A stretch of 39,373 nt of DNA, taken from the IMG/VR virus record IMGVR_UViG_2534681996_000012. One strand, 5' to 3'. Positions within the stretch are counted from its first letter, which is position 1. Each line of letters starts with the position of its first letter. Source of the DNA: a virus. Taxonomy: Duplodnaviria > Heunggongvirae > Uroviricota > Caudoviricetes. This document shows, piece by piece, positions 1 through 39,373 of the stretch. The position numbers were made by a program, and so were the translations under genes. The notes under the pieces were generated by a model that was not told the origin of the DNA, searched no databases, and saw only the letters and a list, made by a program, of their open reading frames with translations.

Positions 1-516
1 ATGAAATTTAAAAAATGTCTTCTGCCTGTGGCAATGTTAGCGTCATTCACTCTGGCAGGATGCCAGTCAAATGCTGATGATCATGCCGCCGATGTTTATC
101 AAACCGATCAACTGAATACCAAACAAGAAACTAAAACCGTTAATATTATTTCCATTCTTCCCGCAAAAGTTGCCGTAGACAACTCCCAAAATAAACGAAA
201 CGCACAAGCCTTCGGCGCGCTTATTGGTGCAGTCGCTGGCGGTGTTATTGGCCACAACGTCGGGTCTGGCAGCAATTCCGGAACGACGGCAGGTGCAGTT
301 GGCGGCGGAGCTGTTGGCGCGGCAGCGGGTTCTATGGTGAATGATAAAACCTTAGTGGAAGGTGTTTCTCTAACGTATAAGGAAGGCACCAAAGTGTATA
401 CCTCCACCCAGGTGGGTAAAGAGTGCCAGTTTACGACAGGTTTAGCCGTTGTTATTACCACGACGTATAACGAAACGCGTATTCAGCCAAATACCAAATG
501 TCCTGAAAAGAGCTAA
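1..516 (+). CDS. Lipoprotein with glycine-zipper (SlyB/YcfJ-like) region
   Basis: N-terminus MKFKKCLLPVAMLASFTLAGCQS carries a lipobox (LAGC); central Gly/Ala-rich stretch GALIGAVAGGVIGHNVGSG; ORF begins at window base 1. Confidence 0.6.
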   Translation: MKFKKCLLPVAMLASFTLAGCQSNADDHAADVYQTDQLNTKQETKTVNIISILPAKVAVDNSQNKRNAQAFGALIGAVAGGVIGHNVGSGSNSGTTAGAVGGGAVGAAAGSMVNDKTLVEGVSLTYKEGTKVYTSTQVGKECQFTTGLAVVITTTYNETRIQPNTKCPEKS

Positions 517-531
517 TGATCAGGAGGAGTC

Positions 532-1071
532 ATGAAGAAAGTTTTTCTTTGCGCCATCTTAGCCTCCTTAAGCTATCCGGCTATCGCCTCATCATTGCAG
601 GATCAACTCTCTGCTGTCGCAGAAGCGGAACAGCAAGGTAAAAATGAAGAGCAAAGGCAGCATGACGAATGGGTCGCGGAGCGCAACAGGGAAATCCAGC
701 AAGAGAAGCAACGTCGCGCAAACGCCCAGGCCGCCGCTAACAAAAGAGCGGCAACGGCAGCGGCAAATAAGAAAGCTCGTCAGGATAAACTGGACGCCGA
801 AGCCTCTGCGGACAAAAAACGCGATCAAAGTTATGAAGATGAGCTACGCAGCTTAGAGATTCAGAAACAAAAACTGGCGCTGGCGAAAGAAGAAGCCCGC
901 GTTAAGCGAGAAAACGAATTTATCGATCAGGAACTGAAGCACAAAGCTGCGCAAACCGATGTGGTGCAATCTGAAGCTGACGCAAACAGGAATATGACTG
1001 AGGGCGGTCGAGATCTGATGAAAAGCGTGGGCAAAGCAGAAGAGAACAAATCGGACAGCTGGTTTAATTAA
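532..1071 (+). CDS. Secreted charged coiled-coil protein, function unknown
   Basis: RBS AGGAGG upstream of ATG; signal-peptide-like N-terminus MKKVFLCAILASLSYPAIAS; K/E/R/A-rich body; followed by intrinsic terminator. Confidence 0.55.
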   Translation: MKKVFLCAILASLSYPAIASSLQDQLSAVAEAEQQGKNEEQRQHDEWVAERNREIQQEKQRRANAQAAANKRAATAAANKKARQDKLDAEASADKKRDQSYEDELRSLEIQKQKLALAKEEARVKRENEFIDQELKHKAAQTDVVQSEADANRNMTEGGRDLMKSVGKAEENKSDSWFN

Positions 1072-1114
1072 TCGATGTAAGTAACTTCAAGCCTATAATT
1101 CTTGAAGATAAAAA

Positions 1115-1141
1115 ACCCTCTGTAGTAACAGAGGGTTTTGT
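1115..1141 (+). terminator. Rho-independent terminator after the 532-1071 gene
   Basis: Stem ACCCTCTG / CAGAGGGT with 6-nt loop followed by TTTTG; preceded by inverted repeat CTTCAAG-N9-CTTGAAG at 1085-1107. Confidence 0.7.
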
Positions 1142-1288
1142 TCATTCATAGTGCAGGGTCAAATTATTCCCACTCAATTATTTACGGATACCATAACCAA
1201 TTGACTGATAACAACTTCCTGCAACATGATTTTCACCGTACCGTTTTATATACCGTCACCGGAAATCAGTACCATGAAAAATGCCATG

Positions 1289-1771
1289 CTATCTTGTCAG
1301 GGTGTCATACTGTTTTTCGCAGACTCTTCCGGCTTCGGCTGCCCGGTCAGCATACTCTGCCAGTTGTCTGTTTCTCTCGAGAGATTTGCTGAGCACGTCG
1401 GCAAGCAAAACTCCGGTGTCTGCGGCTGACGTCCCAGCGCCGACAATGGCGTTATACTGCCTGAGCTGCTCACGGATGGCAAAGAGTTGTTGCTGCAACC
1501 TGCCAGCGCGAGCGGCAGCATCAAGAGCATCATTGCGCGCCTGGTCGATTCTCTGCTGCGCTTCACGTTCATTGGTCACTTTCTCCTGTTCGTAGTACTG
1601 ACGAACTTTGTCTTCTTCGTCTTTGCGGTCTTCTTCCGCCTGCGCATACCCGGCATCGTACTGGCGACTGCCGTGTATATTCCAGGCAACCACTCCGACG
1701 ATGAACAGAGCAGCAAGCATCACCACGATAATCAGTTGTTTCCAATATGCTTTTACGAATGCCCAGATCAT
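1289..1771 (-). CDS. Rz-like i-spanin
   Basis: N-terminal TM segment ([18 protein letters not shown]) then charged coiled-coil; ATG overlaps endolysin stop (ATGA); last gene of lysis cassette. Confidence 0.7.
1297..1572 (-). CDS. Rz1-like o-spanin lipoprotein embedded in Rz in another frame
   Basis: ATG at 1572 with AGGAG 9 nt upstream; signal peptide [26 protein letters not shown] with lipobox; Pro-rich mature part; lies wholly inside the Rz ORF. Confidence 0.6.
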   Translation of the reverse strand: MNVKRSRESTRRAMMLLMLPLALAGCSNNSLPSVSSSGSITPLSALGRQPQTPEFCLPTCSANLSRETDNWQSMLTGQPKPEESAKNSMTP

Positions 1772-2397
1772 ATAGCCAGCACCTTACTGGCAGTGACGTA
1801 CCGCGAGCGCCGGTCGTCGATGCCGTTCCGGCCACCATTGATAATCAGAGTTACACGTGCAATATCACCGGTATACTTCATGCATCCTTTGCTGGCAAAG
1901 AACCACGCCGCGCTACGAGCCGCGTATTCGTCCTGCGCCAGCAGTTCAGGATTCTCCAGCAGGTCAACTTTCATACCGTTTCCGCAGTCACGATAGTTAT
2001 TCAAACCGGTAATCTGGATAAGCCCGCGCCCACGGTAATTCCAGCCATCGCCGGGAGCATTGTTACCCATGCGTTTGCTGTAAACCAGATTTGCGATCGC
2101 GCGCTGGCGCTCAAGTGGCAATGGTGGTTCACCAGCACGGCGCCCCAGTGCATTAGCCTGTCCCTGGGTGAGGCGTCCAGTCCTGACAAAGCTCGCCAGT
2201 CCGCTGACGCTGTAGTTGAAATTTTCCTGCAACCGGGTGAAGCCTCCAGACTCATGCCCGACCTGAGCAATAAACATTGCCTGATCTTCTGGTTTGCTGA
2301 TATCAAACTCTTTCATCGCAGAAGTTATATGCGAGAACCAGCGTGCGGCCAGCGCCTCGCTAATACCAGCAGCTCGTTGGAATTGTTTAATCTCCAT
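1768..2397 (-). CDS. Endolysin, glycoside hydrolase family 19 (chitinase-like lysozyme)
   Basis: Motifs [12 protein letters not shown] and [12 protein letters not shown] characteristic of GH19 phage endolysins; RBS GAGGT; between holin-like genes and Rz. Confidence 0.8.
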
Positions 2398-2695
2398 GTT
2401 TAGACCTCGTTATTTTGAAAATCTGAACAACGTTACCGCGAGTTTTAATAACCGCAGCTAGCATGACAGCGTTGATAATGACCTCAGATAAATCCACAGC
2501 CATTGGCGTACGTAACCAGATTGCATAGGCGACACGAACAGGAATACTGGCCGCAGCAACAATCAGGAAATAAGCAAGCCATCCTCCCCACCTTCGGTGT
2601 TGAGAGCCGTTACGCCGGAATGTGACAACGCGAATTGCTATGCCAGTGCAAATAACTGCATTGGTGATAAGCAAAAAAAACTCATGCGTTACCAT
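2387..2695 (-). CDS. Small membrane protein, holin/antiholin candidate
   Basis: Three hydrophobic segments and charged C-terminus; ATG 2695 with GGGGAG RBS; overlaps neighbours on both sides. Confidence 0.45.
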
Positions 2696-3086
2696 CGTCT
2701 TTTCTCCCCGGAATTAACTCGCGTGGATTATCGGAACGGTGATAAAGCCATATACCAATTCGCACAGCGACAATTGACGACACAAATGCGCCAGCAGAGA
2801 AGACGATCCCTTTCTCGAAAGAGTCCTGCGTGATGGTAGGGATCAGGCTGGCTACACCGATAAGGATGGATGCTGTAGGTTTGTAAAAGAGAAGGCCACA
2901 GAGAAAGCTAAGCATCGACAAGAGTACGCGACGACGAATGGGATACTCTACTGCAGAGGTAACAAAAATAACCGCTCCAGCCAAAGACCCCAAAGCAACC
3001 TCAGGAGGTGCTCCTGCTATAACCGCCACCAGAGAACTCATGCTAAGCCACTGATTTAAAGACTCACTGGTTATCTGAACTGACAT
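2682..3086 (-). CDS. Holin candidate
   Basis: ATG at 3086 preceded by GGTGG (track start 3095 is GTG); hydrophobic helices, charged C-terminal tail; first gene of lysis cassette. Confidence 0.55.
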   Translation of the reverse strand: MSVQITSESLNQWLSMSSLVAVIAGAPPEVALGSLAGAVIFVTSAVEYPIRRRVLLSMLSFLCGLLFYKPTASILIGVASLIPTITQDSFEKGIVFSAGAFVSSIVAVRIGIWLYHRSDNPRELIPGRKDDGNA

Positions 3087-3322
3087 AAAAACCACCGTTT
3101 AATGTGCATATGCCCCCCTAATTTAAGGGGTTCATCATACACAATAAACCACATGTGGTTAAACAGGTAATTCATTGTGATACTAATGTTAAACTCATTA
3201 CTGCCGAAAAAGTGTCACTGATTAAAACACGGTAGAGAAATTATTAACGAGTAATTTAGGCATAATTACAATATTTAAGTTATTAATTCACTGATTTAAT
3301 CAGTAAAAGATAGCTATAACAT

Positions 3323-3343
3323 ACCACCTCCCAAGGAGGTGGT
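3323..3343 (-). other. Perfect 9-bp stem-loop 26 nt downstream of tail-spike stop
   Basis: ACCACCTCC-CAA-GGAGGTGGT; on the minus strand followed by a moderately U-rich tract; possible attenuator or RNA-stability element between tail spike and lysis genes. Confidence 0.45.
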
Positions 3344-3368
3344 TTAGGAATAACAATAAAATATGTAC

Positions 3369-5384
3369 TTACGCACTTCGTAATAAATGTTTAGACATAG
3401 CAGCAATACAGAAACAAGATAAGTCAGCGTAATTTACACCATACATATCCGATTCTTTATCATAAGTAACCAGAGAATAGTCTGTAGGGTTAAGATTATA
3501 TTTCTCCATAATCAGCATTACTTCTTGAGCCATACATCCGAAGTGATACTTATCAGATTCTGCATCTGTCCATTTAAACTTTATCATGCTAATGGCTAAT
3601 TCTAGCCCTGCACTATACTCTGCCGTAGATATCTCATACACATCTTTACATCTACCGTCAGATGTTTGTATTACACCATTAGTTGCAAAGACAGTTTGCC
3701 ATCTACGACTAGATTGACCACAAGTTCTTTGATTATCTATCTGGGGGGCAACACTACCATCTATACGCAAATAGTTATCTTCCGCTTGTGCGCCTCCCAT
3801 AACACCTTCTAAAAAAGGCAATCCTTTGTGATTATTTACAATGAATTTATTGGAGGTATCTTCTGATATTCCGGTGCCAGCATCTGGACCTATAAAAATA
3901 TTACCATTTCCAGTTGGTAATTTTCTTCCTGCTCTTGCTCCTATCATAACATTCAGGTCACCTGAGGATAGGGAATTGAGAGCATCAACACCAATTGCTG
4001 TATTAAAATTACCTGTGAGAGTCCCAGTGTATGGGTTCTTAGTTGATGATACTCCTCGCAATGCTCCATTACCTATAGCTGTGTTATGATCACCTTGCTT
4101 TAACTCCCTACCAGCTGCATTACCAATAAGGGTATTTCCATTACATTTATCATACCCAAGACGTACACCTTGAGGGTCTGTGTAGATGCCAGTACGCATT
4201 CCTGCAGAGCGTCCTATTGCAACATTAGCTTCTCCAGAATGGAGTTGCTGCAAAGCTGACATACCAACTGCAACATTGAACCTACCATCCTTACACTCGT
4301 TTAGCGCATCCCTGCCAATACCAATCATGTTATTTCCAGTGGTGGCTTTCTTCAAAGCATTAATACCTATACTGATAATCTCTGTTCCAGAAAATGGCGA
4401 CTTATCTGTAAGATCATCTTCTAGAGTATCTCCTGACAAACCACCCACACCAACCACGATTGTGTTAGTGCCGCTAGTTATGTTGCGACCAGAACTTGGT
4501 CCAAGCAAAACCAATTGATTACCTTTACCAGAGTCAGTGTAATTTTTTGCGGCATCATAACCTAAAATAAGGTTGCTATGAGACTGAGCTACATTGGTAA
4601 ACGGAATTCGTTCCGCTCCTGTCTCTTTAATTATTTTTCCTGGGCCATAAAATCTTCCATTAATATCTTCCGGCAATAAATACGTGCCATCAGGAACATA
4701 AACACCTTGTGGCGAAGCAGATGCCGCGGCAATGAAAGCATCTGTATCATTTGTGACTCCATCACCTTTAGCGCCAAAGTCAAGAACACTGACAGTATCC
4801 CGCATCTTATCCTGAAACGTTCTATATACCGCGCCTGAACCATACTGAATAAACCAACCAAAACCACCAACAACCCCGGCGATTGCAGCATCGACATAAT
4901 TACGCATTGAGCGATTATTTACAGCGTCCTGCTCAAGTGATGGATCTGCAAGGTTAGAAATTCTGTTTTGCTTTGCATCGTAATATTTTGCAAGCAAAGA
5001 TGGTTTCATCAATGCACGTCTGAACCACCCAAAACATTGCTGGATCAGCATCGTCAGGTAGTCAAAGGCATCTTCATGCACTTCGGGGAAAAACTTTCCC
5101 TGATTGCGAAGGTCTGTCTCCTGCACTACATCAAGCACACGATCTATCGTAATTCGCCATCCAGCAGCAAGCGGCGACGGAAGAACAACAGAACCGCCAC
5201 TATAAGTGCCCGCCCCAGTTACCGTATAACCGGTATCCAGAACCAATTCTGTTACGTTCCCGTTCAGGTCAGACACCTGAACAACCAGGTCGGATTTTTT
5301 GAAAATACGGAAGGTATACGGAAATGATGTCGTAACGCCGTTACCTGTGTATTCGTTGTGGTCAACTTCGGTTGAGACCGTCAT
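3369..5384 (-). CDS. Tail spike/fibre: T7 gp17-like N-terminal adaptor, beta-helix depolymerase-like centre, C-terminal intramolecular chaperone (peptidase S74-like)
   Basis: N-terminus MTVSTEVDHNEYTGNGVTTSFPYTFRIF...LVVQV resembles T7 tail-fibre N-terminal domain; VLDFGAKGDGVTNDTDAF beta-helix signature; C-terminal region resembles autoproteolytic chaperone domains; RBS GGAG. Confidence 0.8.
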   Translation of the reverse strand: MTVSTEVDHNEYTGNGVTTSFPYTFRIFKKSDLVVQVSDLNGNVTELVLDTGYTVTGAGTYSGGSVVLPSPLAAGWRITIDRVLDVVQETDLRNQGKFFPEVHEDAFDYLTMLIQQCFGWFRRALMKPSLLAKYYDAKQNRISNLADPSLEQDAVNNRSMRNYVDAAIAGVVGGFGWFIQYGSGAVYRTFQDKMRDTVSVLDFGAKGDGVTNDTDAFIAAASASPQGVYVPDGTYLLPEDINGRFYGPGKIIKETGAERIPFTNVAQSHSNLILGYDAAKNYTDSGKGNQLVLLGPSSGRNITSGTNTIVVGVGGLSGDTLEDDLTDKSPFSGTEIISIGINALKKATTGNNMIGIGRDALNECKDGRFNVAVGMSALQQLHSGEANVAIGRSAGMRTGIYTDPQGVRLGYDKCNGNTLIGNAAGRELKQGDHNTAIGNGALRGVSSTKNPYTGTLTGNFNTAIGVDALNSLSSGDLNVMIGARAGRKLPTGNGNIFIGPDAGTGISEDTSNKFIVNNHKGLPFLEGVMGGAQAEDNYLRIDGSVAPQIDNQRTCGQSSRRWQTVFATNGVIQTSDGRCKDVYEISTAEYSAGLELAISMIKFKWTDAESDKYHFGCMAQEVMLIMEKYNLNPTDYSLVTYDKESDMYGVNYADLSCFCIAAMSKHLLRSA

Positions 5385-5488
5385 GTTAAATCTCCAGATA
5401 GTCGCAGCACCCGTTGCGCCGCATATCTGGTTATTCTATTACCTGAAAAACCACATATGGATAGAAATACTGTGAATATAAATAGATA

Positions 5489-5503
5489 TTACCTTTTAGG
5501 TAA
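5489..5503. promoter_or_regulatory. Operator-like palindrome TTACC-TTTTA-GGTAA in the tail-spike/accessory divergent region
   Basis: Perfect half-sites; 38 nt upstream of the LexA box. Confidence 0.5.
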
Positions 5504-5540
5504 TTTGCAAAACGTGCTGGATAGCAAACAAATTATTTGA

Positions 5541-5560
5541 TACTGTATAAATATACAGTT
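5541..5560 (+). promoter_or_regulatory. LexA (SOS) box
   Basis: TACTGTATAAATATACAGTT matches CTGT-N8-ACAG consensus with AT-rich centre (18/20 to TACTGTATATATATACAGTA); about 20 nt upstream of the 5581 ATG; degenerate half-box at 5470-5485. Confidence 0.8.
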
Positions 5561-5580
5561 ATTGCATGGAGAAGATTAAG

Positions 5581-5838
5581 ATGCAGCAGTATCACTATCC
5601 ACTGGAAGACGGATTTACCGAAAGGATTCACACGCCGGGAGGCGTCAAGTCACTGGTGGAGGGATCGCACTTGATGAAATTACTCCGGGATCTCGATAAG
5701 GATGGATTTAATGTCGATGGCCCACTTGCCGAACTGACTGCACTGATTAACTACGTCACCAGCTCACAGATGTCTATGCAGGATCTGCAAACACATCTCG
5801 ACTATTGTGCCGAACAATTACGAAAACAAACCAGATAA
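5581..5838 (+). CDS. Small protein sharing a C-terminal domain with the downstream Bro-N antirepressor; antirepressor-like regulator candidate
   Basis: ATG 5581 with GGAG 9 nt upstream (track start 5566 lacks RBS); IHTPGGVKSLVEGSHLMKLL...DLQTHLDYCAEQ aligns with IHSPSGVLGLTENSLLMNLL...DIQTHAEYIND of the 6152-6838 product. Confidence 0.55.
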   Translation: MQQYHYPLEDGFTERIHTPGGVKSLVEGSHLMKLLRDLDKDGFNVDGPLAELTALINYVTSSQMSMQDLQTHLDYCAEQLRKQTR

Positions 5839-5869
5839 GGTTTGCAATTGCCAAGTGGAGTGCTTATAT

Positions 5870-5884
5870 TTACCTTTGCGGTAA
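5870..5884. promoter_or_regulatory. Operator-like palindrome TTACC-TTTGC-GGTAA between the small LexA-controlled gene and the antirepressor
   Basis: Perfect half-sites; followed by hairpins and a weak terminator. Confidence 0.5.
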
Positions 5885-5978
5885 ATTTACATCGCACTCC
5901 TCTTGTGCCATAGTAATCGGGCACTGGCAAAATCCAGTGCCGGGATTGGCGTCCCGAGTTACTACAGAGGCACATATG

Positions 5979-5998
5979 CCGCATAAGCGGTTTTTTTT
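5979..5998 (+). terminator. Weak intrinsic terminator (short stem plus T8)
   Basis: CCGC-ATAA-GCGG followed by eight T; sits between the small LexA-controlled gene and the antirepressor. Confidence 0.45.
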
Positions 5999-6151
5999 AT
6001 GTGTAAAGCGCACCTATTCTATGGTGGGCTGTGTGGGGGCACCGAAAGGTGCGCCGGGTCCTTTGTAGCCGGTTACGCCAACCCTGCACAGTTCACCACC
6101 AACCGATTGGCGTCGGTAGTGGTGATTAACCTAACTACAAAGGTGATCACT

Positions 6152-6838
6152 ATGACTGCTAACGTAACCCCATCTGTTTTTCATTTTGAATCAGAAGCAA
6201 CCATTCGAGCCATTGTTATTGATGGAAATCCTTGGTTTGTTGCCAAAGACGTTATTAAAGCTCTTCAACTGACAAACCCCACTATGTCAATAAAATCTCT
6301 TGATGATGATGAAAGGGCTAAATTTAACTTAGGCCGTCAAGGCGAAACCAATATTATCAACGAGTCAGGCCTCTACACACTGATCCTCCGCTGCCGCGAT
6401 GCAGTAACACCAGGCACTATCCCCTACCGCTTTCGCAAATGGGTTACAGGTGAGGTACTTCCTCAGATCCGCCGCACCGGAAGTTACATTAAAAACTCGC
6501 TCCCGCAGGAAGAACGCATAAAGATGGTTGCCGACCAGGTAGCCAACGCCACGGCGTCAGCAGTGATGCAGGCAATGAAGATAGAGAACAAAACCTACAG
6601 CGCCCCGCTGAAGCCCGGCTACCGCAGCCTGATTCATTCTCCGTCTGGTGTTCTCGGCCTGACGGAGAACTCACTGCTGATGAATCTGCTGAACCAGTTA
6701 CAGGACGACGGGCACGACGTATCGGGCGCGGCGGCGGAGCTGACCACCATGTTCTGTTACATCGTTGGTGTGAGCAAATGCCTGCGTGATATCCAGACCC
6801 ACGCGGAGTACATCAACGACAAGGCAGGGTTCTTCTGA
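6152..6838 (+). CDS. Bro-N domain antirepressor-like protein
   Basis: N-terminal IRAIVIDGNPWFVAKDV...ESGLYTLILRC...FRKWVTGEVLPQIRRTGSY is a Bro-N signature; ATG 6152 with AAGGTGA 5 nt upstream; track extension to 5999 spans a terminator and is rejected. Confidence 0.75.
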   Translation: MTANVTPSVFHFESEATIRAIVIDGNPWFVAKDVIKALQLTNPTMSIKSLDDDERAKFNLGRQGETNIINESGLYTLILRCRDAVTPGTIPYRFRKWVTGEVLPQIRRTGSYIKNSLPQEERIKMVADQVANATASAVMQAMKIENKTYSAPLKPGYRSLIHSPSGVLGLTENSLLMNLLNQLQDDGHDVSGAAAELTTMFCYIVGVSKCLRDIQTHAEYINDKAGFF

Positions 6839-6847
6839 CGGGCGGCG

Positions 6848-6870
6848 GCACAGGGATGTGCCTTTAAAAT
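6848..6870 (+). terminator. Stem-loop after antirepressor gene
   Basis: GGCACA-GGGA-TGTGCC followed by TTTAAAAT. Confidence 0.4.
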
Positions 6871-6904
6871 AATCATTGGCGATGTGATGTAGATTCGCGT
6901 AATA

Positions 6905-6919
6905 TTACCTTAAAGGTAA
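6905..6919. promoter_or_regulatory. Operator-like palindrome TTACC-TTAAA-GGTAA upstream of the toxin/antitoxin-like pair
   Basis: Perfect half-sites, 43 nt upstream of the 6962 ATG. Confidence 0.5.
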
Positions 6920-6961
6920 ACCTGTTTTTATTTTATACCTGTAACTTACCGGAGATTAAAG

Positions 6962-7288
6962 ATGACAAAACTTGGATTCGTGATGAGAGGTCCGGTAAGA
7001 AGCGGAACTCATGCAAAGCGTAGCAAGAGTCGTATTTTTACTGGTAAGGTTGTAGCACGTAAATCAGCTATTGGCTCGTTCAATAGTGAAAATGCGGCAT
7101 TGCGCCATATTTTTATCAGCACAAAGCCAAGAGCATCCGCTGATGTGCATACAATGACTATTCCTATCACAAAGAATATAAAGCGGATAAAAAAGCTCTC
7201 ATCTGCAGAATCAAAAGAGATATCTTTCCGCCAGCTTAACTCATTAGAAACGCATATGAAGGAAGAGGAATTCGATGTTTTTGAGTGA
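6962..7288 (+). CDS. Basic small protein with acidic C-terminal tail; antitoxin candidate
   Basis: GGAG RBS; K/R-rich N-terminal half; C-terminus ...LETHMKEEEFDVFE; stop lies 12 nt after the downstream gene's ATG. Confidence 0.4.
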   Translation: MTKLGFVMRGPVRSGTHAKRSKSRIFTGKVVARKSAIGSFNSENAALRHIFISTKPRASADVHTMTIPITKNIKRIKKLSSAESKEISFRQLNSLETHMKEEEFDVFE

Positions 7289-7787
7289 GTATAGCGGGAA
7301 GGTTATACCTACTGGTGAGTTTAAAACTGATGACTTTCTGATTTCGCTAAAAGATGCTTTTAAACAACACTGGCGTCATGGTCATCATCCTGATCTGGGA
7401 AAAGATACTCTTTTTGAAAGACCAGACGAAGTATTAGGTTTCCATCTCAGAAAGGTTCATGTCAATATTGGTGAATATGCATCATATTCATACTCATGTA
7501 CTGAACAGTGTTGGGATGAGTGGTCATATGGATTGATTGATGAACAAGGAAATTACAGGCCAAAACCAACCAGTAACGCATATCTCATATATGCAGTCAA
7601 TGAAATAAGAGATGCAGCCTTACTAGCTTATTGGGACCCGCCCGCACACACCAAAGCTAACGCAAAAGTTTGGATGGATTCCGTATTGAATTTCACAAAA
7701 TTATTTCATGAACGAACGAATACAGCTCCACTTAGTAGAAATGTTTATCCGTGGGATTATTCGTACAAATCCAAAAAGCCTGCATAG
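7275..7787 (+). CDS. YafO-like toxin candidate (ribosome-dependent mRNA interferase family)
   Basis: Blocks DDFLISLKD, PDLGKDTLFERPD, FHLRKVHVNIG, AYLIYAV and ALLAYWDPPAH resemble the YafO signature as I recall it; GAGGAA RBS; AT-rich. Confidence 0.45.
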   Translation: MFLSEYSGKVIPTGEFKTDDFLISLKDAFKQHWRHGHHPDLGKDTLFERPDEVLGFHLRKVHVNIGEYASYSYSCTEQCWDEWSYGLIDEQGNYRPKPTSNAYLIYAVNEIRDAALLAYWDPPAHTKANAKVWMDSVLNFTKLFHERTNTAPLSRNVYPWDYSYKSKKPA

Positions 7788-7868
7788 TAGTTTTTTATGG
7801 ACGAAACAAAAGTCAGTGCTACACTCATTGACGCCACATTGAGGTGGATTATAGATGGAAATTTCACA

Positions 7869-8030
7869 ATGAAAAAAGCATTTGCTGCACTGTTCGTTTT
7901 GTTGTCTCTGGTAGCTTCAACTCAGGCCTTTGCCGGTCGTTGTCAGCACGACAGCGATACTGCCGCTGACGGCTCCCGCTGCGGTGGGCGTTCTGCGGAT
8001 TCCCGCCCGGGTGGCGGTGGCATTCGTTAA
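7869..8030 (+). CDS. Small secreted peptide (about 53 aa)
   Basis: Classic signal peptide MKKAFAALFVLLSLVASTQAFA then Cys/Gly/Asp-rich mature peptide; weak RBS; track start 7797 places the signal peptide internally so ATG 7869 is preferred. Confidence 0.4.
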   Translation: MKKAFAALFVLLSLVASTQAFAGRCQHDSDTAADGSRCGGRSADSRPGGGGIR

Positions 8031-8036
8031 AAACAA

Positions 8037-8052
8037 GGCCGCGAAAGCGGCC
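8037..8052. terminator. Bidirectional terminator hairpin between convergent accessory genes
   Basis: GGCCGC-GAAA-GCGGCC; TTGTTTTT follows on the minus strand and a T-rich tract 15 nt away on the plus strand. Confidence 0.6.
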
Positions 8053-8053
8053 T

Positions 8054-8065
8054 GTGACATGTCAC
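8054..8065. repeat. 12-bp perfect palindrome GTGACATGTCAC (copy 1), embedding the stop codon of the 8062-8358 gene
   Basis: Identical palindrome recurs at 28286-28297 in the same relationship to a stop codon and a terminator. Confidence 0.7.
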
Positions 8066-8358
8066 GTTCCTTTTCTGAATGATAGCCGTTCGAAAAATGA
8101 TGACATTCCACCGCAGACAATAGCAAAGATGATCCCACCAAAGAAGAGAAGGCCAGCCTGCCACCACTCCCACCGCCATACATCCACAGCGCCAACCATA
8201 CCAACAATCGCTCCAACAAATGGAATATAGCTCACGATGAAAGCAATGGGGGCTGCAATTATCCAGTGCAATCCCCACCATGATTCAAGCCCAGCCATAA
8301 TTGCTGCCAACTGAAAAAGACCAACGACGATATAAACAATGAATCCTATAGCTTGCAT
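8062..8358 (-). CDS. Small integral membrane protein, function unknown
   Basis: ATG 8358 with AGGTGA 5 nt upstream; three hydrophobic helices; lies between the last internal virion gene and the plus-strand accessory island. Confidence 0.5.
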   Translation of the reverse strand: MQAIGFIVYIVVGLFQLAAIMAGLESWWGLHWIIAAPIAFIVSYIPFVGAIVGMVGAVDVWRWEWWQAGLLFFGGIIFAIVCGGMSSFFERLSFRKGT

Positions 8359-8554
8359 GTAGTCACCTAATTTACCCAGTAAAAATAAGAGGCCTCCCCT
8401 CAATAAGGCTTGCAACAAGAACTACTCCCTGCACAACAAAGATGAACCAGCAAATAGCTTGAGTCTGAGGGTTAAGAAAATATTTGTAGCGGTCAATAAA
8501 TAACAATCCACCAGAAATTATCACACTCAAAATAATTAAAAACACAACACTTCC

Positions 8555-11029
8555 TTATTGCGGAGTGACATCCTGTGGTCGCCACCAGTATGTCTGGTTA
8601 AACTCTTTCTTCGAACGTTGCTCCATTTTACGCAAATAACCTGGTGAAAAATACTCCTGCATCTGGTTAAAGATCATGTGATCGAGAGCCGCCTTCAAGT
8701 ACCAGAGATTCGCACCAGGCATCAAACCTTTCCCCAGCTTCACCAGATCACCACCAGTCTGCTCACTCTTCCCTTCCACAGCATTTAACGGTATGCCCTG
8801 AGCAATCTTCACTACATCATCAACCAGACCAGCTACCGGGCCAAGCATCGACGCCAGCGCGCCGCTCCCGTACCTAGTGTGGTCAGAGAAAAGAAAATCA
8901 CCGTACAACCCAGCCCCGCCACCTTTTAAAAATGCATTTATCCAGAATTTAACCATGTGGTCACCGGTCATTTCCTTTGGATTTCTCCCATTAATAAGAT
9001 CAGTAATCTGCATGGAAAGAGCACCAAGCATGGTTGTGCTTGCTAAAAACGTTGCTATATATGCTGCACGCCCACCAGCAGACGGCATACCCATAGCGCG
9101 TGACCAGTGACGCATAACAACCGAGATAGGGAACGATTTAAACAGGAAAACACTTCTCGTTAATTCACCTTTCCATGTTCCACGCTGAAGACCAGACCCT
9201 ACGAACATCTGCTCACGTGCGCCCGGTGTAATAACAGCCATATCAACTTCTTCAGTTACGGCACCGAGCAGTTTACGCATTGCCTCAAATTTCACGCGTT
9301 CAGGCTCACCAAGATGTTTAACTGCTGAATCAGGGATACGCATAATGCTTTCCGGTGTCAGCATCGTATTATTACCGTTCCCCCAGTCCTCCTGTTGCGC
9401 CAACTTCCATACGCTCCAGTCTGTGTCAGTAATCCCTTTGCTTTTCAGGATACGAAAATCAGAGTCATCGAGGCGACGAAGGTCTGGTGTCCGTGACACT
9501 ACTTCTCCCAGGCTTCCCATCATGGTTACGCCATAGGCGCGCTTGTGCGCATCTGACCATGCTGTAAGCCCACTGGCACGCATTACCGCCGTTGCAGCCC
9601 AACGAGACACAGACGGCCCCATATTATCCATCGCCCAGCGGTTAACGCTGCCAAGTAGAGATTCCATCGCCAGGCCAGCGCGGCGCGCCCGCGCAAGCTC
9701 AGTACGGTTCGTTGGGTCCATAGCTTCAAGCTGGTTGCGAAATAACTGGTTCATTGGAAGGTTGGTAACCTTCGCAGACAGATACATGGTTCCAAGATCA
9801 GAGAACGATGACAGCAACGCGGATCCGAGTCTGCTGGCAACCAGCCAGTTGCGGATATTGTCAGACCATCGCGCGATGTGGGGATTCGCTACAGGCTGTG
9901 TTTTTCCGGAAATAAAGTTGTACAAGTTCTCTGTTTTGTTCGCCAGACGCTCGACGCTACCGGTTTTACTCGGGTTAGCTGTTGCCGTTTCTGCCTTAAC
10001 CTGATCAAGAAGGGAGCGGAAAACATGATCGGGGTTTGGACCATATGTTTCCACCAGAGCAATATCTTTACTGATACCTTCCAGGTGACCGACCATGATT
10101 TCCCATAGAGAGCGATCGCCATAAAGTTGCTGATATTGCAGATAGGAATCTGCATCTTTGAAATGTATCTGTCGTGATGCATTACCACGGTTAGCACGTG
10201 CGCCGGAAATTCGCATTCCGGTATCAGTAAGCTTATTCAGCCCACCAGTAGCGATCGTGTTATAAGCCTCTCCAAGAAATGCAGACAACTCGGCATCGTT
10301 CATCAGTTGTCCATCGGCTCGGGTATAATATTTGCGATCCAGCTTACCTATAACATCGCTAACCCATTTATCTTTTGATACCGCCCCAACCTTTTCCATA
10401 GAATGATGTTGAGGGATCCCCCAGTTTTCGAGATAGCCAATGTCCCCACCAGCATCATTAAACCGGCGGCGGAGTAGATCTGTCACTTCTCTCCACGCCT
10501 TAGCACCTTTTCTTGCTTTAGCATTGCCAGTATTTTGCCCTCGCATTTCATATACCAGGTCACGCACGCCCGCTTCATCTTCAAACAGGCCAAAAAAGCG
10601 AGGATCAACTGCTTCGAATGCCTCCTGCAATTGACTCAATGCATAATCACGGGTGGCTTTTGTTCTGGATTCAACAGAGAGGAAATTAGATTTACCGTCT
10701 GCATTAAAAGCAATAGTACGGTTAAGAGCGCCAAGTTTCCCATCAGCCCCTTGATAGCTATTGATAAATTTATCCAATCTCTGACGTGCGGCTATAGTGA
10801 GGGCCACACGACGTTTCTTTAATGCCGCTTCTCGCTGTAATTCTTCAGATGCCAATTGTGCTGCACGATATAGCCGCTCTGATTCGGAAAGTTGTCTCCA
10901 CGACATCGGGTCATCACGAGCAATGGAGCGCATATTTCGATAAATGCGGTCTTCAATGTTCTGTATTTCTCGCGCCGTTAACGTGCGCTGCGCCGCCTGC
11001 TGGACCGCTTGTATACATTCCTGTCTCAT
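8555..11029 (-). CDS. Internal virion (ejection) protein, C-terminal part of a gp16-like module
   Basis: 824 aa; position after the other internal virion proteins and before the tail spike. Confidence 0.55.
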   Translation of the reverse strand: MRQECIQAVQQAAQRTLTAREIQNIEDRIYRNMRSIARDDPMSWRQLSESERLYRAAQLASEELQREAALKKRRVALTIAARQRLDKFINSYQGADGKLGALNRTIAFNADGKSNFLSVESRTKATRDYALSQLQEAFEAVDPRFFGLFEDEAGVRDLVYEMRGQNTGNAKARKGAKAWREVTDLLRRRFNDAGGDIGYLENWGIPQHHSMEKVGAVSKDKWVSDVIGKLDRKYYTRADGQLMNDAELSAFLGEAYNTIATGGLNKLTDTGMRISGARANRGNASRQIHFKDADSYLQYQQLYGDRSLWEIMVGHLEGISKDIALVETYGPNPDHVFRSLLDQVKAETATANPSKTGSVERLANKTENLYNFISGKTQPVANPHIARWSDNIRNWLVASRLGSALLSSFSDLGTMYLSAKVTNLPMNQLFRNQLEAMDPTNRTELARARRAGLAMESLLGSVNRWAMDNMGPSVSRWAATAVMRASGLTAWSDAHKRAYGVTMMGSLGEVVSRTPDLRRLDDSDFRILKSKGITDTDWSVWKLAQQEDWGNGNNTMLTPESIMRIPDSAVKHLGEPERVKFEAMRKLLGAVTEEVDMAVITPGAREQMFVGSGLQRGTWKGELTRSVFLFKSFPISVVMRHWSRAMGMPSAGGRAAYIATFLASTTMLGALSMQITDLINGRNPKEMTGDHMVKFWINAFLKGGGAGLYGDFLFSDHTRYGSGALASMLGPVAGLVDDVVKIAQGIPLNAVEGKSEQTGGDLVKLGKGLMPGANLWYLKAALDHMIFNQMQEYFSPGYLRKMEQRSKKEFNQTYWWRPQDVTPQ

Positions 11030-11034
11030 TTAAT

Positions 11035-12837
11035 TTAACCTCTCAAGAAACACGCCACAGCGACATCAAACAGGCTGGAATCCTGTATTGCCTGCTCACT
11101 TTCCCTGTTCGCTTCATCCAGTACTTCACGCGCGCTGCGCGATTGTGGATTACCATCATCATCCAGCACGGTGATTATCATGTCAGGTGATTCAAGCAGC
11201 GAGTCTTCAGCTATGCGCAGATCAATATCTCCTGCCTGATCCGCCATCATTTTTTGTTCTGCCTGTTGCAATATTTTATCAGGCTCAAAAGGAGCTACTT
11301 CGTCTGGCGTCCTGACCTCTGCTGTTTTATAGAATGAAACAGCCTGAGCATTAAGTTCACTTTCTGCCTGCTGTCTCCGAGCCAGTTCTGCTCGAGCTTC
11401 AAAAAACTGACCGCCAGGCTCATGCGGTGCCAACGCGTTACGAGAAAATTCCAGGCGTTCTTGTGCCTCCCGGATTCGTTGGTCAATATCGCGAAGTCTG
11501 GCCTGTTTATCTGATCGAGCACGAGATAAAGCCTTACCGCTACCGGTTGGCTCTTCTGCAAGAATTTGTGCGCGCTGTTCAGTGAGATTTTCAATAATTC
11601 GTTGGCTATTAGCGATTTCAGACTGGTAAACCTGTCTATCTCCACGCGGCAAAAGCTGCGCGGCCTGTTCTTCAAGCAACCGATTTTCTATAGCGCGCGC
11701 CGTTACTCCATCATCTACAGATGACAGAGCCTCATTAACTGCCTGAGACAGCAGACTCTTGCGCCCAGGAATTTCACTGAAAGATGCAGACTCAACAATG
11801 CTGGCAACGTCTACAGGTCTCCCCTGGCTAACATCAGACATGGCTTTTCGCAGAGCCTGAATGTGCGAATTACGCGAAAGCACGTTGATCGGAACGCCGG
11901 GAGCAATATCAATTTCAGCATGATGAGCGGCATTCGCCGCCAGTGCAGCATCAATATCAACTGGTGAAAAATTTGGTGCGCTTGTAGACTCGCCGCGAGA
12001 GTTAATAAATCTGCCGACACCACCAAACGCCACCCCAAGAACAGCATCAATAGCAATTGCCTGTCGATCCAACACATCATACTGGTTAGCCATTTCGCTA
12101 TAGCCACCATCACGAAGCGTTTTTGCAGTAAGCCCACGCTGTGCCATACCGAACGCAATATTTGTACCTGCGGCATAGGCAATATCTGGCGTTGCACGTA
12201 CTGCTGTTGCTGCGGCGCGTCGCACTGAACTCTCACCCGTCCGCGCAAGCTGAGCCGCCACACCTTCCGCCAGCGCACCACCAGCACGTAACCCGAGGCT
12301 CATAGGGATCAGTGTTCCGGCACCAGCAGTAATGCCCTGCACTAATCCCGCTTCCTGCGCCGTCCTGAAATCAACACCCTGTGCTGTCAGCCGTTCAAAC
12401 TCAGAAAAACCCTGTAGCGAAGTTACCGCCGCCGCACCTCCGACAGGACCACCGAGCGTTGTACCGACAACAGCCTGCCCGCCCATATCGAACAACCCAT
12501 AAAGAACCTGCCCGGCGGTTCCGGTTGTCGCGGCATCAGGCGTCAGCCGCTTAACCTGCTGCTCTGCTAGTTTTCTCTGCTCGGCAATGTATGAAACTGA
12601 AGTATCATTGAGCGAGGTGTTTTCGTTAATAAACTGAGCAATCGGGGATACGATTTTATCCATCCCTGCCCATAGCAACTGATCTGGCTTTGCCACCAGC
12701 CCGGAGTACAAACCAGACAATGCCGCTCCTACAGCATTGTCGAAAAAACCAACATCGCTGTTAAAGCCCGCTGGATTTGATGCTGCTTCGTCAAGTTGCT
12801 GATTCTGGTTTACTGGATTAAGGCCAAAGTAACTCAT
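11035..12837 (-). CDS. Internal virion (ejection) protein
   Basis: 600 aa, Gly/Ala-rich; position in internal-core gene block; start overlaps upstream stop. Confidence 0.55.
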   Translation of the reverse strand: MSYFGLNPVNQNQQLDEAASNPAGFNSDVGFFDNAVGAALSGLYSGLVAKPDQLLWAGMDKIVSPIAQFINENTSLNDTSVSYIAEQRKLAEQQVKRLTPDAATTGTAGQVLYGLFDMGGQAVVGTTLGGPVGGAAAVTSLQGFSEFERLTAQGVDFRTAQEAGLVQGITAGAGTLIPMSLGLRAGGALAEGVAAQLARTGESSVRRAAATAVRATPDIAYAAGTNIAFGMAQRGLTAKTLRDGGYSEMANQYDVLDRQAIAIDAVLGVAFGGVGRFINSRGESTSAPNFSPVDIDAALAANAAHHAEIDIAPGVPINVLSRNSHIQALRKAMSDVSQGRPVDVASIVESASFSEIPGRKSLLSQAVNEALSSVDDGVTARAIENRLLEEQAAQLLPRGDRQVYQSEIANSQRIIENLTEQRAQILAEEPTGSGKALSRARSDKQARLRDIDQRIREAQERLEFSRNALAPHEPGGQFFEARAELARRQQAESELNAQAVSFYKTAEVRTPDEVAPFEPDKILQQAEQKMMADQAGDIDLRIAEDSLLESPDMIITVLDDDGNPQSRSAREVLDEANRESEQAIQDSSLFDVAVACFLRG

Positions 12838-15347
12838 TGCGGAATATCTCCGGAGAATCTCTGACGCTTCTGTGTCAGATCAAGAACAACAGGAGAACCA
12901 TCATCTTTCAGCAGATAACCAGTACCAAGTTTCACCAGGTACTGACTATCGCCGTAACTTTGCAAACCATACTGACCAGGCGGTGTTTTTATCCCGGTGC
13001 CGACCACTTGTTCATTCCAAGCCTGATTAACCTGCTTATCGAATTGCTCTGCAGACATTCCCCACGGCAAAAGGACATTCCCCATTCCGTTATAGTCATG
13101 CACGCCACCTGTAGCTACGTTAACAGCCTGCTTCCAGATATCAGTGTCAATTTCGCCTGATATCACGCCTTTTTTCGCCATCACACCAGCGTAATAGTCC
13201 TTTGCGATCTCGTATGCCATTGATGCCCCCTGAGCATCACCAGCAAATGCATCCTTCACCATGTCAGAAAACTCAAGGCGAAGATCAGCATCTTTAGGCA
13301 TCGGAATACCTTTCGCATCATCAGTACCTTTACGAGCCGCCGCGCCAGTAAGAATTGTCTGCGCAGCGGTTTCAGGAGACACGGAAACATCCGGATTAAA
13401 CCAGTTTTTTTCTGCCAAAATACCACCAGGCTTGTCCATCAGTATCCCGGCAACGGCAGCAGATGGAGCGTTGGCACTGATCTGCTGTAGTGCTGACATA
13501 TACACCTGCCCACCACCAGTGCTCTGCCTGATGGTATCGAGATATGCTGCCTGTTGGGAAACTGGAGCATCACGAAAGAAAACACCGATCTGATTGGCCT
13601 CGTCTTTGGAAAAGAACGTCAGTGGAGTGCCATATGACTTAGCAAGGTCACTGACCTGAGCAGCACGCAAGGCAACGCTCTGTCCAAAGTTATCCTTATT
13701 GCTCATGTCGATAGGCTTTGCCTGTCCGGCGGCAAGAGAGAACTGTACAGGATCAGCCTGTCGCTGCTTTATCACCTGACTTGCAGCCGACACAACGTTG
13801 TCATAAAGAGCGGCTCGTGCCGCATAACCCTCCCCTGTCTCACCAGTATCCGGGCGTAATTGCTCAACATATGCTGTAATGCTGCTTGTCGGCATGTTGC
13901 GGAAAGAGCCTATATACTGTCCGGCGATTTGCGTATTTCTGAACTCGGTATATCGCAGGTTTCCTTCTCTGACTCCATAAGCTGCAATAAAATCAGCCTC
14001 ACCAGGTGGGTTAGGAAATTCAACGCCCCGCATATACGCAGCTGTCGCATCGCGAACCTTGCTGTCAATCATCGTTTTATATTCAGCCTGCTGCTGCCGA
14101 CGCAGTTGATCCGCCTGTCGCATAAAACTTGCCTGCGCCTCAGGAGATGCCGCATCGAATGCTGCATTACCGGTATAGCGTTTGGTGTTGGTTGGAATTG
14201 TTGATAAACCAAGTGCTGCACTGACACCAGCAGTTAACTGCTGATCACTGTATGGCTGGCTACCGTTCTCATGATGGATAATGGCTGCACAAAGCGCCTT
14301 CAGGGTATCAGGATTTGATGCATCGAGAGGCTCATCAGCAGAAACGCCAAGTTGTTCGCACACTGCTTTGATATACGACATAGTGTCATTTTTATCAGTA
14401 GGCGGTGCCCAGCGATTAATTATCTCGCTGACGGTATCAATACCCTGCCGCTGATACGACATCAGGTTCCGCCCTAATGCACGAATCCCGTGTTCAGGTG
14501 TTTCGAATTTAGCAAATCTACCATCATCACCGGTCTGGCCTACCCACGGATTAGTTTTGCTGTATTCGAGATTTCCGGGGTTATTGTTGCGTATGCCACG
14601 GACACGCTCGGAAGAGCCACTATCTGTTACAGCACGGCGAGCTCCAGCAGCAGTATCACTTAACTCGCCATTACTTTGGATGAATGCGGTCGCATTGTTT
14701 GCCGACCACTGGGACAATGCTGCATCAGCAACCTTCTCTTTAAACTCGATTTTCTTGGTCTGTATTTGCTCGTCGCTCCAGCCATGTGCAGCACCGTACT
14801 CCTCAATTTGCTGGAAAGTTTGCTTATTAGCCAATACGTATGCGGCATTGTCGCCATACAATGCTGCGGCATTTTTACCATTGTTCAGCAGCGTCGCCTG
14901 AAACTGACCTTCTTCGTAGGCATTAATTTGCCCTATCTCGTGCCGCCCGGCCTGCGTAGTGAACTGAATGCGCTGCTGCTGCGCCTGCTGCATGAAAGCA
15001 TTACGAGCCTGTTCATCCGGCAGCGACATAGCCAGTTGTTCGACCTGAGCATCAAACTGCTGCGTATACTCATGGCCTTTTCCAATAGCATTTTTCCCTT
15101 TCAGGTTAAGCAAACCTGTTTCAGGGTTATTCAGCAGATCACTGCTTATCTGACTGAGGTTAAGAGATGCCTCCTGAGCCAGAGCGATATTGGCACGCTG
15201 TTTTGCCTGCCCCAAAACATCAATTGCCTCTGTCCCTGCCCGAACAAAAGCATCACCAATACCTGGCTGAGAAAACGTCTGCAAGCCTGCTGACTGAACT
15301 CCACGGCTCTCAACCTGGCGTCCGGATACTGTTGGTACGACTGGCAT
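12834..15347 (-). CDS. Internal virion (ejection) protein, possibly with a muralytic segment
   Basis: ATG 15347 with GGAGG upstream, overlapping upstream stop (TAATG); contains GIRNNNPGNLEYSK...FAKFETPEHGIRALGRNL reminiscent of virion peptidoglycan-hydrolase domains. Confidence 0.55.
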   Translation of the reverse strand: MPVVPTVSGRQVESRGVQSAGLQTFSQPGIGDAFVRAGTEAIDVLGQAKQRANIALAQEASLNLSQISSDLLNNPETGLLNLKGKNAIGKGHEYTQQFDAQVEQLAMSLPDEQARNAFMQQAQQQRIQFTTQAGRHEIGQINAYEEGQFQATLLNNGKNAAALYGDNAAYVLANKQTFQQIEEYGAAHGWSDEQIQTKKIEFKEKVADAALSQWSANNATAFIQSNGELSDTAAGARRAVTDSGSSERVRGIRNNNPGNLEYSKTNPWVGQTGDDGRFAKFETPEHGIRALGRNLMSYQRQGIDTVSEIINRWAPPTDKNDTMSYIKAVCEQLGVSADEPLDASNPDTLKALCAAIIHHENGSQPYSDQQLTAGVSAALGLSTIPTNTKRYTGNAAFDAASPEAQASFMRQADQLRRQQQAEYKTMIDSKVRDATAAYMRGVEFPNPPGEADFIAAYGVREGNLRYTEFRNTQIAGQYIGSFRNMPTSSITAYVEQLRPDTGETGEGYAARAALYDNVVSAASQVIKQRQADPVQFSLAAGQAKPIDMSNKDNFGQSVALRAAQVSDLAKSYGTPLTFFSKDEANQIGVFFRDAPVSQQAAYLDTIRQSTGGGQVYMSALQQISANAPSAAVAGILMDKPGGILAEKNWFNPDVSVSPETAAQTILTGAAARKGTDDAKGIPMPKDADLRLEFSDMVKDAFAGDAQGASMAYEIAKDYYAGVMAKKGVISGEIDTDIWKQAVNVATGGVHDYNGMGNVLLPWGMSAEQFDKQVNQAWNEQVVGTGIKTPPGQYGLQSYGDSQYLVKLGTGYLLKDDGSPVVLDLTQKRQRFSGDIPQ

Positions 15348-15892
15348 TATAATCCTCCGGGTAATCTGGTTCCTGCTGCTGCCCCGATTGGCGCAGGGGT
15401 GCTTTGAGTAAACGGACTCCACGTCCCACCAAACATCTGGTACGCACCGTATGCCTTCAGAGGCGCAGTGAGCAATGTTGTTGCTGCTCCCACATTCCCC
15501 TGTTTACGGGCTGAACTGGCTTCTGCTTTATAGTTGGCAGCCTGAACCTGATAACCGTAAGCCTCGCGTTGCGCGTTATTCACCGTCGTCAGCGAATCAA
15601 GAGCGCCAAACTGAGCAGTGTCACCAAATATATCCAGCGCGTTACCGGTAGATAAATCAGCGCCGGTAGCCCCCATTGTCGCCGCCTGTGTACCAAGCCG
15701 CTGTCGGGTCTCTCTGCGCCGTTGCTCAGCTTCAGCGTTACCCCTGTTTATTGCATCATTTGCCTGAGCTGTGGCTATATCTGCGTTCGCTTCTGCAACC
15801 TTCGAGGCATACTTTCCCTGTTGGTACTGGGTGTATGCCTGAATGCCACTCATGGCGAGCATTGCGCCACCAGCAATAACCGGATCGCACAT
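15347..15892 (-). CDS. Internal virion protein (gp14-like position)
   Basis: 181 aa, Ala/Gly/Gln-rich; position after tail tubular B. Confidence 0.5.
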   Translation of the reverse strand: MCDPVIAGGAMLAMSGIQAYTQYQQGKYASKVAEANADIATAQANDAINRGNAEAEQRRRETRQRLGTQAATMGATGADLSTGNALDIFGDTAQFGALDSLTTVNNAQREAYGYQVQAANYKAEASSARKQGNVGAATTLLTAPLKAYGAYQMFGGTWSPFTQSTPAPIGAAAGTRLPGGL

Positions 15893-16356
15893 TATTTTCT
15901 CTCCATGTGAAATCTGTGGAAATTAAGACCAAGAGCACCATAAGGCGCGGCTTCTTCAAGCCTGAATCCAAGCCAGTGCAGCCATGCTTTGGCAACATGG
16001 TTTCGCTCGTCGACATAGTTTTCCAGGCGCGGATAAACTGCCAGCATCTGCTGCAATACAGGGCGGCAGTGGCGAAGAAATGTCTTCTGATATTTTTCGA
16101 TACGGCTGGTTCCGACCAGCCAGGGCGTACCATTGCCACCGATCATTGACGCCGGAGATACGCCAAACATGGTTACCAGTTCTCCGTTCGCAAATCCTGA
16201 CCAGGCCATAGTCGCAGTACGCAGACCAACACGCAGCGCATCTTCGGTAGTCATCAGCGATACCGCATACAGTTCGTCAATATCAGCCTGACGAACATCC
16301 GGCAAAATCATCTGAAGATGCTCTTCGGTAGCGGGAATAATTTGAACGTCGATCAT
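15892..16356 (-). CDS. Virion-associated protein (gp13-like position)
   Basis: 154 aa directly downstream of tail tubular B with overlapping start/stop. Confidence 0.45.
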   Translation of the reverse strand: MIDVQIIPATEEHLQMILPDVRQADIDELYAVSLMTTEDALRVGLRTATMAWSGFANGELVTMFGVSPASMIGGNGTPWLVGTSRIEKYQKTFLRHCRPVLQQMLAVYPRLENYVDERNHVAKAWLHWLGFRLEEAAPYGALGLNFHRFHMERK

Positions 16357-18827
16357 CAGAATCCCCCAACAGTAAGGCGAGGAATAACGGCAAGAACAGA
16401 CAGCGGCAACGGGTCAAGCTGACGGATTTTTACACGTCCGTTTTTGCCCCAGTTACTGTCCAGTTTCACTTCTACTTTTCCGGTAGCATCATCAACAGGA
16501 TCATCGTAGAACTCGAATTCACGCTGTGGATATTCGTACCATTTACCGCCAGGCGTAGTCGCCCAGATGCCGCGACTGGCATTAACAACCAGAGTAACGG
16601 AGGGGATCACCTGTTTTTTGTCCAGCAGCGTTTCCTGTCCGTTAATGTTGATATCCAGTGTTTCGAATTCAGCAGTTATTGGCAGGCCGATGTGCACTAC
16701 AGCCCCCGGAGATTCCAGCGTGACGGCACCTCCGGAAACTACTTTCTGTGGTTCCACGTTCGCATCAGAGAGAATGTTTACGGTCTGGCCTTCAAGATGA
16801 GACAGGCCTCCAAATGTCCGGCGCGCCATCTGCCAGTTCGTGGTGCCCACATTCCTGAGGGATGGCGGGACGTTCCTGTTAGCACGAACCACTACAGCGG
16901 TATTACTGGTTACAGAAATAATGTCGCAACGTAATTCTTTTGACACCTCATCGCCAGTATCAGGATCAGTTCCGGTATAAGGGAACTGTAGTTGCGCGCC
17001 GACATCACTACTGGTGAAGTACGCACCACCAGAAACACTGATTGTATATTCCGCGCGGTAATCCCATTCGCCAGAACCACCAGTGATGATCATCGTTCTG
17101 TCAGACGTATTTCTTCCATCATAGCTAAGGCCAGAATCAACAAAGAAAGCATCTTCATCGCTGGTAAATAAACGGCTGGACAGTCGCTCGATGTATCTCA
17201 CTGTTTGCCCGTTAACGGTTCGGTTAACGACGAAATACACCGCATCTTCATTGCCTTCGCTGATACTGCATGTGCTTTCATATTTTCCGGTACTGGATTG
17301 TGGTGCCCATGCAAAAACCTGCTGATCACGCAAATAGGTCATCACCAGTAATTTACCGTCATCACGGATGCAGAAGGCGCTGGAGTAAGGGACTATTGAG
17401 AAGCACCAGTCAACAATGCTGTGCTTCTGAAAAAGATGATTGGCAAGGATAGTAAGGTCGTTCCCCTGATAGCCGTCAACATCGAATGAGTAGGCGAGAT
17501 CACGGACAACACTGCCTTTCTCCTGGACGAACAGAGCAATATTCGCCACGGCAATTGGTGGGACATTGCTCGAGCCATTTGATCCCTGAGAGCTGAATGC
17601 AAATGATGATGGGGTAAGCACTTTGTTCTGGTCGCCAGTGATGACGTACTCACCTCCGGAAGTCAGCGCCACCAGCGAACCAACATCAATCAGGTGACGG
17701 ATCTCATTAACCTGACGCCCGGCATAGGTGTAGATAATTCTGTCGTCATCCTGCGTAGGATTGCTTTTGCCAAAATCCTTATAATCCCCAGTACGGCTGG
17801 CCCAGATAGTCTGAGGGAACGCAGTCGATGCGGCGAAGTAAAGACGTTGTTGATAATAAACAACAGTGCCAGGATAACCATTAACACTGTTCCAGGCATA
17901 TTTAGCCCATTTATAGCTGGCATTATCCTCGCCAACGACCTGCGAAGGGATATAGGAAATCACCTCGGCAGTTGCAGTAGTGCCGTTTACAGCAGTGATA
18001 CGGGCAATGCCAAAACCACTGTGCAGATACTCCCACTCAATGCCAGTATCATCATCACCGGATCCGCCCCAGCCATCCCATGATGTGCCTTCTGTATGCG
18101 AAGGGCGCAAAGTGCCTGTTTTGCCTGCTGTAACGGCGCGATAGTAGTTACTGTCTGCACGGCGAATATCGCCAATCGACGTACTCTTACTGGTTTCCCA
18201 TACCGGCACTGAATCCACTGCAGGCTGTTCCAGATAGAACAATTTGCCTACCTGCTCCGCGCCAAAAATAGAGGCGCTTGCCGTTAACGTAATTGTCCCG
18301 GTGCTGGCGCTGGCATAAACCGTCACTGACTCGTCAATATTGATATCTTCAAATGGCCCGTTCTTCGTTACCACATCAACCAGTTGCCAGTTGTCATGCG
18401 CATAGCGGCGCAACTCTTTCGGCGGGTATGCCGGGTGAACCAGCGTAAGCACGTCGGCGCTTTGCGTAAATTTAATTCGGAACAGATCGGCTTCAGTATA
18501 TGGCGTGGCAATTTCATAAATAACATTGCTGCTGTTCAGCACCAACGCACCATCTTTGATAACGCGCATGTACTGGTGCCCGAACTCCAGAGCATAGGTC
18601 TGAACCGTCGAGAACTGGAACGGGATCAGGCGGCATTTCCGATTTGGGTATTTGGCGGCACCGACAAAACGCGTACCAGGTCGATTCTCAACGCCGCCAT
18701 ACTGCCGCACGATAAAGTTATCGCACTTGCGCAATGCCACCTGGTACTTCGCCATGTCGATACGACCGTACAACGACGGTCCAATCTCACCACCGGCAAA
18801 GCTGGGCTGGATCCAACTGATAGCCAT
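16356..18827 (-). CDS. Tail tubular protein B-like (nozzle)
   Basis: 823 aa; size and position match T7 gp12; N-terminus MAISWIQPSFAGGEIGPS resembles T7 gp12 MALISQSIKNLKGGIS. Confidence 0.65.
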   Translation of the reverse strand: MAISWIQPSFAGGEIGPSLYGRIDMAKYQVALRKCDNFIVRQYGGVENRPGTRFVGAAKYPNRKCRLIPFQFSTVQTYALEFGHQYMRVIKDGALVLNSSNVIYEIATPYTEADLFRIKFTQSADVLTLVHPAYPPKELRRYAHDNWQLVDVVTKNGPFEDINIDESVTVYASASTGTITLTASASIFGAEQVGKLFYLEQPAVDSVPVWETSKSTSIGDIRRADSNYYRAVTAGKTGTLRPSHTEGTSWDGWGGSGDDDTGIEWEYLHSGFGIARITAVNGTTATAEVISYIPSQVVGEDNASYKWAKYAWNSVNGYPGTVVYYQQRLYFAASTAFPQTIWASRTGDYKDFGKSNPTQDDDRIIYTYAGRQVNEIRHLIDVGSLVALTSGGEYVITGDQNKVLTPSSFAFSSQGSNGSSNVPPIAVANIALFVQEKGSVVRDLAYSFDVDGYQGNDLTILANHLFQKHSIVDWCFSIVPYSSAFCIRDDGKLLVMTYLRDQQVFAWAPQSSTGKYESTCSISEGNEDAVYFVVNRTVNGQTVRYIERLSSRLFTSDEDAFFVDSGLSYDGRNTSDRTMIITGGSGEWDYRAEYTISVSGGAYFTSSDVGAQLQFPYTGTDPDTGDEVSKELRCDIISVTSNTAVVVRANRNVPPSLRNVGTTNWQMARRTFGGLSHLEGQTVNILSDANVEPQKVVSGGAVTLESPGAVVHIGLPITAEFETLDININGQETLLDKKQVIPSVTLVVNASRGIWATTPGGKWYEYPQREFEFYDDPVDDATGKVEVKLDSNWGKNGRVKIRQLDPLPLSVLAVIPRLTVGGF

Positions 18828-19435
18828 CAGGACAACCTCGCAATGGTAAACTCATCAACCGGTGGCTGTGGTTCCTGTGATTCATTCTGGCTATGCGAGC
18901 CAGCACTAAGAATCACGCGATTGTACATATTGAGGGCAAACGTACCGAGGTCTGCATTCCCAGTCAGCGCCATGTTAATAGCTGCCGCAAGACGCCAGGC
19001 CAACGCCTCCATAAAAATGGCATCAAACATGTTCACATCTGTAACGCGAGAGACATACTTGAGCCATGCCTGAGGCTGATCTGTGTAGATCAACTTTCCT
19101 GTTCCGTTGGTGTCTGCACCAACTTCGTACTGAACGCGCATTGATGCTGTTGGATTGCGTACACCAGGAAGCATAATTTCAGTAATGCGCAGACAATCTG
19201 ACGGGTACTGGTACGCATATTCCCAGTCAGGCGGTGGATTGCTCGTATCTGCAAGCGCCACGCGTTTGGTAGCAAAGTTCCAGTCAAAATCAGAAAGCAC
19301 AGCATCACGGCAGGCCTCAAAGTGCAGCGAACATTCCCCCGCTTCCTTGCTGGCTTCCGTCAGGCTGTTAATGCTGCGGCTGTTGCCAATATTGGACAGC
19401 GCACGATTACAGATCTCTACTACAGAGGCCATCAC
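18827..19435 (-). CDS. Tail tubular protein A-like (gatekeeper)
   Basis: 202 aa; N-terminal VEICNRALSNIGNSRSINSLTE resembles T7 gp11 AVNDILASIGEPPVSTLE; precedes tail tubular B. Confidence 0.6.
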   Translation of the reverse strand: MMASVVEICNRALSNIGNSRSINSLTEASKEAGECSLHFEACRDAVLSDFDWNFATKRVALADTSNPPPDWEYAYQYPSDCLRITEIMLPGVRNPTASMRVQYEVGADTNGTGKLIYTDQPQAWLKYVSRVTDVNMFDAIFMEALAWRLAAAINMALTGNADLGTFALNMYNRVILSAGSHSQNESQEPQPPVDEFTIARLS

Positions 19436-19755
19436 TCACCTCCGTTACCGTACAGAGTTTCAGCCGCTGATTTTTCTACATCCCCGGAAACAGGAGCGAT
19501 CGCCATATCAGTGATCTGCAGATCGGCGCTGCGATTAACGCCATCGTCAGTTTCTCTGGCAGACAGGCCTCGAATAACAGCCTTTGCAGTTATCATCACT
19601 TCTGTTCCGACGCCCTTAGGTTGCGCCTTCAGCTTATTCAATGTGTCGTTATTCAGCGTGATGCACAGCCCCCACGGGTATTCATCGCGAGTTCTGGTTT
19701 CTCCGCTCTCATCCTGGTAGCTGTCAGTGCCGGTTTTGAGGTTTACGAGTTCCAT
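19432..19755 (-). CDS. Hypothetical virion-module protein
   Basis: ATG 19755 with AGGAG 6 nt upstream (track start 19761 is GTG). Confidence 0.5.
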   Translation of the reverse strand: MELVNLKTGTDSYQDESGETRTRDEYPWGLCITLNNDTLNKLKAQPKGVGTEVMITAKAVIRGLSARETDDGVNRSADLQITDMAIAPVSGDVEKSAAETLYGNGGE

Positions 19756-19766
19756 ATACACTCCTG

Positions 19767-19789
19767 CAATAAAGGGGCCGAAGCCCCTT
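19767..19789 (-). terminator. Intra-operon intrinsic terminator/attenuator
   Basis: On the minus strand GGGGC-TTCG-GCCCC followed by TTTATTG. Confidence 0.55.
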
Positions 19790-19805
19790 GTCTGATCCGC
19801 GAGGC

Positions 19806-20141
19806 TTACACGCCCAGTTCTTTACGCTTATCTGCGATCTTCTCGCGGAGCGTTTCGGCTTTGGCGTTATGGTGTGGCTTCTCGTTAAAGAGCAATTCGT
19901 ACTCTTCACGGAGCTTATCCAGTTCACCATCATCTGACACATCGTTGATGATTTTGGTGCTGATTGCTGCCATTGACACCTTTCCTGCAACTTTTGCTTT
20001 TGCCTGTCTGGCTGCATCGTTAACAGGTTCCAGTGCGCTACCAGGCTCACCTTCGTATTCGATTTCTGCCCCCTCCGGCCACAGAGTGTTATGGATATGA
20101 GAGAGGCGCAGAACGCGGTATCTTGGTTTCTCACCTGACAT
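19806..20141 (-). CDS. Hypothetical protein
   Basis: ATG 20141 with AAGGTGA 5 nt upstream (track start 20150 is GTG). Confidence 0.5.
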   Translation of the reverse strand: MSGEKPRYRVLRLSHIHNTLWPEGAEIEYEGEPGSALEPVNDAARQAKAKVAGKVSMAAISTKIINDVSDDGELDKLREEYELLFNEKPHHNAKAETLREKIADKRKELGV

Positions 20142-20151
20142 CGATATCACC

Positions 20152-20589
20152 TTAACCAGTTACTTTTGAGCGGATCGGATACGGCGTATTGGCATCAACA
20201 TCAAGACTGATACCAGCAGTGAATTCGCCAGCCGTTAGTGGGCCAGTTGCGACGGAGTAGTTAACACGCAGATATCGCTGAACACCGGCAGGCACCTTTG
20301 CAGAAACAACTCGTTTACCTGCTGTCAGGGCGGTCTTTGCCAGTGCGCCACTATCATAAATAGTGGTCCATGAGCTGTTATTCTCACTCGTCTGCAACTG
20401 GATGTTTACAGTTGCATCACCGCTTGCCGTGGCGGCTGTGCTAACCAGCACCCAAAACTCAAGCGGGTAACCCACGCCGATATCACGACGTTTTCCGTCA
20501 ATTGGACCGAGATCGATTACGTCAGTAGAAGCCGCGGTATCAGTTACCGCCTGTGCTTCGGAGAACATCAACAGTTTGTCGGTGATCAT
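20152..20589 (-). CDS. Hypothetical protein, possible capsid decoration/accessory protein
   Basis: ATG 20589 with GGAGAAAG RBS; immediately downstream of major capsid gene; Thr/Ser/Ala-rich. Confidence 0.45.
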   Translation of the reverse strand: MITDKLLMFSEAQAVTDTAASTDVIDLGPIDGKRRDIGVGYPLEFWVLVSTAATASGDATVNIQLQTSENNSSWTTIYDSGALAKTALTAGKRVVSAKVPAGVQRYLRVNYSVATGPLTAGEFTAGISLDVDANTPYPIRSKVTG

Positions 20590-20604
20590 CTTCTTTCTCC
20601 ATTA

Positions 20605-20624
20605 GTGGGTCTGTTACGACCCAC
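20605..20624 (-). other. 7-bp stem-loop 17 nt downstream of major capsid stop
   Basis: GTGGGTC-N6-GACCCAC; no U-tract, so more likely a processing/stability element than a terminator. Confidence 0.4.
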
Positions 20625-20640
20625 AGGTTAATAACAGGCG

Positions 20641-21633
20641 TTACACCACGCGGGCTTCTGTTTCCAGAAGCGCATCAGTTTCACGGATTGGTACACCACG
20701 GAATGACGTCCACCACTCGCCTTCAGTCTCTTTTACGCTAATCGCCAGAGATGTTTTCTCCAGAGACTGCAAATCAAGAGCCTGGCCTACAGTGCGGTTC
20801 ATGTAGAACACCGGGCGCCCCATGCCACGGTTTGGAATGCGATGCAGTGCTTTAACCATCAACTTCGCAATATTTGCGGCAGAGGAAGGTTCTGAAAGAT
20901 TGCTGACATCGATGTTTGCAATGCGAACAACATAACGCCAGTCACGCAGAGCAAGTCCGTTATCCCATTTGTAATGGGTACGGTAGCCTTCGTACTTGCC
21001 GCCATTAGCATCTTCCAGTGTCACCTGGCCTTTATCTTCCATCTGAATGCCAGCCTTCTGCCCTTTCGGGAAGATGCCATGCACGGTGTTTTCGCCCCAC
21101 ACCACTAACCAGATTGAGGTGTTATCTGTACCCGTGCCACCAGCATCAATGATGTTCTGAGCATTACCTGCAGACAGGCTGGAATAGCGGGAGGACAGTC
21201 CCATAAACTGCTGAGGGTTAACGCTGGAATCACCATAAAACAGCGTCTGCGCCATCTGCTGATTCATCGCTTCAATAAATGCGCGGTCTTCAGACAGGCG
21301 GAATTCGGCGGTATTGCCGTTCAGATCAGCCAGTGACTTATCGACTTCAGCATAGGTTTCCAGCATGCCAACGGAATCGGTTACCTGCACTGTGGTTGAT
21401 TTGCTTGGCTGTACGCCATAGTTCAGCAAACGCCAGGTAGCTGAAGGTAAACCAGAACGAATGGTGGTTCGGTGTCCGGTAGGAAGGTTCCCTTCGACAA
21501 AAGGCATATCCTGAAGGATCGGGTTAGTTTGACCGAGAAGCTCGATAATCTTATCGACTTTCCCGTTTGGATCGACGCGCTTACCCCAGTCAGCCAGCGT
21601 TAGCGCAGTTAAGCCTTTAACAGCCATTGTCAT
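20641..21633 (-). CDS. Major capsid protein
   Basis: 330 aa directly after scaffold gene; GAGAGGAA RBS (the second ATG at 21627 is better spaced). Confidence 0.75.
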   Translation of the reverse strand: MTMAVKGLTALTLADWGKRVDPNGKVDKIIELLGQTNPILQDMPFVEGNLPTGHRTTIRSGLPSATWRLLNYGVQPSKSTTVQVTDSVGMLETYAEVDKSLADLNGNTAEFRLSEDRAFIEAMNQQMAQTLFYGDSSVNPQQFMGLSSRYSSLSAGNAQNIIDAGGTGTDNTSIWLVVWGENTVHGIFPKGQKAGIQMEDKGQVTLEDANGGKYEGYRTHYKWDNGLALRDWRYVVRIANIDVSNLSEPSSAANIAKLMVKALHRIPNRGMGRPVFYMNRTVGQALDLQSLEKTSLAISVKETEGEWWTSFRGVPIRETDALLETEARVV

Positions 21634-21641
21634 TTCCTCTC

Positions 21642-22337
21642 TTATTTGCCATAGAGCACTTCGGCCGCACTACGCTGGCCTTCATTACCACCGGTGACCA
21701 TGCCATCTTCAGACATCGCCTTTCCGATTTTCACGAACGTTTTGACCAGATCAGGGTGATTACCCAGCCCGGTGGTGTTCAGATATTCTTTGAGTTCAGG
21801 TGTCCCGAACTGGTCAAGCGCACGCTGTGCGGCGCTAAGGTTAGAAATCAACTTGTCGCCACCGATTTCTTTGTCAGCTTTTACATCCGCAGCCCACTGC
21901 TCGGTTGTTTTCTGCCAGGCTTCTGCCTGGCGCTGCTGAACACCTGCCAGAATCTTCGGATAAGCATCAACCAGCTTTTGCGCTTGCTCGTTGGTCAGGT
22001 TAAGTTCTCGCGCCACCGGCTCGAATTCCTTCAACGCTTCTGTATCCAGCTCTACGCCTTCGGCAGCCTGAAACTCGTACTTCTCAGGCGCACCCTCTGG
22101 TTTATCGCCGTCCTTTTTTTCATCCTGCTTATCGTTTTCAGGCTTTTTGTCATCAGCAGGTTTATCGCCATCAGCAACAGGTTGTGGCTTATCACCTTCC
22201 TGTTGTGATGGATCACCAACTGGAGCAGGGTTATCACCTGCAGGCGCTGACGGTTCTGACGCAGCCGGAGCTGCTCCACCATCGACTGGTTGCTCATTGC
22301 AAAGACGGCGATACAGCAAACGCTCAAATAAATTCAT
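21642..22337 (-). CDS. Scaffolding protein
   Basis: ATG 22337 with AGGAG 5 nt upstream (track start 22343 is GTG); acidic Pro/Ala/Asp/Lys-rich low-complexity N-half, helical C-half; between portal and capsid. Confidence 0.65.
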   Translation of the reverse strand: MNLFERLLYRRLCNEQPVDGGAAPAASEPSAPAGDNPAPVGDPSQQEGDKPQPVADGDKPADDKKPENDKQDEKKDGDKPEGAPEKYEFQAAEGVELDTEALKEFEPVARELNLTNEQAQKLVDAYPKILAGVQQRQAEAWQKTTEQWAADVKADKEIGGDKLISNLSAAQRALDQFGTPELKEYLNTTGLGNHPDLVKTFVKIGKAMSEDGMVTGGNEGQRSAAEVLYGK

Positions 22338-22339
22338 GA

Positions 22340-22636
22340 TCACTCCTGTTCACTGGCCTCTTTGGCCATCTTCAAATACTGTTCAGGGCAATGCGCCATA
22401 ACGCGCTGAAACAGTTCCAGCGCCAGATTGCGTTGCCCCTCATTAAATGCCATTGCCATAGCATCCATCGGAGAGATAGCGGAAAACACCCGGCCTTTCT
22501 CCAGCACAGACCAGACAACGCGACGCCCATGTTCACTGCTCATGACAAAGCGAATGTCATCAATTTCACGCTGTGCCATGTCACGTTGCTTACGGGCGTT
22601 TTCTTCTTTCAGTTGATCGTCTTCGTAATCTGTCAT
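22340..22636 (-). CDS. Hypothetical 98-aa protein between portal and scaffold
   Basis: Overlaps portal stop and scaffold RBS. Confidence 0.5.
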   Translation of the reverse strand: MTDYEDDQLKEENARKQRDMAQREIDDIRFVMSSEHGRRVVWSVLEKGRVFSAISPMDAMAMAFNEGQRNLALELFQRVMAHCPEQYLKMAKEASEQE

Positions 22637-24312
22637 TGTGATTGCCCACCCTGACCACTAACTACATTCGCCATAGCTGACAAAACACTCGGATCCGAAG
22701 TTTTAGCTTCGCTTAGCGTTTTGGCACCCTGTGCCGCCGCCATCCCCATCGCCATCATTTGTTGCTGCTGTTGCTGCTGTGCCCGTTGCTGGCGAGCCTG
22801 CTCAACCTGTTCCTGCGGAACAATGACGGTTGGAGACACTCCGGACATATCAGCGAATGCATCGATCGCCTGATCAACGTTGAGTTTGTCGAGAGCTTCT
22901 GGTTTCGCTTGCGCAAGTTGACCAATGAAGTTAACCGTGGACGCCAGACTGGACAGGCCGATAGACTTCTGCGCCTGAGCCATGACGGAAATGTATTCGA
23001 CCTTCAGGGGCATACCTTCCATCGCGTCAGGCGGTGGCGGCAGCATGTTTTTACGCACCATCATCGAGAAAGCGCGGTCAATGAGAGGGTTAAGACATTC
23101 GTCGTTCAGACGCTCCAGAACCGGCCCCAACATCAGAAGCTTTTCTTCTTTCATTTCGATCACTGCTTCAACAGGCATCGAGCGGGTATTGATGTTCTGC
23201 AACATCATGAACAGATCGACAAAGTAGGCGCTGTTAATGATTTGGCGGGTGTCCTGAATGTCTGCTACCAGATCTGCTGTACTGGGGTTAACCAGATAAG
23301 CAGGCCTGAAACCATCCTGACCAGTAATCTGATCGATATACGTGATGTCGCCAGGAAGAAGAGAGGCGCGCTGATTCTTGAGGGAAGTCGGAGCAACCAT
23401 CGGCGGATTGGTGGCTTTATCAATCAACTGCGACTTGCGCTTCTGGAGAAGCTGCAATGCCTTAACAGGTCCAAGCGCCAGCATACCCGGGCATGATGAT
23501 CCATAAACATCTTCGCCGTTAACTTCCCAGCGCGGAGCCATAATTGGAAACTCATCGAATCCGGACTCACGCAACAACTTGTCGTTATCGCCGCCAACCT
23601 CGTAATAAACCGATTTGAATGGCTTGTTCTTGCTATCCAGCTTCGATGTATCGCGGTCAATGTTCGGGTAAACCGAATGCATAACTTCAATCCACTTCTC
23701 GTAGGTGCCGCTTTCCCACATGCTTTTTACGGATTCGCTGACGTTATTTAGCCCGAACTCCTGAACAAGCTGACGAACAGTCATAGAGAACTTGCGAAAA
23801 CAGGTGTCCACACTGCCACGAGGTGAGTTAGCCAGGTAGTAACTGCCTATCGGGAATGGCATTGTGCGAATGATGTCCTCGTCATCCTCCAGCACCGCCA
23901 TTGCACCAGTGCTGTATGTACCGAGGCTTCCGTATAACTGCGGCAGCGACTGGTAGAGATTCGACTTATTGAACATATCGTTCATACGGTTCTGCACCGC
24001 CTCAAGCCACAACTTAACAGGTCCATAATCCATCATTTCAGGATCTGGCGTAGCCAGGCGAAACCACGGACGCGCTGGGCTTGTGATGCCTGACATCATG
24101 CCGCTGGCGAGAGTGCGCGCCGCCATAGTCCCGGTCGAATCAATAATGCGTGTATTGCGTCGATCGTTACGGTTGACCTCAGAAGTCAGAAAGCGGGAAC
24201 CACGCGGGTTGATGTAATCACTCAACTCGCGCCAGTGCGGCTCGAACGACTGACGCTCGCTTTCAAGTTGTGCGAACTGTTTGTTCAATCGCTCTTTAGT
24301 TGTTTCCGCCAT
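22633..24312 (-). CDS. Portal (head-to-tail connector) protein
   Basis: 559 aa; GGAG RBS; Gln/Ala/Met-rich C-terminal tail as in T7 gp8; located between terminase and scaffold. Confidence 0.8.
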   Translation of the reverse strand: MAETTKERLNKQFAQLESERQSFEPHWRELSDYINPRGSRFLTSEVNRNDRRNTRIIDSTGTMAARTLASGMMSGITSPARPWFRLATPDPEMMDYGPVKLWLEAVQNRMNDMFNKSNLYQSLPQLYGSLGTYSTGAMAVLEDDEDIIRTMPFPIGSYYLANSPRGSVDTCFRKFSMTVRQLVQEFGLNNVSESVKSMWESGTYEKWIEVMHSVYPNIDRDTSKLDSKNKPFKSVYYEVGGDNDKLLRESGFDEFPIMAPRWEVNGEDVYGSSCPGMLALGPVKALQLLQKRKSQLIDKATNPPMVAPTSLKNQRASLLPGDITYIDQITGQDGFRPAYLVNPSTADLVADIQDTRQIINSAYFVDLFMMLQNINTRSMPVEAVIEMKEEKLLMLGPVLERLNDECLNPLIDRAFSMMVRKNMLPPPPDAMEGMPLKVEYISVMAQAQKSIGLSSLASTVNFIGQLAQAKPEALDKLNVDQAIDAFADMSGVSPTVIVPQEQVEQARQQRAQQQQQQQMMAMGMAAAQGAKTLSEAKTSDPSVLSAMANVVSGQGGQSQ

Positions 24313-24326
24313 TTCAATGACTCCGG

Positions 24327-24533
24327 TTACTGACCAAGCAGCGTTTTACCGCTGGTATTAGCGGTTGATGTGTCGCCCTGAGAACCGGTAAGCAGCGTAG
24401 AACTACGACCAGCAGCAGCGCGACGGCGACGTGTTTCTTCGTCGCGGGCATCAACAACGGCGGCATCCTGCTCCTGTGGTGCTGCCTGAACTTCTGGTGT
24501 TGCAGGCACTGATGGTGAGCTACCCATGCACAT
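24327..24533 (-). CDS. Hypothetical small protein upstream of portal
   Basis: ATG 24533 with GGAG 9 nt upstream; its translation-initiation region TCAATGACTCCG is duplicated in front of the portal ATG. Confidence 0.4.
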   Translation of the reverse strand: MCMGSSPSVPATPEVQAAPQEQDAAVVDARDEETRRRRAAAGRSSTLLTGSQGDTSTANTSGKTLLGQ

Positions 24534-24623
24534 ATCAATGACTCCGTACGCAATTAAATTATTACCAATTTAACCACATATGATTTATTTATCGTAGACA
24601 GTTGACATTTAACGCACGAATTA

Positions 24624-24638
24624 TTACCTTTCAGGTAA
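24624..24638 (+). promoter_or_regulatory. Operator-like palindrome TTACC-TTTCA-GGTAA downstream of a TTGACA hexamer
   Basis: TTGACA at 24602-24607; palindrome sits where a -10 element would be; upstream of tRNA-Arg. Confidence 0.5.
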
Positions 24639-24960
24639 CCAAAGAGTTCATTCCGGTTACTAACCTGACTGGCTTGTCGTTAAATTGAACAGGTGGAGTG
24701 AGCTTTTATTTTGAGCAGTACGGCGTATGGCACATGCGCCGATAGCGGTCTGGATACGTTTAAGGGGCACCCTCCCTTGCTCGGGCAAACGAACCAGGTA
24801 GCCGGAATGTGCAAGTCGAGCGGTTTTATTCCGCGCACGGGGATTCACCATCCCGGCGATTCGGTGTGACGCCTCGGAAGAGACGAGGGTACAACGATGA
24901 GAGCATTTATGGAGCCGCGACAAAGTGTGGCGCCTTAACAGGCTAAGTGCTCTCAGCGTT

Positions 24961-25037
24961 GTGGCATTAGCTCAGTTGGACAGAGCAACCGCCTTCTAAG
25001 CGGTTGGTCGCAGGTTCGAATCCTGCATGCCACGCCA
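24961..25037 (+). tRNA. tRNA-Arg (anticodon UCU)
   Basis: Cloverleaf folds by hand: acceptor GTGGCAT/ATGCCAC, D-stem GCTC/GAGC, anticodon stem ACCGC/GCGGT with loop CTTCTAA, T-arm GCAGG-TTCGAAT-CCTGC, discriminator G and encoded CCA. Confidence 0.85.
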
Positions 25038-25200
25038 GAATCACACCTGAGGACCGTGATGCCAGAAGTTCCAGGGGCTTGGCGGTGATGGTTTCCCTTG
25101 AAGGACTACCACCGCCCTTTTTACAGCAGGACGCCATTGCGATGACTTCATGCTGTAAACCAGTACAGCCACGGAAGGCGGAACTCATTGCTTCCAGTTC

Positions 25201-25225
25201 GCCCGGTTCGTCCGGGCATTTTTTT
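25201..25225 (+). terminator. Rho-independent terminator downstream of the tRNA
   Basis: GCCCGG-TTCGT-CCGGGC followed by ATTTTTTT. Confidence 0.75.
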
Positions 25226-25230
25226 GCCTG

Positions 25231-25259
25231 ATGACCACAAATTACCTTAAAGGTATAAT
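25231..25259 (+). promoter_or_regulatory. Sigma70-like promoter (ATGACC-17-TATAAT) overlapped by operator-like TTACC-TTAAA-GGTAT
   Basis: Perfect -10 TATAAT at 25254-25259; operator variant at 25242-25256. Confidence 0.55.
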
Positions 25260-25284
25260 CATGAAAAACTTTAAGGTAATTAGT

Positions 25285-26109
25285 ATGTTCGAATCGTTCA
25301 AAGAGCTGTTTTTATCTACTGCCAATACTGCCGTGCATCGAGCTAAAAACCCTGTGCTTGGTGCTTTTGTTATGTCCTGGTGCGCCTTCAACTGGAAATC
25401 ACTTCTTTATCTATTTTTTAGCAAATCAAATATAATAGATAAAATTTCATACATCTCAGATAACAGCACATGGAAAACTGTTATGTTTTATCCATGCTTA
25501 TCTGTAATTACTATCTGCTGCCTATTACCATGGGTAAACAATATCATTAACGTATGGCAAGCAAAGCCTCTTGATAATAATGACTCAATCGAAAATCACC
25601 GGAAGGCAAGAAAAATACAACGTGAAACACGGCTACAGAGATTGCTGGCTAAAAAAGACATTACTTACGAAAAAGTAAAAACAGGCGCTGAAAAAAACAT
25701 TCAAGACATGAAAGAGGAAATAATTCTTTCAAAAGACAGAATGGGACAACTCACATCTGAATTGAAAGAGAGGGAGACAGAACTGCGCGCAGAACAAGCT
25801 CGTATTTTAGAATTATCTAAGGTTATTGATGAAACAACATCTAAACTAGAAAATCTAGAAAAAGCTCACAAAAATTTAAAAAACGAATATGAGTCCTATA
25901 AGAAAAACATTCCTTTGGCAACAAATAATACAATTGCTAATGGGCTTGTAGGTCTAAAATCATTACAAGACCTTAATGAGTCCGTAAAGAAACTTGGCGT
26001 TACTGGAATTAACAATCCAGAAATCAATACATTATTGAATAATCCTCTAGTAAATATAAATGGTGGTTTAAATTCCACCTATCAAAGAAAATTAAAAACA
26101 CAAAAGTAA
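25285..26109 (+). CDS. AT-rich accessory protein: two N-terminal TM helices plus long C-terminal coiled coil
   Basis: ATG 25285 with AAGGT 7 nt upstream (track start 25231 lies upstream of the predicted promoter); hydrophobic segments VLGAFVMSWCAFNWKSLLYLFF and VMFYPCLSVITICCLLPW; K/E-rich heptad-like C-half; stop 3 nt from the convergent terL stop. Confidence 0.55.
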   Translation: MFESFKELFLSTANTAVHRAKNPVLGAFVMSWCAFNWKSLLYLFFSKSNIIDKISYISDNSTWKTVMFYPCLSVITICCLLPWVNNIINVWQAKPLDNNDSIENHRKARKIQRETRLQRLLAKKDITYEKVKTGAEKNIQDMKEEIILSKDRMGQLTSELKERETELRAEQARILELSKVIDETTSKLENLEKAHKNLKNEYESYKKNIPLATNNTIANGLVGLKSLQDLNESVKKLGVTGINNPEINTLLNNPLVNINGGLNSTYQRKLKTQK

Positions 26110-26112
26110 AAA

Positions 26113-27582
26113 TCATTCAAATGGGTCATAGTCTGTTATAGCCCTGCCCTGCTGCTGCCGTGGGTCATTAGTTTTCTTGGCTACCGGGAAAGCAAACGTC
26201 AGCAGTAGCGCATCGCCTTTACCCGGCGAACGCCCAAGCCGCTCTTTGATATCTTCCTTCGGTTCGATAACGATTTTACCGTCCACACGAACTTTGTACT
26301 CTGCCGCCGACAGGTCATCCGCTGTTTCCTGGTCATCCAGCATCCCGCCGAGCCTCAGCCATGTCTTGCATGAGTTGAACATCTCCCCGCGCTTGTTAAG
26401 CATCTGCGGGTCAGTAGACGCGCCACCGAACGGAACAAGTTGCCATGTACGGCCCCAGCCATCACCGATTGACTTCAGACCGGTTCCGTAACCGAAGTCG
26501 ATGAACACCGCGTCAGCCTGATACTGGTCTTCAAAGTCAGCGATACGCTTCGCCATAATCAGATCGTCGGTGGTCTTGTTACCAGTCCATAGCACCTTAC
26601 TGTGCAGCCCCTGCCGCAGGTATATCACAGCGTCATCAACGCCGGAGTATGCCGGGTCAACGCCGATTATCACCGGAGCATGTGCCACCTGCGCAGCGGT
26701 GACCACCCGTTTCATTGCCTCGTCAGTAAGTCCGGTAGGGATAAACTGCAATTCAGATGCATCCGGGAATATGCCGCGCACACGGATTTTAACGAAGTCG
26801 CTGTCTTCCCCGTAGTCATCAACCCATTTCTGCAACTGCTGTTTGTTGGTGCCTTCCACCGTCCGGCTGTCAATCTGCGCAGTTTTCCAGCGGTGTTTAT
26901 ATTTGCGGAAACATTCGCGGAAACGCCCGGTGTTACGTGTAGGGTTTCCGAACGCCACCCAGATAATCTCAGTGTCTTCGTCCGTTAGCGCCCCCTCAGC
27001 AACTTCCCACACCAGATCCGCAATGTTCGACGCTTCATCGAATACCACGATGATGCGTTTGCGCTCGTTGTGTAGTCCGGCGAATGCCTCAGTGTTGTGC
27101 TCAGACCAGGGGATTGCGTCAGCTCGCCACCGCTTGTCGTGCCCAGGATCATTGCTGTACATCGCGGTAGCGGTACAGGTAAACCAGTCTTTCGTGATAG
27201 CAAGGTTCGACCACTTGATAATTTCCGGCCAGGTCTTCGTTCGTAGCTGGTTGTCGGTGTTGGCGGTCACCACGACCTTACAATCCTCGCAAGTGGACAT
27301 GCCCCAGTTGATCAGCATTGAGATGAATGCGGATTTACCAATACCGTGACCAGAAGCGCGTGCCAGCATAAGCGGCTGATAGCGCGTCTCTGGATTCTGC
27401 AGGTGATCACGTATCTCTCGGAACGCATCAGCCTGCCACTGACGTGGGCCGGTAGCATGTGCCAGTTCAGTCCCCTCTTCCCCCCACGGGAACGCATAGA
27501 GGGCATAGCCAAGCGGATCGTGAGTGAACCCTGCAATATCCTCGATCAACTGCTCTTCAGGAGATAACGCTGTATCTGTCAC
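26113..27582 (-). CDS. Terminase large subunit
   Basis: 489 aa; P-loop-like SGHGIGKS; C-terminal nuclease-like region VIIGVDPAYSGVDD; overlaps small-subunit gene by 4 nt. Confidence 0.9.
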   Translation of the reverse strand: MTDTALSPEEQLIEDIAGFTHDPLGYALYAFPWGEEGTELAHATGPRQWQADAFREIRDHLQNPETRYQPLMLARASGHGIGKSAFISMLINWGMSTCEDCKVVVTANTDNQLRTKTWPEIIKWSNLAITKDWFTCTATAMYSNDPGHDKRWRADAIPWSEHNTEAFAGLHNERKRIIVVFDEASNIADLVWEVAEGALTDEDTEIIWVAFGNPTRNTGRFRECFRKYKHRWKTAQIDSRTVEGTNKQQLQKWVDDYGEDSDFVKIRVRGIFPDASELQFIPTGLTDEAMKRVVTAAQVAHAPVIIGVDPAYSGVDDAVIYLRQGLHSKVLWTGNKTTDDLIMAKRIADFEDQYQADAVFIDFGYGTGLKSIGDGWGRTWQLVPFGGASTDPQMLNKRGEMFNSCKTWLRLGGMLDDQETADDLSAAEYKVRVDGKIVIEPKEDIKERLGRSPGKGDALLLTFAFPVAKKTNDPRQQQGRAITDYDPFE

Positions 27583-28172
27583 TGATTACCATCCTGACGT
27601 TCTTTGAGTCGCTTCCTGGCTGCTGCTATGCGATCAGCAATTGTCACATTCACATTAACATCCAGACGTTCTTTGAACGCGTTGACATCAACATGCTTAC
27701 CAATCAGCTCAAGGTTCTTCACCTTGTCAGGCCATTTAATTTTTTTGAGGATTGTCTCTATCGAATCCTCGTTCATGTTCATGATGGTCGATGACAGATC
27801 AAAGCCACTAAGCGTAGTGCGCCAGATTTTCGGCCACTCACGGATTGGTTTAAGGCTCCCATCGTCGTTGAGGATGTCGATCACGTCCATCTGGTCGATC
27901 TCCACCAGGCGCATGAGAACGTAATCAGCACTGACGCGCATTCGTTTGTTGCGCTCCTCCATCAACTCGGCAATCCGTTTTTGAATGCGTTCATCGCGCA
28001 TCATGACACTGGCTTTAACTGCCGCTGTATTTGGGGAGAATCCTGCGTTAATCGCTGCCTGAGTCTGGTTTTCAGGCGTTTTGATGTATGACTGGCAATA
28101 AGCCTCCTGCATTGCTGTTAGTGGCTTAAATTGCGTTGATTTGCGTTTATAGGTTTTAGGTTCAGCAGGCAT
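27579..28172 (-). CDS. Terminase small subunit
   Basis: Basic N-terminal region; ATG 28172 with GGTGG 5 nt upstream; track start 28253 is TTG and would place a terminator hairpin inside the ORF. Confidence 0.6.
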   Translation of the reverse strand: MPAEPKTYKRKSTQFKPLTAMQEAYCQSYIKTPENQTQAAINAGFSPNTAAVKASVMMRDERIQKRIAELMEERNKRMRVSADYVLMRLVEIDQMDVIDILNDDGSLKPIREWPKIWRTTLSGFDLSSTIMNMNEDSIETILKKIKWPDKVKNLELIGKHVDVNAFKERLDVNVNVTIADRIAAARKRLKERQDGNQ

Positions 28173-28182
28173 CATAACCACC

Positions 28183-28214
28183 GTGGTAATAGTTACCGTT
28201 GTGGTAATAGTACC
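28183..28214 (-). promoter_or_regulatory. Tandem direct repeats GTGGTAATAGT(T)ACC just upstream of the terS RBS
   Basis: Two copies 18 bp apart, each containing GGTAA-TAG-T(T)ACC; sit between a terminator and the first late gene. Confidence 0.4.
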
Positions 28215-28217
28215 ATG

Positions 28218-28244
28218 CAAAATAAAGCCGCCATAGTTGGCGGC
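28218..28244 (-). terminator. Intrinsic terminator upstream of the late (packaging) operon
   Basis: On the minus strand GCCGCCA-ACTA-TGGCGGC followed by TTTATTTT. Confidence 0.65.
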
Positions 28245-28285
28245 AGTATTCAAAACCCATCAAATTCATCATGCATAATCTACTC

Positions 28286-28297
28286 GTGACATGTCAC
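28286..28297. repeat. 12-bp perfect palindrome GTGACATGTCAC (copy 2), embedding the stop codon of the 28294-28635 gene
   Basis: Same palindrome as 8054-8065; TGA stop occupies the same positions within it. Confidence 0.7.
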
Positions 28298-28635
28298 ACT
28301 ATTAATTTCGTTTCATGCCAGCCTTTAGTCACCCAGCATTGCGAGTCACCATTACACGGGCATGAATTAACTGGAACTCTCTCGCCGCACTTACCGCAAC
28401 ATTTTCTGCTGATCGATTTTATACGCCCGCGCACGCGTGCATCATCCTGGCGGATCAGTAACGCTATATACTCACCAAATTCGTAAGGCGCACGCCCGGG
28501 GCGACGCGTGGCACAGTTACGCTCCAGCATTTCAATTTCCTGAGCATCAAGCACAATTTCCAGCTTACGCACACCAGATGCAGCTTGTCTGGCTCTCTGA
28601 GCGGCTTTGCGCTCTGCTGCTGATTTAGCCATCAA
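28294..28635 (-). CDS. Small basic protein with C-terminal Cys-rich zinc-finger-like motif; late regulator candidate
   Basis: CCGKCGERVPVNSCPCNGDSQCW; last early-region gene immediately upstream of the terminator and terS. Confidence 0.4.
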   Translation of the reverse strand: MMAKSAAERKAAQRARQAASGVRKLEIVLDAQEIEMLERNCATRRPGRAPYEFGEYIALLIRQDDARVRGRIKSISRKCCGKCGERVPVNSCPCNGDSQCWVTKGWHETKLIV

Positions 28636-28906
28636 TATTCACCTTTATCGCGTACACCTTTACCGGTTTATCGCCGAAGTGGGGATGTGTGATTGTCTTG
28701 ATTTCATATCCGTTATACGGGACGTCAATTCTGCGGCTGGAATCGTCGCGCTTCGGATATCCCTTTGTGATAATCAGGCGGTCATACTCCCGGAACATAA
28801 TTCGCTTATTCCAGTAGTCATTACACAGGCGATACTCTTCCGTTTTCTCTCCGCGAATCATGGCATCGAAGTATTCACCTTTGACGGCAAGTTGCAGGTT
28901 AGCCAC
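28625..28906 (-). CDS. Hypothetical protein
   Basis: 93-aa ORF in tightly packed minus-strand early-region array. Confidence 0.45.
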   Translation of the reverse strand: MANLQLAVKGEYFDAMIRGEKTEEYRLCNDYWNKRIMFREYDRLIITKGYPKRDDSSRRIDVPYNGYEIKTITHPHFGDKPVKVYAIKVNIDG

Positions 28907-29450
28907 GGTTAACCTCCTGCGGCGGTTCTGGTAGTGGTATCCAATTGATTACATCGCATTCAGGTATGCTGATATCATCACCAAGCCACCCTTGACCTTC
29001 AGACCAGCATTGCACGTAATACCCGTATTCTGTGTTCACTACGCACCACTGCCCGTCATCCGGCATTCGCTCACTACAACTTATCCAACCATCCGGAGTT
29101 ACCGGAGAGTTGCCAGACAACGCGTTCTGCAACCGTTCAAGCTTAACGTATTCCTGAACCCTGTTTCCGTCGCACGCTTGAATCCATTGCGCGGCCTTTT
29201 GCGCATCAGTGTGAAAGGCACAAGTGCGACCGTCATCAAATTGCATTTCGTAGAGGTCAGCAACCTGTTCAAACTGCGTGTGTGGCAACTTGTAAGTTTG
29301 GCTTACAGTCTCGACTTCCAGCGATGCCAGTGCAATTCGTGCCAGTTCCCTAAGATTTTCGCTATATGGTGAAGTATTATCACGATTGATTATGTGATTA
29401 GCTGTATCTATGAGAACTTGCTTTTGTTCTTCTCTGGTCATAGTGGTCAT
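28899..29450 (-). CDS. Hypothetical protein, DUF551-like C-terminus
   Basis: C-terminal NWIPLPEPP motif recalled from DUF551 phage proteins. Confidence 0.45.
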   Translation of the reverse strand: MTTMTREEQKQVLIDTANHIINRDNTSPYSENLRELARIALASLEVETVSQTYKLPHTQFEQVADLYEMQFDDGRTCAFHTDAQKAAQWIQACDGNRVQEYVKLERLQNALSGNSPVTPDGWISCSERMPDDGQWCVVNTEYGYYVQCWSEGQGWLGDDISIPECDVINWIPLPEPPQEVNRG

Positions 29451-29451
29451 A

Positions 29452-29751
29452 TCACATCACCCTGAAGCCGTTGCATTTACGTAAGAAATCGCAGATATAG
29501 CCCTTCATTTTTTCATGCCAATCTCGATCATTCCCATTGCACCAACCATCAGGTGGAGTCCAGTTTTCTATCAGAGCAACCATTTTCTTTGCTTTCGCCG
29601 GAGTAGCTGTTGCGGTATCGCAGTAATGACGAGTGTCAACCAACGCATCCATACCATCGATATCAAGTACGCAAAACCATGTGTGATTCGGCATTCCAAC
29701 AGATGGTATTTGTTGCCCACGTCGACGTTTATCAATAAGACATACAGTCAT
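29452..29751 (-). CDS. Hypothetical protein
   Basis: 99-aa ORF, overlapping starts/stops with neighbours. Confidence 0.4.
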   Translation of the reverse strand: MTVCLIDKRRRGQQIPSVGMPNHTWFCVLDIDGMDALVDTRHYCDTATATPAKAKKMVALIENWTPPDGWCNGNDRDWHEKMKGYICDFLRKCNGFRVM

Positions 29752-30293
29752 GGTTCCACCTTCTCTATTTGCTTAAGACCGTCTCTCACTGCATTAAGTA
29801 CGCGTTCCAGATACTGGTATTTCGGGTTTGGTGCCGTTGGCCAGTCGGCATACCACGGATCATCACCAAAGAGATTCAGCAGTTTGTTACCGACACCGAA
29901 ACAACAGCAGCTTTCTTTTACGTCATCGGCGTTTTCCGCCTCGTCCCACATTTCTCGAGCCTGTACCGCGTCGATTTCTCTCTCTCTTCGTAACTTTATG
30001 ATTTCTGACTTCACGAAAAGCAGATTTGCATCGTTGTCATCGTCGACCGTGCTTCGCAGTTGAGGGTCGAAATAGCCGATTAGATACTCGTTGCTGACCC
30101 GCTTAATGAACGTCTGCACATCATCACCGCCCATAGCAAACCAAGCCGCAGTCCACGCTTTTCCGTAGCAGGTGATGGTGATTCTTCCCTTACCAGGTTC
30201 GTAGTTTTCAATCATCACTCTAACCGGATCTAGTCGCTCTGCACCGGTTATAACGAATGACAACACATCAATCTTTTCAACCGTTACACTCAC
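29748..30293 (-). CDS. Hypothetical protein
   Basis: 181-aa ORF in nin-like region. Confidence 0.45.
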   Translation of the reverse strand: MSVTVEKIDVLSFVITGAERLDPVRVMIENYEPGKGRITITCYGKAWTAAWFAMGGDDVQTFIKRVSNEYLIGYFDPQLRSTVDDDNDANLLFVKSEIIKLRREREIDAVQAREMWDEAENADDVKESCCCFGVGNKLLNLFGDDPWYADWPTAPNPKYQYLERVLNAVRDGLKQIEKVEP

Positions 30294-30817
30294 TGGTTGC
30301 CTCCTTTGCGAAGCTCAGCGGCGAAGGCTACTGCGTGATCATGATGTTCAAGTGTGTATGCACACTCCGCAAACATCTCCACGCCCTGCGCTCGTACTTC
30401 AGCCAGGAAAGCATCGGTGGCTGGAATGGGCTTTTGTGGTGATATAGCAATGCGAATTGTCTCAAGGTCTGGATCTGTTTCCGCTGCTGGCACCTTGATA
30501 TAACCCATCTGCACCCCATTCATGATGAACCTGCGACGGTCATCACATATCGCCTTAAGCCCCGCATTCTCCGCTGCCAGCGCCGAAAACTTCTCGTGTG
30601 CCAACTTAACAGCCGCATCAGCCTGCTTAATTGATTCAATCGCTTTCTGGTGGTCTTCGGCCAGCGCATTAGCACGCACCAGTTGCACTTCCAGTTGCGT
30701 TGCCAAATCGCTGAGCAGCTTTGCCACACTACGCATATCAACGGCACCACATTCAGCTTTCAGTTCCGAAGCCATCTCATGCCCGGCGGAAACTAACCCT
30801 TTGATATTACTTTCCAT
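30290..30817 (-). CDS. Hypothetical protein
   Basis: 175-aa ORF in nin-like region. Confidence 0.45.
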   Translation of the reverse strand: MESNIKGLVSAGHEMASELKAECGAVDMRSVAKLLSDLATQLEVQLVRANALAEDHQKAIESIKQADAAVKLAHEKFSALAAENAGLKAICDDRRRFIMNGVQMGYIKVPAAETDPDLETIRIAISPQKPIPATDAFLAEVRAQGVEMFAECAYTLEHHDHAVAFAAELRKGGNQ

Positions 30818-30878
30818 CTTTACCCTCGCTTATCCACATAACTTATTGATTACATTGATAACTAAAAAGATCGTCGAT

Positions 30879-31223
30879 TCAGAACTCTTCGATGTTCCAG
30901 CCACCACCTGCTTTCTTTGGTTTAACCGTTACCCCGATGATTCGGAACGGATACTGATCTGCGGCGACTTTGGTTTTCACCCTGGCGTCGTCGGTCCAGA
31001 AACCTTTCACTTCGTGCAGTTCCATCTCGCCGGTGGCGAGCATCACAGCAAAATCGGGCGTATAGAACGTGTTGTCAGCTAACCGCAGCTTGATACCCTC
31101 AAATCGATACCAGGCTATTTCCCCTGCACGTTTACGCAGCTCAAGGTGCTGGCAATACGCAGATTCTGTTTTGTTCATCTGGCCTGTTTTGAGTCGACCA
31201 AGAGCCTGTATCTGTTTTCTCAT
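30879..31223 (-). CDS. Hypothetical protein, DUF1064-like
   Basis: 114 aa; YTPDF motif; RBS overlapped by operator-like palindrome. Confidence 0.4.
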   Translation of the reverse strand: MRKQIQALGRLKTGQMNKTESAYCQHLELRKRAGEIAWYRFEGIKLRLADNTFYTPDFAVMLATGEMELHEVKGFWTDDARVKTKVAADQYPFRIIGVTVKPKKAGGGWNIEEF

Positions 31224-31226
31224 GAT

Positions 31227-31241
31227 TTACCCCTGAGGTAA
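31227..31241. promoter_or_regulatory. Operator-like palindrome TTACC-CCTGA-GGTAA overlapping the RBS of the 30879-31223 gene
   Basis: Perfect half-sites; imperfect copy TTATC-TAACA-GGTAA at 31289-31303. Confidence 0.5.
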
Positions 31242-31340
31242 TTAAAAACCACATAAGACACGAAATCAATAGATTTTAGAATACTTTATTATCTAACAGG
31301 TAATTATCGAAACGTAAAAAAATGCGCTATCGCGCTGGTA

Positions 31341-32141
31341 TTACTTGATAAATCCTGCCGCCTTTCCTCGCCTGTATTCCTCCATCAGCCACTGCGCCGG
31401 TGTTATTCCCCCAAGGGTGGCGGCGTTAGGCATGCACCCGAAACTTCGCCCTGGTGGATGGTAAACGTCTCTCCCTGTGTCCGGAGGCGTACTCATGGGT
31501 TCTGGCTTTGCCTGTATGCTGATCACCGGATCGGGTATCTGCTGTCCGGAAGCCACCTTTTTCGCCCAATCATCGAGCAGCCTGCGCGCGTGTTTCTCAA
31601 CCTCTATCTCGCTAAGCTGGCGCTGATACATTGCACGGCGGGTATCACATACGACCCAGTACATAACCGGATGCCGCCACGGGAATCTTTCGGGACCACC
31701 AGGATATAAACTTTTTTCCTTGCTGTACCGGTGAAACTCCGTCATCACATCGTCAATGGTGACGCCAAGAACCATCTTGCTGTCTTTGCACCACTTGATG
31801 AATTGCCCTGGCGACGGCCAGAACGGAGAATCACTGGCGCGGGCGTGGCGCATACCAGCAGAAACCTGTTCACGGGTTCGGATCCCCCCTTCGGCAAACG
31901 CAGCAATCCACTGCTGTTTTGCAGCAACTTCCTGCTCTGGCGTCTTCAGGTTGGTTACCACTGCCGCCGGAAACAGTTGTTTCAACTGTTTGAAAAGGGC
32001 ATCAACAAGCCTCTCTGCTGACATGTTCACTACGTTGTCATTGTTGACGTACTGATGCTCATAACCTGACATGCGAGAAAGGGCTTCTCCGTCACGGTTT
32101 TGTATTGCGGTAAAAACGTTGTTCACAAGAAATCCTCCCAT
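31341..32141 (-). CDS. Replication protein, lambda P-like (helicase loader)
   Basis: QWIAAFAEGGIRTREQVSAGMRHARASDSPFWPSPGQFIKWC parallels lambda P QWVLAFRENGITTMEQVNAGMRVARRQNRPFLPSPGQFVAWC; start may be GTG 32126. Confidence 0.75.
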   Translation of the reverse strand: MGGFLVNNVFTAIQNRDGEALSRMSGYEHQYVNNDNVVNMSAERLVDALFKQLKQLFPAAVVTNLKTPEQEVAAKQQWIAAFAEGGIRTREQVSAGMRHARASDSPFWPSPGQFIKWCKDSKMVLGVTIDDVMTEFHRYSKEKSLYPGGPERFPWRHPVMYWVVCDTRRAMYQRQLSEIEVEKHARRLLDDWAKKVASGQQIPDPVISIQAKPEPMSTPPDTGRDVYHPPGRSFGCMPNAATLGGITPAQWLMEEYRRGKAAGFIK

Positions 32142-32938
32142 GCTTCAGGGCTGTTCCAGTGCGGAACGTTGTTATCAGGTAATGTTGATTGCTTCTGTCT
32201 GCTAATCTGCAGCCGCCTTGCCAGCTTCTGCTCCCACTGCGCCTGATGGTATGCCTTACCCTCAGCCATCCAGTAAATTCTGAACTCTGCAAGTTCCTGT
32301 GCCGTTGGCAGACTGTCCAGGTAGATCCCCTGCAATGAGCTTTTCCGAAGAAAGTCATCTGATGGTTGCCATTGTTCATGCATGACAAATTTGCCTAATT
32401 GCCCTGGCCCACCAGGAGGAACAAAGTTATTCATCACGGCGTTGTTTGCGCCGGGGTCATGAGGCACAGAATCCCCGGTTTTTGTCCTGCTCTCCCTCTC
32501 TTGGTTAAATGACTGGTTATATGACTGGTTCTGGATCCCGTTTTTGGGATCATTCAACATCCCGTTTTTGGGATCATTCAACATCCCGTTTTTGGGTATA
32601 TTCCCGTTTTCGGTAACATTACCGTTTTCGGGTTCATTGCCCCCCTCCCGGTTGCCTTTAATGTTCCCGTTTTTGGTTATATTAAGAGAGAAAACCCGCA
32701 CTCTTTTTGTCGCTCCCTTTCTCTCTCCGGTATCTGAAATAAGCCCCATTTTCATGAGCGATATAAGCCCGGCCTGCACGGTTTTTTTATTCAGGCAAGT
32801 GTCTTTAACGAGGCGTTCTATGCTGGGGTAGCAGAGGTTATATTCATCGGCTCTGTCAGCCATCGAGAGCAGTATGAGCTTTAATGATGAGCTACCTGGA
32901 TCTGTCTCCCAGGCCCAATCTGTTGCATGTCTGCTCAT
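32123..32938 (-). CDS. Replication initiator, lambda O-like, with internal origin iterons
   Basis: GGAG RBS; N-terminal HTH-like region; Asn/Gly/Pro-rich repeats encoded by DNA iterons; directly upstream of P-like gene. Confidence 0.7.
   Translation of the reverse strand: MSRHATDWAWETDPGSSSLKLILLSMADRADEYNLCYPSIERLVKDTCLNKKTVQAGLISLMKMGLISDTGERKGATKRVRVFSLNITKNGNIKGNREGGNEPENGNVTENGNIPKNGMLNDPKNGMLNDPKNGIQNQSYNQSFNQERESRTKTGDSVPHDPGANNAVMNNFVPPGGPGQLGKFVMHEQWQPSDDFLRKSSLQGIYLDSLPTAQELAEFRIYWMAEGKAYHQAQWEQKLARRLQISRQKQSTLPDNNVPHWNSPEAWEDFL
32537..32676. repeat. Origin-like iterons (six copies of CCCGTTTT(T)(C)GG) inside the O-like gene
   Basis: Two perfect 24-bp tandem copies CCCGTTTTTGGGATCATTCAACAT at 32537 and 32561, then shorter copies at 32585, 32603, 32622, 32666. 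Confidence 0.7.
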
Positions 32939-32953
32939 GATTAATCTCCGCTA

Positions 32954-33154
32954 TCAGCTTGAATGTTGTGGGGAGGAATTAATCATGATCTGCTTAATCT
33001 CAGCCCTGATGCGACGGTTTGATTCCATGGTGCACTCAACACAGTGTCCGTTGTAAACCCAACGTTCACTGTCATGTCCGTGCTTACATGGTTTTCCGGT
33101 GTAGTAGCGTTTAAGTCCGCGCTTTGCGGCATCAATACGTGTAATGATTTCCAT
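32954..33154 (-). CDS. Small Cys/His-rich protein (zinc-ribbon-like), start uncertain
   Basis: GKPCKHGH...HCVEC motif; candidate ATGs at 33154 and 33190; track start 33217 would include a terminator hairpin. Confidence 0.35.
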   Translation of the reverse strand: MEIITRIDAAKRGLKRYYTGKPCKHGHDSERWVYNGHCVECTMESNRRIRAEIKQIMINSSPQHSS

Positions 33155-33203
33155 GGTAAGCCCTGTTATTAGCATTGGGATTACGGTCATTTTGTGCTGA
33201 CAC

Positions 33204-33234
33204 AAAAAAAAGATCAACCAGATTTGGTTTTTTA
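33204..33234. terminator. Terminator-like hairpin with T/A tracts on both sides, downstream of the Cro-like gene
   Basis: AACCA-GATT-TGGTT flanked by A8 upstream and T5 downstream; operator variant TTACC-TTTGA-GGTGC follows at 33235-33249. Confidence 0.5.
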
Positions 33235-33304
33235 TTACCTTTGAGGTGCGAATAGATATGAAAAGACCGCCGGGTGGCGGTCTACAGAGGGTTGTGGCTG
33301 GATA

Positions 33305-33535
33305 TCATGAGTAGAAGAAGTATGCCAGTTCTGCTTTTGAGCGCAGCCATTGTCTTGTTTTACAGGCTTTAAAAAGCCCATTCATCAATACTTTACCTGG
33401 CATTTTGCGCTTACCTGTTAAGTGAGTCTGGATATAGTGACTCGTCGTTCCGGCTTCCTGTGCGAAGGCTTCACGCTCATCCGGAGTAAGTGCAAGCCAG
33501 TGCTTTTTGAAATCGAAATGTCCGTTATCGCTCAT
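33305..33535 (-). CDS. Cro-like HTH regulator
   Basis: 76 aa, divergent from the repressor gene across an operator-bearing intergenic region; HTH-like segment EREAFAQEAGTTSHYIQTHLTG. Confidence 0.5.
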   Translation of the reverse strand: MSDNGHFDFKKHWLALTPDEREAFAQEAGTTSHYIQTHLTGKRKMPGKVLMNGLFKACKTRQWLRSKAELAYFFYS

Positions 33536-33571
33536 AGCTATTGCCTGATATTTATTTCAGATAATAAATAT

Positions 33572-33634
33572 TCACCCATAAGGTAACAAAAATCAAGGAT
33601 AGTTACCTATGGGGTGCATTTACCTGTTGGGTAA
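33572..33634. promoter_or_regulatory. Immunity-region operator cluster (three TTACC-N5-GGTAA-type sites) with divergent promoters
   Basis: TCACC-CATAA-GGTAA 33572-33586, TTACC-TATGG-GGTGC 33603-33617, TTACC-TGTTG-GGTAA 33620-33634; plus AT-rich inverted repeat TATTTAT-N8-ATAAATA at 33549-33570. Confidence 0.6.
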
Positions 33635-33689
33635 TATTGCTTTAAATTGAATCATCTACTGATTCATATACGAGGCGATTTTCCAGAAA

Positions 33690-34274
33690 ATGAAAAGTAT
33701 CCAGGACGTCCGCAGGCAAAATCTCAACGACTTGATCGACCGTGAATTCAATGGTGTTCAGACGCGGATGGCAGAAAAACTTGGAACTCAGGCAAATCTG
33801 GTAAACCGCTGGGCTCTTGGCAAGAAGGTTATCGGCGACCAGGTTGCGCGAAAAATTGAAGCTGCCGCCAATAAACCCCGTAACTGGCTTGATATCGATC
33901 GCTCGCTTTCTCAGGAAGGTTTTCAGCCTGTCGGCCCAAGCGACATTGGTCAGCTGGCGGCTCACAACCTGGAACGCTGGATGAGCGAAAGCCGCGACCT
34001 TTCAACACAGGGAAAACTTCACCGCGCATCCGGCGTCGCCCAGGTGACAATCAGCCGCCTGTTAAACAATGAGGTCAGCGTTTCCATTTCCACCCTGGAG
34101 AATGTTGCATCCGCATTCGGGCGTCACGGCTATGAATTACTGATTCACCCGCACGACCCTGCGACCATCAACTATGACCGCTCGCGCTACGCATTGTTAC
34201 CCGAAACCGAGAAAGCAAAGATCGAAAGTTACATTGAATTTGTCATCAACCAGAACGAAAAAAACAAACAATAA
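33690..34274 (+). CDS. Prophage repressor, tandem HTH domains, no LexA-like peptidase domain
   Basis: Two XRE-type HTH-like segments (MAEKLGTQANLVNRWALGKK and LHRASGVAQVTISRLLNNE); no Ala-Gly cleavage site or Ser/Lys dyad; followed by terminator and operator-controlled promoter. Confidence 0.65.
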   Translation: MKSIQDVRRQNLNDLIDREFNGVQTRMAEKLGTQANLVNRWALGKKVIGDQVARKIEAAANKPRNWLDIDRSLSQEGFQPVGPSDIGQLAAHNLERWMSESRDLSTQGKLHRASGVAQVTISRLLNNEVSVSISTLENVASAFGRHGYELLIHPHDPATINYDRSRYALLPETEKAKIESYIEFVINQNEKNKQ

Positions 34275-34294
34275 AATCATATTTTTCAGTAAGT

Positions 34295-34320
34295 AAGCCG
34301 CCTTCTGGCGGCTTTTTTAT
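34295..34320 (+). terminator. Rho-independent terminator after repressor gene
   Basis: AAGCCGCC-TTCT-GGCGGCTT followed by TTTTTTATT. Confidence 0.75.
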
Positions 34321-34331
34321 TGTCTACACAA

Positions 34332-34408
34332 TTACCTTAAGGGTAATTTTTTTAACTCATATCTATTGACACCAAACCAAATACGCATAATCATTACCTC
34401 AACGGTAA
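34332..34408 (+). promoter_or_regulatory. Early-left promoter (TTGACA ... CATAAT) flanked by two perfect operator palindromes
   Basis: TTACC-TTAAG-GGTAA at 34332-34346; TTGACA 34366-34371; CATAAT 34386-34391; TTACC-TCAAC-GGTAA at 34394-34408. Confidence 0.6.
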
Positions 34409-34427
34409 CAGACCGAGGTAACAAGTT

Positions 34428-34580
34428 ATGCAGTGGAAAATCATCAACGGTTGGTACTGCGTTACTGCATGCGGATTCATGAGCTGGAAGTTCCGCACCT
34501 TACAGGAAGGCATTAAGTGGGCTTTCGTCAGCAAAGAAGCTCGCGATGTGGCCAACGATAACGAGATATGGGAGGGCTGA
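34428..34580 (+). CDS. Small 50-aa ORF, first gene of early-left operon
   Basis: GAGGT 9 nt upstream of ATG; stop 2 nt before the next gene's ATG; Trp/Cys-containing hydrophobic N-terminus; below the track's length cut-off. Confidence 0.35.
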   Translation: MQWKIINGWYCVTACGFMSWKFRTLQEGIKWAFVSKEARDVANDNEIWEG

Positions 34581-34582
34581 TA

Positions 34583-34882
34583 ATGAACGTTAATCAGCAG
34601 CAAAATCTTCAAAAAATCATGCTGGCATTCGACAAGGACTACCGCCTGTCAGAGCAGCTATATGACCGACAAGTTGAACTGATCGAGAGCATCCGGCTTC
34701 ATCAACTAGCCTCAACTTTCGACGCTGTAACAGGTAAAGGCGTTCGCCAGGAAGTACTGGAGGCCGCTAAAGACAGTCCAGAGTTCGAAGAACTGATGGA
34801 TTCCTACCGGCGCGAGGCAATGGCAATTATCGCGCGCTGGGATCTGGCTGATCAGCTTGATGGGCAGAGGGACGCGGCATGA
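34583..34882 (+). CDS. Hypothetical protein
   Basis: ATG 34583 with GGAGG 6 nt upstream (track start 34568 lacks RBS); stop overlaps next start. Confidence 0.5.
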   Translation: MNVNQQQNLQKIMLAFDKDYRLSEQLYDRQVELIESIRLHQLASTFDAVTGKGVRQEVLEAAKDSPEFEELMDSYRREAMAIIARWDLADQLDGQRDAA

Positions 34883-35700
34883 AACCGGGAATTTATTTCG
34901 ACATCAGCAACGAAGACTACCACGCCGGGGACGGCGTGAGTAAGTCGCAACTGGACATGGTTGCCAAGAATCCGGCGCTTCTTAAATGGGTTCAGGCAGC
35001 ACCAGAAGACGAAGAGAAAAAGTCTGCACTGGATATGGGAACCGCATTGCACTGTCTGCTTCTGGAGCCTGGAGAGTTCGACAAACGCTTCATTGTTTCG
35101 CCGAAATTCGATCGTCGGACGAAACAAGGTAAAGCTGACGAAGAGGCATTTCTTCGTGATGTGGCGGATATGGGGATTACGGTACTTGATGCCGAGCAGT
35201 GGCGGAAACTGGAGCTGATGCGTGATAGCGCAATGGCTCACCCGGCGGCACGCTGGATGTTGGAAGCACCTGGTTACTGCGAAGCATCAATGTACTGGAA
35301 CGATGAAGAGACGGGTGAGTTGTGCCGAATTCGTCCAGACAAATGGCTGAACGAGCACAACGTGATCGTCGACGTGAAAAAGGTTGCAGATATGGACCGT
35401 TTTGCACGCCACATCGAGGAGTTCCGCTACCACGTGCAGGACGCAATGTACCGCGAAGGCGCAATGAGGGTTACTGGTCAGCCACATGGTTTTTTCTTTC
35501 TTGCCGTGAGCGAAAGCATTGATTGTGGTCGGTATCCGGTACGCGTGTTCGAGCTGGATGCGCCGGATGTCGATGCCGGGCACGCTCTGTTCCGCCGGGA
35601 TCTGAATACCTATCACGAATGCCGCATCAACGATGAATGGGGCGGAGTGGAAATTATTAAACGCCATGACTGGGCACGTAAACAGGATATGTACGTATGA
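34879..35700 (+). CDS. PD-(D/E)XK-type nuclease (recombination exonuclease candidate)
   Basis: Motif ...RPDKW...IVDVKK consistent with a D...(D/E)xK active site; translationally coupled to the RecT-like gene. Confidence 0.55.
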   Translation: MKPGIYFDISNEDYHAGDGVSKSQLDMVAKNPALLKWVQAAPEDEEKKSALDMGTALHCLLLEPGEFDKRFIVSPKFDRRTKQGKADEEAFLRDVADMGITVLDAEQWRKLELMRDSAMAHPAARWMLEAPGYCEASMYWNDEETGELCRIRPDKWLNEHNVIVDVKKVADMDRFARHIEEFRYHVQDAMYREGAMRVTGQPHGFFFLAVSESIDCGRYPVRVFELDAPDVDAGHALFRRDLNTYHECRINDEWGGVEIIKRHDWARKQDMYV

Positions 35701-36578
35701 GCAATGATATCGCAATCACATCACAACCAGGCGCAACTGTAGGCACTGCTGCGGCAATCTTCAGCCCCGAGGGCATGAATCAACTGGTGCGTTTCGCGGA
35801 GTTGATGTCACAAAGCAAAGCGACTGTACCGGAACATCTTGAAGGCAAACCTGCCGATTGCCTGGCGGTGACCATGCAGGCGGCACAGTGGGGAATGAAC
35901 CCTTTCGCCGTGGCGCAGAAAACGCATGTGGTAAACGGAAAGTTAGGCTACGAAGCACAGTTGGTAAACGCGGTCGTATCCTCTTCCAGCCTGCTGGCGA
36001 CACGCCTGAATTATCGCTGGAGCGGTGACTGGTCGAATGTTAACGGCAAAACAGATAAATCACCGAATCTGACGGTAACTGTGTCAGCAGTTCTTAAAGG
36101 AGAAGCAGAACCACGTGAGCTTACCATCAGTATGGCGCAAGCAGGAGTGCGTAACTCTCCATTGTGGGAACAGGATCCGCGCCAGCAACTTGCCTATCTT
36201 TGCACGAAACGATGGGCTCGCTTGCACGCTCCTGATGTACTTCTCGGTGTTTACACCCCTGACGAATTACAGGAAACGGCACCGCGCGTTGAGCGAGACA
36301 TTACTCCGCAAACGACCACTGCTGCGGGAATGAACAGTCTGATCAACGCTAAACAAGTGAAAAAGCCTGATGAGCAAACGCGTAAAGCGGATAGCCGTGA
36401 TCCAGAAGAAATGCTAATGGCCTTTACCAGCGCAGCGATGAATTACAGCACTGTCTCCGAACTGGATAAAGCTTACAAATACATTGCACAAAAACTTTCA
36501 GATGATGACGAACTGCTGGCAAAAGCCACCGACGTTTACAGCGTTCGTCGGGAAGAATTAAACGAAACATCTATGTAA
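35697..36578 (+). CDS. RecT/Redbeta-like single-strand annealing protein
   Basis: Central region GMNPFAVAQKTHVVNGKLGYEAQLVNAV resembles RecT-family core; ATGA overlap with upstream nuclease gene. Confidence 0.55.
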   Translation: MSNDIAITSQPGATVGTAAAIFSPEGMNQLVRFAELMSQSKATVPEHLEGKPADCLAVTMQAAQWGMNPFAVAQKTHVVNGKLGYEAQLVNAVVSSSSLLATRLNYRWSGDWSNVNGKTDKSPNLTVTVSAVLKGEAEPRELTISMAQAGVRNSPLWEQDPRQQLAYLCTKRWARLHAPDVLLGVYTPDELQETAPRVERDITPQTTTAAGMNSLINAKQVKKPDEQTRKADSRDPEEMLMAFTSAAMNYSTVSELDKAYKYIAQKLSDDDELLAKATDVYSVRREELNETSM

Positions 36579-36627
36579 CCACCACCGCGGCGCCACGCGC
36601 GCCGCACTGCAACCAAGAGAGGTATTT

Positions 36628-36876
36628 ATGAAAGGTGCATTAGGTAAGAAGGAACTCCTGGCGGTGGTGCCACTGTCATGGAGCACTATCGACCGTATGG
36701 AGCGCGCAGGGGAATTTCCTAAACGCTGGTATATCACCGATAAACGCTGCGCATGGAACCGTGATGAAGTTGAGCGTTGGCTTGATGAACGTCAGGCAGC
36801 AAGCCCGGCAGAGTTCCAGGGTAAAAAACCTCCTGTTCAGCAACGTGTATATCGTCCCGTGAGCAACGCGGCATGA
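36628..36876 (+). CDS. AlpA/excisionase-like small DNA-binding protein
   Basis: 82 aa; LLAVVPLSWSTIDRMERAGEFP...WNRDEVERWLDERQ resembles AlpA-type HTH; GAGAGG RBS. Confidence 0.5.
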   Translation: MKGALGKKELLAVVPLSWSTIDRMERAGEFPKRWYITDKRCAWNRDEVERWLDERQAASPAEFQGKKPPVQQRVYRPVSNAA

Positions 36877-36985
36877 GTGTGCTGCTAAGGCACTGGAGCA
36901 AATGGTCAGGATGGTACTTATTCCTGGCCTCTGTTTCTGCATGGCTTTATCTGCTGGCATTAATTTTCAGAGAGGGTTGGATTAA

Positions 36986-37285
36986 GTGAGAAAGTTAAGC
37001 CGACTTGAAAAATATCACATGAACAAGGTTTCAATGCGCAGCCCTTCAAAGGTTGTTGCCGTTACTCCTGCGGCGATAGAGATCGAAAAACGCGCGATTG
37101 AAAGAGAGAAAAAAGGGCAGTTCCGCATTGCCGCCCACCTTTGGCTTCAGTGTATGGATGTTGCTTCTGGTGATGTTGAGCGTGCAAGGATCGCGGTTCG
37201 CAGGGACCAATGTATCACAAAAGGTAACGGCCTTCGCCGTGGCGACTATAGCGGTATAGGATGTTGCGGGGTGGTTTATGACTAA
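36986..37285 (+). CDS. Hypothetical protein
   Basis: GTG start with AGAGGG 9 nt upstream; stop overlaps methyltransferase start. Confidence 0.4.
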   Translation: MRKLSRLEKYHMNKVSMRSPSKVVAVTPAAIEIEKRAIEREKKGQFRIAAHLWLQCMDVASGDVERARIAVRRDQCITKGNGLRRGDYSGIGCCGVVYD

Positions 37286-37928
37286 GAAATACACACTAAT
37301 CTATGCAGATCCACCCTGGGTATACCGGGACAAAGCCGCAGATGGTAATCGCGGTGCCGGTTTTAAATATCCGGTTATGAGTGTGATGGATATCTGCCGC
37401 CTTCCTGTGTGGGATTTGGCCGATGAAAACTGTCTGTTGGCCATGTGGTGGGTGCCAACACAACCACTCGAAGCACTAAAAGTTGTTGAAGCCTGGGGAT
37501 TCCGTCTGATGACCATGAAGGGATTCACGTGGATAAAATGTGGTAGTCGACAACCAGATAAACTGGTTATGGGTATGGGTCACATGACTCGCGCCAATAG
37601 TGAAGATTGCCTGTTTGCAGTAAAGGGAAAACTACCTCCGCGCATTAATGCAGGGATCGTTCAGTCATTTACCGCACCGCGGCTTGAGCATTCAAGAAAA
37701 CCAGATGTCGTTCGTGAAAAACTTGTGCAATTGTTAGGCGATGTTTCTCGCATTGAACTGTTCGCCCGCCAGTCGTCTCATGGCTTCGATGTTTGGGGTA
37801 ATCAGTGCGAAGACCCGGCAGTGCAACTACACCCTGGATACGCGTTGGATATTGCCAGATTAACAAATGCATTCAGCAATGCTCCGCTGTCACCAACAGA
37901 CAACCAGGGGCGGGAGCGTGCAGCATGA
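37278..37928 (+). CDS. N6-adenine DNA methyltransferase, MT-A70 family (orphan)
   Basis: Catalytic DPPW motif in LIYADPPWVY; GGGGTGG RBS; no adjacent restriction enzyme gene. Confidence 0.8.
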   Translation: MTKKYTLIYADPPWVYRDKAADGNRGAGFKYPVMSVMDICRLPVWDLADENCLLAMWWVPTQPLEALKVVEAWGFRLMTMKGFTWIKCGSRQPDKLVMGMGHMTRANSEDCLFAVKGKLPPRINAGIVQSFTAPRLEHSRKPDVVREKLVQLLGDVSRIELFARQSSHGFDVWGNQCEDPAVQLHPGYALDIARLTNAFSNAPLSPTDNQGRERAA

Positions 37929-38119
37929 ACCGGGCATCACCAGCAGATTTAAGGAAATGCCTTGAAACTGCAAACATGCTTGCACACAGCGGGATCAGGT
38001 TTGTTCCAATTCCCGCTGTCACCGATGCTGAATTTGCAACGCTGTCAGCAATATTCGCAGACAAAATTGAATCACTGGCAGCAGAAGCCGAGATGGAAGA
38101 AAATCAGCAGAATAATTAA
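37925..38119 (+). CDS. Hypothetical small protein
   Basis: ATG 37925 overlaps methyltransferase stop (ATGA); track start 37805 is a less likely in-frame extension. Confidence 0.4.
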   Translation: MNRASPADLRKCLETANMLAHSGIRFVPIPAVTDAEFATLSAIFADKIESLAAEAEMEENQQNN

Positions 38120-38122
38120 ACG

Positions 38123-39373
38123 TTATTCCCCCGCCATCCACTTCTCAAACTTCGACGGGGAGAACGGAATCAGATCCGTATGCTCCCCGTCAATCCAAGA
38201 ATCAATCATATCGGCCCACTGCTGCAACATGTAGGCGCGCTGTCTGGCGTATTCCGCTTTGTTATATACGGCGCGCACACCTTTCTGCTCATGTGCCAGA
38301 GCCTTTTCAATCCAGTCTGAAGGATAACCAGCCTCATGCAACAACGTACTGGCTGTACGGCGCATATCGTGTACGGTGAAGTCCTGAATATGCTCACCAT
38401 CTTCATTTATTATTTTCACCGTTCTGTCGATCAGAGAGTTCAGTGCGGCATTAGATAATGGCTTCCGGAAATTGTAACGACCAGGAACCAGGTATTCACT
38501 TCCACCAGCGCACATCTGCAACCCGACCAATATATCCTGTGCCTGTTTAGGCAGGTAAATAACGTGCGCCCGGCTTCCTTTCATGCGGTCTGAAGGAATT
38601 GTCCATGTCCATTTTTTAAAATCTATTTCATCCCACGTTGCATTGGTGAATTCGCCCTTACGAACCATAGTGATAAGCACCAGTTTTAAAGCCATTTTCA
38701 TAGTGCCCATAGCACCAATGGCATCCAGCGTGCGGAAGAACAGGCCAATTTCTTCTGGTGTCAGTGTTCGCTCTCGTGGTTTAAATATGGCGATAGACGA
38801 AGGTTTAATGTCAGCCGCAGGATTAAACAAACCATGACCACGGTCATTGGCGTGACGGTATACGCTACTGATGATCTCCCTGGCCTGCACTGCTGTTGCC
38901 CGGCCACCGCGTTCGACAATCCGGTCACACAAATCACGAACCATCGATGTGGTAATTTCAGCCATCATTTTATTGCCAAGAACCGGAAGTATGTCACGGT
39001 CGATCACCGCCTGTTTCATTGCGCGGGTACTGTCAGCCAGGATGACGTGTTTCATATAACTGTCGGTATGTACCGCAAACGTCTCGGCACCACGAATCTT
39101 TTTGATACCGTCACGTTTAGCCGCAGCCGGTGACTGGCCTGCTTTAAGCAGCTTCTTTGCAGCAATCAGTTCTTCTCGCGCTTCTGCCAGGCTGATACCG
39201 TCACGCCCATACTGCCCGATTACCAGCGTTTCGCGGCGACCGTTGATACGGTAGTCGTAGCGAAACGAGACCGTGCCTGACGTAAGCACAGCTACATACA
39301 GCCCGTCACGATCGGAGACCTTGTACAGTTTGTCCTGCGGCTTGAGGTTTTTTAATTTTGTATCGGTAAGCAC
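38123..39373 (-). CDS. int: Tyrosine integrase, P4-like (N-terminus runs off the window edge)
   Basis: N-terminal LTDTKLKNLKP arm-binding-type sequence; C-terminal catalytic HDMRRT and GVRAVYN (Tyr); ORF open to base 39373. Confidence 0.9.
   Translation of the reverse strand: MLTDTKLKNLKPQDKLYKVSDRDGLYVAVLTSGTVSFRYDYRINGRRETLVIGQYGRDGISLAEAREELIAAKKLLKAGQSPAAAKRDGIKKIRGAETFAVHTDSYMKHVILADSTRAMKQAVIDRDILPVLGNKMMAEITTSMVRDLCDRIVERGGRATAVQAREIISSVYRHANDRGHGLFNPAADIKPSSIAIFKPRERTLTPEEIGLFFRTLDAIGAMGTMKMALKLVLITMVRKGEFTNATWDEIDFKKWTWTIPSDRMKGSRAHVIYLPKQAQDILVGLQMCAGGSEYLVPGRYNFRKPLSNAALNSLIDRTVKIINEDGEHIQDFTVHDMRRTASTLLHEAGYPSDWIEKALAHEQKGVRAVYNKAEYARQRAYMLQQWADMIDSWIDGEHTDLIPFSPSKFEKWMAGE

Follow-up and report, generated by a model that had tools for sequence, protein, structure and literature searches.

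In a 39,373-nt stretch of virus DNA (IMG/VR record IMGVR_UViG_2534681996_000012; hereafter the window), two small overlapping genes encode a 108-aa protein with a strongly basic N-terminus and, downstream of it, a 170-aa protein resembling the YafO toxin. This locus raises the question of whether the pair is a toxin-antitoxin (TA) system, what so unusual a partner would contribute to it, and what controls the two genes. The explanation that best accommodates the results, at a probability of roughly 60%, is a type II TA-like cassette carried as exchangeable cargo of Uetakevirus-type prophages, in which a YafO-like toxin would be neutralised by the tail of its partner and both genes would be governed by the phage repressor.

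The gene layout of the original prediction was recovered exactly by ORF and sequence reading: two ORFs on the + strand (6962-7288 and 7275-7787) overlap by 14 nt, each with its own ribosome-binding site (RBS; Table 1). The toxin-gene RBS lies inside the KEEEF codons of the partner, which suggests translational coupling, and this junction is kept in 8/8 homologous loci examined, while a CCGGAGA element around the RBS of the 108-aa gene is also kept in homologous loci. The pair is AT-rich as claimed, with a GC content of 0.37-0.40 versus 0.50-0.58 in the flanks, and is inserted in a prophage of the epsilon15/phiV10 type (Uetakevirus), where it occupies the variable region that separates the tail-fibre gene from the genes for virion proteins. 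Close relatives of the phage lack the cassette, in agreement with its description as phage cargo. The short hairpin 3' of the Bro-N gene is also found in TL-2011b and was not called by the terminator scan; if it is a weak terminator, it could possibly set the pair apart as a transcription unit of its own.

Table 1. Features of the cassette and of its presumed regulatory circuit (positions in the window).
Feature	Position	Strand	Basis or remark
LexA box CTGTATAAATATACAG before small anti-repressor-like ORF 5566-5838	5543-5558	.	Probable SOS entry point of the circuit
Short hairpin GGCACA-GGGA-TGTGCC, then TTTAAAATAA, 3' of Bro-N gene	6847-6862	+	Possible weak terminator
Weak sigma-70-like promoter: TTGGCG 6877-6882, 17-nt spacer, TAATAT 6900-6905	6877-6905	+	Sequence reading
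Palindrome TTACCTTAAAGGTAA, TTACCTT-A-AAGGTAA, putative operator	6905-6919	.	Perfect 7-bp arms; copy of the phage-wide TTACC-N5-GGTAA site
RBS of 108-aa gene, GGAG	6951-6954	+	7 nt before first ATG
Partner gene, 108 aa, candidate antitoxin	6962-7288	+	Small new family, PHROG 5933
Partner residues 1-35, very basic, predicted disordered, MTKLGFVMRGxVxxRxxAKRxKxR	6962-7066	+	Conservation, pLDDT, pI 12
Partner residues 81-107, C-terminal helix with conserved acidic tail (…ISFRQLNSLETHMKEEEFDVFE)	7202-7282	+	pLDDT about 90; proposed toxin-binding module
RBS of toxin gene, GAGGA	7265-7269	+	5 nt before second ATG
YafO-like toxin gene, 170 aa	7275-7787	+	Remote homology; RefSeq name; long clade (166-190 aa)
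Phage repressor, two HTH regions (HTH_3), probable reader of TTACC-N5-GGTAA	33690-34274	+	Site binding presumed; context, outside the cassette

The four sequence blocks that had suggested a YafO-like toxin are real and align with those of E. coli and plasmid YafO toxins. In a joint alignment, G-[KR]-D, H-x-H, [TS]-[SN]-[DN]-xx-L-[IV]-Y and A-H were common to the clade of the 170-aa protein, K-12 YafO and five plasmid YafO toxins. The HMM search that had been proposed as a check named the expected family and fell short on score: Pfam PF13957 (YafO_toxin) was the sole credible family match (E = 9.5e-4, profile positions 7-100 of 101), at 19.7 bits against a gathering threshold of 25 bits. Of 12 relatives, 11 match PF13957 and no other family at E <= 0.1 (best E = 8.1e-6), and several carry a precomputed PF13957 assignment. 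Comparison of a 28-sequence clade profile with K-12 YafO by hhalign gave 110 collinear columns covering YafO residues 14-128 of 132 (E = 4.9e-4, probability 32%), so that the clade shares with YafO both conserved blocks and collinearity over almost its whole length. Pairwise BLAST of the toxin against YafO was not significant (E = 1.6), the RelE/HigB Pfam families gave no match to the 170-aa protein, and no NCBIfam model matched either protein. Despite the lack of an NCBIfam match, RefSeq/PGAP already names the 170-aa protein a YafO-family toxin; the toxin call is therefore not new and its family assignment was known, and it is the partner that, as judged by sequence searches, is a previously undescribed family.

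To our knowledge, the structure of YafO has not been solved; its place in a family is debated, and it is among the least understood of the E. coli toxins. The AF2 model of the 170-aa protein has a pLDDT of 91.6 and a pTM of 0.87, and its sequence identity to HigB2 (5mje, 5jaa) and other RelE-superfamily interferases is 7-18%; a Foldseek search of the model against PDB and BFVD returned nothing significant, the match to HigB2 included, and neither the toxin nor the partner profile drew anything but noise in PDB sequence searches. Sequence and model support the 170-aa protein as a genuine but remote YafO-family member with a probable RelE/HigB-type fold, which by homology should inhibit translation by cutting mRNA. 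For this enlarged, confidently modelled and probably HigB-like clade, R59, H62, Y106 and H125, which are invariant in the clade and also present in YafO, may be proposed as candidate catalytic residues. YafO has been reported to associate with the 50S subunit. Whether YafO itself depends on the ribosome is a point on which the literature is divided (PMC7180214, PMC8546651).

The two-gene arrangement extends beyond chance: a 105-110-aa upstream gene with a 14-nt overlap accompanies the toxin gene in 8/8 homologous loci, on at least two kinds of element, and the deposited protein names of the homologs refer to Salmonella, Serratia, Enterobacter, Raoultella and Citrobacter. The layout is that of a type II TA system, with two small co-directional, overlapping and co-inherited genes. 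Across genera, identity is 66-82% for the toxin and 41-50% for the partner, and greater conservation of the toxin is, on these sequence comparisons, the asymmetry usual for such systems. Additionally, an eroded sister cassette has kept its partner and carries a truncated toxin gene, with truncated toxin remnants adjoining intact partners. A separate candidate YafO pair (L003:533-1334) gave no alignment with the toxin clade and was rejected.

The partner belongs to a tiny family, with 11 representatives among 1.84 billion proteins. A Pfam/NCBIfam search found no known domain and no DNA-binding family, a PDB sequence search found no solved relative, the 108-aa sequence matched no protein when searched against the phage collection, and a genome-contig scan with the partner alignment produced 22 pattern matches, 0 of them confirmed. 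The view that this is not a YefM/Phd-type antitoxin agrees with the lack of a Phd/YefM match in Pfam and of any BLAST alignment with YafN at E <= 100. The charge distribution is also as described: the whole protein has a pI of 10.6, residues 1-35 contain 10 K/R and zero D/E, with key basic residues invariant in the family, and residues 77-108 form an acidic end with a pI of 5. AF2 predicts a disordered arm (residues 1-32 with pLDDT < 50), a weak beta unit and a single long helix.

An indirect indication that this helix may interact with the toxin comes from the sister cassettes. A right-anchored tail motif is common to their partners of 65, 139, 147, 153 and 175 aa, whose N-terminal parts are unrelated. 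An HMM of the tail that drew on the 108-aa family only proved too specialised to detect the other lineages, and anchored scoring and leave-one-lineage-out HMMs were used instead. Anchored BLOSUM scoring gave z = 3.2-5.2 for the tails of the 65-, 139-, 147- and 153-aa partners, with 0/389 real C-termini scoring as high; this range covers those four types only, the tail of the 175-aa partner being the same as that of the 139-aa partner. With the leave-one-lineage-out HMMs, the partner in the window scored no better than E = 2.1, although its family mates reached 0.015-0.15; TL-2011b gp45 and YafN were not recovered. That partners with little else in common have the same tail of about 30 residues would be difficult to account for if the tail did not interact with the conserved downstream protein; the shared tail supports a modular antitoxin and gives comparative backing to the suggestion that the antitoxin is domain-swapped. 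Homology to the tail of YafN is only suggestive: right-anchored ungapped comparison gave z = 2.86 (p = 0.005, 0/389 real tails as high), and the HMMs gave YafN E = 370-420.

Comparison with known systems places the cassette near YafN-YafO of the E. coli K-12 dinB-yafNOP operon, where an antitoxin-position gene likewise lies directly upstream of the toxin gene and YafN likewise has an acidic tail end with F/D/E residues. The differences are considerable. The toxin has 170 aa where YafO has 132, owing to an insert of about 35 residues and to an extended C-terminus; the partner has no Phd/YefM or other Pfam domain and a pI of 10.6, compared with 5.5 for YafN; a gap of 2 nt lies between yafN and yafO in place of the 14-nt overlap seen here; and no TTACC-N5-GGTAA site precedes yafN. 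Gene order also differs from that of HigBA2 of V. cholerae, since in classical higBA the toxin gene comes first and here the partner does.

Also close are the sister YafO-like cassettes (TL-2011b gp45/gp44, EC.W1-9, E. coli B19695 and Klebsiella-/Pluralibacter-named loci), which have toxins of the same clade at 31-47% identity and, as here, an operator in front, the partner tail motif and an adjoining Bro-N anti-repressor gene. Their partners, however, range from 59 to 182 aa with unrelated N-terminal parts, and the MTKLGFVMRG…KRRK motif seen in the 108-aa family occurs in none of them. Plasmid YafO-family toxins (Klebsiella, Enterobacter, E. fergusonii, Pseudomonas) likewise follow an uncharacterised non-YafN partner, of 165-205 aa, but are of canonical size (136-152 aa), and their partners begin with a hydrophobic segment and end in a different tail. 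Pairing with a non-canonical partner is therefore widespread in this toxin family: on phages and plasmids alike, the toxins usually occur with uncharacterised partners rather than with YafN. The C-terminal tail that the sister cassettes have in common provides an easy way to search for such candidate antitoxins.

A similar concept is known from PaaR2-PaaA2-ParE2 of E. coli O157:H7 prophages: the antitoxin is small, mostly disordered and devoid of a DNA-binding domain, and uses its C-terminal helix to neutralise a RelE/ParE-fold toxin; transcription is under a separate HTH repressor. The likeness holds at the level of concept, Pfam and PDB sequence searches having found no sequence relationship. 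Regulation in that system falls to a dedicated third gene of the operon, whereas the presumed regulator here is the phage immunity repressor acting in trans at a phage-wide site.

A bolder reading, offered tentatively, would make the helix of about 30 residues a portable neutralising module set on many N-termini, with autoregulation lost throughout the cassette family, the cassettes tied to the Uetakevirus immunity circuit by the repressor operator, and the invariant basic arm of the 108-aa family given a second function, such as binding to RNA or ribosomes or directing degradation. The toxin would then be a RelE-fold RNase made specifically on prophage induction or on infection of a new cell and, if so, would serve host shut-off or competition between phages rather than addiction or defence of the lysogen.

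It is unlikely that no TA relationship exists at all, with the 170-aa protein a non-toxic RelE-fold lytic accessory (for example a host-takeover protein that binds RNA or the ribosome) and its neighbour an independent basic nucleic-acid binder, the two merely co-transcribed. Such a view would fit the sub-threshold Pfam score, the roughly 40 extra residues of the clade, the disputed mechanism of YafO itself (PMC8546651) and the repressor operator at the promoter, which suggests expression in lytic growth and not in the lysogen; it does not fit the invariance of four residues common to YafO, the strict conservation of overlap and co-inheritance, the tail motif in otherwise unrelated upstream partners, or the truncated toxin remnants beside intact partners.

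An anti-phage role has a similarly low probability. TA modules commonly act in abortive-infection-type defence or superinfection exclusion, and the pair could do so if the lysogen maintained basal expression of it and an incoming phage perturbed the partner and freed the toxin. Comparison of related phages places the cassette in a hypervariable cargo slot in which different two-gene cassettes substitute for one another, and such slots in other temperate phages hold defence genes (PMC9122126). On the other side, PADLOC-DB v2 models gave no match to either protein at E <= 1, and an operator lying over the -10 element and +1 predicts repression in the lysogen. The finding that lysogeny by phage ZX5 produced no detected phenotypes (PMC9782041) is uninformative on this point because ZX5 lacks the cassette.

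The operator-bearing promoter that had been proposed holds in part. A perfect palindrome does abut a weak promoter, covering the last base of the -10 element and the expected transcription start, but an operator private to the pair is not supported. Exact TTACC-N5-GGTAA sites number nine in the window (0.00 expected), lying at -10 elements of unrelated promoters and clustering on both sides of the repressor gene, and ten in ZX5, which has neither a YafO-like cassette nor a 108-aa-family gene. Diverged sister cassettes, with partners that are unrelated at the N-terminus, also have the site in front of them. The promoter itself was not called by a strict consensus scan (8/12, below threshold); a -10-like hexamer abutting the palindrome recurs upstream of sister cassettes and at other copies of the site. 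Since the palindrome is phage-wide and present in the cassette-less ZX5, it is, from its distribution, most likely the operator of the phage repressor, and the pair would belong to the repressor regulon. Against this distribution, and with an N-terminus that AF2 predicts to be disordered and that matches no DNA-binding family, a classical self-regulated TA, in which the basic N-terminus would be a new DNA-binding element reading 6905-6919 and the complex would repress its own promoter, is improbable, for all that the palindrome sits at -10/+1 and is kept in diverged homologous loci and that the N-terminus is strongly cationic with invariant key residues.

Two other readings of the palindrome were rejected. 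An MqsA-type sequence, ACCT-N3-AGGT, is present in this copy of the palindrome, but AGGT is missing from the Serratia-type copy, and what is conserved from locus to locus is TTACC/GGTAA separated by 5 nt. An RNA 5' hairpin would need both arms in the transcript, which the position of the -10 element argues against because the predicted start falls within the palindrome.

The repressor encoded at 33690-34274 is 100% identical to ZX5 ORF21, the function of which was shown by overexpression (PMC9782041). Additionally, the ORF at 5566-5838, 1.4 kb upstream of the cassette and preceded by a LexA box, is a homolog of the C-terminal domain of anti-repressors; the regulon that includes the pair is thus, as far as the sequence indicates, probably linked to the SOS response.

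What we infer for this cassette is that the 170-aa protein is toxic, that the tail neutralises it, that the repressor binds the site, and when the genes are expressed; a literature search on it and its close relatives found no reports of toxicity, binding or expression. Under the preferred TA-like reading, the 170-aa product would be a divergent, enlarged YafO-family toxin that cuts mRNA, and the 108-aa product its cognate neutraliser, docking on the toxin by the amphipathic acidic helix at about residues 81-107, while the N-terminal part would differ between lineages and be exchangeable from one sister cassette to another. The 14-nt overlap would couple toxin translation to partner translation. 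Transcription would be controlled in trans by the repressor, keeping the cassette low in the lysogen and turning it on once the repressor is inactivated, and the LexA-controlled anti-repressor-like gene would derepress the pair. If true, a TA-like cassette under a phage repressor operator would be a clear case of cargo plugged into the lysis-lysogeny switch, and it would change the expectation of when the toxin acts.

A pair promoter that is shut in the lysogen, if real, would be a poor fit to addiction or to a defence expressed by the lysogen. An SOS link appears common to both systems: yafNO is linked directly, through LexA, whereas the cassette would be linked indirectly, through the LexA-controlled anti-repressor-like gene.

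The open reading frames of the 108-aa partner and the 170-aa toxin are two AT-rich genes, present exactly as originally predicted: they overlap by 14 nt, each carries a ribosome-binding site, and the GC content is 0.37-0.40 over the pair vs. 0.50-0.58 in both flanks. In all eight homologous loci examined, a 105-110-aa family member lies 5' of the toxin; the 14-nt overlap recurs in each, as does the embedded ribosome-binding site. These loci include Uetakevirus-type prophages and an element of another kind that encodes an integrase and AlpA; the deposited protein names of the homologs are from Salmonella, Serratia and other enterobacteria, and identity among them is 66-82% for the toxin and 41-50% for the partner.

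The only credible Pfam match of the 170-aa protein is YafO_toxin, over its full length at 19.7 bits (E = 9.5e-4), below the gathering score of 25 bits; 11 of 12 relatives match YafO_toxin and no other family (best E = 8.1e-6). A profile search with the toxin collected a distinct clade of 166-190-aa proteins, many named YafO-family toxin by NCBI, with Enterobacterales behind every organism name given by the sources. This search did not reach the 132-aa YafO itself, and pairwise BLAST between toxin and YafO gave no significant match. With hhalign, a 28-sequence clade profile aligned collinearly to K-12 YafO over 110 columns (E = 4.9e-4); the probability was only 32%. The YafO-type motif blocks read earlier in this product were recovered in a joint alignment, where G-[KR]-D, H-x-H, [TS]-[SN]-[DN]-xx-L-[IV]-Y and A-H are common to the toxin, K-12 YafO and five plasmid YafO toxins. 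The 170-aa product has a near-neutral pI of 6.4; its AF2 model (pLDDT 91.6, pTM 0.87) found nothing significant with Foldseek in the PDB and BFVD. YafO is without a solved structure and is regarded as a separate family with weak RelE similarity (PMC7180214, PMC8546651). Combined, the Pfam result, the relatives' matches, the hhalign alignment and the shared blocks bear out the family assignment. We conclude from sequence and model that the protein is a remote member with a predicted RelE/HigB-type fold, new and enlarged within a family whose name it already carries in RefSeq.

The partner is polarised in charge, with a pI of 12 for residues 1-35 and of 5 for residues 77-108. It has a match in PHROG 5933 (unknown function) and none in Pfam, NCBIfam, PADLOC or the PDB; no similarity to YafN was found, in agreement with the earlier view that it is unlike the YafN/YefM/Phd type. 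The family is very small, with 6 clusters in a search of 5.8 billion proteins and 11 representatives (8 full-length at 104-116 aa, 3 shorter partial matches) in an exhaustive profile search of 1.84 billion proteins. Its N-terminus (MTKLGFVxKGxxxNRxxxKRRKxRxS) and C-terminus (ISAExSxELSFRMLNSLEDRMKEExFDxFE) are strongly conserved around a variable middle. AF2 predicted residues 1-32 as disordered, 34-67 as a low-confidence three-stranded unit and 81-107 as a confident helix.

Sister cassettes, in which related toxins follow other upstream proteins, have partners of 59, 63, 65, 139, 147, 153, 175 and 182 aa with unrelated N-terminal parts and no Pfam domains. When right-aligned, most of these partners display a hydrophobic-S, 7 residues, a hydrophobic-[S/T], about 12 residues and a terminal [FY]-D-x-x-E. 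Anchored ungapped scoring of the 108-, 65-, 139-, 147- and 153-aa types gave z = 3.2-5.2, a level reached by 0 of 389 real C-termini, with an unrelated control ORF at chance level. Leave-one-out HMM searches recovered the 65-aa type (E = 1.8e-5), the 139-aa type (E = 8e-4) and, marginally, the Klebsiella-named 153-aa type (E = 0.64, with the best true background ORF at about 0.9); TL-2011b gp45 and YafN were not recovered. The most economical reading is a modular antitoxin, whose conserved C-terminal helix would touch the likewise conserved toxin while the N-terminal parts can be exchanged. The domain-swapped antitoxin of the original prediction gains support from this comparison: the tail is common to most partners with unrelated N-termini. 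Likeness to the YafN tail (z = 2.86, p = 0.005 in the anchored test) is suggestive only. No description of the partner family or of the shared tail module was found in the literature searched. In two further loci (L016, 627-806, and L017, 106-270, both on the minus strand), an eroded sister cassette retains the whole 59-aa partner of the TL-2011b type, but of the toxin 3' of it only a C-terminal fragment is left, an arrangement consistent with a toxic product.

Plasmid YafO-family toxins (six loci, L022-L027, from Klebsiella, Enterobacter, E. fergusonii and Pseudomonas) are 136-152 aa long and follow 165-205-aa hypothetical proteins, with a 10-nt overlap in 3/6 loci and an 8-9-nt gap in the other 3/6. 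These partners form another family with a common C-terminal tail unlike that of the phage clade; some have an N-terminus resembling a signal or lipoprotein sequence (e.g., MKFNIQYLHAAVVMVLSSLQPQAKAAEC), an unusual feature in an antitoxin.

The promoter-like element of the pair was absent from the output of a strict consensus scan. The palindrome at this element is conserved 5' of diverged homologs, and nearly every sister cassette has it too; to that extent the operator-bearing promoter predicted earlier is present. A private operator of the pair, suggested by conservation alone, is made unlikely by phage-wide copies, including those in the related phage vB_EcoP_ZX5. In the window, TTACC-N5-GGTAA has 9 exact copies vs. 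0.00 expected. Copies are located at the -10 elements of cargo promoters and early promoters, directly 3' of -10-like hexamers before the pair, the Bro-N gene and the 90-aa ORF, and at about 24.6, 28.2 and 31.2 kb; the HTH repressor gene (33690-34274) has further clustered copies to either side, beside perfect TTGACA -35 boxes. ZX5 is without the YafO cassette and the 108-aa family, yet it carries 10 copies in corresponding positions, and one of these precedes an unrelated gene pair in the same slot. The window repressor is 100% identical to that of ZX5 (ORF21), whose overexpression turns off lytic transcription (PMC9782041). Given the copies in both phages and the identical repressor, the sites are most likely the operator set of the phage (immunity) repressor. 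Because PMC9782041 leaves the operator undefined, we infer repressor binding; no paper defining this operator set was found in the literature searched, and no evidence was found for the partner N-terminus reading the palindrome. The copy at 31227-31241 overlaps the ribosome-binding region of a DUF1064 gene (30879-31223, minus strand) rather than lying at a promoter, and a one-mismatch copy is 48 nt from it. The repressor contains HTH-like regions at residues 21-61 and 104-148 and lacks a peptidase domain; if a monomer with two HTHs does read a palindrome with two half-sites, this would be an unusual binding mode.

Features of the pair, the putative operator set and the probable SOS-linked gene
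Feature	Position	Strand	Remark
108-aa partner ORF	6962-7288	+	ORF reading
170-aa toxin ORF	7275-7787	+	ORF reading
RBS of 108-aa gene	7 nt 5' of first ATG	+	GGAG
RBS of 170-aa gene	5 nt 5' of second ATG	+	GAGGA, within partner's last codons
Weak promoter-like element	to 6905		TTGGCG, 17-nt spacer, TAATAT; read from sequence
Perfect palindrome	6905-6919		TTACCTT-A-AAGGTAA; abuts promoter-like element
Putative operator, exact copies	5489-5503, 5870-5884, 6905-6919, 24624-24638, 28193-28207, 31227-31241, 33620-33634, 34332-34346, 34394-34408
Putative operator, one mismatch	25242, 28175, 31289, 33572
Near-consensus LexA box	5543-5558		CTGTATAAATATACAG; directly 5' of 90-aa ORF
90-aa ORF	5566-5838		3' of LexA box

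The 90-aa ORF shares 40% identity (E = 3e-16) with the C-terminal domain of the Bro-N anti-repressor and is likely an SOS-inducible small anti-repressor and trigger of prophage induction, suggesting that SOS could lift repression from the entire regulon and with it from the pair. The operator copy at 5489 is also 5' of this ORF, which has a better ribosome-binding site at its second ATG (5581) and may truly start there.

In the proposed mechanism, the phage repressor would gate the weak promoter of the pair, coupled translation would yield the partner first and the toxin second, the partner's C-terminal helix would neutralise the YafO-like RNase, and the toxin, when free, would cleave mRNA. 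Host shut-off or phage-phage competition on induction would best match this regulatory wiring; defence or addiction expressed in the lysogen would match it less well, leaky expression being possible. In PaaR-PaaA-ParE, the antitoxin has no DNA-binding domain and control is exerted by a separate repressor. The present pair would be similar in both respects, but its regulator would be the phage's own immunity repressor. The cassette, its function being predicted, holds nothing categorically new; it opens the way to well-defined, inexpensive experiments on toxins of a family that is still little understood.

Within this Uetakevirus-type (epsilon15/phiV10-like) prophage, the pair is located 3' of the Bro-N anti-repressor gene and 5' of a small signal-peptide ORF. 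Matches of HEMP4, ZX5, TL-2011b and phiv142-3 to the window are limited to the flanks of the pair, and the slot is filled by differing cassettes from phage to phage; the pair is therefore, judged from these comparisons, exchangeable cargo, in line with the phage cargo proposed earlier. Among 5,426 complete E. coli genomes, 68 contain the whole pair vs. 417 with the flanks.

In the signal-peptide ORF (7869-8030), the N-terminus resembles a signal peptide (MKKAFAALFVLLSLVASTQAFAG…) and the tail is rich in Gly and Arg; the product matches PHROG 14503 ('membrane associated protein'). Its own promoter-like element (TTGACG, 16 nt, TATAGA; ~7830-7857) carries no operator, and the ORF may be a lysogenic-conversion gene with constitutive expression. 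In the E. coli B19695 prophage, a second YafO-like cassette (175-aa partner and 168-aa toxin; L001:1849-2872, minus strand) accompanies the pair, the two being divergent and slightly more than 1 kb apart with the Bro-N gene in between. In ZX5 (L021, 155-956) and EC.W1-9 (L003, 533-1334), which are without the YafO cassette, the same slot holds an overlapping minus-strand pair of 108 aa and 167 aa unrelated to the YafO clade; the 167-aa protein has a hydrophobic C-terminal segment, and an operator copy precedes the ZX5 pair (ZX5 position 978). Directly 3' of the cassette, L006, L007, L011 and L012 carry a gene (about 4554-4943, minus strand) of the Rap1a family (PF18602), whose members are known as type VI secretion immunity proteins.

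Follow-up and report, generated by a model that had tools for sequence, protein, structure and literature searches.

A portable gene for a predicted exported peptide and two small membrane-protein genes at a putative late-operon terminator of an epsilon15-like Escherichia coli prophage

Phage morons, in the HK97 and lambda sense (lambda bor and lom, HK97 gp15), consist of a promoter, a gene and a terminator placed between conserved genes. Bor is a lipoprotein, and HK97 gp15 is a membrane protein that works at the DNA-entry step. [quoted passage not shown] Three further systems offer points of comparison: arbitrium AimP, a prophage-encoded pre-peptide with a Sec signal; the Excalibur domain (PF05901), with its DxDxDGxxCE stretch in a Cys-Cys loop; and the class I holins of the lambda S type.

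The window (the whole stretch of DNA analysed, 39,373 nucleotides, IMG/VR record IMGVR_UViG_2534681996_000012) is, by its sequence, a temperate podovirus prophage of E. coli belonging to the genus Uetakevirus (epsilon15/phiV10-like). Its gene order is collinear with that of phiV10, and sequence comparison gives 99.1% identity to Escherichia phage phiv142-3 over positions 7791–8700. The locus had been described by a first-pass annotation as a tail-fibre-proximal moron site, which is fair: it is a cargo region bounded by the tailspike gene on one side and by the end of the virion/ejection-protein operon on the other (Table 1). The 824-aa gene closes a set of three large genes in that operon, all for internal-virion (putative ejection) proteins. 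The anatomy given in that annotation largely stands, and both the 53-aa and the 98-aa products appear, as it held, to be small envelope proteins; its promoter and leader do not stand, its terminator stands by half, and its reading of peptide and membrane protein as a module does not. An Rfam scan of 7600–8700 returned chance matches only. In P22 too, the tailspike gene and the last ejection-protein gene are separated by an antirepressor/immI-like region (PMC10883804). However, sieA of P22 is transcribed convergently with gene 16 and has a promoter of its own, whereas the 98-aa gene runs in the same direction as the late operon; in position the counterpart of sieA is the peptide gene, and not the 98-aa gene.

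Table 1 Features of the cargo region and its surroundings (positions in the window)
Feature	Position	Strand	Details
Lysis cassette	1289–3095	-	Phage_holin_8, Phage_holin_3_7, GH19 endolysin, DUF2514 (Rz-like)
Tailspike gene	3369–5384	-	
Plus-strand cargo cluster		+	In order: 90-aa ORF, Bro-N antirepressor, 108-aa ORF, 170-aa ORF, 53-aa ORF
Bro-N antirepressor	5999–6838	+	
170-aa ORF	7275–7787	+	Weakly YafO-like
Portable peptide moron block	7791–8066	+	Leader, gene and hairpin (276 bp); megablast
Candidate promoter by comparison	7798–7825	+	TGGACG (7798–7803), 16-nt spacer, TG (7817–7818), TACACT (7820–7825); invariant TAnnnT
Promoter of the first-pass annotation	7828–7856	+	TTGACG (7828–7833)-N17-ATAGAT (7851–7856); overlaps leader hairpin
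Leader stem-loop	7834–7847	+	CCAC-N6-GUGG; 6–8 nt after TAnnnT
SD-like GGA in peptide leader	7857–7859	+	
53-aa pre-peptide ORF	7869–8030	+	phrog_14503
Signal peptide (predicted)	7869–7934	+	
Mature 31-aa peptide (predicted)	7935–8027	+	GRCQHDSDTAADGSRCGGRSADSRPGGGGIR
GC-rich hairpin	8037–8053	both	AGGCCGC-GAAA-GCGGCCT; between the stop codons of the peptide and 98-aa genes
Perfect 12-bp palindrome	8054–8065	both	GTGACATGTCAC; contains TGA stop of 98-aa gene
98-aa three-segment membrane protein	8062–8358	-	phrog_3075; SD AGGTGA at 8368–8363
57-aa two-helix membrane protein	8372–8545	-	GTG start; SD GGAAG (8554–8550)
824-aa virion structural protein	8555–11029	-	phrog_684 'virion structural protein'; homologue phiV10p20
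Distal end of long virion operon		-	Last large genes encode 862-, 600- and 824-aa proteins

The 53-aa ORF, reported in the first-pass annotation as a secreted, Cys/Gly-rich peptide, is present, with a predicted signal peptide and a mature part that contains 2 Cys and 8 Gly residues. It matches the phrog_14503 HMM over its full length (E 2.3e-40, residues 1–53 of 53; family function not known), and homologues of 50–55 aa occur across Enterobacterales. Read from the sequence, the signal consists of an MKK n-region, AFAALFVLLSLVAS and TQAFA, with the cut before the G that follows AFA; it has the basic n-region, the h-region and the AxA of a Sec (SPase I) signal. Residues 1–23 form the sole hydrophobic stretch, and the mature 31 aa are hydrophilic. 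The predicted mature peptide, which would begin at Gly23, has a calculated mass of 3,060 Da, which a disulfide bond would lower to about 3,058 Da. In the family alignment C25 and C38 are invariant and G23–G49 almost invariant, with a divergent signal peptide. Within the mature 25-codon core pN is 0–0.17 against a pS of 0.6–1.0 (for the Buttiauxella copy compared with the window peptide, 0.000 against 0.895), and the core is, by this measure, under very strong purifying selection. The PHROG match, the protein family and a pN far below pS in the core together establish from sequence that the gene is real and belongs to a conserved protein family. Export is predicted on the strength of the n-h-c signal with AxA, the hydrophilic mature part and a signal that diverges next to a near-invariant mature part. 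A lipobox is ruled out by the R at −1 of Cys25. We also rejected a 77-aa version with an in-frame N-terminal extension (ATG 7797; phrog_3117), which is interrupted in BUCT711 and is at odds with the family length. The NCBI name 'transmembrane anchored protein' is evidently a misnomer in which the signal peptide was read as an anchor; a literature search for this name in phage found no paper. In a functional study of phiv142-3 (PMC7724020), orf11 (the peptide gene) and orf12 (the 98-aa gene) were neither deleted nor listed among the serum-induced genes. The AF2 model of the mature peptide is of low confidence (pLDDT 44–62), and a fold search with it was therefore not justified.

The core of the peptide is 25 residues long, with the motif C-x5-D-x-A-x-DGSRCG-x-RSA-x-SRPGG, and the unit common to the family is [AS]-G-x-C-x5-[DQN]-x-A-x-[DN]-G-S-R-C-G-x-R-[SA]-[AS]-x-x-R-P-G-G. 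When 1.84 billion proteins were searched, at least 469 cluster representatives, ranging from Proteobacteria to cyanobacteria, matched the peptide-family profile at E ≤ 1e-3. About one quarter of the matches listed are short proteins composed, like the 53-aa one, of a signal peptide and the domain; in the other matches listed the core directly follows a signal peptide or is C-terminal in a larger protein. It is found fused to bacterial SH3 (SH3b; SH3_3), PG_binding_1, DNase_NucA_NucB and T2SS/T3SS pilus-assembly N-terminal domains, all of which are extracytoplasmic, and the core stands by itself in proteins of Rhizobiales, cyanobacteria, Vibrio and Bacteriovorax. The genes for these free-standing versions have heterogeneous neighbourhoods with no recurrent partner gene. 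A Pfam scan of 32 core-domain sequences gave nothing except one chance toxin match, the mature-domain profile had no match among PDB sequences at E ≤ 10, and a literature search for the motif DGSRCG found no paper. The core appears to be an undescribed, widespread extracytoplasmic mini-domain with neither a Pfam entry nor a solved structure. The nearest likeness is to Excalibur: D30-x-A-x-D34-G-S-R-C38 of the peptide aligns with it by eye, also within a Cys-Cys loop, and one distant family member carries an Excalibur-like stretch. However, the central Asp of Excalibur is Ala in the peptide, and neither the 32 domain sequences nor the whole peptide matched the PF05901 HMM at E ≤ 10, so that membership was rejected. 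The acidic positions vary within the family, D30 being replaced by Q or N in many members, and calcium binding is therefore not a conserved property of the family.

Upstream of the gene, the first-pass annotation had placed a promoter, TTGACG-N17-ATAGAT, that would leave almost no leader. The letters are present, but ATAGAT matches TATAAT at only two of six positions, the site is not reported by a consensus scan, and neither hexamer is conserved in homologous loci; the near-absence of a leader falls together with this promoter. Comparison instead favours a leader of about 40 nt. Across 17 aligned homologous loci from about 10 genera, T7820, A7821 and T7825 are the sole invariant upstream positions (TAnnnT), and an element at 7820–7825 implies a leader of that length. 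The candidate promoter that contains it scores 8/12, below the scan threshold, and is therefore weak; promoter-like sites as a whole occur in the region at chance frequency (4 found, 4.3 expected in the consensus scan). The TAnnnT element of the peptide block is closely preceded by a terminator in TL-2011b and BUCT711, so that the peptide gene would need a promoter of its own there. A leader hairpin was found at the same position in all 17 loci when each sequence was folded separately, with stems that vary by locus (GCCAC/GUGGU, GCCGC/GCGGC, GCCGUC/GAUGGC and UUGCC/GGCAA). That of the window is weak (4-bp stem, −4.9 kcal/mol, z −1.2), and RNAalifold found no consensus pairs on the raw leader alignment.

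The hairpin between the converging 53-aa and 98-aa ORFs, which the first-pass annotation had called a bidirectional terminator, is present and folds on either strand. On the minus strand its 7-bp stem is followed by a U-tract (8036–8027; tail UGUUUUUAAC), and this is the only strand called by the terminator scan. On the plus strand it is followed by GUGACAUGUCAC, without a U-run. The hairpin is thus common to the two converging units, but its U-tract is confined to the minus strand, and the name of bidirectional terminator is not supported. In 19 of 20 homologous loci there is a hairpin after the stop codon of the peptide gene, with compensatory changes in the stem, and a T-run follows it on the peptide strand in some of these loci, where the downstream context differs. 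In the window the hairpin is probably first of all the intrinsic terminator of the minus-strand late operon; the peptide transcript, too, has no other candidate stop signal.

The peptide gene travels with its leader and hairpin as a discrete block. Megablast matched TL-2011b over exactly 7791–8066 and EC.W1-9 over 7791–8055, with flanks that are otherwise unrelated. phiV10 has lost the peptide gene except for the last ~20 nt, which are joined to the hairpin and look like what a deletion left behind. The block is thus sharp-edged and is present or absent among otherwise collinear close relatives; it runs against the late operon, has a candidate −10 element upstream and a hairpin downstream, and recurs in foreign contexts, as morons do. 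Its product differs in being unrelated to any characterised moron protein, and in being a soluble, predicted exported peptide of 31 residues rather than a membrane protein such as HK97 gp15 or a lipoprotein such as Bor. The foreign contexts are diverse. Blocks without the 98-aa gene are found in TL-2011b, EC.W1-9, Klebsiella ST512-KPC3phi13.3 and in Cronobacter, Pectobacterium and Salmonella prophages. In TL-2011b and EC.W1-9 the gene that faces the block is ant or an unrelated one encoding 283 aa, in ST512-KPC3phi13.3 the peptide gene meets a 204-aa gene, and in the Salmonella prophage it meets a lipoprotein gene. The Pectobacterium copy is isolated within a run of opposite-strand genes, flanked by a MuF_C-domain gene and a 435-aa gene; another E. 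coli prophage has the gene after a RelB/YafQ module, and of the Cronobacter prophages that have it some also have the 98-aa gene and others do not. We propose that 7791–8066 forms a self-contained moron, encoded on the other strand from the late operon, and that in the window the peptide gene may simply have landed against the late-operon terminator hairpin.

On the other side of the hairpin, the three-TM protein of 98 aa noted in the first-pass annotation is confirmed, with hydrophobic segments at residues 1–25, 28–61 and 66–90 and a basic, charged C-terminal tail (ERLSFRKGT). It matches phrog_3075 over residues 1–98 of 98 (E 5.4e-54; family function not known), and relatives were found down to 45% identity. 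The family length of ~98 aa favours the ATG at 8358, and the TTG start at 8418 used in the phiv142-3 record (118 aa) is an over-extension. The AF2 model is all-helical (pLDDT 89.8), and no structural neighbour was found. Like SieA, the protein is small, with three predicted transmembrane segments; it differs in length (98 aa, compared with 162–164 aa) and shares no homology with it. Membership of the SieA family was rejected, with an hhalign probability of 0.2% and no FxRYPxEAxxFNK motif (PMC10883804). The gene has a strong SD (AGGTGA), lies 13 nt from the preceding gene and is followed by the operon terminator; it has no recognisable promoter of its own. In every context examined (Yersinia, Salmonella, Kosakonia and Cronobacter prophages) it comes immediately after the last large internal virion (putative ejection) protein gene and in the same orientation, with a gap of 1 nt in Kosakonia. 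The slot is nevertheless variable: one Salmonella prophage has a 128-aa lipoprotein gene there, the slot is empty in phiV10 and K. oxytoca, and the gene is also missing from some Cronobacter prophages. The 98-aa gene is therefore dispensable cargo.

Between the 824-aa and 98-aa genes lies a third gene, which the first-pass annotation missed within the range that it described (7788–8554). It encodes a 57-aa protein, and its SD abuts the stop codon of the 824-aa gene. Members of its family, 56–58 aa in E. coli, Citrobacter, Klebsiella, Salmonella and Enterobacter, are always encoded ~10 nt after the 824-aa gene, and BUCT711 has a TTG start at the codon that is GTG in the window. In phiV10 an unrelated 46-aa two-TM protein (19% identity) takes its place. 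hhalign found no relationship between the 98-aa and 57-aa families. Pfam and NCBIfam scans of the peptide, the 98-aa protein and the 57-aa protein gave nothing above threshold, and a search of PADLOC-DB with PADLOC at E ≤ 1 gave no match for these three proteins or for the two upstream ORFs.

What these genes do can be weighed against this anatomy, which we read, on balance, as probably that of two independent modules that both carry envelope accessory genes. In the first-pass annotation the peptide and the membrane protein formed a pair of a kind that is often an exclusion, immunity or signalling module; one such module could be a ligand and receptor, a toxin and immunity protein, or a two-part exclusion system. 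The two genes are indeed adjacent in the window and in 143 complete E. coli genomes, that is, in 67% of the carriers of the 98-aa gene, and the same pairing is seen in Klebsiella BUCT711 and in one Cronobacter prophage. However, the two are encoded on opposite strands and belong to separate transcription units, and each occurs without the other. Among 5,426 complete E. coli genomes 449 (8%) carry the peptide gene and 215 the 98-aa gene, and 306 of the 449 have no 98-aa gene adjacent to it. Peptide genes elsewhere converge on ant, 283-aa, 204-aa or lipoprotein genes. Prophages of Yersinia, Salmonella and Kosakonia have a member of the 98-aa family but no peptide gene, and in Rhizobiales and cyanobacteria, where the peptide family is common, no neighbouring gene is conserved. 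A functional pair is thus very unlikely. By their distribution the two genes are independent add-ons that meet at the late-operon terminator, and their frequent linkage is explained by both being common residents of one cargo region, not by mutual need. The peptide taken by itself is small, predicted to be exported and prophage-borne, with candidate expression signals of its own, as might be expected of an arbitrium-like communication signal or a bacteriocin-type toxin, and it shares with AimP the form of a prophage-encoded pre-peptide with a Sec signal. Yet in the loci compared it is not accompanied by any gene for a receptor, for processing or for immunity; its neighbours there vary, and none recurs beside the peptide. 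AimR-like receptors in particular are absent from its side here, and the host is Gram-negative. The whole 25-residue, folded-domain-like core is nearly invariant, not just a short C-terminal signal, and the family is not restricted to phages, the core being also a domain of larger envelope proteins common outside them. The lack of a receptor gene next to it, the constraint on the entire core and the presence of the core in larger proteins all speak against signalling, and we regard a signal or toxin as extremely improbable. We favour instead a peptide that acts alone. It would be a Sec-exported pre-protein, cut after AFA to give a 31-residue hydrophilic periplasmic mini-protein with its two invariant cysteines presumably disulfide-bonded. 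As a free-standing copy of a widespread extracytoplasmic mini-domain, it may be a small module that binds a component of the envelope, and on a prophage its most plausible use would be lysogenic conversion or the exclusion of incoming phages. A more specific proposal, which we consider quite unlikely, is that Enterobacterales temperate phages captured the free-standing form of the core as a moron and that it excludes superinfecting phages in a new way, as a soluble periplasmic decoy or blocker that binds peptidoglycan, another envelope polymer, or an incoming ejectosome or lytic transglycosylase.

For the minus-strand genes, we propose that the 57-aa and 98-aa genes are the last two cistrons of the late operon (8545 down to 8062), the former coupled to the 824-aa internal virion gene and the latter in a variable cargo slot. 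The 98-aa protein may be an inner-membrane accessory factor at the DNA-entry or ejectosome step, exclusion-like and working in the manner of P22 SieA or HK97 gp15, although outside the SieA family. Lacking a recognisable promoter of its own, the gene may be transcribed late only, which would make an exclusion role in lysogens harder to argue, and its conserved linkage to ejection genes would be just as compatible with a role in the phage's own infection cycle. A specific exclusion function, for this protein or for the peptide, is a tentative proposal that we hold to be unlikely. A role in the phage's own cycle could mean that, instead of protecting the host, the 57-aa and 98-aa proteins belong to its DNA-ejection apparatus as accessory parts or help to assemble it. 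Strict synteny behind the last large internal virion gene across genera, with the tight spacing in Kosakonia and behind the 824-aa gene, would fit such a role; but the 98-aa gene is dispensable in nature, as phiV10, the K. oxytoca prophage and some Cronobacter prophages indicate, and phiV10 replaces the 57-aa protein with an unrelated one, which leaves this reading rather improbable. A late protein with three TM segments, an N-out/C-in topology and a basic C-terminus could also be a holin- or antiholin-like factor in lysis timing. The 98-aa protein resembles class I holins in its small size, its three hydrophobic segments, its charged tail and its presumed late expression from a gene in the late operon behind a strong SD, and it has a weak match to Phage_holin_5_2 (PF16079; E 0.027, 15.1 bits). 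This score is, however, well below the gathering threshold of 29.2 bits, and assignment to that family was rejected; the phage already has a full lysis cassette, and viable close relatives such as phiV10 do without the gene. A holin-like role is distinctly unlikely.

As it stands, the locus is ordinary prophage cargo, with a portable moron parked at a late-operon terminator, and the comparison gives a clear negative on the idea of a peptide and membrane-protein pair. The practical gain is in annotation: the 98-aa start replaces the 118-aa one, an unannotated 57-aa gene is added and the name 'transmembrane anchored protein' can be corrected. Should the peptide indeed be active in the lysogen periplasm, roughly 1 in 12 of the E. 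coli strains sequenced so far would carry an exported phage factor as yet unstudied, and the peptide would be a first handle on the widespread mini-domain. The 98-aa protein could represent a second, non-SieA way to block or assist DNA entry through a podovirus ejectosome. A modest interest remains in the uncharacterised mini-domain of the peptide, and also in a 12-bp palindrome that recurs at the start of the late operon.

This palindrome, next to the terminator hairpin, is invariant in phiV10, TL-2011b, BUCT711 and 10 other loci, whatever the neighbouring gene. A second exact copy of GTGACATGTCAC lies at 28286–28297, at the late-operon start, where a 113-aa regulator is encoded (28294–28635); by chance 0.05 copies would be expected.

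The window has two copies of the perfect 12-bp palindrome GTGACATGTCAC, where chance predicts 0.05, one at each end of the late operon. The first adjoins the late-operon terminator hairpin and is unchanged in 13 fetched loci, irrespective of the flanking gene. The second lies ~40 nt ahead of a hairpin with a T-run, after which comes the small-terminase gene, the start of the late operon in the window. The exact copies and single-mismatch relatives are listed below; those of phage phiV10 are placed at junctions equivalent to those of the window. The palindrome could be a binding site for a regulator on both sides of the late operon, or else a sequence marking recombination boundaries.

Coordinates of the palindrome copies, genes and leader element
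Feature	Record	Position	Strand	Remarks
Palindrome GTGACATGTCAC	window	8054-8065		adjoins late-operon terminator; includes TGA stop of the 98-aa membrane protein gene
Palindrome GTGACATGTCAC	window	28286-28297		includes TGA stop of 113-aa phrog_536 'transcriptional regulator' gene
Palindrome, 1 mismatch	window	22573-22584		
Palindrome GTGACATGTCAC	phiV10 (L079)	2262-2273 and 19493-19504		
Palindrome, 1 mismatch	phiV10 (L079)	5306-5317		another spans the record ends
PhiV10p22	phiV10 (L002)	3911-4000		annotated 29-aa 'hypothetical protein'
57-aa gene	window	8372-8545	-	two-helix membrane protein; GTG start, good SD
292-aa ORF	window	25231-26109	+	between the next two genes
Large-terminase gene	window	26113-27582	-	
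Portal/head-tail adaptor gene	window	22633-24312	-	
Leader stem-loop	window	7834-7847		peptide gene leader; equivalent positions in L004-L025
Two overlapping ORFs	window	6962-7787	+	directly 5' of peptide moron

The 292-aa ORF is a further opposite-strand insert within the late operon. At the matching junction, phiV10 carries other cargo (p03 and p04), flanked by the palindrome. At the peptide locus, phiV10 lacks the entire stretch between the end of the Bro-N gene and approximately window position 8007. The C-terminal end of its p22 corresponds to the final codons of the gene for the 53-aa exported peptide (GGGIR*), so that p22 seems to be what a deletion left behind and not a gene. The 57-aa gene, coupled in the window to the 824-aa virion protein gene, is left unannotated in phiv142-3 and most RefSeq E. 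coli records; the counterpart position in phiV10 is occupied by p21, an unrelated 46-aa protein with two TM segments.

Upstream of the peptide moron, the first overlapping ORF (108 aa) belongs to phrog_5933 and the second (170 aa) to phrog_1651. The latter matches YafO_toxin weakly, below threshold (E 9.5e-4), and its TL-2011b homologue is annotated as a YafO-family toxin. A RelB/YafQ pair precedes the peptide gene in a different E. coli prophage (L012). The cargo region thus tends to hold both toxin-antitoxin-like modules and the peptide moron.

All 17 loci examined have a small stem-loop in the peptide gene leader, 6-8 nt 3' of the conserved TAnnnT. The stem sequences vary, and in most loci CUACACA comes after the stem-loop. 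The window copy is weak, and RNAalifold gave no support for the stem-loop. This stem-loop may be an element of the mRNA's 5' terminus.

Finally, matches to the profile of the peptide family include a four-cysteine variant of the mini-domain, GNCPCPYNxAxNGSRCGGRSAYSRPGGxSPLCY (P0158, P0162, P0201, P0205, P0208, P0241 and similar proteins). A bacterial SH3 domain with a short helix usually precedes it, which suggests an elaborated version of the mini-domain's fold.

Follow-up and report, generated by a model that had tools for sequence, protein, structure and literature searches.

The window analysed here, a stretch of 39,373 nucleotides, is a prophage of the phiV10/epsilon15 type (Uetakevirus), and it raises the question of why one and the same 12-bp palindrome, GTGACATGTCAC, embeds the stop codons of two unrelated genes beside intrinsic terminators. 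The original prediction, made from the sequence alone, took the palindrome for the recognition site of an antiterminator or late activator, possibly the product of an adjacent Cys-rich gene, or for a recombination site at module boundaries. The searchable literature yielded no phage-related description of the 12-mer or of variants of it, and the ZX5 paper covers only the repressor, the antirepressor and the integrase.

Two palindromes at the ends of unrelated genes

The two exact copies were confirmed at both locations (Table 1), and the window contains one further copy with a single mismatch at 22573. In each exact copy the trinucleotide TCA occupies palindrome positions 9-11, read on the plus strand, and forms the TGA stop of a minus-strand ORF, and the intrinsic terminators predicted just downstream on that strand are indeed present. 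The expected number of 0.002 quoted for the palindrome is correct for a single 12-mer chosen in advance but is post hoc in this case, given that some repeated 12-bp palindrome appeared in 9 of 400 first-order Markov simulations of the window (about 2%). The relaxed pattern GTGACNNGTCAC occurs twice against 0.08 expected, a count reached in none of 100 shuffles.

Table 1. Coordinates of the palindromes and of the features next to them
Feature	Position	Strand	Remarks
Intrinsic terminator ending the structural-gene operon	8026..8053	-	Stem 8053-8036, followed by a T-run; tail TGTTTTTAAC
Palindrome copy 1, GTGACATGTCAC	8054..8065	.	Contains the TGA (8062-8064) of the late-operon membrane-protein gene; terminator 1 nt downstream (minus strand)
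Small membrane-protein gene (MQAIGF...FRKGT), stop in copy 1	8062..8358	-	Most likely extent, 98 aa; one of at least four genes that replace one another here
Two prophage-repressor operators, ATTACC-N5-GGTAAT type	28174-28190, 28192-28208	-	Overlapped by the extended -10-like TGgTACTAT (28207-28215)
Intrinsic terminator, interval between early operon and terS	28217..28244	-	Stem 28244-28227, followed by a T-run; tail TTTATTTTGC
Eight-codon remnant ATGCATGATGAATTTGATGGGTTTTGA of a ~70-aa gene	28250..28276	-	Full gene inserted here in 21 related loci
Palindrome copy 2, GTGACATGTCAC	28286..28297	.	Contains the TGA (28294-28296) of the Cys-rich 112-aa protein gene
Cys-rich 112-aa protein gene	28294..28632	-	phiV10 p55/epsilon15 gp49/N15 gp46 family; phrog_536; last gene of the early-right operon

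The Cys-rich protein was originally given a length of 113 aa; the most likely start codon of its gene, the ATG at 28632, yields 112 aa. The terminator behind copy 1 is annotated at the homologous place in the phiV10 record, and the one behind copy 2 is kept in epsilon15, Tyrion and SPN9TCW. The mechanically listed TTG-start ORF of terS (start at 28253) crosses the latter terminator, and the true start is therefore probably the ATGATG at about 28175; the Pfam terminase match begins only at residue 45 of the long ORF. In the 21 related loci with the full ~70-aa gene, this gene sits exactly between the palindrome and the terminator. The distance from the palindrome to the terminator stem is 1 nt for copy 1 and 41 nt for copy 2, and ranges overall from 1 nt to about 250 nt. 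The palindrome was also considered as part of a terminator hairpin, but at both places it lies upstream of the stem and separate from it, and no T-run follows the palindrome itself.

A different class of sites occupies the region behind copy 2. The extended -10 element downstream of the terminator probably represents the terS promoter, judging from its sequence, and the two operators that it overlaps belong to a set of 10 matches in the window (0.05 expected) to the ATTACC-N5-GGTAAT sites annotated as repressor binding sites in the epsilon15 record (NC_004775). Like the 12-mer, these operators are palindromic and recur several times per genome close to late-gene units. They nevertheless differ from it in sequence and location, none of the 10 coinciding with the palindrome, which was accordingly rejected as an operator of the prophage repressor. 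The suggested functional promoter with copy 2 in its spacer was not borne out: only weak promoter-like matches are found there in the window, no -35/-10 pair is conserved around copy 2 in epsilon15, Tyrion, SPN9TCW and BUCT711, the flanks are not kept across genera, and the other two palindrome sites of Uetakevirus genomes lack a -10-like element. The probable terS promoter lies about 72 nt from the palindrome in epsilon15 and about 89 nt in the window, and about 186 nt farther where the 70-aa gene is present.

Conservation at homologous junctions of related phages

Searching related prophages at their module junctions, the check proposed with the original prediction, located the palindrome at the homologous junctions in several genera: phages of E. 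coli, Salmonella, Enterobacter and Klebsiella all carry the 12-mer at these places, with differing flanks. The copy 1 site is exact in phiV10, epsilon15, Tyrion, SPN9TCW and BUCT711. Of 78 complete related IMG/VR loci, 74 have it without a mismatch and the other four with one; in these loci it follows at least four unrelated upstream genes, and the terminator invariably comes 1 nt after it. Copy 2 is exact at the stop of the Cys-rich protein homolog in epsilon15, Tyrion, SPN9TCW and BUCT711 and has one mismatch in phiV10. The genomes of the relatives carry three sites, 2 kb and 17 kb apart, the third being at the end of a convergent accessory gene beside terL. All three Uetakevirus sites display the order of ORF stop, site and terminator, regardless of the strand that carries the ending gene.

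The palindrome marks the exact point at which homology between relatives is lost. At least two sequence classes follow the Cys-rich gene; the copy beside terL is adjoined by at least eight unrelated convergent cassettes, whose stops all lie 4 nt from it; and copy 1 separates at least four upstream classes from at least three downstream classes. The 12-mer together with the terminator would form an island of identity between variable cassettes at which recombination products break, and mosaic junctions would therefore fall at the site; the clustering of breakpoints is thus probably a consequence of the element.

Two other types of sites were considered in these genomes. A possible fourth site at the Rz stop, with one to two mismatches in SPN9TCW and epsilon15 and absent from the window, phiV10 and Tyrion, was treated as chance or decay. 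The phiV10 record starts inside the palindrome, but the record was merely opened after the p55 stop, and a genome end, cohesive-end or pac site is contradicted by the presence of three sites per genome and by the position of the N15 site, 7 kb from cos.

A general motif that accompanies the Cys-rich protein

The Cys-rich protein is the only ORF product of the window with homologs in N15, a Yersinia P2-like phage, Vibrio K308 and an Aeromonas phage, and the palindrome represents a conserved cis-element, (Y)GTGAC-NN-GTCAC(R), that tracks the homologs into all of these lineages. N15-like loci contain 105 motifs in 883 kb against 0.84 expected, P2-like loci 58 against 0.89, and loci from 28 bacterial species 39 against 0.49, so that the enrichment around homologs exceeds 50-fold, with a density near expectation outside the conserved sites. 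These samples are phylogenetically clustered and amount to about five independent lineages rather than hundreds of observations; motif and homologs co-occur in at least five unrelated phage lineages. The stop codon of the homolog lies inside the motif in 20 of the 28 species, in all 49 N15-like loci and in 48 of 57 P2-like loci. In three further species the homolog ends in TAA and the motif follows 5-9 nt later, which argues that the site, rather than the stop codon, is what selection maintains. The link between the palindrome and the adjacent Cys-rich gene, suggested originally from proximity, is thereby supported by co-occurrence and by the usual embedding of the homolog's stop.

The half-sites of the motif are invariant and the centre differs by lineage (AT, TG/CA, GC, AC/CC), a pattern that would be usual for a dimeric DNA binder. 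Within the repA gene of N15-like phages, none of the 12 nt changes across 19 distinct contexts although adjacent third codon positions vary, and PY54, an N15 relative that has repA in common, possesses neither the protein nor the motif, including at the homologous repA codons. The order of stop, site and terminator recurs in the Yersinia phage, at locus L197 and upstream of the terminator Ta in N15. In Vibrio K308 and the Aeromonas phage, the motif stands 12-20 nt upstream of start codons, in a single orientation and with no terminator after it. Host-factor boxes (CRP, FNR, LexA and the symmetric lac operator GTGAGCGCTCAC) appear not to match the motif in spacing or in the centre.

About 1,000 clusters of the protein at 90% identity were found, distributed over podo-, myo- and siphovirus prophages from Enterobacteriaceae, Yersinia, Vibrio and Aeromonas. 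The family is characterized by four invariant Cys and by invariant Arg residues, among them R8 and R13 in an Arg-rich N-terminus. The 112-aa protein has no significant match among Pfam, NCBIfam or PDB sequences and profiles and no recognisable DNA-binding domain; there is a weak NCBIfam match to the CopG-like LexA-regulated YbfE (E = 0.05). A second protein-database search, with a profile, listed only close relatives and hence did not deepen the alignment for modelling. The AlphaFold (AF2) model is weak (mean pLDDT 62.6), with a predicted coil at residues 19-29 and helices at 30-43 and 52-67, and a Foldseek search with this model gave nothing significant. Hhalign comparison with six ribbon-helix-helix proteins (Arc, Mnt, CopG, MetJ, omega and ParG) gave scores no better than controls.

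A candidate regulator and its proposed cognate site

Conservation, enrichment, co-occurrence with the protein and geometry constitute the observed part of the best explanation. Taken together, these sequence comparisons point to an undescribed regulator with its binding site, and on balance we consider it probable that the palindrome is the cognate double-stranded DNA site of the Cys-rich protein, which would modulate transcription at the boundaries of transcription units. The protein would bind the element as duplex DNA rather than as RNA, probably as a dimer. The sites are placed between an ORF stop and a terminator at the ends of the early operon, of the structural operon and, in relatives, of the terL-side accessory gene, and the bound protein would act on transcription there. 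The favoured direction is a block, by which RNA polymerase would be halted at the site and neighbouring units insulated from each other. At the protein's own gene, such a block would end the mRNA short of the stop codon and thereby produce negative feedback. For a pure block, a site in front of a terminator would be superfluous, and this position fits the loading of an antitermination factor equally well; the placement upstream of start codons in Vibrio K308 and the Aeromonas phage could reflect a role at the RNA or translational level.

A wider reading, which we put forward only tentatively, would make the family a widespread and so far undescribed class of small phage regulators with the operator in their own stop codon. 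The bound protein would halt polymerase before the stop codon and produce a non-stop message, with feedback through ribosome rescue; copies just before terminators would serve as switchable gates that insulate, or open, early, late and accessory units; and in plasmid prophages of the N15 type the copies would act on repA and the antirepressor operon.

The proposed pairing provides an orphan protein family with a testable function and an exact target sequence. If it is true, the epsilon15/phiV10 group, with its O157 typing and serotype-converting phages, would have a second layer of control besides the repressor and antirepressor, and an operator overlapping the stop codon of its own regulator would be an unusual design, useful for synthetic circuits. 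It also suggests how compact mosaic genomes separate transcription units and accessory cassettes, and accounts for the mosaic joints of Uetakevirus-type phages falling at one fixed 12-mer.

Alternative explanations

The strongest alternative, although in our judgement a rather unlikely one, comes close to the original prediction and holds that the palindrome loads an antitermination factor: the protein would join elongating RNA polymerase at the palindrome, via the duplex or, in the manner of RfaH at ops, via a small hairpin formed by the non-template strand. The modified polymerase would read through the next terminator, so that early transcripts would continue into terS-terL and late ones beyond the structural operon, in the direction of the tailspike and lysis genes. 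The location of the site on the promoter-proximal side of a terminator at the three Uetakevirus sites, in Yersinia, at L197 and at N15 immA agrees with this, as do the position of the Cys-rich gene, which as the last early gene directly precedes the late genes like lambda Q, and the length of the element, 12 nt as in ops. However, terS, gp3 and the tailspike gene each have a repressor-controlled promoter region of their own, making readthrough unnecessary; the transcript reaching the terL site is that of the convergent accessory gene, and readthrough would yield RNA antisense to terL; and the spacing between site and terminator varies over the full range given above. Moreover, separate late regulators are already annotated in N15-like and P2-like carriers: a Q-like protein and, behind gpD of the P2-like phage, a small regulator gene whose position suggests an Ogr-like product. 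The Cys-rich protein is therefore not generally a late switch.

That the element acts as RNA, or as the site of a host factor, appears improbable. GUGAC-NN-GUCAC in the transcript, or the host-bound DNA site, would then single out intercistronic or 3' positions at which processing, stability or translation is controlled. The small protein would be either indirectly linked to it or itself an RNA binder, for which its Arg-rich N-terminus with invariant R8 and R13 and its Cys4 cluster could speak (cf. Mu Com and lambda N). All sites do lie in transcribed intercistronic or 3' regions, N15-like, Vibrio, Aeromonas and some Uetakevirus loci have a Shine-Dalgarno sequence and an ATG immediately after the motif, and an asymmetric Aeromonas variant has a single orientation in three of three copies. 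Against this, a stable RNA hairpin was rejected, as the palindrome folds with a marginal -1.2 kcal/mol, no better than shuffles; the invariant stem and variable centre are the reverse of what is usual in protein-recognised RNA hairpins; the Aeromonas variant breaks one stem pair without compensation; and a downstream start codon is absent at two of the three Uetakevirus sites.

A recombination linker or crossover site, that is, a short shared sequence kept at junctions for the swapping of cassettes and with no role in expression, is very improbable. The original suggestion of a module-boundary recombination site holds as far as location is concerned: the palindrome coincides with mosaic breakpoints, multiple unrelated cassette classes meet there, and phages of the Uetakevirus type encode recombinases of the RecE/RecT type. 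A dedicated site is nevertheless unlikely, since no site-specific recombinase is associated with the motif and the motif tracks one small protein into unrelated genomes, where it again lies at the stop of that gene. In addition, it is conserved within the repA coding sequence of N15-like phages, where there is no cassette boundary, and its 12 bases are short for homology-driven exchange, the adjoining terminator providing most of the shared island.

Chance repetition, for which the simulated windows with some repeated palindrome would speak, is practically negligible, being ruled out not by the within-window count but by comparative data, namely the exact 12-mer at homologous sites across genera and an about 100-fold enrichment of the motif around homologs in other lineages.

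Relation to known systems

Regulation by a DNA-bound block of the kind favoured here has precedents in roadblock operators inside or at the end of genes, such as PurR in purB, lac O2 in lacZ and the CcpA cre sites. The common features are a palindrome for a (here putative) dimeric regulator within a transcribed region instead of a promoter, at which a stop of elongation is expected. Unlike these operators, the palindrome is systematically located at 3' ends, overlaps the stop codon of its own regulator and is followed by an intrinsic terminator, and the candidate binder belongs to an uncharacterised family.

In lambda, the cro stop, the nut site (nutR, recognised in the N system) and tR1 follow one another, and HK022 Nun is a related case. 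The succession of gene end, element and terminator and the small factor of about 110 aa with an Arg-rich N-terminus are similar. In contrast, boxB is a stable RNA hairpin with a co-varying stem, whereas the palindrome combines a marginal hairpin with invariant half-sites; no boxA-like element was found at the palindromes, and the sites are at operon ends and not near promoters. The lambda Q and RfaH-ops systems, of which ops is a 12-nt element within a transcribed region, share the placement of a regulator gene directly upstream of the site and of the terminator preceding the late genes, and as in the Q system a terminator (28244-28227) lies between the site and terS. They differ in that the Cys-rich protein shows no homology to Q or to RfaH/NusG, the site lacks a conserved promoter or pause signal around it, and several sites are present per genome, one of them facing an accessory gene.

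Ribbon-helix-helix repressors (Arc, Mnt, CopG, omega) are likewise small proteins with short palindromic sites, and the predicted succession of an extended segment and two helices in residues 19-67 of the modelled protein would be compatible with such a fold. The profile comparison was, however, not significant, the residues of the would-be DNA-facing strand are not conserved although the half-site is, and the Cys-rich protein has an extra C-terminal Cys4 cluster. Finally, the mobile PeSL cassettes of T4-type phages and the boundary sequences of lambdoid phages are also short conserved regulatory islands that flank interchangeable accessory genes and match mosaic breakpoints; PeSLs consist of a promoter and a stem-loop, whereas the islands described here consist of a palindrome and a terminator and are tied to one protein family across unrelated phages.

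Conserved palindrome at unit junctions

The window is a Uetakevirus (phiV10/epsilon15 group) prophage whose late genes are encoded on the minus strand. The 12-bp palindrome GTGACATGTCAC (general form GTGAC-N2-GTCAC) occurs in it exactly twice: copy 1 is found where the long structural operon ends and meets a convergent plus-strand accessory block, one that includes a Bro-N antirepressor-like gene, and copy 2 separates terS from the gene that ends the early-right operon (phiV10 p55, epsilon15 gp49) and encodes a 112-aa Cys-rich protein. Read on the minus strand, each copy is G-TGA-CATGTCAC, with the TGA serving as an ORF stop, and terminator-like hairpins follow downstream (see table). The original prediction described the two copies, their embedded stops and the hairpins correctly but overestimated the rarity of the repeat: some 12-bp palindrome was repeated in 9 of 400 simulated windows, so the case for the palindrome rests on comparison with other genomes rather than on the weaker within-window statistics. 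A one-mismatch copy, GTGCCATGTCAC, inside a small gene (22340-22636) is shared by phiV10 at the homologous place (5306), is absent there in epsilon15 and Tyrion, and is probably an inherited chance similarity.

The search of related phages suggested in the original prediction revealed the exact 12-mer in several phages, at three shared junctions of which the third is beside terL; the sequences flanking it are almost wholly different from genus to genus. Of 78 complete IMG/VR loci covering the copy-1 junction, 74 carry the exact palindrome and 4 differ from it at one base, with the terminator 1 nt after the palindrome in every case. At least four unrelated genes end here, with the stop codon inside the palindrome in two and 6 or 10 nt upstream in two, and at least three different sequences follow the terminator. 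Downstream of the Cys-rich gene, at least two sequence classes are found, one with a gene of about 70 aa inserted exactly after the palindrome; this gene separates palindrome and terminator in 21 related loci, and the window retains an eight-codon remnant of it. At the terL side, at least eight unrelated convergent cassettes have their stop codon 4 nt from the palindrome, and the phiV10 terminator scores only on the strand of the convergent gene. Given this strand and the order of stop and palindrome at all junctions, the layout common to the three sites is ORF stop, palindrome and predicted intrinsic terminator, along the direction of the ending gene. The window has lost its terL-side copy; where its relatives have a terminator, the third palindrome and a convergent cassette, an AT-rich 292-aa ORF (GC 0.33-0.36), for which no family match was found, abuts the terL end and has the appearance of foreign DNA recently inserted or substituted. 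A plus-strand gene is placed similarly in BUCT711, which likewise lacks the terL-side copy.

Positions of the palindrome and associated features (window coordinates unless another genome is named)
Feature	Position	Strand	Remark
Palindrome copy 1	8054-8065		
Palindrome copy 2	28286-28297		
One-mismatch copy	22573-22584		
ORF ending in copy 1	8062-8418	minus	more likely 8062-8358
Cys-rich gene, ending in copy 2	28294-28635	minus	more likely 28294-28632
Hairpin after copy 1	8053-8036	minus	
Hairpin after copy 2	28244-28227	minus	
Remnant of ~70-aa gene	28250-28276	minus	MHDEFDGF*
292-aa ORF	25231-26109	plus	
Operators (ten)	5488-5504, 6904-6920, 24623-24639, 28174-28208, 31226-31304, 33619-33635, 34331-34409		ATTACC-N5-GGTAAT
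CATATGTGGTT...GGTAATA(A/G)AAT	~24560-24600, ~5410-5450	minus	
Same element, epsilon15	~2990-3030, ~19960-20000		
Palindrome, epsilon15	2142; 19517; 39612		after terL region; structural-operon end; Cys-rich gene stop
Palindrome, Tyrion	2702; 20377; 41755		same order
Palindrome, SPN9TCW	2174; 19663; 38658		same order
Palindrome, phiV10	2262; 19493; 39101		same order; last with one mismatch
Palindrome, BUCT711	none found; 18526; 431		same order
Motif, N15	28550-28561, 33237-33248		one copy near Ta, one in repA
GTGACCGGACAC, Aeromonas phage 14AhydR10PP	251, 3032, 29428		

Co-occurrence of the motif and the Cys-rich protein

Homologs of the 112-aa protein (tblastn, 30-41% identity) were found in N15 and phiKO2, in P2-like phages of Yersinia, and in phages of Vibrio and Aeromonas. 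In all four genomes examined (N15, Yersinia vB_YenM_56.17, Vibrio K308 and the Aeromonas phage) the gene belongs to the early block, upstream of the late genes, and no other window ORF has homologs in every one of the four. The homolog's stop lies within GTGACTGGTCAC in N15 (gp46) and within TGTGACGCGTCACA in the Yersinia phage; Vibrio K308 has GTGACACGTCAC about 230 nt downstream of the homolog, and further copies precede terS by 20 nt and another gene by 19 nt. The Aeromonas phage carries three identical copies of an asymmetric variant, GTGACCGGACAC, each followed by a Shine-Dalgarno sequence and ATG, with the start codon (in one case that of the homolog) about 12 nt downstream; those at 251 and 3032 share a longer unit, CAAAY-GTGACCGGACAC-GARRGGTTAAAT.

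Around the homologs, GTGAC-N2-GTCAC was counted 105 times in N15-like loci (883 kb; 0.84 expected), at the stop in 49 of 49 loci, and 58 times in P2-like loci (937 kb; 0.89 expected), at the stop in 48 of 57. Prophages of 28 bacterial species (510 kb) gave 39 occurrences against 0.49 expected, with the stop embedded in 20 and the motif 5-9 nt after a TAA stop in 3. Away from the recurrent sites, motif density is close to expectation. Neither homolog nor motif was found in PY54, which has repA in common with N15; the repA codons bearing the motif in N15 encode RVTSH and those of PY54 RVSVW. Across 19 distinct contexts in N15-like phages the repA-internal motif never changes, although third codon positions beside it do. 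In N15 itself this copy lies in the 5' part of repA, and another about 115 nt upstream of terminator Ta in the antirepressor (immA) region, within CCCCGTGACCAGTCACGGGG. Both are kept in N15-like prophages, which suggests that gp46 may be involved in plasmid-prophage replication and anti-immunity control. A product called gp46, possibly the homolog, was among nine phage proteins detected in the proteome of a Klebsiella telomere-phage lysogen (PMC12042878).

Repressor operators and late units

The prophage-repressor operator annotated in the epsilon15 record has ten matches in the window (0.05 expected), located in the immunity region and upstream of terS, the portal unit, the tailspike gene and one accessory plus-strand gene. 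Since operators precede terS, the portal unit and the tailspike gene, the late units look directly repressed in the lysogen. The palindrome, given the different sequence and positions of the operator, is a candidate site of a separate class. Two operators (28174-28208) fill the stretch from shortly after the terminator towards terS, the first overlapped by an extended -10-like TGnTACTAT in both the window and epsilon15, and terS seems to be served by a repressor-controlled promoter of its own. Over 28175-28253 on the minus strand, the long terS ORF with a TTG start (28253, as in the phiV10 annotation) crosses the terminator and both operators; its Pfam terminase match begins only at residue 45, which makes ATGATG at about 28175 the probable true start.

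A conserved element, CATATGTGGTT...GGTAATA(A/G)AAT, between the operator and the start of the portal unit or tailspike gene could be a late promoter or leader element. LexA-box-like AACTGTATATTTATACAGTA (~5539-5560), which has the tailspike gene on one side and two divergent plus-strand genes, 5566-5838 and 5999-6838 (Bro-N domain), on the other, fits a putative SOS-controlled antirepressor operon. A 170-aa ORF (7275-7787, plus) of the accessory block that converges with the late operon weakly matches a YafO-toxin-like Pfam family (E = 0.00095, short of the curated cut-off).

A candidate regulator proposed to act at unit ends

No relatives of the 112-aa protein were found in Pfam, NCBIfam or PDB; PHROGs labels its family transcriptional regulator. 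The family alignment has four invariant Cys (C79, C82, C91, C99) and invariant Arg at 8, 13, 43 and 47. An AlphaFold model of low to moderate confidence (pLDDT 62.6) places helices at 5-18, 30-43 and 52-67 and leaves the Cys-rich tail poorly defined; fold search and hhalign against ribbon-helix-helix proteins gave no informative match. Invariant half-sites, a free centre and an RNA hairpin of marginal stability (-1.2 kcal/mol) make recognition of duplex DNA by a dimer seem a good deal likelier than recognition of RNA. No description of the motif in a phage context was found in the literature searched, and the pair of putative regulator and site is undescribed and its placement unusual.

From the order ORF stop, site, terminator we read that the candidate regulator would act on transcription at unit ends. 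We favour a mechanism in which the protein bound at the site would form a block or insulator between units, with feedback on its own gene. The consistent placement of sites upstream of terminators would accommodate equally well, in geometric terms, the antiterminator role of the original prediction, with the protein recruited at the site for readthrough of the following terminator. We nevertheless regard such loading as improbable, and blocking as preferable, since the late units appear to be served by repressor-controlled promoters of their own, readthrough from the accessory gene that one site faces would be antisense to terL, and carriers of the N15-like and P2-like kinds already encode annotated late regulators. 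As for a module-boundary recombination site, also proposed originally, a by-product is the best account of the mosaic joints, palindrome and terminator together forming 30-45 bp of identical sequence amid cassettes that are diverged or unrelated; phages of the group encode RecE/RecT-type recombinases.

Follow-up and report, generated by a model that had tools for sequence, protein, structure and literature searches.

A probable repressor-controlled non-coding RNA cassette with a conserved RNA core and a tRNA-Arg(UCU) in a phiV10/epsilon15-like prophage of Escherichia coli

A self-contained cassette encoding non-coding RNA, probably controlled by the phage repressor and expressed as an immediate-early unit, occurs in a phiV10/epsilon15-like (Uetakevirus) prophage of Escherichia coli, and appears to have been inserted, in the manner of a moron, between the terminase and the head genes. 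The cassette would combine a mobile core RNA module with a processed tRNA devoted to codon supply, a proposal to which, taken as a whole, a probability of roughly 0.6 is given. The tRNA alone would be routine. The new part is the core of the leader, a conserved pseudoknotted RNA which belongs to no Rfam family and is unannotated in all the matches listed. All coordinates refer to the window, i.e., the whole stretch of 39,373 nucleotides that was analysed.

According to the proposed scheme, departure of the repressor from the operator 24624–24638 would allow the host sigma-70 RNA polymerase to start near 24637, and the resulting transcript would run successively through stem X, the core, stem Y, the tRNA-Arg(UCU), a small hairpin and the terminators T1 and T2. 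RNase P, cutting at 24960/24961, would detach the tRNA from the leader, RNase III may plausibly act on the long stems, and the released tRNA would add AGA/AGG decoding for the tail, the tailspike and some early genes. The core itself is probably an independent mobile module. The features are the following:

24553–24600, no strand assigned: invariant AT-rich block containing AACCACATA, which separates the divergent gp3/portal genes from the promoter of the cassette
24602–24630, plus strand: sigma-70-type promoter, with the -35 hexamer TTGACA (24602–24607), a 17-bp spacer and the -10 hexamer TACCTT (24625–24630)
24624–24638, no strand assigned: putative phage-repressor operator TTACCTTTCAGGTAA, recognized by motif and homology, overlapping the -10 hexamer and the predicted start site
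24642–24707, plus strand: stem X, a long, optional hairpin (-22.9 kcal/mol) homologous to the stem-Y family
24715–24893, plus strand: conserved core RNA module (about 165 nt; five helices, one pseudoknot), described by covariance model R1
24721–24741, plus strand: core helix P1
24746–24752 with 24795–24804, plus strand: core helix P2
24805–24814, plus strand: invariant junction of the core, GAAUGUGCAA
24815–24817 with 24855–24857, plus strand: core helix P3
24840–24843 with 24851–24854, plus strand: core helix P4
24846–24849 with 24863–24866, plus strand: core pseudoknot
24872–24876 with 24884–24888, plus strand: core helix P5
24891–24961, plus strand: stem Y, CAACG.GAGAGCAUU.. / ..AGUGCUCUC.CGUUG, a long hairpin closing a hypervariable insert
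24961–25037, plus strand: tRNA-Arg(UCU) with encoded CCA, from ARAGORN, Rfam and alignment with argU
25040–25060, plus strand: small hairpin AUCAC(A/G)..CGUGAU with the conserved loop word AGGAC, conserved in Uetakevirus trailers
25081–25122, plus strand: T1, the weaker, second terminator, a GGCGGUG..CACCGCC hairpin (-18.1 kcal/mol) followed by CUUUUUAC
25120–25159, plus strand: long imperfect hairpin UUUACAGCA..UGCUGUAAA with the invariant centre ACGCCAUUGCGAUGAC, a 40-bp self-complementary match
25201–25225, plus strand: T2, a strong intrinsic terminator, GCCCGG-TTCGT-CCGGGC followed by ATTTTTTT

Location of the cassette and its promoter

The direct neighbours of the cassette are a 68-aa gene (24327–24533, minus strand) and a variable 282-aa gene (25261–26109, plus strand). 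An earlier, sequence-only reading of this DNA had placed the tRNA between portal and terminase, on the strand opposite to the packaging and head genes; the strand is correct, but portal and terminase are separated from the cassette by the two genes just mentioned. The location inside the late operon, which the same reading assumed, has to be abandoned in favour of an early unit, probably repressor-controlled, placed between late genes but outside the late operon. With its own promoter and terminator, a position between conserved genes and a presence that varies among relatives, the cassette is organized as a moron whose payload is an RNA and not a protein gene. A search for relatives among GTDB genomes by means of the neighbouring gp3 protein found none. 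Elsewhere in the window, the Rfam search located a C4 homologue at 6017–6103, in an immI-like region upstream of a Bro-N antirepressor.

The TTGACA hexamer and the operator palindrome that had been noticed at 24602–24638 are indeed present. TTGAC and TACC(T/C)T are kept at a fixed spacing in all relatives, and 9 phages share both promoter and operator. The -10 hexamer is a weak one that agrees with the consensus at 3 of 6 positions, among which T-12, A-11 and T-7 are retained. The operator palindrome is a perfect copy of a motif found at 16 sites of the window with two mismatches at most, against 0.97 expected from shuffled sequences, and the homologous site of epsilon15 is annotated as a repressor-binding site; a candidate repressor of the HTH_3 type is encoded at 33690–34274. 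Taken together, the hexamers, their spacing of 17 bp, within the range of 16–18 bp, and the overlapping operator point to a repressor-controlled sigma-70 promoter. The AT-rich block upstream of it is identical in 9 Uetakeviruses from 4 host genera, and its characteristic word also adjoins the operators near 5450 and 31247.

Downstream of the promoter region, which is the only AT-rich part of the cassette, the leader 24637–24960 contains no conserved ORF, and the predicted 597-nt transcript folds with a z-score of -4.3. The description of the leader as about 320 nt of hairpin-dense sequence devoid of an ORF is thus retained, except that it is not especially GC-rich, its GC content of 0.48–0.59 being no higher than that of the neighbouring genes.

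The tRNA, its flanking stems and the terminators

ARAGORN recognizes a single tRNA in the window, a tRNA-Arg with anticodon tct at 24961–25037 on the plus strand, to which the Rfam tRNA model RF00005 attributes 73.3 bits for a gathering score of 29. The tRNA recognized at the first reading is accordingly real, but it is also an ordinary one, already known from related phages since RefSeq prophages and several phage records annotate a tRNA-Arg at this place. It matches the argU tRNA of strain K-12 at 64 of 77 positions (83%), the differences being confined to the acceptor stem, the anticodon stem and the variable loop, which agrees with the idea of a phage-specific tRNA-Arg(UCU) with an acceptor stem unlike that of argU. 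As read from the sequence and from the argU alignment, it keeps A20, C35, U36, G73 and an encoded CCA, and A20, C35, U36 and a purine at position 73 are what we take to be the arginine identity elements. The promoter and the terminator which the tRNA was supposed to possess have both been found, the promoter being apparently operator-controlled.

A tRNA of this type might also consist, together with its flanks, of host argU DNA left at a prophage boundary, or result from an assembly artefact, given that argU is the integration site of many phages, which carry fragments of it, and that the attP of epsilon34 resembles the 3' end of argU. However, the match to K-12 argU is restricted to the tRNA body (24967–25037, 86% identity) and leaves the flanks aside, phage genes occur on both sides of the cassette, and the same cassette is present in the genomes of the isolated phages phiV10, TL-2011b, ZX5 and SPN1S. 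Moreover, the integration site of this phage group is guaA (PMC9782041). The copies in isolated phages and the restriction of the match to the tRNA body refute this origin, which deserves practically no credence.

In the 30 ORFs of the window, AGA and AGG amount to 6.0 and 3.8 per 1000 codons, respectively (sum 9.8), and account for 95 of 554 arginine codons. The corresponding averages for E. coli K-12 are about 2 and 1 per 1000 codons. The expected enrichment, about threefold over E. coli genes, is thus found, concentrated in the tail, the tailspike and some early genes, but it does not extend to capsid, portal and terminase, which are expected to be highly expressed and use almost none of these codons. 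The excess is modest, and a supply of rare-codon decoding by the tRNA is plausible, as is the replacement of host tRNA destroyed by an anticodon nuclease.

Of the two long hairpins that flank the core, stem X is absent in SPN1S-type relatives and resembles the stem-Y hairpins of two other loci (L030 and L062); its equivalent in epsilon15 was marked by the annotators as an RNase III site. Stem Y forms in nearly all relatives, with inserts of 46–207 nt and many compensatory variants, e.g., GUAGCUCACU/AGUGAGCUAC, and its last pair recruits nucleotide G+1 of the tRNA. The slot following stem Y is occupied in the relatives by either a tRNA or a tRNA-like element, and the present tRNA appears to fill the slot that the tRNA-like element holds elsewhere.

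Several possible protein-binding sites were considered by eye for the leader and not retained. The word of the 3' strand of stem Y that resembles the boxA of rrn operons and lambda is missing in the Klebsiella phage ST11-OXA245phi3.2 (L007) and covaries with its pairing partner, and boxA-like words of this kind are for that reason probably not NusB/E sites. An RfaH ops site in GGTAGCC matches at 7–8 of 12 positions with loss of the C3-G8 pair, the GGA words of a supposed CsrA sponge are inconsistently conserved, and a reading of the P5 loop GAAGAGA as similar to lambda boxB was also dropped.

Beyond the tRNA, the small hairpin 25040–25060 recurs after the payload in lambdoid loci, while the long imperfect hairpin 25120–25159 is conserved in Uetakeviruses only. 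A hairpin of the T1 type followed by a U-run occurs in 89 of 125 unique segments, typically about 360 nt from the start of helix P1, and its stems covary; T1 is the conserved, terminator-like end of the RNA unit. The intrinsic terminator proposed at 25201–25225 (T2) was recovered as a GC-rich hairpin with a U-run, whose stem covaries in relatives (GCCCGG/CCGGGC versus GCCCAC/GTGGGC), and the homology with phiV10 ends there.

The conserved core and its possible modes of action

Covariance model R1 detects one copy of the core in the window (147 bits, E = 2e-43). Among 34 sequences, 98.7% of the cells of the alignment assigned to helices are paired, with 10 covarying pairs, and the values become 99.2% and 11 covarying pairs for 71 distinct sequences, as compared to 30–45% for slid controls; one of the covarying pairs lies in the pseudoknot. 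Many conserved G-U pairs are compatible with the plus strand only, which assigns the core to that strand, and the unpaired nucleotides are extremely conserved across unrelated phages. A coding function on either strand was discarded, since the core homologues offer no consistent reading frame on either strand, their lengths represent all three classes modulo 3, and the frame of the invariant block with respect to the P4-P5 block takes all three values. A search of 24400–25400 with Rfam 15 returned the tRNA as the only convincing match, the others (E up to 10) remaining far below their gathering scores, and the lambdoid version and the core position in P7 similarly match no Rfam family. No description of the core was found in the literature searched.

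All homologues were collected with an exact 21-nt word of the core as seed, and the sampled diversity is consequently limited to Enterobacterales. The core is present in 1839 of 5426 complete E. coli genomes (34%), and in 83 phage records including P1, P7, mEp460 and the cdtI and Stx2 phages. Besides Uetakeviruses, its carriers comprise many lambdoid prophages and P1/P7, with or without a tRNA, so that three unrelated groups of temperate phages (P1-like, lambdoid and epsilon15-like) share the module. The core is lacking in K-12 MG1655, none of whose prophages CPS-53, Rac, Qin, e14 and DLP12 harbours a copy, which may explain why sRNA surveys centred on K-12 are silent about it. Published small RNAs of prophages were compared with the core and found to be different: Pas sRNAs and STnc100, located in late regions; svsR, of 77 nt, inside the 3' end of cI; and HnrS, of 66 nt.

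The tRNA is lacking in 96 of the 125 unique segments; epsilon15, Tyrion and the Klebsiella phage mentioned above have none. Tyrion and the Klebsiella phage have kept leader and trailer, and epsilon15 possesses a remnant of the core only (the P1 hairpin, 40 bits) fused to the trailer, the core and the tRNA having been lost by deletion between two direct repeats. Since epsilon15 remains viable, growth of the phage does not depend on the cassette.

This distribution also bears on the view that the leader is a mere tRNA precursor, a decayed tRNA array or a small protein gene, without any function of its own. GenBank ORFs do cross the region (phiV10p04, mEp460 gp37, Tyrion gp54), and the stem-Y insert of SPN1S contains T-arm-like remnants. 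Yet most loci conserve the module in the absence of a tRNA, its covariation is strong, its G-U pairs are strand-specific and no frame is consistent, phiV10p04 being even antisense across the tRNA itself; together with mEp460 gp37 and the 87-aa ORF at 24660–24923 (minus strand), it is most likely a spurious call. A leader devoid of function is already contradicted and has hardly any chance of being right. Of the two suggestions made earlier, a processed precursor or a separate sRNA, what stands is that the leader contains a distinct RNA module, but one that is neither a passive precursor nor specific to the tRNA.

Two settings account for all positions of the core: either it lies 0–90 nt beyond an early promoter under repressor control, or it comes immediately after a tRNA, as in P1/P7, where it follows tRNA-Ile inside the C1-controlled ban operon. 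A sigma-70 promoter precedes helix P1 by 0–55 nt in at least six unrelated promoter/operator contexts. After the core there usually come a long hairpin, then a tRNA or an element resembling one, and lastly a terminator that is conserved. Judging from these positions, the core would stand at the head of the transcripts that fire first after loss of the repressor.

The reading we tentatively prefer, with somewhat less than even confidence, is that the core has a conserved component of the host as its binding partner and exerts its effect in cis, on the transcript that carries it, where it would secure the elongation, processing or stability of the downstream untranslated RNA; an action in trans after excision is nearly as likely. 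With the same degree of reserve, the core and its tRNA or tRNA-like payload may be regarded as an undescribed two-part phage RNA system, switched on at repressor loss, which would serve either to modify the transcription machinery of the host in a new way, by RNA alone, or as a decoy that mimics tRNA and is directed against host factors.

A more specific form of action on transcription, by analogy with the put RNA of phage HK022, would be processive antitermination or an anti-Rho effect, in which the core folds on the nascent early transcript, binds RNA polymerase and enables it to pass terminators or Rho sites in early operons or in long untranslated ones. The promoter-proximal position in at least six contexts, with a core starting about 0–8 nt from the predicted transcription start in four of them, is consistent with such a role, as are its occurrence immediately after cI, within the PL leader, among lambdoid phages, its presence in the terminator-containing, tRNA-rich ban operon of P1/P7, and the unrelated nature of the downstream content (tRNA, ORFs, ban), which fits a general effect at the level of transcription; putL, too, lies shortly downstream of PL (PMC9378689). 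We nevertheless regard antitermination as unlikely. Model R1 finds no match in the complete HK022 genome, put is a two-stem RNA of about 70 nt as opposed to the 165-nt pseudoknotted core (PMC9378689), and each phage has one copy of the core and none on the PR side. In some lambdoid loci a boxA follows the core immediately, suggesting that antitermination of the N/Nus type already operates there. Two conserved terminators, T1 and T2, directly after the payload look like the intended end of the unit and would be unexpected if the core promoted read-through.

The possibility of an action in trans is a more serious one, although it falls well short of an even chance: core and payload would form a stable excised RNA, made immediately upon derepression, that acts as a decoy or inhibitor directed at a factor of the host, for instance an RNA chaperone, an RNase or a defence nuclease that targets tRNAs. 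The tRNA-Arg would then be a nuclease-resistant replacement and not a codon supplement. Predicted processing signals flank the core, as the 5' end of the tRNA offers a site to RNase P and the long duplexes would suit RNase III, and the segments that end at T1 (89 of 125) are self-contained promoter-to-T1 units. The extreme conservation of the unpaired nucleotides, the patchy distribution of a dispensable cassette, and the hypervariable inserts carried by conserved scaffolds (stem Y and the tRNA-like payload), which may reflect a conflict system, argue in the same direction. An established precedent is a viral tRNA reported to neutralise the tRNA-cleaving defence PARIS (PMC11464382). On the other hand, in phage P1 and at locus L055 the core does no more than form the 5' UTR of a protein-coding gene, it has no linked defence gene, and a purely trans-acting core gene would be expected to possess its own terminator more often.

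Finally, a riboswitch-type sensor, through which a metabolite or signal of the host would govern early expression of the phage, would account for the aptamer-like architecture of the core, with its invariant junction nucleotides, its pseudoknot and its peripheral hairpins of variable length, for its place as a conserved structured element in a 5' leader, and for the terminator-like hairpins that follow it in some loci. This explanation seems quite improbable: no conserved expression platform is apparent over the 3' part of the core, the downstream sequences are unrelated between contexts, no gene association points to a ligand, and translational control is excluded because the payload can be a tRNA.

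Should the preferred action in cis concern transcription, lambdoid phages would possess in the core a second class of elongation control based on RNA alone, far commoner than put; should it be a decoy, phage tRNA genes would be tied to RNA-based counter-defence. Either reading is directly testable by standard genetics in lysogens of P1 or of phiV10-type phages.

Comparison with known systems

Like the tRNA genes of other temperate enterobacterial phages, e.g., trnA, trnT and trnI of the P1 ban operon and ileZ-argN-argO of the Stx phages, the cassette would provide a rare-codon tRNA from a phage promoter. The resemblance is closest with the ban operon, whose promoter is likewise repressor-controlled and whose tRNA-Ile adjoins the same core module. 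The cassette differs from these systems in that it comprises a single tRNA within its own promoter-to-terminator unit, on the strand opposite to the late genes, and in that the tRNA is optional within the phage genus.

The putL and putR elements of HK022 are also promoter-proximal structured RNAs heading repressor-controlled lambdoid early transcripts, and the put RNA works without any phage protein (PMC9378689). They consist of two stems and occur twice per phage, whereas the core, with five helices and a pseudoknot, occurs once; the resemblance would be one of functional analogy only.

Among other phage RNAs, DicF, from the dicBF operon of the Qin prophage, is a non-coding RNA of a repressor-controlled lambdoid early operon, released by RNase III and RNase E. 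It is, however, a 53-nt Hfq-dependent base-pairing sRNA that shares neither sequence nor structure with the core, and the Rfam DicF model finds no match in the window. The antisense RNAs C4 of P1/P7 and CI of P4 are cut from leader transcripts by RNase P through tRNA mimicry; they belong to another family and another locus, and an acceptor-like stem is lacking in the core. GOLLD and ROOL are large, ornate phage RNAs of unknown function, often located beside tRNA genes or containing them. The core, which matches neither of them in Rfam, is much smaller, so far confined to Enterobacterales and tied to repressor-controlled early promoters.

The general layout of the cassette is that of an E. coli rrn operon, a stable-RNA operon where a structured RNA enclosed by long processing stems is followed by a tRNA and tandem terminators, but here the same layout is built without any rRNA.

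Architecture of the cassette and its neighbours

The leader that precedes the tRNA of the cassette appears to hold an undescribed, widespread structured RNA family which merits experimental follow-up; the tRNA itself is already known and ordinary, and was already annotated in RefSeq. As a whole, the cassette fits a moron-like, immediate-early, stable-RNA unit built from an operator-controlled promoter, a structured leader, a tRNA payload and terminators.

Parts of the cassette and of the gene that follows it
24602-24607: -35 hexamer TTGACA
24624-24638: operator palindrome TTACCTTTCAGGTAA, a perfect copy of the motif
24961-25037, + strand: tRNA-Arg(tct), the sole tRNA of the window (ARAGORN; Rfam tRNA model, 73.3 bits)
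25201-25225: terminator T2, GCCCGG-TTCGT-CCGGGC then ATTTTTTT (simple scan)
25231-25259: ATGACC-17-TATAAT, a good promoter of the 282-aa gene's own
25242-25256: operator copy TTACCTTAAAGGTAT, overlapping that promoter
25261-26109, + strand: 282-aa variable gene, differing between phages

The tRNA-Arg(UCU), the TTGACA hexamer with its palindrome, the terminator and the lack of a convincing ORF in the leader had all been noticed in the sequence-only reading, and these observations stand, their interpretation being supported in part only. The leader, described there as GC-rich, is not richer in GC than the neighbouring genes, and the cassette is bordered not directly by portal and terminase but by a 68-aa gene and the 282-aa gene. 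Compared with shuffled sequences, the predicted transcript of 597 nt has a much more stable fold (z = -4.3). A conserved -10 element, TACCTT, lies 17 bp beyond the -35, and the operator motif occurs at 16 sites of the window with at most two mismatches, against 0.97 expected; the remaining sites are located around the HTH_3 repressor gene (33690-34274), in the immI-like region 5489-6919, and at 25242, where one covers the promoter of the next gene. The equivalent site is annotated as repressor-binding in the epsilon15 record, and overexpression of a sibling phage's repressor blocks lytic transcription (PMC9782041). The 282-aa gene is AT-rich (GC 0.25-0.45), and its product gave no Pfam or defence-family match beyond a weak coiled-coil similarity to LmuB/JetC.

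The word AACCACATA is repeated beside three operator regions, at 24553-24600 and near 5450 and 31247; at the first of these it belongs to a 48-bp block that does not vary among phages of four host genera. It could serve as a second regulatory site, possibly one for the leftward head-gene promoter. Matches to two known RNAs, both over the Rfam gathering score, occur next to each other just upstream of the Bro-N antirepressor gene (5999-6838), with repressor operators on either side (5489, 5870 and 6905); the arrangement resembles the immI module of P1, here in a phage of the epsilon15 type.

Known RNAs near the antirepressor gene
5921-5997, + strand: isrK, 74 bits
6017-6103, + strand: C4 antisense RNA, 79.5 bits

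The tRNA and its optional character

The tRNA shares 64 of its 77 positions with argU, the differences being located in the anticodon stem, the variable loop and, as the sequence-only reading had noted, the acceptor stem; A20, C35, U36, G73 and CCA are retained. In E. coli K-12, AGA and AGG average about 2 and 1 per 1000 codons. The 30 ORFs of the window use them at 6.0 and 3.8 per 1000, enriched in tail, tailspike and some early genes and nearly missing from capsid, portal and terminase, so the proposed supplementation of AGA/AGG decoding, most simply the role of the tRNA, is plausible but modest in effect. It could also be a nuclease-resistant replacement tRNA.

Resemblance to the K-12 argU locus is confined to the tRNA body, which excludes an assembly artefact or a prophage boundary, and phages of this group insert at guaA rather than argU (PMC9782041). 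The window belongs to the phiV10/epsilon15-like group (Uetakevirus) and is a prophage of E. coli. Segment 24300-25225 shares 98.9% identity with phiV10, TL-2011b and others; the homology ends exactly where T2 ends. Within the genus the tRNA is optional, being missing from epsilon15, Tyrion and a Klebsiella phage, and tRNA-less relatives retain leader and trailer. Epsilon15 is a deletion derivative that lost core and tRNA between copies of a 13-nt repeat located in the P2 loop of the core and the loop of terminator T1, so growth does not require the cassette. In the epsilon15 locus (3540-3620) the P1 hairpin is joined to the 3' half of T1 via the direct repeat UUCCCUUGAUGCU, which SPN1S carries in both loops; across the family the two loops also share a pyrimidine-rich word, UCC(C)UU.

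A conserved pseudoknotted RNA in the leader

Elements of the core, from an alignment of 34 diverse sequences
P1: 9-bp hairpin
P2: encloses a variable hairpin
Junction: invariant GAAUGUGCAA
P3: encloses a variable hairpin and P4
Pseudoknot: P4 loop CACC with downstream GGUG
P5: loop GAAGAGA

In this alignment 98.7% of cells are paired, versus 31-45% with slid partners, compensatory changes occur at 10 pairs, and the covariation score of 0.226 (0.095 when shuffled) was reached by none of 500 shuffles. A covariance model made without the pseudoknot aligned 99 further copies, and the 71 distinct ones gave 99.2% paired cells and 11 covarying pairs; a pseudoknot pair changes from C-G to A-U in 22 sequences and is broken in none. 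The model finds exactly one copy in the window (24715-24893, 147 bits). Several invariant or frequent G-U pairs would become C-A mismatches on the opposite strand, so the functional strand is +, that of the tRNA. No conserved reading frame was found in the core homologues, and a protein-coding core was rejected, since module lengths (157-185 nt) leave every possible remainder on division by three, and the frame of the invariant block with respect to the P4-P5 block takes all three values. ORFs antisense to tRNA or core, i.e., 24660-24923 and 24967-25188 (- strand) in the window, phiV10p04 (3668-3919 of the phiV10 locus) and mEp460 gp37 (2443-2811 of its locus), are, in all likelihood, spurious gene predictions of the public databases.

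Searching with an exact word of 21 nt, taken from the hairpin that is conserved best, gave matches in at least 120 viral contigs and in 15 genomes from the genera Kosakonia, Citrobacter, Klebsiella, Kluyvera, Enterobacter, Escherichia and Erwinia. Among 125 unique segments, tRNA-Arg follows in 27, tRNA-Met/Ile immediately precedes in 2, and 96 have no tRNA, so that the leader is an independent module; a large group matches only 24720-24964 of the window, at about 82% identity. Sensitive BLAST finds the module in 83 phage records, including Uetakeviruses, the lambdoid mEp460, cdtI, Ayreon and several Stx2 phages, and P1, P7, D6, SJ46 and RCS47. Complete E. coli genomes carry it in 1839 of 5426 cases (2470 places, 554 on plasmids), with no annotation beneath it among the matches listed. 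None of the five lambdoid cryptic prophages of K-12 MG1655 has a core, which may be the reason the module went unnoticed. A 1.7-kb contig assigned to a 'Bacillota' MAG, whose core reaches the full score (160 bits), is probably a piece of an enterobacterial phage that was misbinned; the match in a Calditrichaceae MAG is a chance one to the 21-nt word (22 bits only).

Position, flanking modules and possible function

The feature shared by all contexts is that the core heads a repressor-controlled early transcript. In at least six unrelated promoter/operator contexts P1 is preceded, at a distance of 0-55 nt, by a sigma-70 promoter that carries palindromic operators, and in four of them the predicted start falls on the first bases of P1. 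Lambdoid phages have the core at the PL position, directly after a cI-like repressor gene, and P1/P7 right after tRNA-Ile and before ban, within the C1-controlled ban operon. In some lambdoid loci (L073, L067, L036) P5 is followed, within about 30 nt, by a hairpin and a boxA that matches the rrn type exactly, UGCUCUUUAACAA, an indication of a nut-like site immediately after the core. The ban-operon leader of P1/P7 shares the module repertoire of the cassette.

Elements of the P7 locus (600-2200)
About 640-740: payload-type element
762-786: intrinsic (leader) terminator
About 970-1050: stem-Y-type hairpin
1852-1936: tRNA-Sec-like, near threshold (Rfam, 46.6 vs 47 bits)
2049-2164: STnc100-like, near threshold (Rfam)

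Stem Y is a long hairpin that follows P5 in most copies, with a hypervariable insert (46-207 nt) inside it and numerous compensatory variants. Its homologue, stem X, precedes the core in phiV10-, Klebsiella- and Tyrion-type Uetakeviruses and is missing from SPN1S-type phages. The slot after stem Y holds either tRNA-Arg or a tRNA-like element common to Uetakeviruses and lambdoid phages, for which ARAGORN gave no call.

Features of the tRNA-like element (L014 5080-5210; L007, L009, L012, L025, L042 and others)
Acceptor-like stem of 6-7 bp, GUGGUGA/UCACCAC, with a directly stacked T-arm-like hairpin GCCGG..CCGGC
CCA-like word at the equivalent position; hypervariable interior
5' hairpin with conserved loop GGCUGA, covarying in L012

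A small hairpin follows the payload, then T1, a GGCGG..CCGC hairpin with a U-run, present in 89 of the 125 segments, typically about 360 nt from the P1 start, with covarying stems; the remaining trailer, including the strong terminator T2, is Uetakevirus-specific.

What follows the core varies (tRNA, tRNA-like RNA, ORFs or ban), which argues against gene-specific or translational control and points either to a general cis function or to a separate excised RNA. The first of these, acting in cis on transcription, processing or stability, is tentatively preferred, at a probability of about 0.4. An excised RNA binding a conserved host component, which the same variability would suit, is nearly as probable. 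In the window the last pair of stem Y involves G+1 of the tRNA, so that cleavage by RNase P would release the leader from the tRNA. A riboswitch is unlikely.

Rfam 15 contains no family matching the leader, the trailer or the lambdoid cassette. The svsR, HnrS and Pas sRNAs and STnc100 are different RNAs in different places. The put RNAs of HK022 are 70-nt two-stem elements and HK022 gave no match to the core model, so the core is not put; the position of the two is nevertheless analogous.

Follow-up and report, generated by a model that had tools for sequence, protein, structure and literature searches.

Between a tRNA gene and the large terminase gene (terL) of an epsilon15-like prophage lies an AT-rich gene for a 274-aa protein, which an earlier reading of the sequence alone had put forward as a candidate exclusion or abortive-infection effector. 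The question raised by this locus is what kind of gene this is, when it is likely to be expressed and what its product may do. We conclude that the ORF stands for a family which is itself uncharacterised but of a familiar sort, that of phage accessory or conflict genes, and that its regulatory setting is informative and had so far gone unnoticed. Our best guess at the function, read from sequence features, is a repressor-gated conflict protein of the inner membrane.

The gene and its slot in the prophage

The stretch of DNA analysed here (39,373 nt in full, hereafter the window) corresponds to positions 2711007-2750379 of the E. coli PCN033 chromosome at 100% identity. It is an integrated epsilon15/phiV10-like podovirus of the genus Uetakevirus, a prophage of that strain, which adjoins yfgH/yfgI and is 97-98% similar to phiV10 in the region of terL and the portal gene. 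Literature searches on the protein accession, the PCN033 locus tags and Uetakevirus defence or transcriptomes found no publications; a paper on neaT (PMC3573123) was set aside as irrelevant, being concerned with a different moron from a P2-like prophage.

The open frame on the + strand spans 25231-26109, and we accept 25285-26109 (274 aa) as the coding sequence, because the profile of PHROG 4780 aligns from residue 19 of the long ORF, because the equivalent Met begins all homologues, and because the predicted -10 element (25254-25259) places the transcription start at ~25266, beyond the ATGs at 25231 and 25261. These two ATGs (the latter being the PGAP start) fall inside or just past the promoter, and a Shine-Dalgarno sequence AAGG is found at 25273-25276, downstream of the predicted transcription start. 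The profile alignment and the homologue Met thus back the start chosen in the sequence-only reading, and the ORF is a genuine protein-coding accessory gene. It was also correctly described as AT-rich relative to its neighbours: its GC content is 0.337 vs 0.546 in terL and 0.517 in the portal gene, the lowest value among all CDSs of the prophage, and its GC3 is 0.29 vs 0.61 in terL. A YafO-family toxin module at 6962-7787 and this ORF are the two most AT-rich modules of the prophage. A reading of the product as an i-spanin (Rz-like) or holin was rejected, as a complete lysis cassette with holins, endolysin and a DUF2514 spanin is located elsewhere (1289-3086); an i-spanin is also disfavoured by the absence of a second + strand ORF of at least 40 aa embedded in or adjoining 25285-26109.

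On the left, a tRNA-Arg gene (anticodon UCU; 24961..25037, + strand) was identified by ARAGORN and by Rfam at 73 bits, this being the sole Rfam match in a scan of 24200-26400. It starts a + strand accessory unit headed by a promoter-like site (24595..24637, + strand; TTGACA at 24602-07), in which an operator, TACCTTTCAGGTA, is found at 24625-37; the epsilon15 counterpart of this operator is annotated 'repressor; lysogeny'. The unit is closed by an intrinsic terminator on the + strand at 25201..25225 (GCCCGG-TTCGT-CCGGGC, one A, then T7), and similarity to relatives breaks there, which makes it the left edge of a variable slot. On the right, the stop codon of the ORF (TAA, 26107-09) faces that of the convergent terL (26113..27582, - strand; stop 26113-15) across a gap of 3 nt, as had been claimed. 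No convincing + strand intrinsic terminator was found past the ORF, in agreement with the earlier reading; the sole candidate was a weak 5-bp hairpin at 26148-64, and matches of that weak kind arise in the consensus scan near the chance rate. Antisense transcription from the ORF into terL is possible as judged from this layout. On the - strand, a weak hairpin GGTGG-N8-CCACC followed by ATTTATATTT lies within the 3' end of the ORF (26062..26079), 34 nt past the terL stop; picked up by the consensus scan only, it is a possible partial terminator of terS-terL.

To see what else occupies this position, we collected 80 IMG/VR loci through TerL and added 8 reference loci; 81/88 had both anchors and were analysed, in a sample ranked by TerL similarity and hence biased. 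The slot extends from the T-rich terminator (25201-25225) to the terL stop, with edges relative to relatives at 25225 on the left and 26110 or 26183 on the right, and across the 81 loci it holds more than seven alternative + strand cargos of two designs. Short cargos begin right after the terminator with a common TAAGGTGA ribosome-binding site, lack a promoter or operator of their own, and end ~96 nt before terL with a terminator within those ~96 nt. They comprise PF13876 genes (~31/81 loci, including phiV10 gp03 and epsilon15 gp50), genes of PHROGs 4846, 3163 and 27507, and a single PF11195 (Tad2-like) gene in locus L051. PF13876 is the Acb4 family of anti-CBASS sponges and PF11195 is Tad2 (anti-Thoeris), both experimentally defined as counter-defence (bioRxiv 10.1101/2024.12.30.630793, 10.1101/2025.07.12.664507). 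The second design is that of the family of our ORF, PHROG 4780, present in 19 of the 81 loci (14/74 IMG/VR loci), whose alleles always bring their own promoter and operator and always end no more than ~20 nt from the terL stop or overlap it. In locus L092 an Acb4-like gene and a member of the ORF family are stacked in tandem.

We conclude that several cargos can take each other's place between the tRNA-Arg unit and terL, that the ORF is one of them and that it is non-essential, since phiV10 and epsilon15 hold an unrelated gene in the same place. Of the features by which morons are recognised, we found insertion in a differently filled slot and a deviant GC content (0.337 vs 0.49 for the window). 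As to a promoter and terminator of its own, a promoter consensus is both present and conserved, but no terminator stands downstream of the ORF.

Promoter and repressor-type operator

The ORF has its own sigma-70-type promoter (25231..25259, + strand), with a -35 element ATGACC (25231-36), a 17-nt spacer and the consensus -10 TATAAT (25254-59) already pointed out in the sequence-only reading. The combination matches 10/12 consensus positions, is the best promoter-like site within 24300-26700 and is kept upstream of diverged alleles. The operator-like site that had been noticed over the -10 proved to be one of a set: the palindrome TACCTTAAAGGTA (25243..25255) lies in the promoter spacer and overlaps the -10, and its core, TACC-N5-GGTA, occurs in 10 exact copies in the window vs 0.20 expected. 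Nine of the ten sites are intergenic, the tenth (28194) falling within the annotated 5' end of terS. Besides the ORF promoter (25243), they are found upstream of a small gene (5490), of the BRO-N antirepressor gene (5871) and of the YafO-toxin module (6906), in the promoter-like site upstream of the tRNA (24625), between early genes (31228), in the cI/cro intergenic region (33621) and, twice, between the repressor gene and the early-left operon (34333 and 34395). Some of the sites stand just upstream of four of the reverse-oriented accessory units embedded in the late region. Wherever -35 and -10 boxes are readable, the motif overlaps or directly trails the -10, a placement that, as far as sequence can tell, is the geometry of a repressor, and in the GenBank record of epsilon15 this motif is marked as binding sites under the label 'repressor; lysogeny'. 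The full 13-mer TACCTTAAAGGTA exists in just two exact copies, at the ORF and at the YafO module, each 42-44 nt before the start codon.

The operator was present in the promoter of 19/19 alleles of the slot survey. In every allele examined, a copy in a foreign Klebsiella prophage among them, it lay ~44 nt before the ATG, a distance unchanged even in alleles that share only ~50% protein identity. Binding of the palindrome by the phage repressor is suggested by the distribution of the sites together with the database annotation. The candidate repressor (33690-34274) carries two HTH domains, and Pfam detects in it no protease domain of the self-cleaving S24 type, in keeping with the switch driven by an antirepressor that was demonstrated in the close relative vB_EcoP_ZX5 (PMC9782041). 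Because the operator of the ORF is a multi-copy repressor-type site overlapping the -10, we consider it likely that lysogens of the native phage keep the gene switched off and that infection or induction switches it on. The repressor would probably bind the palindrome and keep the gene silent in the lysogen; without it, during infection or on induction, the gene would fire along with the antirepressor and the early operons. Predicted to be off in the lysogen, the gene would be unlike a classical lysogen-protecting exclusion or abortive-infection gene. Whatever the protein does, the operator rule is useful as a testable predictor of accessory genes that are silent in lysogens.

The operator region also takes part in a perfect 13-bp inverted repeat, with its left arm at 25240-25252 and its right arm, which holds the Shine-Dalgarno AAGG, at 25269..25281 (+ strand). 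As RNA the repeat has a dG of -15.9 kcal/mol (z -2.5), and its arms could pair in this form only in read-through transcripts from upstream. A function as an RNA switch was rejected: other alleles do not conserve the right arm, and we therefore take the left part, that of the operator, to be the only functional one.

Protein architecture, family and C-terminal swapping

The product consists of a conserved N-terminal module (aa 1-161; 25285..25767, + strand) and a variable C-terminal module (25768..26109, + strand) that comprises the remaining coiled coil and a low-confidence tail, up to the stop codon TAA. An amphipathic helix, two hydrophobic helices (24-46 and 66-90), a basic juxtamembrane helix and the start of the coiled coil make up the N-terminal module, and two invariant motifs, SWxAFNWK and PWxNN, fall within the region of the hydrophobic helices. 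The earlier claim of two transmembrane helices holds in part. Both hydrophobic helices are present, and the second is a plausible membrane span on its sequence (Kyte-Doolittle 2.0; summed Hessa dG +2.2 kcal/mol over 66-84), but the first qualifies only marginally (Kyte-Doolittle 1.2; summed Hessa dG +4.5 kcal/mol over 27-45), with the invariant residues N36 and K38 mid-way through it, and the protein may or may not span the membrane twice. Because of this marginal first helix the coiled coil could be either cytoplasmic or periplasmic.

The claim of a long coiled coil, on the other hand, stood up when it was checked. The AlphaFold2 model is helical throughout, with one helix running across 134-208 (pLDDT 92-97), and over aa 100-215 a single a/d heptad register accommodates 16/26 L/I/V/M residues vs ~7 expected, so that a long helix and heptad periodicity are both found. 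The N-terminal module modelled alone reached a pLDDT of 65 and a pTM of 0.30, too weak to trust, and a Foldseek search against BFVD returned no match at E<1. Most likely, to judge by its sequence, the N-terminal hydrophobic-hairpin module anchors the protein in the inner membrane, and the arrangement is best explained by a parallel coiled-coil stalk that follows it and leads to a distal C-terminal module.

Homology searches gave this architecture no functional label. Searches of Pfam, NCBIfam, PADLOC and the PDB, queried with the sequence alone as well as with a profile of 39 sequences, returned only low-scoring coiled-coil matches, and in the searches run we found no similarity of sequence or fold to exclusion, defence or anti-defence proteins. 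The PADLOC-DB v2 check that had been proposed for a defence role yielded no defence-system match, its best hits being LmuB (20 bits), DruC and JetC, all within residues ~115-255 and to the coiled coil only. Nor was any homology to structural or housekeeping proteins found, the outcome that had been set beforehand as speaking against an effector. Among distant homologues, 10 scanned against Pfam and 20 looked up by name gave coiled-coil noise only and were all 'hypothetical'.

That the protein belongs to no recognised family is true of characterised families; it does, however, belong to PHROG 4780, which it matches over its full length (E=2.7e-121, 405 bits; long-ORF residues 19-292 vs positions 1-269 of 275 in the profile). 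As this phage protein family has no assigned function, membership names the gene and does not explain it. PHROGs 13369 and 35327 are more distant relatives. A word-indexed search found 187 homologous clusters, all from Enterobacteriaceae and all 'hypothetical', and an exhaustive profile search extended this to 275 cluster representatives at E<1e-10, including Serratia, Pantoea and Vibrio. The superfamily signature is confined to the first ~95 residues (ER..NP..GAF..SW..FNW...LFS in helix 1, P...LP..N in helix 2), past which the members have a coiled coil of essentially any sequence.

The two modules have had very different histories. Among 118 close representatives the N-terminal ~160 aa form one cluster with a median identity of 79%, whereas clustering of the C-terminal ~110 aa at 40% identity separates 27 groups, at least as many unrelated types, and only 18% of the C-terminal pairs are alignable. 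The N-terminal module is under strong purifying selection, with a dN/dS of 0.08 on codons 1-159 against the nearest allele; 57 alignment columns of the protein are invariant. Comparison with other alleles finds saturation at synonymous sites (pS 0.84-0.96; pN 0.16-0.20) beside a flanking backbone that is 96-98% identical, which indicates that the alleles long predate the backbones in which they now sit. In a comparison with locus L005, identity is 96.7% from the portal gene to 25768 (aa 161), is then lost, and resumes only at 26183, which is 70 nt inside terL. This is a clean recombinational swap of the C-terminal module, and in some relatives the last ~70 nt of terL (26113-26182) were swapped along with it. 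Part of the C-terminal 'hypervariability' may nonetheless reflect weak constraint rather than an arms race, since coiled coils diverge quickly.

Family members are not limited to this group of prophages. One allele has been transferred, along with ~150 nt of its Uetakevirus upstream region, to an unrelated type of Klebsiella prophage, where it keeps its operator while the local cI/cro operators differ; this copy would therefore probably be constitutive and tolerated, as would the copies on a phage-plasmid and on IncF plasmids, and tolerance of a constitutive copy argues against strong intrinsic toxicity. The phage-plasmid, SSU5-like and ~110 kb in size, carries distant relatives in reverse orientation between replication and tail-fibre genes. 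On the IncF plasmids distant relatives directly follow a DUF1778/GNAT toxin-antitoxin pair, one copy being truncated by IS1. The gene also occurs in the isolated, plaque-forming phages EC.W1-9, BUCT711 and KO-TP1. As the family is found on a phage-plasmid and on IncF plasmids too, it is an accessory of mobile elements generally and not part of one phage's lytic programme. Traits that recall exclusion systems can be listed for it: a membrane-type N-terminus with a coiled coil, carriage by elements as varied as the Klebsiella prophage, the phage-plasmid and the IncF plasmids, and the probably constitutive expression that is tolerated in the first of these.

Possible functions of the protein

Taken as a whole, the locus is in our view best explained by a repressor-gated accessory gene whose product excludes competitors at the inner membrane, an explanation that we put forward tentatively and that falls somewhat short of being probable. 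A conflict protein with a variable partner is suggested because a conserved membrane module and a stalk are combined with a plug-in module of which many old alleles exist, and because the gene is carried by phages, phage-plasmids and plasmids. The variable end of such an inner-membrane protein would recognise a variable partner from competing phages or mobile elements. That this takes the specific form of inner-membrane exclusion of competing phages and elements during the lytic development of the resident phage seems to us somewhat unlikely; exclusion during the phage's own development would follow the logic of T4 Imm/Sp and not that of lambda Rex. On elements without the cognate repressor (the Klebsiella prophage, the phage-plasmid and the IncF plasmids) the cassette would be constitutive and would act in ordinary exclusion. 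If this function were confirmed, a widespread Gammaproteobacterial family would constitute a new kind of phage conflict protein, anchored in the membrane and fitted with a plug-in module for specificity, and the terL-proximal slot of epsilon15-like phages would offer a compact region in which to look for genes of counter-defence and exclusion.

HK97 gp15 and T4 Imm are inner-membrane superinfection-exclusion proteins, of which T4 Imm is made during lytic growth and not from a prophage. Together with P22 SieA they resemble the ORF product, as predicted here, in being small, phage-encoded, non-essential, membrane-anchored and highly diverse, but they share no sequence similarity with it and none of them has a long coiled coil. 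Among conjugative elements, entry-exclusion proteins such as Eex of SXT/R391 and TraS of F are similar in that a conserved membrane part is joined to a variable region that sets specificity; the IncF copies of the family, however, adjoin the DUF1778/GNAT pair and IS elements and not the neighbours expected of a transfer operon. The product can also be likened to ATP synthase subunit b, the ZorA tail and phi29 p16.7, all of them membrane-anchored coiled-coil proteins. P22 SieA has 162-164 aa, three predicted TM helices and a cytoplasmic FxRYPxEAxxFNK motif, and its locus is fixed between the homologues of gene 16 and gene 9 (PMC10883804). A SieA-type identity was rejected for the ORF, which encodes 274 aa with at most two hydrophobic helices and without the motif, and lies between a tRNA and terL.

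The contents of the slot speak for a different reading. Its only functionally named genes in relatives belong to counter-defence families (Acb4, Tad2), with no defence genes among them, and this neighbourhood favours counter-defence. On this reading the protein would be made early and neutralise a membrane-associated or membrane-acting component of host immunity, its C-terminal module being matched to diverse targets. Acb4-family genes in ~31/81 loci of the same slot, the Tad2-like gene in L051 and the tandem in L092 are in its favour, the predicted repressor-gated early expression would suit an anti-defence gene, and the family is represented in isolated phages that form plaques. Acb4 (PF13876) and Tad2 (PF11195) genes do occupy the same slot on the same strand, downstream of the operator-controlled tRNA promoter in sister phages; they nevertheless encode small soluble proteins and have no promoter of their own, whereas the ORF has an operator-bearing promoter, other boundaries and no share in the common ribosome-binding cassette. 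The ORF has no Pfam match to either family, both being seen only in the alternative cargos, and is without sequence or fold similarity to any anti-defence family; to our knowledge, there is no integral-membrane coiled-coil counter-defence protein. With IncF relatives sitting beside toxin-antitoxin pairs, and a foreign-prophage copy whose constitutive expression would be useless for counter-defence, we regard this role as rather unlikely. The original proposal, in which a classical moron of the resting prophage protects the lysogen by superinfection exclusion or membrane-damaging abortive infection, retains its non-essential gene, foreign composition and membrane-type N-terminus. It can further draw on the location of the gene on the strand opposite to the late genes with its own promoter, a layout of membrane part plus variable domain like that of Sie and entry-exclusion proteins, old alleles that are maintained and shuffled, carriage by plasmids and a phage-plasmid, and a Klebsiella copy that lacks a cognate operator system and is probably expressed in that lysogen. 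What speaks against it is the predicted timing: the native -10 is overlapped, in 19/19 slot alleles, by a multi-copy repressor-type operator that is also found at the antirepressor promoter, and this predicts silence in the lysogen. PADLOC matches of at most 20 bits, to the coiled coil only, lend it no weight, and the tolerated, probably constitutive Klebsiella copy argues against strong intrinsic toxicity. We consider a lysogen-protecting moron unlikely.

The effector idea could be kept in another form if the ORF protein and the YafO module were both effectors held off by the phage repressor and freed on its inactivation. The antirepressor of a superinfecting relative would then inactivate the repressor and release both effectors, giving a repressor-guarded abortive or exclusion response in which the swappable C-terminal module sets the target; we regard such an arrangement as very unlikely. 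Much the same must be said of a helper of lytic growth outside any conflict, such as a membrane anchor for replication or packaging (similar to phi29 p16.7), a lysis-timing factor or a modulator of cell division or the envelope, which we judge to be quite improbable. Early expression is predicted, a membrane anchor is coupled to a coiled coil, and the gene directly adjoins terL, whose 3' end is co-exchanged with it. But ~80% of close relatives have unrelated genes in place of the family gene, the lysis cassette at 1289-3086 is complete without it, relatives reside on non-phage plasmids, and at least 27 unrelated C-terminal types are hard to square with a conserved housekeeping partner.

It is also conceivable, though highly improbable, that transcription matters more than the protein, with unterminated, repressor-gated convergent transcription interfering with terS-terL and so timing the late genes. 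In all alleles the gene reaches or overlaps the terL stop and leaves no space for a terminator, whereas one is included in the ~96 nt that follow the short cargos, and the + strand past the ORF offers no convincing terminator. Rho, however, would probably stop an untranslated antisense RNA soon past the stop codon, and relatives found elsewhere are not convergent with terL. The dN/dS of 0.08 and the 57 invariant columns, moreover, show that the protein itself is the selected product.

A palindrome set across the prophage

The operator-like palindrome TACC-N5-GGTA (consensus approximately ATTACCTNNNNGGTAAT) occurs in 10 exact copies against 0.2 expected, and these sites constitute one regulon spanning the whole phage. 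Nine of the 10 lie between genes. Individual copies are placed directly upstream of a small gene at 5581 (5490-5502), the antirepressor gene (5871-5883), the YafO module (6906-6918) and the ORF 25285-26109 (25243-25255), while another is found ~320 nt 5' of the tRNA gene (24625-24637) and four more are intergenic (31228-31240, 33621-33633, 34333-34345, and 34395-34407). The remaining site, 28194-28206, falls within the annotated 5' end of terS (27579-28253). Initiation at the annotated start, 28253 (224 aa), would enclose both this operator and a terminator-like hairpin in the coding region. In related contigs the gene is called as a 197-aa form. This corresponds to a start at 28172 here, which is preceded by a GGTGG ribosome-binding site, and this downstream start looks the more likely of the two.

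The repressor candidate (33690-34274) carries two HTH domains, one YdaS-like and one HTH_3, and a search of Pfam for a self-cleaving protease domain in it gave no match. A BRO-N antirepressor gene (6152-6838) is located within an immI-like block that separates the tailspike gene from those for the ejection proteins. Given the lack of a Pfam protease match in the repressor candidate and the presence of this gene, prophage induction is probably driven by the antirepressor.

A toxin-antitoxin-like pair occupies 6962-7787; it consists of a small ORF and a gene for a YafO-family toxin, with GC contents of 0.40 and 0.39. The only exact copy of the 13-mer TACCTTAAAGGTA besides that of the 25285-26109 gene is found 44 nt 5' of the start of this pair; because both carry the 13-mer upstream, the YafO pair appears to be gated in the same way.

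Cargos of the slot and their plasmid relatives

The RefSeq (PGAP) start of the 25285-26109 gene (protein WP_000787771.1), 25261, lies 2 nt 3' of the predicted -10 and 5' of the predicted transcription start; it was rejected, as homologue alignments favour 25285. In sister phages the slot of this gene is occupied by PF13876 (Acb4 anti-CBASS family) genes, such as gp03 of phiV10 (L001 2442-2813) and gp50 of epsilon15 (L003 2223-2588), and at one locus (L051) by a PF11195 gene (Tad2-like, anti-Thoeris). It also houses several small cargos of unassigned function (PHROGs 4846, 3163, and 27507), which we regard as candidate counter-defence genes. All these small slot cargos share one ribosome-binding cassette directly 3' of the terminator.

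Distant family members are encoded on non-phage Klebsiella IncF plasmids (L097 6001-6309 and L098 6001-6864), directly 3' of a DUF1778/GNAT toxin-antitoxin pair, and in one of the two plasmids the gene is truncated by IS1.

Flanks of the slot

The tRNA-Arg(UCU) at 24961-25037 reads AGA codons, which account for 4/11 of the Arg codons in the gene 25285-26109 versus 12% in the remaining prophage; this AGA-decoding tRNA adjoins an AT-rich gene. The ~190 nt leading from the tRNA to the slot (25038-25225) are conserved in the phages phiV10 and epsilon15 as well as in the Klebsiella cassette acquired by transfer. Two hairpins resembling terminators lie within them, at 25081-25122 and 25201-25225. 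An RNase III site is annotated in the epsilon15 record at the matching region, and the stretch may represent a small RNA or an element for RNA processing.

On the opposite side, the last ~23 codons of terL (26113-26182) are swapped along with the adjacent cargo in several relatives, with similarity returning only from 26183; given this joint exchange, the TerL C-terminus itself belongs to the mosaic unit.

Follow-up and report, generated by a model that had tools for sequence, protein, structure and literature searches.

Epsilon15-like podophages occur commonly as prophages in E. coli, Salmonella, Klebsiella and Enterobacter. To our knowledge, they lack a phage RNA polymerase as well as any recognisable Q or N protein; our literature searches yielded no usable account of N15 gp46 or of how late genes are controlled in the epsilon15 group. 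A point of reference from outside this group is MatP, a ribbon-helix-helix (RHH) protein. Its site, matS, is the 13-bp sequence GTGAC(A/G)N(T/C)GTCAC (PMC3116907). Closer to hand, the RefSeq record of epsilon15 (NC_004775.2) annotates a stem_loop and a 'repressor' site ahead of terS, together with five other 'repressor' sites, which are placed at the immunity region and ahead of gp3, the tail fibre gene and the resolvase gene. In the Rep/Ant switch of SPC32H (PDB 5D50/5D4Z), the repressor Rep binds palindromic sites as a tetramer, as described in a citing paper (PMC9638917).

Here we compare these systems with the DNA that precedes terS in an epsilon15/phiV10-like (Uetakevirus) temperate podophage, using a window of 39,373 nt, the whole stretch of DNA that was analysed. 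The locus is best read as an insulated gene junction rather than a lambda Q-type cassette. It combines a conserved terminator, two candidate prophage-repressor operators and a small putative regulator gene whose family is accompanied by a matS-like palindrome.

Gene order at the terS junction

The region matches Escherichia phage vB_EcoP_PAS61 (99%), and phiV10, TL-2011b and other members of Uetakevirus also match. On the minus strand, a lambda P-like replication gene, a DUF1064 Holliday-junction resolvase gene and small genes of the Ea22, DUF551 and ASCH types lead to a 113-aa ORF, which is followed by 118 nt of intergenic DNA and then by terS and terL. The junction separates the terS-terL packaging genes from the last transcription unit of early type. 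A first-pass annotation had placed a regulatory junction before terS, and this was borne out: a conserved intrinsic terminator follows the gene of a small, Cys-containing, putatively DNA-binding protein, and the ORF, palindrome, terminator and repeats that it listed are all present where it had put them. The elements are as follows.

28294..28632, minus strand: gene for a 112-aa RHH and Cys-rich protein of the epsilon15 gp49 / N15 gp46 family (phrog_536)
28286..28297, unstranded: 12-bp perfect palindrome, GTGACATGTCAC; the 112-aa gene has its TGA stop inside it
28245..28285, minus strand: variable spacer or insertion slot, holding the 3' remnant (28250-28270) of a 69-codon ORF
28219..28244, minus strand: intrinsic terminator, GCCGCC-AACT-ATGGCGGC then TTTATTTT, conserved and annotated in epsilon15
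28192..28208, unstranded: candidate operator 1, ATTACCACAACGGTAAC (minus strand); epsilon15 counterpart annotated protein_bind 'repressor'
28174..28190, unstranded: candidate operator 2, ATTACCACGGTGGTTAT (minus strand); epsilon15 counterpart with 2 mismatches
27579..28172, minus strand: terS, small terminase subunit (Pfam Terminase_2, E 1e-29; phrog_51)
26113..27582, minus strand: terL, large terminase subunit, the final gene fed by the junction

Two start codons required attention. The 113-aa ORF (28294-28635, minus strand) runs from a TTG; since its homologs are almost all 112 aa long and begin MAKS, the true start is probably the ATG at 28632. For terS, the epsilon15 and TL-2011b annotations point to the ATG at 28172 as the likely start. 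The PAS61 annotation gives a 224-aa terS from a TTG at 28253, an ORF that crosses the terminator and the operators; this longer form is probably not real, because the curated epsilon15 and TL-2011b records take the short start.

Downstream of terL lie a convergent plus-strand gene and then a tRNA-Arg. The junction feeds terS and terL only; each of the portal/head, tailspike and lysis units is preceded by an operator-headed region of its own. A motif, CATATGTGGTT, is common to the upstream regions of these three units; it could not be fitted as an extended -10 or as a -35 element. No Rfam family matched in the junction, the matches in the window falling elsewhere.

The repeats ahead of terS are candidate repressor operators

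The first-pass annotation had described two tandem repeats ahead of terS as probable activator sites. Exact 11-mers, GTGGTAATAGT, are indeed present at 28183-28193 and 28201-28211, 18 bp apart. One 11-mer pair per 700 nt is of borderline significance taken alone; the pair gains significance because each copy sits within a 17-bp palindromic motif that is enriched about 16-fold in the window. This motif, ATTACC-N5-GGTAAT, has 15 matches in the window at no more than 2 mismatches (0.92 expected), a number that none of the shuffles of the window attained, and epsilon15 has 18. Among 27 distinct close variants of the junction, all four half-sites are invariant, whereas variation is seen in the N5 spacers, in the linker base and in the left flank of the originally reported repeat. 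Likewise, in an alignment of the intergenic regions of epsilon15, 65FD, BUCT554, a Klebsiella phage and a metagenomic relative, the conserved part is the inverted repeat, in two copies. The apparent tandem arrangement of the 11-mers is thus a by-product of two adjacent palindromic operators; a reading as direct-repeat activator sites was rejected.

The position of the motif elsewhere in the window also bears on its function.

33690..34274, plus strand: prophage repressor gene of the SPC32H Rep type (PDB 5D50, E 4e-42), presumed binder of the operators
31226..31304, minus strand: two operators, spaced by 62 bp, on either side of a promoter-like region; the counterpart in epsilon15 is annotated

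Matches at 33619, 34331 and 34393 flank the repressor gene, and copies bracket the TTGACA-17-CATAAT promoter of the leftward early operon. Further copies head the resolvase, portal/head and tailspike units, and the pair at 31226-31304 stands at the start of the unit that begins with the Holliday-junction resolvase gene and ends with the 112-aa gene. That PL, PR and the starts of other units carry this one palindrome, and that epsilon15 has a repressor site annotated at the equivalent position, speaks against activator binding. On the basis of that annotation, the position of the motif and its enrichment, the repeats are two adjacent candidate operators of the prophage repressor. As in an SPC32H-type system, a Rep homolog is encoded and repeated palindromes flank the repressor gene and the early promoters; furthermore, a LexA-box-controlled small ORF (5566-5838) lies where a small antirepressor would be expected. 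The tetrameric binding of Rep to palindromic sites, as described in PMC9638917, fits the pairing of operators. The terS pair has an unusual centre-to-centre distance of 18 bp, versus 62 bp for the pairs at PL and at the resolvase unit. Operator 2 overlaps the terS Shine-Dalgarno sequence (GGTGG, 28178-28182) and ends one base before the ATG at 28172. Overall, the distribution of the motif suggests that repressor operators stand at the head of every late unit, which would point to an unusually direct repressor control of late genes.

We also weighed the possibility that the repeats form a pac site, that is, a small-terminase recognition site for headful packaging. They adjoin terS on its upstream side, and several GenBank records of relatives begin in this intergenic region, yet these record starts differ between phages and look conventional. 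Furthermore, the 17-bp motif recurs at no fewer than 12 other places, among them the two flanks of the repressor gene. With the motif dispersed across the genome in this way, we rejected the pac site, which we regard as extremely unlikely.

Terminator, spacer slot and the apparent promoter

The stem-loop of the terminator (28244-28227) comprises 7 pairs, 6 of them G-C, closed by a 4-nt loop and followed by TTTATTTT down to 28219. This agrees with the first-pass annotation, which had an intrinsic terminator here (28218-28244); the hairpin is G+C-rich and a U-tract follows it. The terminator is kept, together with the operator pair, in epsilon15, 65FD, the Klebsiella phage and the relative L096, and is absent altogether from BUCT554. 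It looks strong, so that read-through would need help.

The DNA between the palindrome and the terminator is far more variable. Many close relatives carry an extra 186 nt here, coding a 69-aa ORF, of which the window retains only the final codons (GATGAATTTGATGGGTTTTGA). Other relatives have a DUF2513 gene or an 85-aa gene behind a LexA-box promoter in this slot, and in BUCT554, the phage without the terminator, a UmuD-like gene stands behind a LexA-box promoter. SOS-inducible genes are thus tolerated directly upstream of the terminator, an observation that fits a model in which terminase is kept off.

This variability is relevant to a model put forward in the first-pass annotation, in which the locus resembles a lambdoid Q/pR'/tR' cassette: the 113-aa protein would be a miniature Q-like antiterminator, loading at a pR'-like promoter that extends over the palindrome and enabling RNA polymerase to pass the terminator, and the repeats would bind an activator. 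The palindrome does supply GTGACA, a 5/6 match to a -35 element, with a weak -10 at 17-18 nt both here and in epsilon15, and a strong terminator lies downstream of this promoter-like stretch. The arrangement here, GTGACA-18-CATGAT at 28297..28268, matches 9 of 12 promoter positions. Such sites are, however, no more frequent in the 2-kb region than chance would give (2, versus 3.4 +/- 1.9 in shuffles), and the proposed -10 (CATGAT) falls in the deletion remnant of the 69-codon ORF. In relatives with whole genes between palindrome and terminator, there is no -10 at that distance; a promoter that uses the palindrome as its -35 cannot, given these insertions, be a conserved feature. The apparent promoter is at chance level and lies in a deletion scar, an origin that appears not to have been recognised before. 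Neither a scan nor inspection by eye found a sigma-70 promoter between the terminator and the terS ATG.

The 112-aa protein is a predicted ribbon-helix-helix protein

The identity of the small protein also bears on the Q-type model. Its gene does occupy the place of Q, as the last before the late genes, and no N or Q homolog was found in this phage, the leftward operon offering only a PerC-like activator and an AlpA-like Xis. Profile comparison placed the protein in phrog_536 (E 8.5e-55), a family labelled "transcriptional regulator" without experimental basis, and found no Q match in Pfam, NCBIfam or PHROG. The protein has no Pfam family. A library of representatives at 50% identity contains 239 relatives at E <= 1e-3, nearly all of 105-135 aa.

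An AlphaFold2 model built from 33 diverse homologs (pLDDT 85) has a predicted ribbon-helix-helix (beta-alpha-alpha) fold, which comparison with known folds supported and with which weak matches to the YbfE and RepB-RCR_reg profiles are in line. C-terminal to this domain, the model has a long helix and then a Cys-rich knuckle. The Cys motif noticed at first pass is real, with C79, C82 and C99 invariant across the 33 homologs. A TraR/DksA lead was abandoned: neither the C4 zinc finger (PF01258) nor, in the fold comparison, a TraR-like fold was found. An activator of the P2 Ogr or Mu Mor type was rejected as well, there being no Ogr_Delta or Mor Pfam match in the 33 family members. Homology to MatP could not be sustained either; hhalign returned nothing significant and nothing beyond helix 2, so that only the general RHH fold is common.

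The genomic context of the family is also instructive. In most phage types examined, the phrog_536 gene ends the early (replication/recombination) operon. In N15, the homolog coexists with gp40, annotated as 'late transcription activator'; in Pantoea myophage AH07, it lies in the leftward operon before xis, alongside a Q-like antitermination protein; in a P2-like phage, it accompanies a 72-aa regulator, which we infer to be Ogr from its size and position; and in two prophages Mor is encoded next to it. This coexistence with Q, Mor or a regulator in the Ogr position argues that the phrog_536 family is probably not the general late switch. With an RHH fold and no relation to Q, a chance-level promoter, repressor operators in place of activator sites, and only terS and terL downstream, a lambdoid Q/pR'/tR' cassette is not supported beyond the terminator itself, and we consider the Q-type model very improbable.

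A matS-like palindrome accompanies the phrog_536 family

The palindrome at the end of the 112-aa gene, GTGACATGTCAC, is the sole perfect palindrome of at least 10 bp that is repeated in the window, and the same holds in epsilon15. The second copy in the window is also associated with a terminator.

8029..8065, minus strand: second exact GTGACATGTCAC copy (8054-8065) and terminator GGCCGC-TTTC-GCGGCC-TTGTTTTT

This copy contains the TGA stop of a 118-aa membrane ORF and the terminator is immediately 3' of it on the minus strand, an arrangement matched in epsilon15 at 19517. In epsilon15 the exact sequence occurs three times, always directly 5' of a terminator. In the relative L096, the palindrome lies 9 nt past a TAA stop; with this site outside the coding region, it is the DNA that is conserved and not coding sequence.

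More generally, none of the homologs examined was without the pattern GTGAC-NN-GTCAC, even at protein identities as low as about 32%; they come from lambdoid, N15-like, P2-like, Mu-like and Vibrio phages. There are 23 such sites in 304 kb (0.29 expected), compared with 2 sites altogether for spacings of 0, 1, 3, 4 or 5 nt, one of them with a 3-nt centre. Lambda, which is without a phrog_536 gene, has no GTGAC-NN-GTCAC site. The sites outside the epsilon15 group are placed as follows.

N15: at the stop codon of gene 46, and two more copies
P2-like Yersinia phage: at the stop codon of the homolog
Pantoea myophage AH07: at the stop codon of the homolog
Providencia prophage: upstream of the homolog, at a distance of about 100 nt
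Vibrio phage K308: three sites, of which one precedes the terS ATG by 31 nt
Mu-like (L103) and lambdoid/Mu hybrid (L104) prophages: within the homolog gene
N15-like prophage L102: about 400 nt downstream of the homolog gene

The pairing of phrog_536 with GTGAC-NN-GTCAC across unrelated phage types appears to be new. It suggests that GTGACATGTCAC is probably the RHH protein's own recognition site. The predicted residues of the RHH strand vary between subfamilies, whereas the palindrome arms are invariant, which puts strand-based recognition in doubt; recognition may rest on a conserved N-terminal basic helix, or the RHH protein may not be the binder.

The placement of the sites raises the question of whether the protein acts on transcription termination. 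Of the 5 exact sites in the window and epsilon15, every one precedes an intrinsic terminator by 0-45 nt on the T-tract strand. The RHH-zinc protein bound at GTGACATGTCAC might therefore be a site-specific termination modulator, either assisting RNA polymerase read-through as a late switch for terS-terL or acting as a roadblock that would strengthen unit ends and shield convergent units. An N15 site that follows the end of gene 33 and precedes an annotated terminator, the K308 copy ahead of terS and the location of the gene at the end of the early operon point in the same direction. On the other hand, the sites of N15 gene 46, AH07 and the Mu-like prophages are not beside terminators, some being within coding regions, and the TraR/DksA-like lead, which would have suggested binding to RNA polymerase, did not survive the fold comparison. 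We know of no mechanism by which an RHH protein bound to duplex DNA upstream of a hairpin promotes read-through, and this too counts against the modulator, which we regard as a doubtful explanation. A broader version, in which phrog_536 is an unrecognised, widespread family of RHH and Cys regulators that provides a site-dependent termination switch in the Q-less epsilon15 group, is unlikely, and the same judgement covers, jointly with it, the proposal that the matS-like GTGAC-NN-GTCAC is the invariant cognate site of this switch, usually lying in the gene's own stop codon. If it were true, palindrome-terminator pairs would govern how transcription enters the packaging genes and where late units end, constituting a new kind of termination switch.

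A different role is suggested by the palindrome arms, which equal those of matS with a centre one base shorter. The protein and palindrome might form a DNA-organising, partition-like or replication-linked pair, as in MatP/matS, ParG and omega, or belong to a self-regulating accessory gene that neighbours terS here by chance; in either case late transcription would not be involved. Genomes carry 2-3 dispersed sites each, several hosts of the family (N15, K308, L102) are plasmid-prophages with ParA, one N15 site lies inside repA, and the weak RepB-RCR_reg and YbfE matches would be compatible with such functions. Nevertheless, the profile comparison with MatP ended at helix 2, a phage that integrates, as this one does, has no need of partition, and the sites cluster at unit ends and are not spread out. 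We judge this role to be quite unlikely.

Proposed working of the junction

Returning to the insulated junction, we consider it probable, if not strongly so, that the ordered array of RHH gene, palindrome, slot, terminator and two operators serves to silence the terminase genes in the lysogen, with terS and terL expressed by read-through. The approximately 45 nt between the T-tract and the terS start codon are all operator DNA and none of them is promoter-like; there being no room for a promoter, terS and terL are probably transcribed by read-through from upstream. It is possible that a weak, activator-dependent promoter inside the operator DNA drives terS.

Under the read-through model, the junction would be arranged so that terminase stays silent in the lysogen, and the upstream promoters that feed terS and terL would themselves be under operator control, the nearest candidate source of a terS transcript being the region between the operators at 31226-31304. 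Read-through would be blocked in the lysogen by the terminator and by a repressor tetramer bound to the operator pair. Any transcript that did pass could meet a third block, as the two palindromic operators may fold into a hairpin that would bury the Shine-Dalgarno sequence and AUG; the predicted stability is -20.7 kcal/mol here (z -3.5) and -32 kcal/mol in BUCT554, and the hairpin is weak in epsilon15. Once an antirepressor had inactivated the repressor, read-through transcripts would reach terS and terL. The RHH protein, bound just upstream of the terminators at 28219-28244 and 8029-8052, may tune termination or insulate the units.

Comparison with known systems

The junction is most similar to that of epsilon15, which has the same gene order (gp49, terminator, repressor site, terS), a palindrome at the stop codon, and a homologous terminator and first operator. 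Epsilon15 gp49 and the 112-aa protein are about 76% identical, and the spacer differs. The terminator and one operator were thus already known from the epsilon15 annotation; the second operator appears to be new, and it, the palindrome and the other palindrome copies are unannotated in the epsilon15 record. The SPC32H Rep/Ant switch shares a homologous repressor, while an operator pair over the terS ribosome-binding site could not be traced to the work on that system. The entrance to terS is predicted to be guarded by both a terminator and a prophage-repressor operator pair.

In the lambda Q/pR'/tR' region, as here, a small regulator is the last early gene and a terminator precedes the late genes. 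In contrast to lambda, the present locus has no conserved promoter or pause element and no Q homology, and it has repressor operators between the terminator and the late genes, which lambda lacks. The P2 Ogr/P4 Delta and Mu Mor/C proteins are, like the 112-aa protein, small, Cys-containing products of temperate phages, some of them made at the end of early expression; they differ in that no profile match connects them and in that the 112-aa homologs coexist with Mor or an Ogr-position regulator.

Finally, the predicted fold and short palindromic candidate site are reminiscent of RHH regulators such as P22 Arc/Mnt, CopG, ParG and MatP. Unlike these proteins, the 112-aa protein adds a conserved Cys-rich C-terminal module, and its site lies at the 3' end of its own gene and not in its promoter. 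With MatP/matS it shares the GTGAC/GTCAC arms as well as the fold, whereas the site here is 12 bp long, with a centre of 2 nt rather than 3, and the proteins are unrelated at the sequence level. The analysis as a whole supplies the phrog_536 family with a concrete and easily testable candidate DNA site.

Insertions and a predicted RNA hairpin before terS

The spacer between the 12-bp palindrome GTGAC-NN-GTCAC and the intrinsic terminator before terS (28245-28285 in the window, with equivalents in its relatives L009, L011, L028 and L096) is an insertion hot spot. Depending on the relative, the slot carries a 69-aa ORF, a DUF2513 gene, or a gene under LexA control, either one of 85 aa or a UmuD-like one; only a scar is left of it in the window. 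Downstream, the two repressor operators are predicted to fold in the minus-strand mRNA (28170-28220) into a hairpin in which the Shine-Dalgarno sequence and AUG of terS are paired (-20.7 kcal/mol, z -3.5). Modeling of the relative BUCT554, which has no terminator here, yielded a far stronger equivalent (-32 kcal/mol, z -6.1), and the predicted hairpin is weak in epsilon15 and a Klebsiella phage.

Further copies of the palindrome lie within coding sequence of other phages:

34430-34441, Pantoea phage AH07 (L097): exact GTGACATGTCAC, within a Q-like antitermination gene
33237-33248, N15 record (in L098): GTGAC-NN-GTCAC copy, within repA

The AH07 copy encodes V-T-C-H of a C-V-T-C-H-G zinc-finger motif, and could be either a chance occurrence or a functional second site. 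The repA copy, one of three such sites in N15, lies ~620 nt from the repA start.

A motif before four units

Four minus-strand copies of CATATGTGGTT precede the lysis, tailspike, portal/head and resolvase units of the window:

3147-3160, minus: CATATGTGGTT
5449-5458, minus: CATATGTGGTT
24572-24581, minus: CATATGTGGTT
31247-31256, minus: CATATGTGGTT

In epsilon15 (L013), the motif precedes the genes for gp3, the tail fibre, gp23 and the resolvase. In both phages, a repressor operator precedes the motif by 30-45 nt, and a GGTAAT half-site follows it after ~5 nt. Comparison of CATATGTGGTT with sigma-70 elements revealed no fit; the motif may mark the true promoters for middle or late transcription.

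Between terL and the portal unit, two adjoining features were located:

24961-25037, plus: tRNA-Arg, anticodon TCT
25231-26109, plus: 292-aa ORF

The tRNA lies on the strand opposite to the late genes, and the ORF possesses its own operator and promoter-like site.

Candidate antirepressor loci

Two neighboring arrangements resemble known antirepressor systems:

5488-5504: perfect repressor operator
within 5488-5838, downstream of the operator: LexA box TACTGTATAAATATACAGT
5566-5838, plus: 90-aa ORF, downstream of the operator
5921-5997, plus: isrK match (Rfam, above gathering score)
6017-6103, plus: C4 antisense RNA match (Rfam, above gathering score)
5999-6838: Bro-N antirepressor-like ORF

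The first arrangement, divergent from the tailspike gene, matches the layout expected for an SOS-controlled small antirepressor, with the 90-aa ORF as the candidate counterpart of SPC32H Ant. In the second, the RNA matches come immediately before the Bro-N ORF, and the stretch they span (5921-6103) overlaps the start of ORF 5999-6838; this region looks like a c4/ant module of the P1/P7 immI type within an epsilon15-like phage.

Follow-up and report, generated by a model that had tools for sequence, protein, structure and literature searches.

In phage lambda the replication origin lies in the middle of gene O and combines four iterons with an AT-rich region (PMC7466680). The Stx phages, such as 933W and P27, have six-iteron origins in O; their extra, distal iterons bind O weakly, yet influence replication (PMC7466680). 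Repeats have been reported for gene 18 of P22 and predicted for gene 18 of phage L (PMC7466680, PMC8022706). The locus described here is an array of short repeats within the initiator gene of a phiV10-like phage. Judging from sequence comparison, these repeats are very probably the initiator-binding iterons of a replication origin, and we consider the segment 32498-32677 likely to be the vegetative replication origin of the phage, embedded in its own initiator gene. The arrangement is an ordinary lambda-type one, new only as an unannotated case for the phiV10 phage group.

The window, meaning the whole stretch of DNA analysed, comprises 39,373 bases and represents a phiV10-like Uetakevirus, i.e. 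an epsilon15-like temperate podovirus, with E. coli as its host. Its initiator gene is 97-99.5% identical, across the gene, to those of phages EC.W1-9, phiv142-3, PAS61 and phiV10, and of 5426 complete E. coli genomes, 423 (about 8%) contain a matching prophage copy. The phiV10 record carries no origin annotation, and a literature search on phiV10, epsilon15 and other Uetakevirus found no paper on an origin or on iterons.

Features of the region are collected in Table 1. Gene order is that of the lambda early-right region: a divergent repressor gene, a promoter-like site, a cro-like gene, a terminator, a small ORF, the initiator gene and a P-like loader gene. The loader matches Pfam model PF06992 (1.7e-56) and phrog_109, "P-like helicase loader" (1.5e-91), and is 31% identical to lambda P (E 6e-36). 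The tR1-like terminator separates the cro-like gene from the replication genes, and phiV10 has a terminator annotated at the same position. The pR-like promoter is a weak consensus match only, the number of such hits in the region being no greater than expected by chance; transcription from this candidate would run through the cro-like gene, an 87-aa ORF, the initiator gene and the loader gene, and the repeats would be transcribed through. The 87-aa ORF (32954-33217, minus strand), located between the terminator and the initiator gene, holds the position of lambda cII; it matches nothing in Pfam or NCBIfam, and its sole hit is phrog_1081, function unknown. Downstream of the loader gene, a DUF1064 protein (30879-31223, minus strand) matches the C-terminal part of phrog_190 (7e-43), annotated as Holliday junction resolvase. 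A GC-skew minimum at 32-34 kb was rejected as independent evidence for an origin because it coincides with the switch in gene orientation. Searches for DnaA boxes with at most one mismatch gave none within the candidate origin and, between 31.3 and 33.7 kb, a sole hit at 32119.

Table 1. Features of the replication region, numbered from the first base of the window.
Feature	Coordinates	Strand	Description
lambda-P-family helicase loader gene	31341..32141	-	overlaps end of initiator gene
initiator gene	32123..32938	-	271-aa ORF; 816 nt
doubtful seventh iteron-like site	32472..32487	-	GACAAAAACCGGGGAT
three 12-bp periodic units	32498..32533	-	AGAACCAGTCAT, ATAACCAGTCAT, TTAACCAAGAGA; immediately promoter-distal of last iteron
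iteron I6	32535..32550	-	ATCCCAAAAACGGGAT; 5-bp inverted arms around A5 tract; closest to 12-mers
iteron I5	32559..32574	-	ATCCCAAAAACGGGAT; part of perfect 24-bp tandem unit
iteron I4	32583..32598	-	TACCCAAAAACGGGAT
iteron I3 core	32603..32614	-	ACCGAAAACGGG; 18-bp unit
iteron I2 core	32621..32632	-	CCCGAAAACGGT; 18-bp unit; plus strand ACCGTTTTCGGG, the mismatched copy
I1-I2 spacer	32633..32665	-	exceeds the rest of the gene in variability among close relatives
iteron I1 core	32666..32677	-	ACCAAAAACGGG; outlier, 45 bp from I2
tR1-like intrinsic terminator	33264..33283	-	8-pair stem, then T run
candidate pR-like promoter	33561..33589	-	TTGTTA-17-TATTAT, 9/12 consensus matches

The pattern CCCGTTTTYGG, with up to one mismatch allowed, has exactly six matches in the window. 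They start at 32537, 32561, 32585, 32603, 32621 (ACCG..., one mismatch) and 32666, forming a cluster at 32537-32676, and no other copy occurs elsewhere in the 39 kb. By chance 1.04 matches are expected (shuffle mean), and none of 100 shuffles reaches six. The first-pass annotation had already counted six copies at this place, one of which proves to be the mismatched one, and had described perfect 24-bp tandem units. Tandem Repeats Finder returns the latter as a 24-bp unit in 2.6 copies at 100% identity (32535-32596), along with an 18-bp unit in 3.1 copies (32584-32638); distances from start to start are 24, 24, 18, 18 and 45. The repeats do lie inside the initiator coding sequence. That annotation wrote them on the antisense strand; their consensus on the gene strand is (A/C)CC(A/G)AAAACGG(G/T). 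The full 24-bp units carry a dyad-symmetric 16-mer, ATCCCAAAAACGGGAT on the gene strand, with ATCCC/GGGAT arms. The iterons span nucleotides 262-402 of the 816 in the gene, or residues 88-134, and encode (P/T)(K/E)NG. The translation, ...ITKNGN...EPENGNVTENGNIPKNGMLNDPKNGMLNDPKNGI..., reads ...TKNG...PENG..TENG..PKNGMLNDPKNGMLNDPKNG... across the repeats and agrees with the Asn/Gly/Pro-rich segment described at first pass.

Among close relatives the array changes in steps. Close E. coli relatives have five to eight iterons and differ by whole 18- or 24-bp units. The core of I6 is invariant in nine close relatives, and that of I3 varies only at positions 1 and 4, both degenerate in the consensus. 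The I1-I2 spacer may be a decayed iteron. The seventh site in Table 1 is probably not functional, since its centre base is C, A or G among close relatives and the site is missing altogether from one of them (L009). Whole phiV10-like genomes have also been deposited as circular E. coli "plasmids" (NZ_CP076267.1, pNADC1036guaAphage, 38,709 bp; NZ_CP079771.1, 41,027 bp), and the former has eight iterons, the most seen among relatives. A phiV10-like replication block, with repressor, cro-like gene, initiator with five iterons and P-like gene, appears near the end of the record for Escherichia phage BP9 (PP488543.1, a 138-kb Vequintavirus) at 133437-137228, where its presence probably reflects chimeric assembly or contamination by a prophage.

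The initiator matches Pfam model HTH_36 toward its N-terminus (residues 18-67, 1.8e-10), Pfam model DnaT toward its C-terminus (residues 184-252, 1.1e-15), and phrog_1032, "replication initiation protein" (1.2e-108). The segment encoded by the iterons falls between the two domains. An AlphaFold (AF2) model, built from an alignment of 116 homologues, shows residues 1-88 as a confident winged helix (pLDDT 94-98) and residues 89-190 without secondary structure (pLDDT 42-56); the repeat-encoded linker, residues ~89-180, is predicted to be disordered. A single-sequence AlphaFold model of the protein was uninformative (pLDDT 37.8), and a PDB fold search returned generic winged-helix hits only (E >= 1e-3). 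The HTH_36 domain contains the DTGERKG wing conserved in family alignments. Covariation analysis of recognition-helix residues against the central hexamer of the iterons brought out no clear relationship; arms and wing motif are simply both conserved.

The C-terminal domain, residues ~181-265, hits PDB chains of DnaT at E ~1e-20 to 1e-21 and corresponds to the ssDNA-binding three-helix domain at the C-terminus of E. coli DnaT (primosomal protein I). Similarity to DnaT is confined to that domain (residues 181-264), and the score to the DnaT equivalog model NF002770 from NCBIfam, 85 bits, falls short of the cut-off of 201 for a full-length match. Public phage records label homologues "primosomal protein I / DnaT"; the name primosomal protein I is misleading because only the C-terminal ~85 residues match DnaT. 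The family is large: a cut-off of E <= 1e-3 yields 3765 representatives (50% identity), and one of E <= 1e-10 yields 777. HTH_36 is found in all 116 sampled family members and the DnaT-like C-terminus in only 16 of the 116; the module of winged helix plus repeats is common to proteins with differing C-termini.

Calling the initiator "O-like", as was done at first pass, suits its role and perhaps, remotely, its fold. Membership in the lambda O family by sequence was rejected: the protein has no hit to Pfam model PF04492 (Phage_rep_O), which finds one of five relatives at E 0.039, and its comparison with lambda O gives a BLASTP E of 0.075 and an hhalign probability of 7%. The sole links, both remote, come from profiles and structure: the N-termini of the two proteins hit phrog_678 and phrog_345 at overlapping profile positions, and the Foldseek hits include one named "replication protein O [Min27]" (1.6e-8) and one named "lambda GpO N-terminal" (3.5e-7).

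Homologues of the N-terminal domain were gathered from phage records (GF-2, Vibrio H20, Acinetobacter AP22 and PPompW) and from 80 genome loci. The resulting 84 distinct relatives have hosts that include Vibrio, Pseudoalteromonas, Marinomonas, Acinetobacter, Providencia, Edwardsiella and other Enterobacterales, sampled unevenly by phylogeny, with half from Acinetobacter. In nearly all of these homologues, repeats of this kind lie right behind the domain. In the window and in most of the 84 relatives, CCC-N6-GG(G) repeats come first and CRGAAYCnnYCA 12-mers follow.

Such repeats could in principle be a low-complexity coding linker (PKNG) produced by slippage, with no role in cis for the DNA and with the origin elsewhere in the genome. 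Their units are multiples of 3 bp that expand and contract in frame, the PKNG peptide itself is conserved across the family, and a predicted disordered linker is a setting in which repeats drift freely. Codon choice argues otherwise. Of the 180 Pro codons in PxxG motifs of the linker, 159 (88%) are CCC, compared to 182 of 1068 (17%) elsewhere in the same genes, and across the 84 relatives the Gly codon of the motif is GGG in 45%, against 21% elsewhere. The CCC bias holds within the Enterobacterales (51/54 vs 46/238), within AT-rich Acinetobacter (62/68 vs 52/490), and separately in Vibrio, Pseudoalteromonas and Marinomonas. The middle residues of the motif vary (KN, EN, NN, NV, KI, NF, KF), yet the CCC-N6-GG(G) dyad is kept in the DNA and includes perfect palindromes (CCCAACGTTGGG, CCCAAATTTGGG). 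Diverged copies that are not in tandem also retain CCC and GG. Nine near-identical phages and prophages show 0 of 72 variable positions in I4-I6 plus the 12-mers, compared to 8 of 33 in the adjoining coding spacer between I1 and I2. A repeat that serves the protein alone is, on these figures, very unlikely. A DNA signal seems to carry the amino-acid repeat along as a passenger, because synonymous sites are constrained and middle residues vary, although the conservation of the PKNG peptide means that a role at the protein level is not fully separable from one at the DNA level. Nucleotide-level conservation across distant relatives is what is expected of initiator-binding sites, and supports reading the repeats as such.

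Uetakeviruses whose initiators have a different N-terminal domain behave as predicted for an origin specific to its module. SPN1S has repeats of its own, GTCCGCA/TGCGGAC, and the initiator gene of Tyrion has no obvious repeats; the case of Tyrion is at the same time a point against the origin reading. In Salmonella phage SPN1S the repeats form two clusters within the gene, at 783-853 and 1062-1102, and no P-like gene follows.

The 12-bp element beside the last iteron was missing from the first-pass annotation. Tandem Repeats Finder reports it as a 12-bp unit in 2.4 copies (32502-32530). Synonymous positions of the motif CRGAAYCnnYCA are invariant family-wide. The encoded peptides differ by lineage (QNQSYNQSFNQ, QNQSLEPVIEP, RNLSKNLSIESKNK), and at third-codon positions the Ser/Pro codon is always NCA and the Gln/Arg codon CAG/CGG. 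The 12-mers are invariant in the nine close relatives; phiV10 has one extra. Their region is modestly AT-rich (GC 39%, duplex instability at the 9th percentile). A scan of duplex stability found no strongly AT-rich, lambda-like tract adjoining the iterons; it placed the least stable stretch of the gene around I1, not at the 12-mers, which it did not single out as a DUE. The position of the element can be read from phage GF-2, whose initiator is a hybrid of a winged helix, iterons and 12-mers of the type in the window with the C-terminal half of lambda O (62% identity). The joint in the GF-2 DNA falls exactly at the end of the AT-rich region of lambda, at CGTCAGAGAATTCTGGCGAATCCTCTGA, and therefore the 12-mers occupy the position of the lambda unwinding region. 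We regard them as a candidate unwinding or helicase-entry element. The hybrid gene of this Edwardsiella phage spans 1501-2343 and carries CCCAAAATTGGG iterons, its joint lying inside the origin just past the 12-mers.

An array that adjoins no strongly AT-rich unwinding tract might consist of true initiator-binding sites with a regulatory task, such as autoregulating the replication operon, or titrating or handcuffing the initiator, while opening and helicase loading take place elsewhere. Further in its favor, I1 lies apart from the others and is mutated to ACCAAAAAAGGG in one E. coli relative (L090). Individual iterons can indeed be accessory, as the weakly bound distal iterons of Stx phages affect replication nonetheless (PMC7466680). 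The 39 kb hold no further iteron copy, however, and the initiator would therefore be left without a second binding site at which to open DNA. The conserved 12-mers sit exactly where lambda has its unwinding region, and the arrangement as a whole parallels origins proven by experiment. A purely regulatory array thus strikes us as improbable.

Instead of serving as initiator sites, the dyads might act by way of hairpins in mRNA or ssDNA, as terminators, or through a cluster of GATC sites for Dam/SeqA. Terminator-like hits do occur on the plus strand at 32545-32564 and 32569-32588, and the three GATC sites within 42 bp are the densest cluster in the window. The hits are antisense to the gene, however, and consist merely of an iteron arm and a T-tract. 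Folded as a single strand, 32490-32690 does no better than shuffled sequence (z of -1.64; 15 of 200 shuffles fold equally well). GATC is missing from Vibrio and Acinetobacter iterons that retain the CCC-N6-GG dyad. We give this explanation next to no credence. The GATC sites themselves, at 32534, 32548 and 32572, are made by the ATCCC/GGGAT arms; no 60-bp stretch in the 39 kb has more, the mean being one per 262 bp, and the cluster is not conserved in the Vibrio and Acinetobacter relatives. A 95-aa ORF on the plus strand (32544-32831) and the terminator-like hits at 32545-32588 are antisense by-products of iteron dyads and T-tracts.

For an origin inside the initiator gene, the reading we prefer, we infer initiator binding, unwinding at the 12-mers and loading of DnaB as follows. 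Dimers of the N-terminal winged helix would bind the dyad-symmetric iterons. The nucleoprotein complex would then destabilise the adjacent 12-bp element, aided by the A-tracts at the centre of the iterons and by transcription that starts at the early rightward-type promoter. The DnaT-like ssDNA-binding domain at the C-terminus, together with the lambda-P-like loader, would load host DnaB onto the opened DNA. The Asn/Gly/Pro/Lys-rich peptide repeat would be mainly a by-product of constraint on the DNA, tolerated because it lies within a disordered linker.

A broader proposal, which we put forward tentatively and hold to be somewhat less probable than its negation, is that the winged helix, the CCC-N6-GGG iterons and three copies of CRGAAYCnnYCA constitute a mobile "origin-specificity cassette" in which the 12-mers are a sequence-specific opening element. 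If so, the cassette would be common to hundreds of initiator lineages in phages and prophages of Gammaproteobacteria, recombining with varied helicase-recruiting C-termini (DnaT-like, lambda-O-like and others). In place of a generic AT-rich DUE, the cassette would use the 12-mers for unwinding or helicase entry, a kind of element not described before, and DNA signals, once translated, would account for the conserved "PKNG...QNQS" peptide.

The immediate result is a concrete candidate origin for phages of the phiV10/Uetakevirus type, including O157 reporter and typing phages, with uses in the engineering of phagemids and reporter phages and in correcting "primosomal protein I" annotations. It is also a clean case in which a DNA signal, and not protein function, appears to have shaped a repeat in a protein, and it provides, in the conserved 12-bp element, a possible site for sequence-specific origin opening. 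Understanding of lambda-type origins is unchanged by the finding.

The first-pass annotation had described the locus as the lambda arrangement and suggested comparison with the lambda origin. The mid-gene cluster, the P-family gene downstream and the nucleotide-level conservation support that description in substance; it needs qualifying as to the protein family of the initiator and the strongly AT-rich tract. In both loci, direct repeats that measure ~18-24 bp, are internally dyad-symmetric and have an A-tract at the centre are placed mid-gene in the linker behind the DNA-binding domain of the initiator. Both have a second element promoter-distal to the repeats and, directly downstream, the gene for a P-family loader, and in both the genes belong to an early operon preceded by the repressor and cro-like genes. 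Iteron number differs among relatives, as it does in lambda and the Stx phages. The iteron sequences are themselves alike (TCCC...AAAAC...GGGA): those of lambda are dyads of ~19 bp, ATCCCTCAAAACGAGGGA and variants, compared to ATCCCAAAAACGGGAT here. Differences lie in the iteron arms, 6 bp apart here and 9 bp in lambda; in the units, which here are exact multiples of 3 bp (18, 24); in the second element, a 12-bp periodic repeat of 39% GC instead of a strongly AT-rich tract of ~40 bp; and in the C-terminal domain of the initiator, DnaT-like here in place of the P-interacting C-domain of lambda O.

P22 and L follow the same logic: their divergent initiator is encoded by a gene that itself contains a distinct family of repeats (PMC8022706). 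Their repeat sequences differ from those described here (TGTCCAACGGA in L), and their initiator is paired with a DnaB-type helicase (gene 12), whereas a loader of the lambda P type is found here. The nearest counterparts are the HTH_36-type initiators of GF-2 (Edwardsiella), H20 (Vibrio) and AP22/AB1 (Acinetobacter), from phrog_1032, phrog_6643 and phrog_391, in records that carry no origin annotation. Their C-terminal domains and partner genes are not alike: a lambda-O C-domain together with P in GF-2, a DnaB-like helicase in AP22 and, as annotated, neither in H20. With the initiator described here they share homologous N-terminal domains at 40-56% identity, CCC-N6-GG iterons in 24-bp units and, downstream of these, 12-mers of the CAGAAYCAGTCA type.
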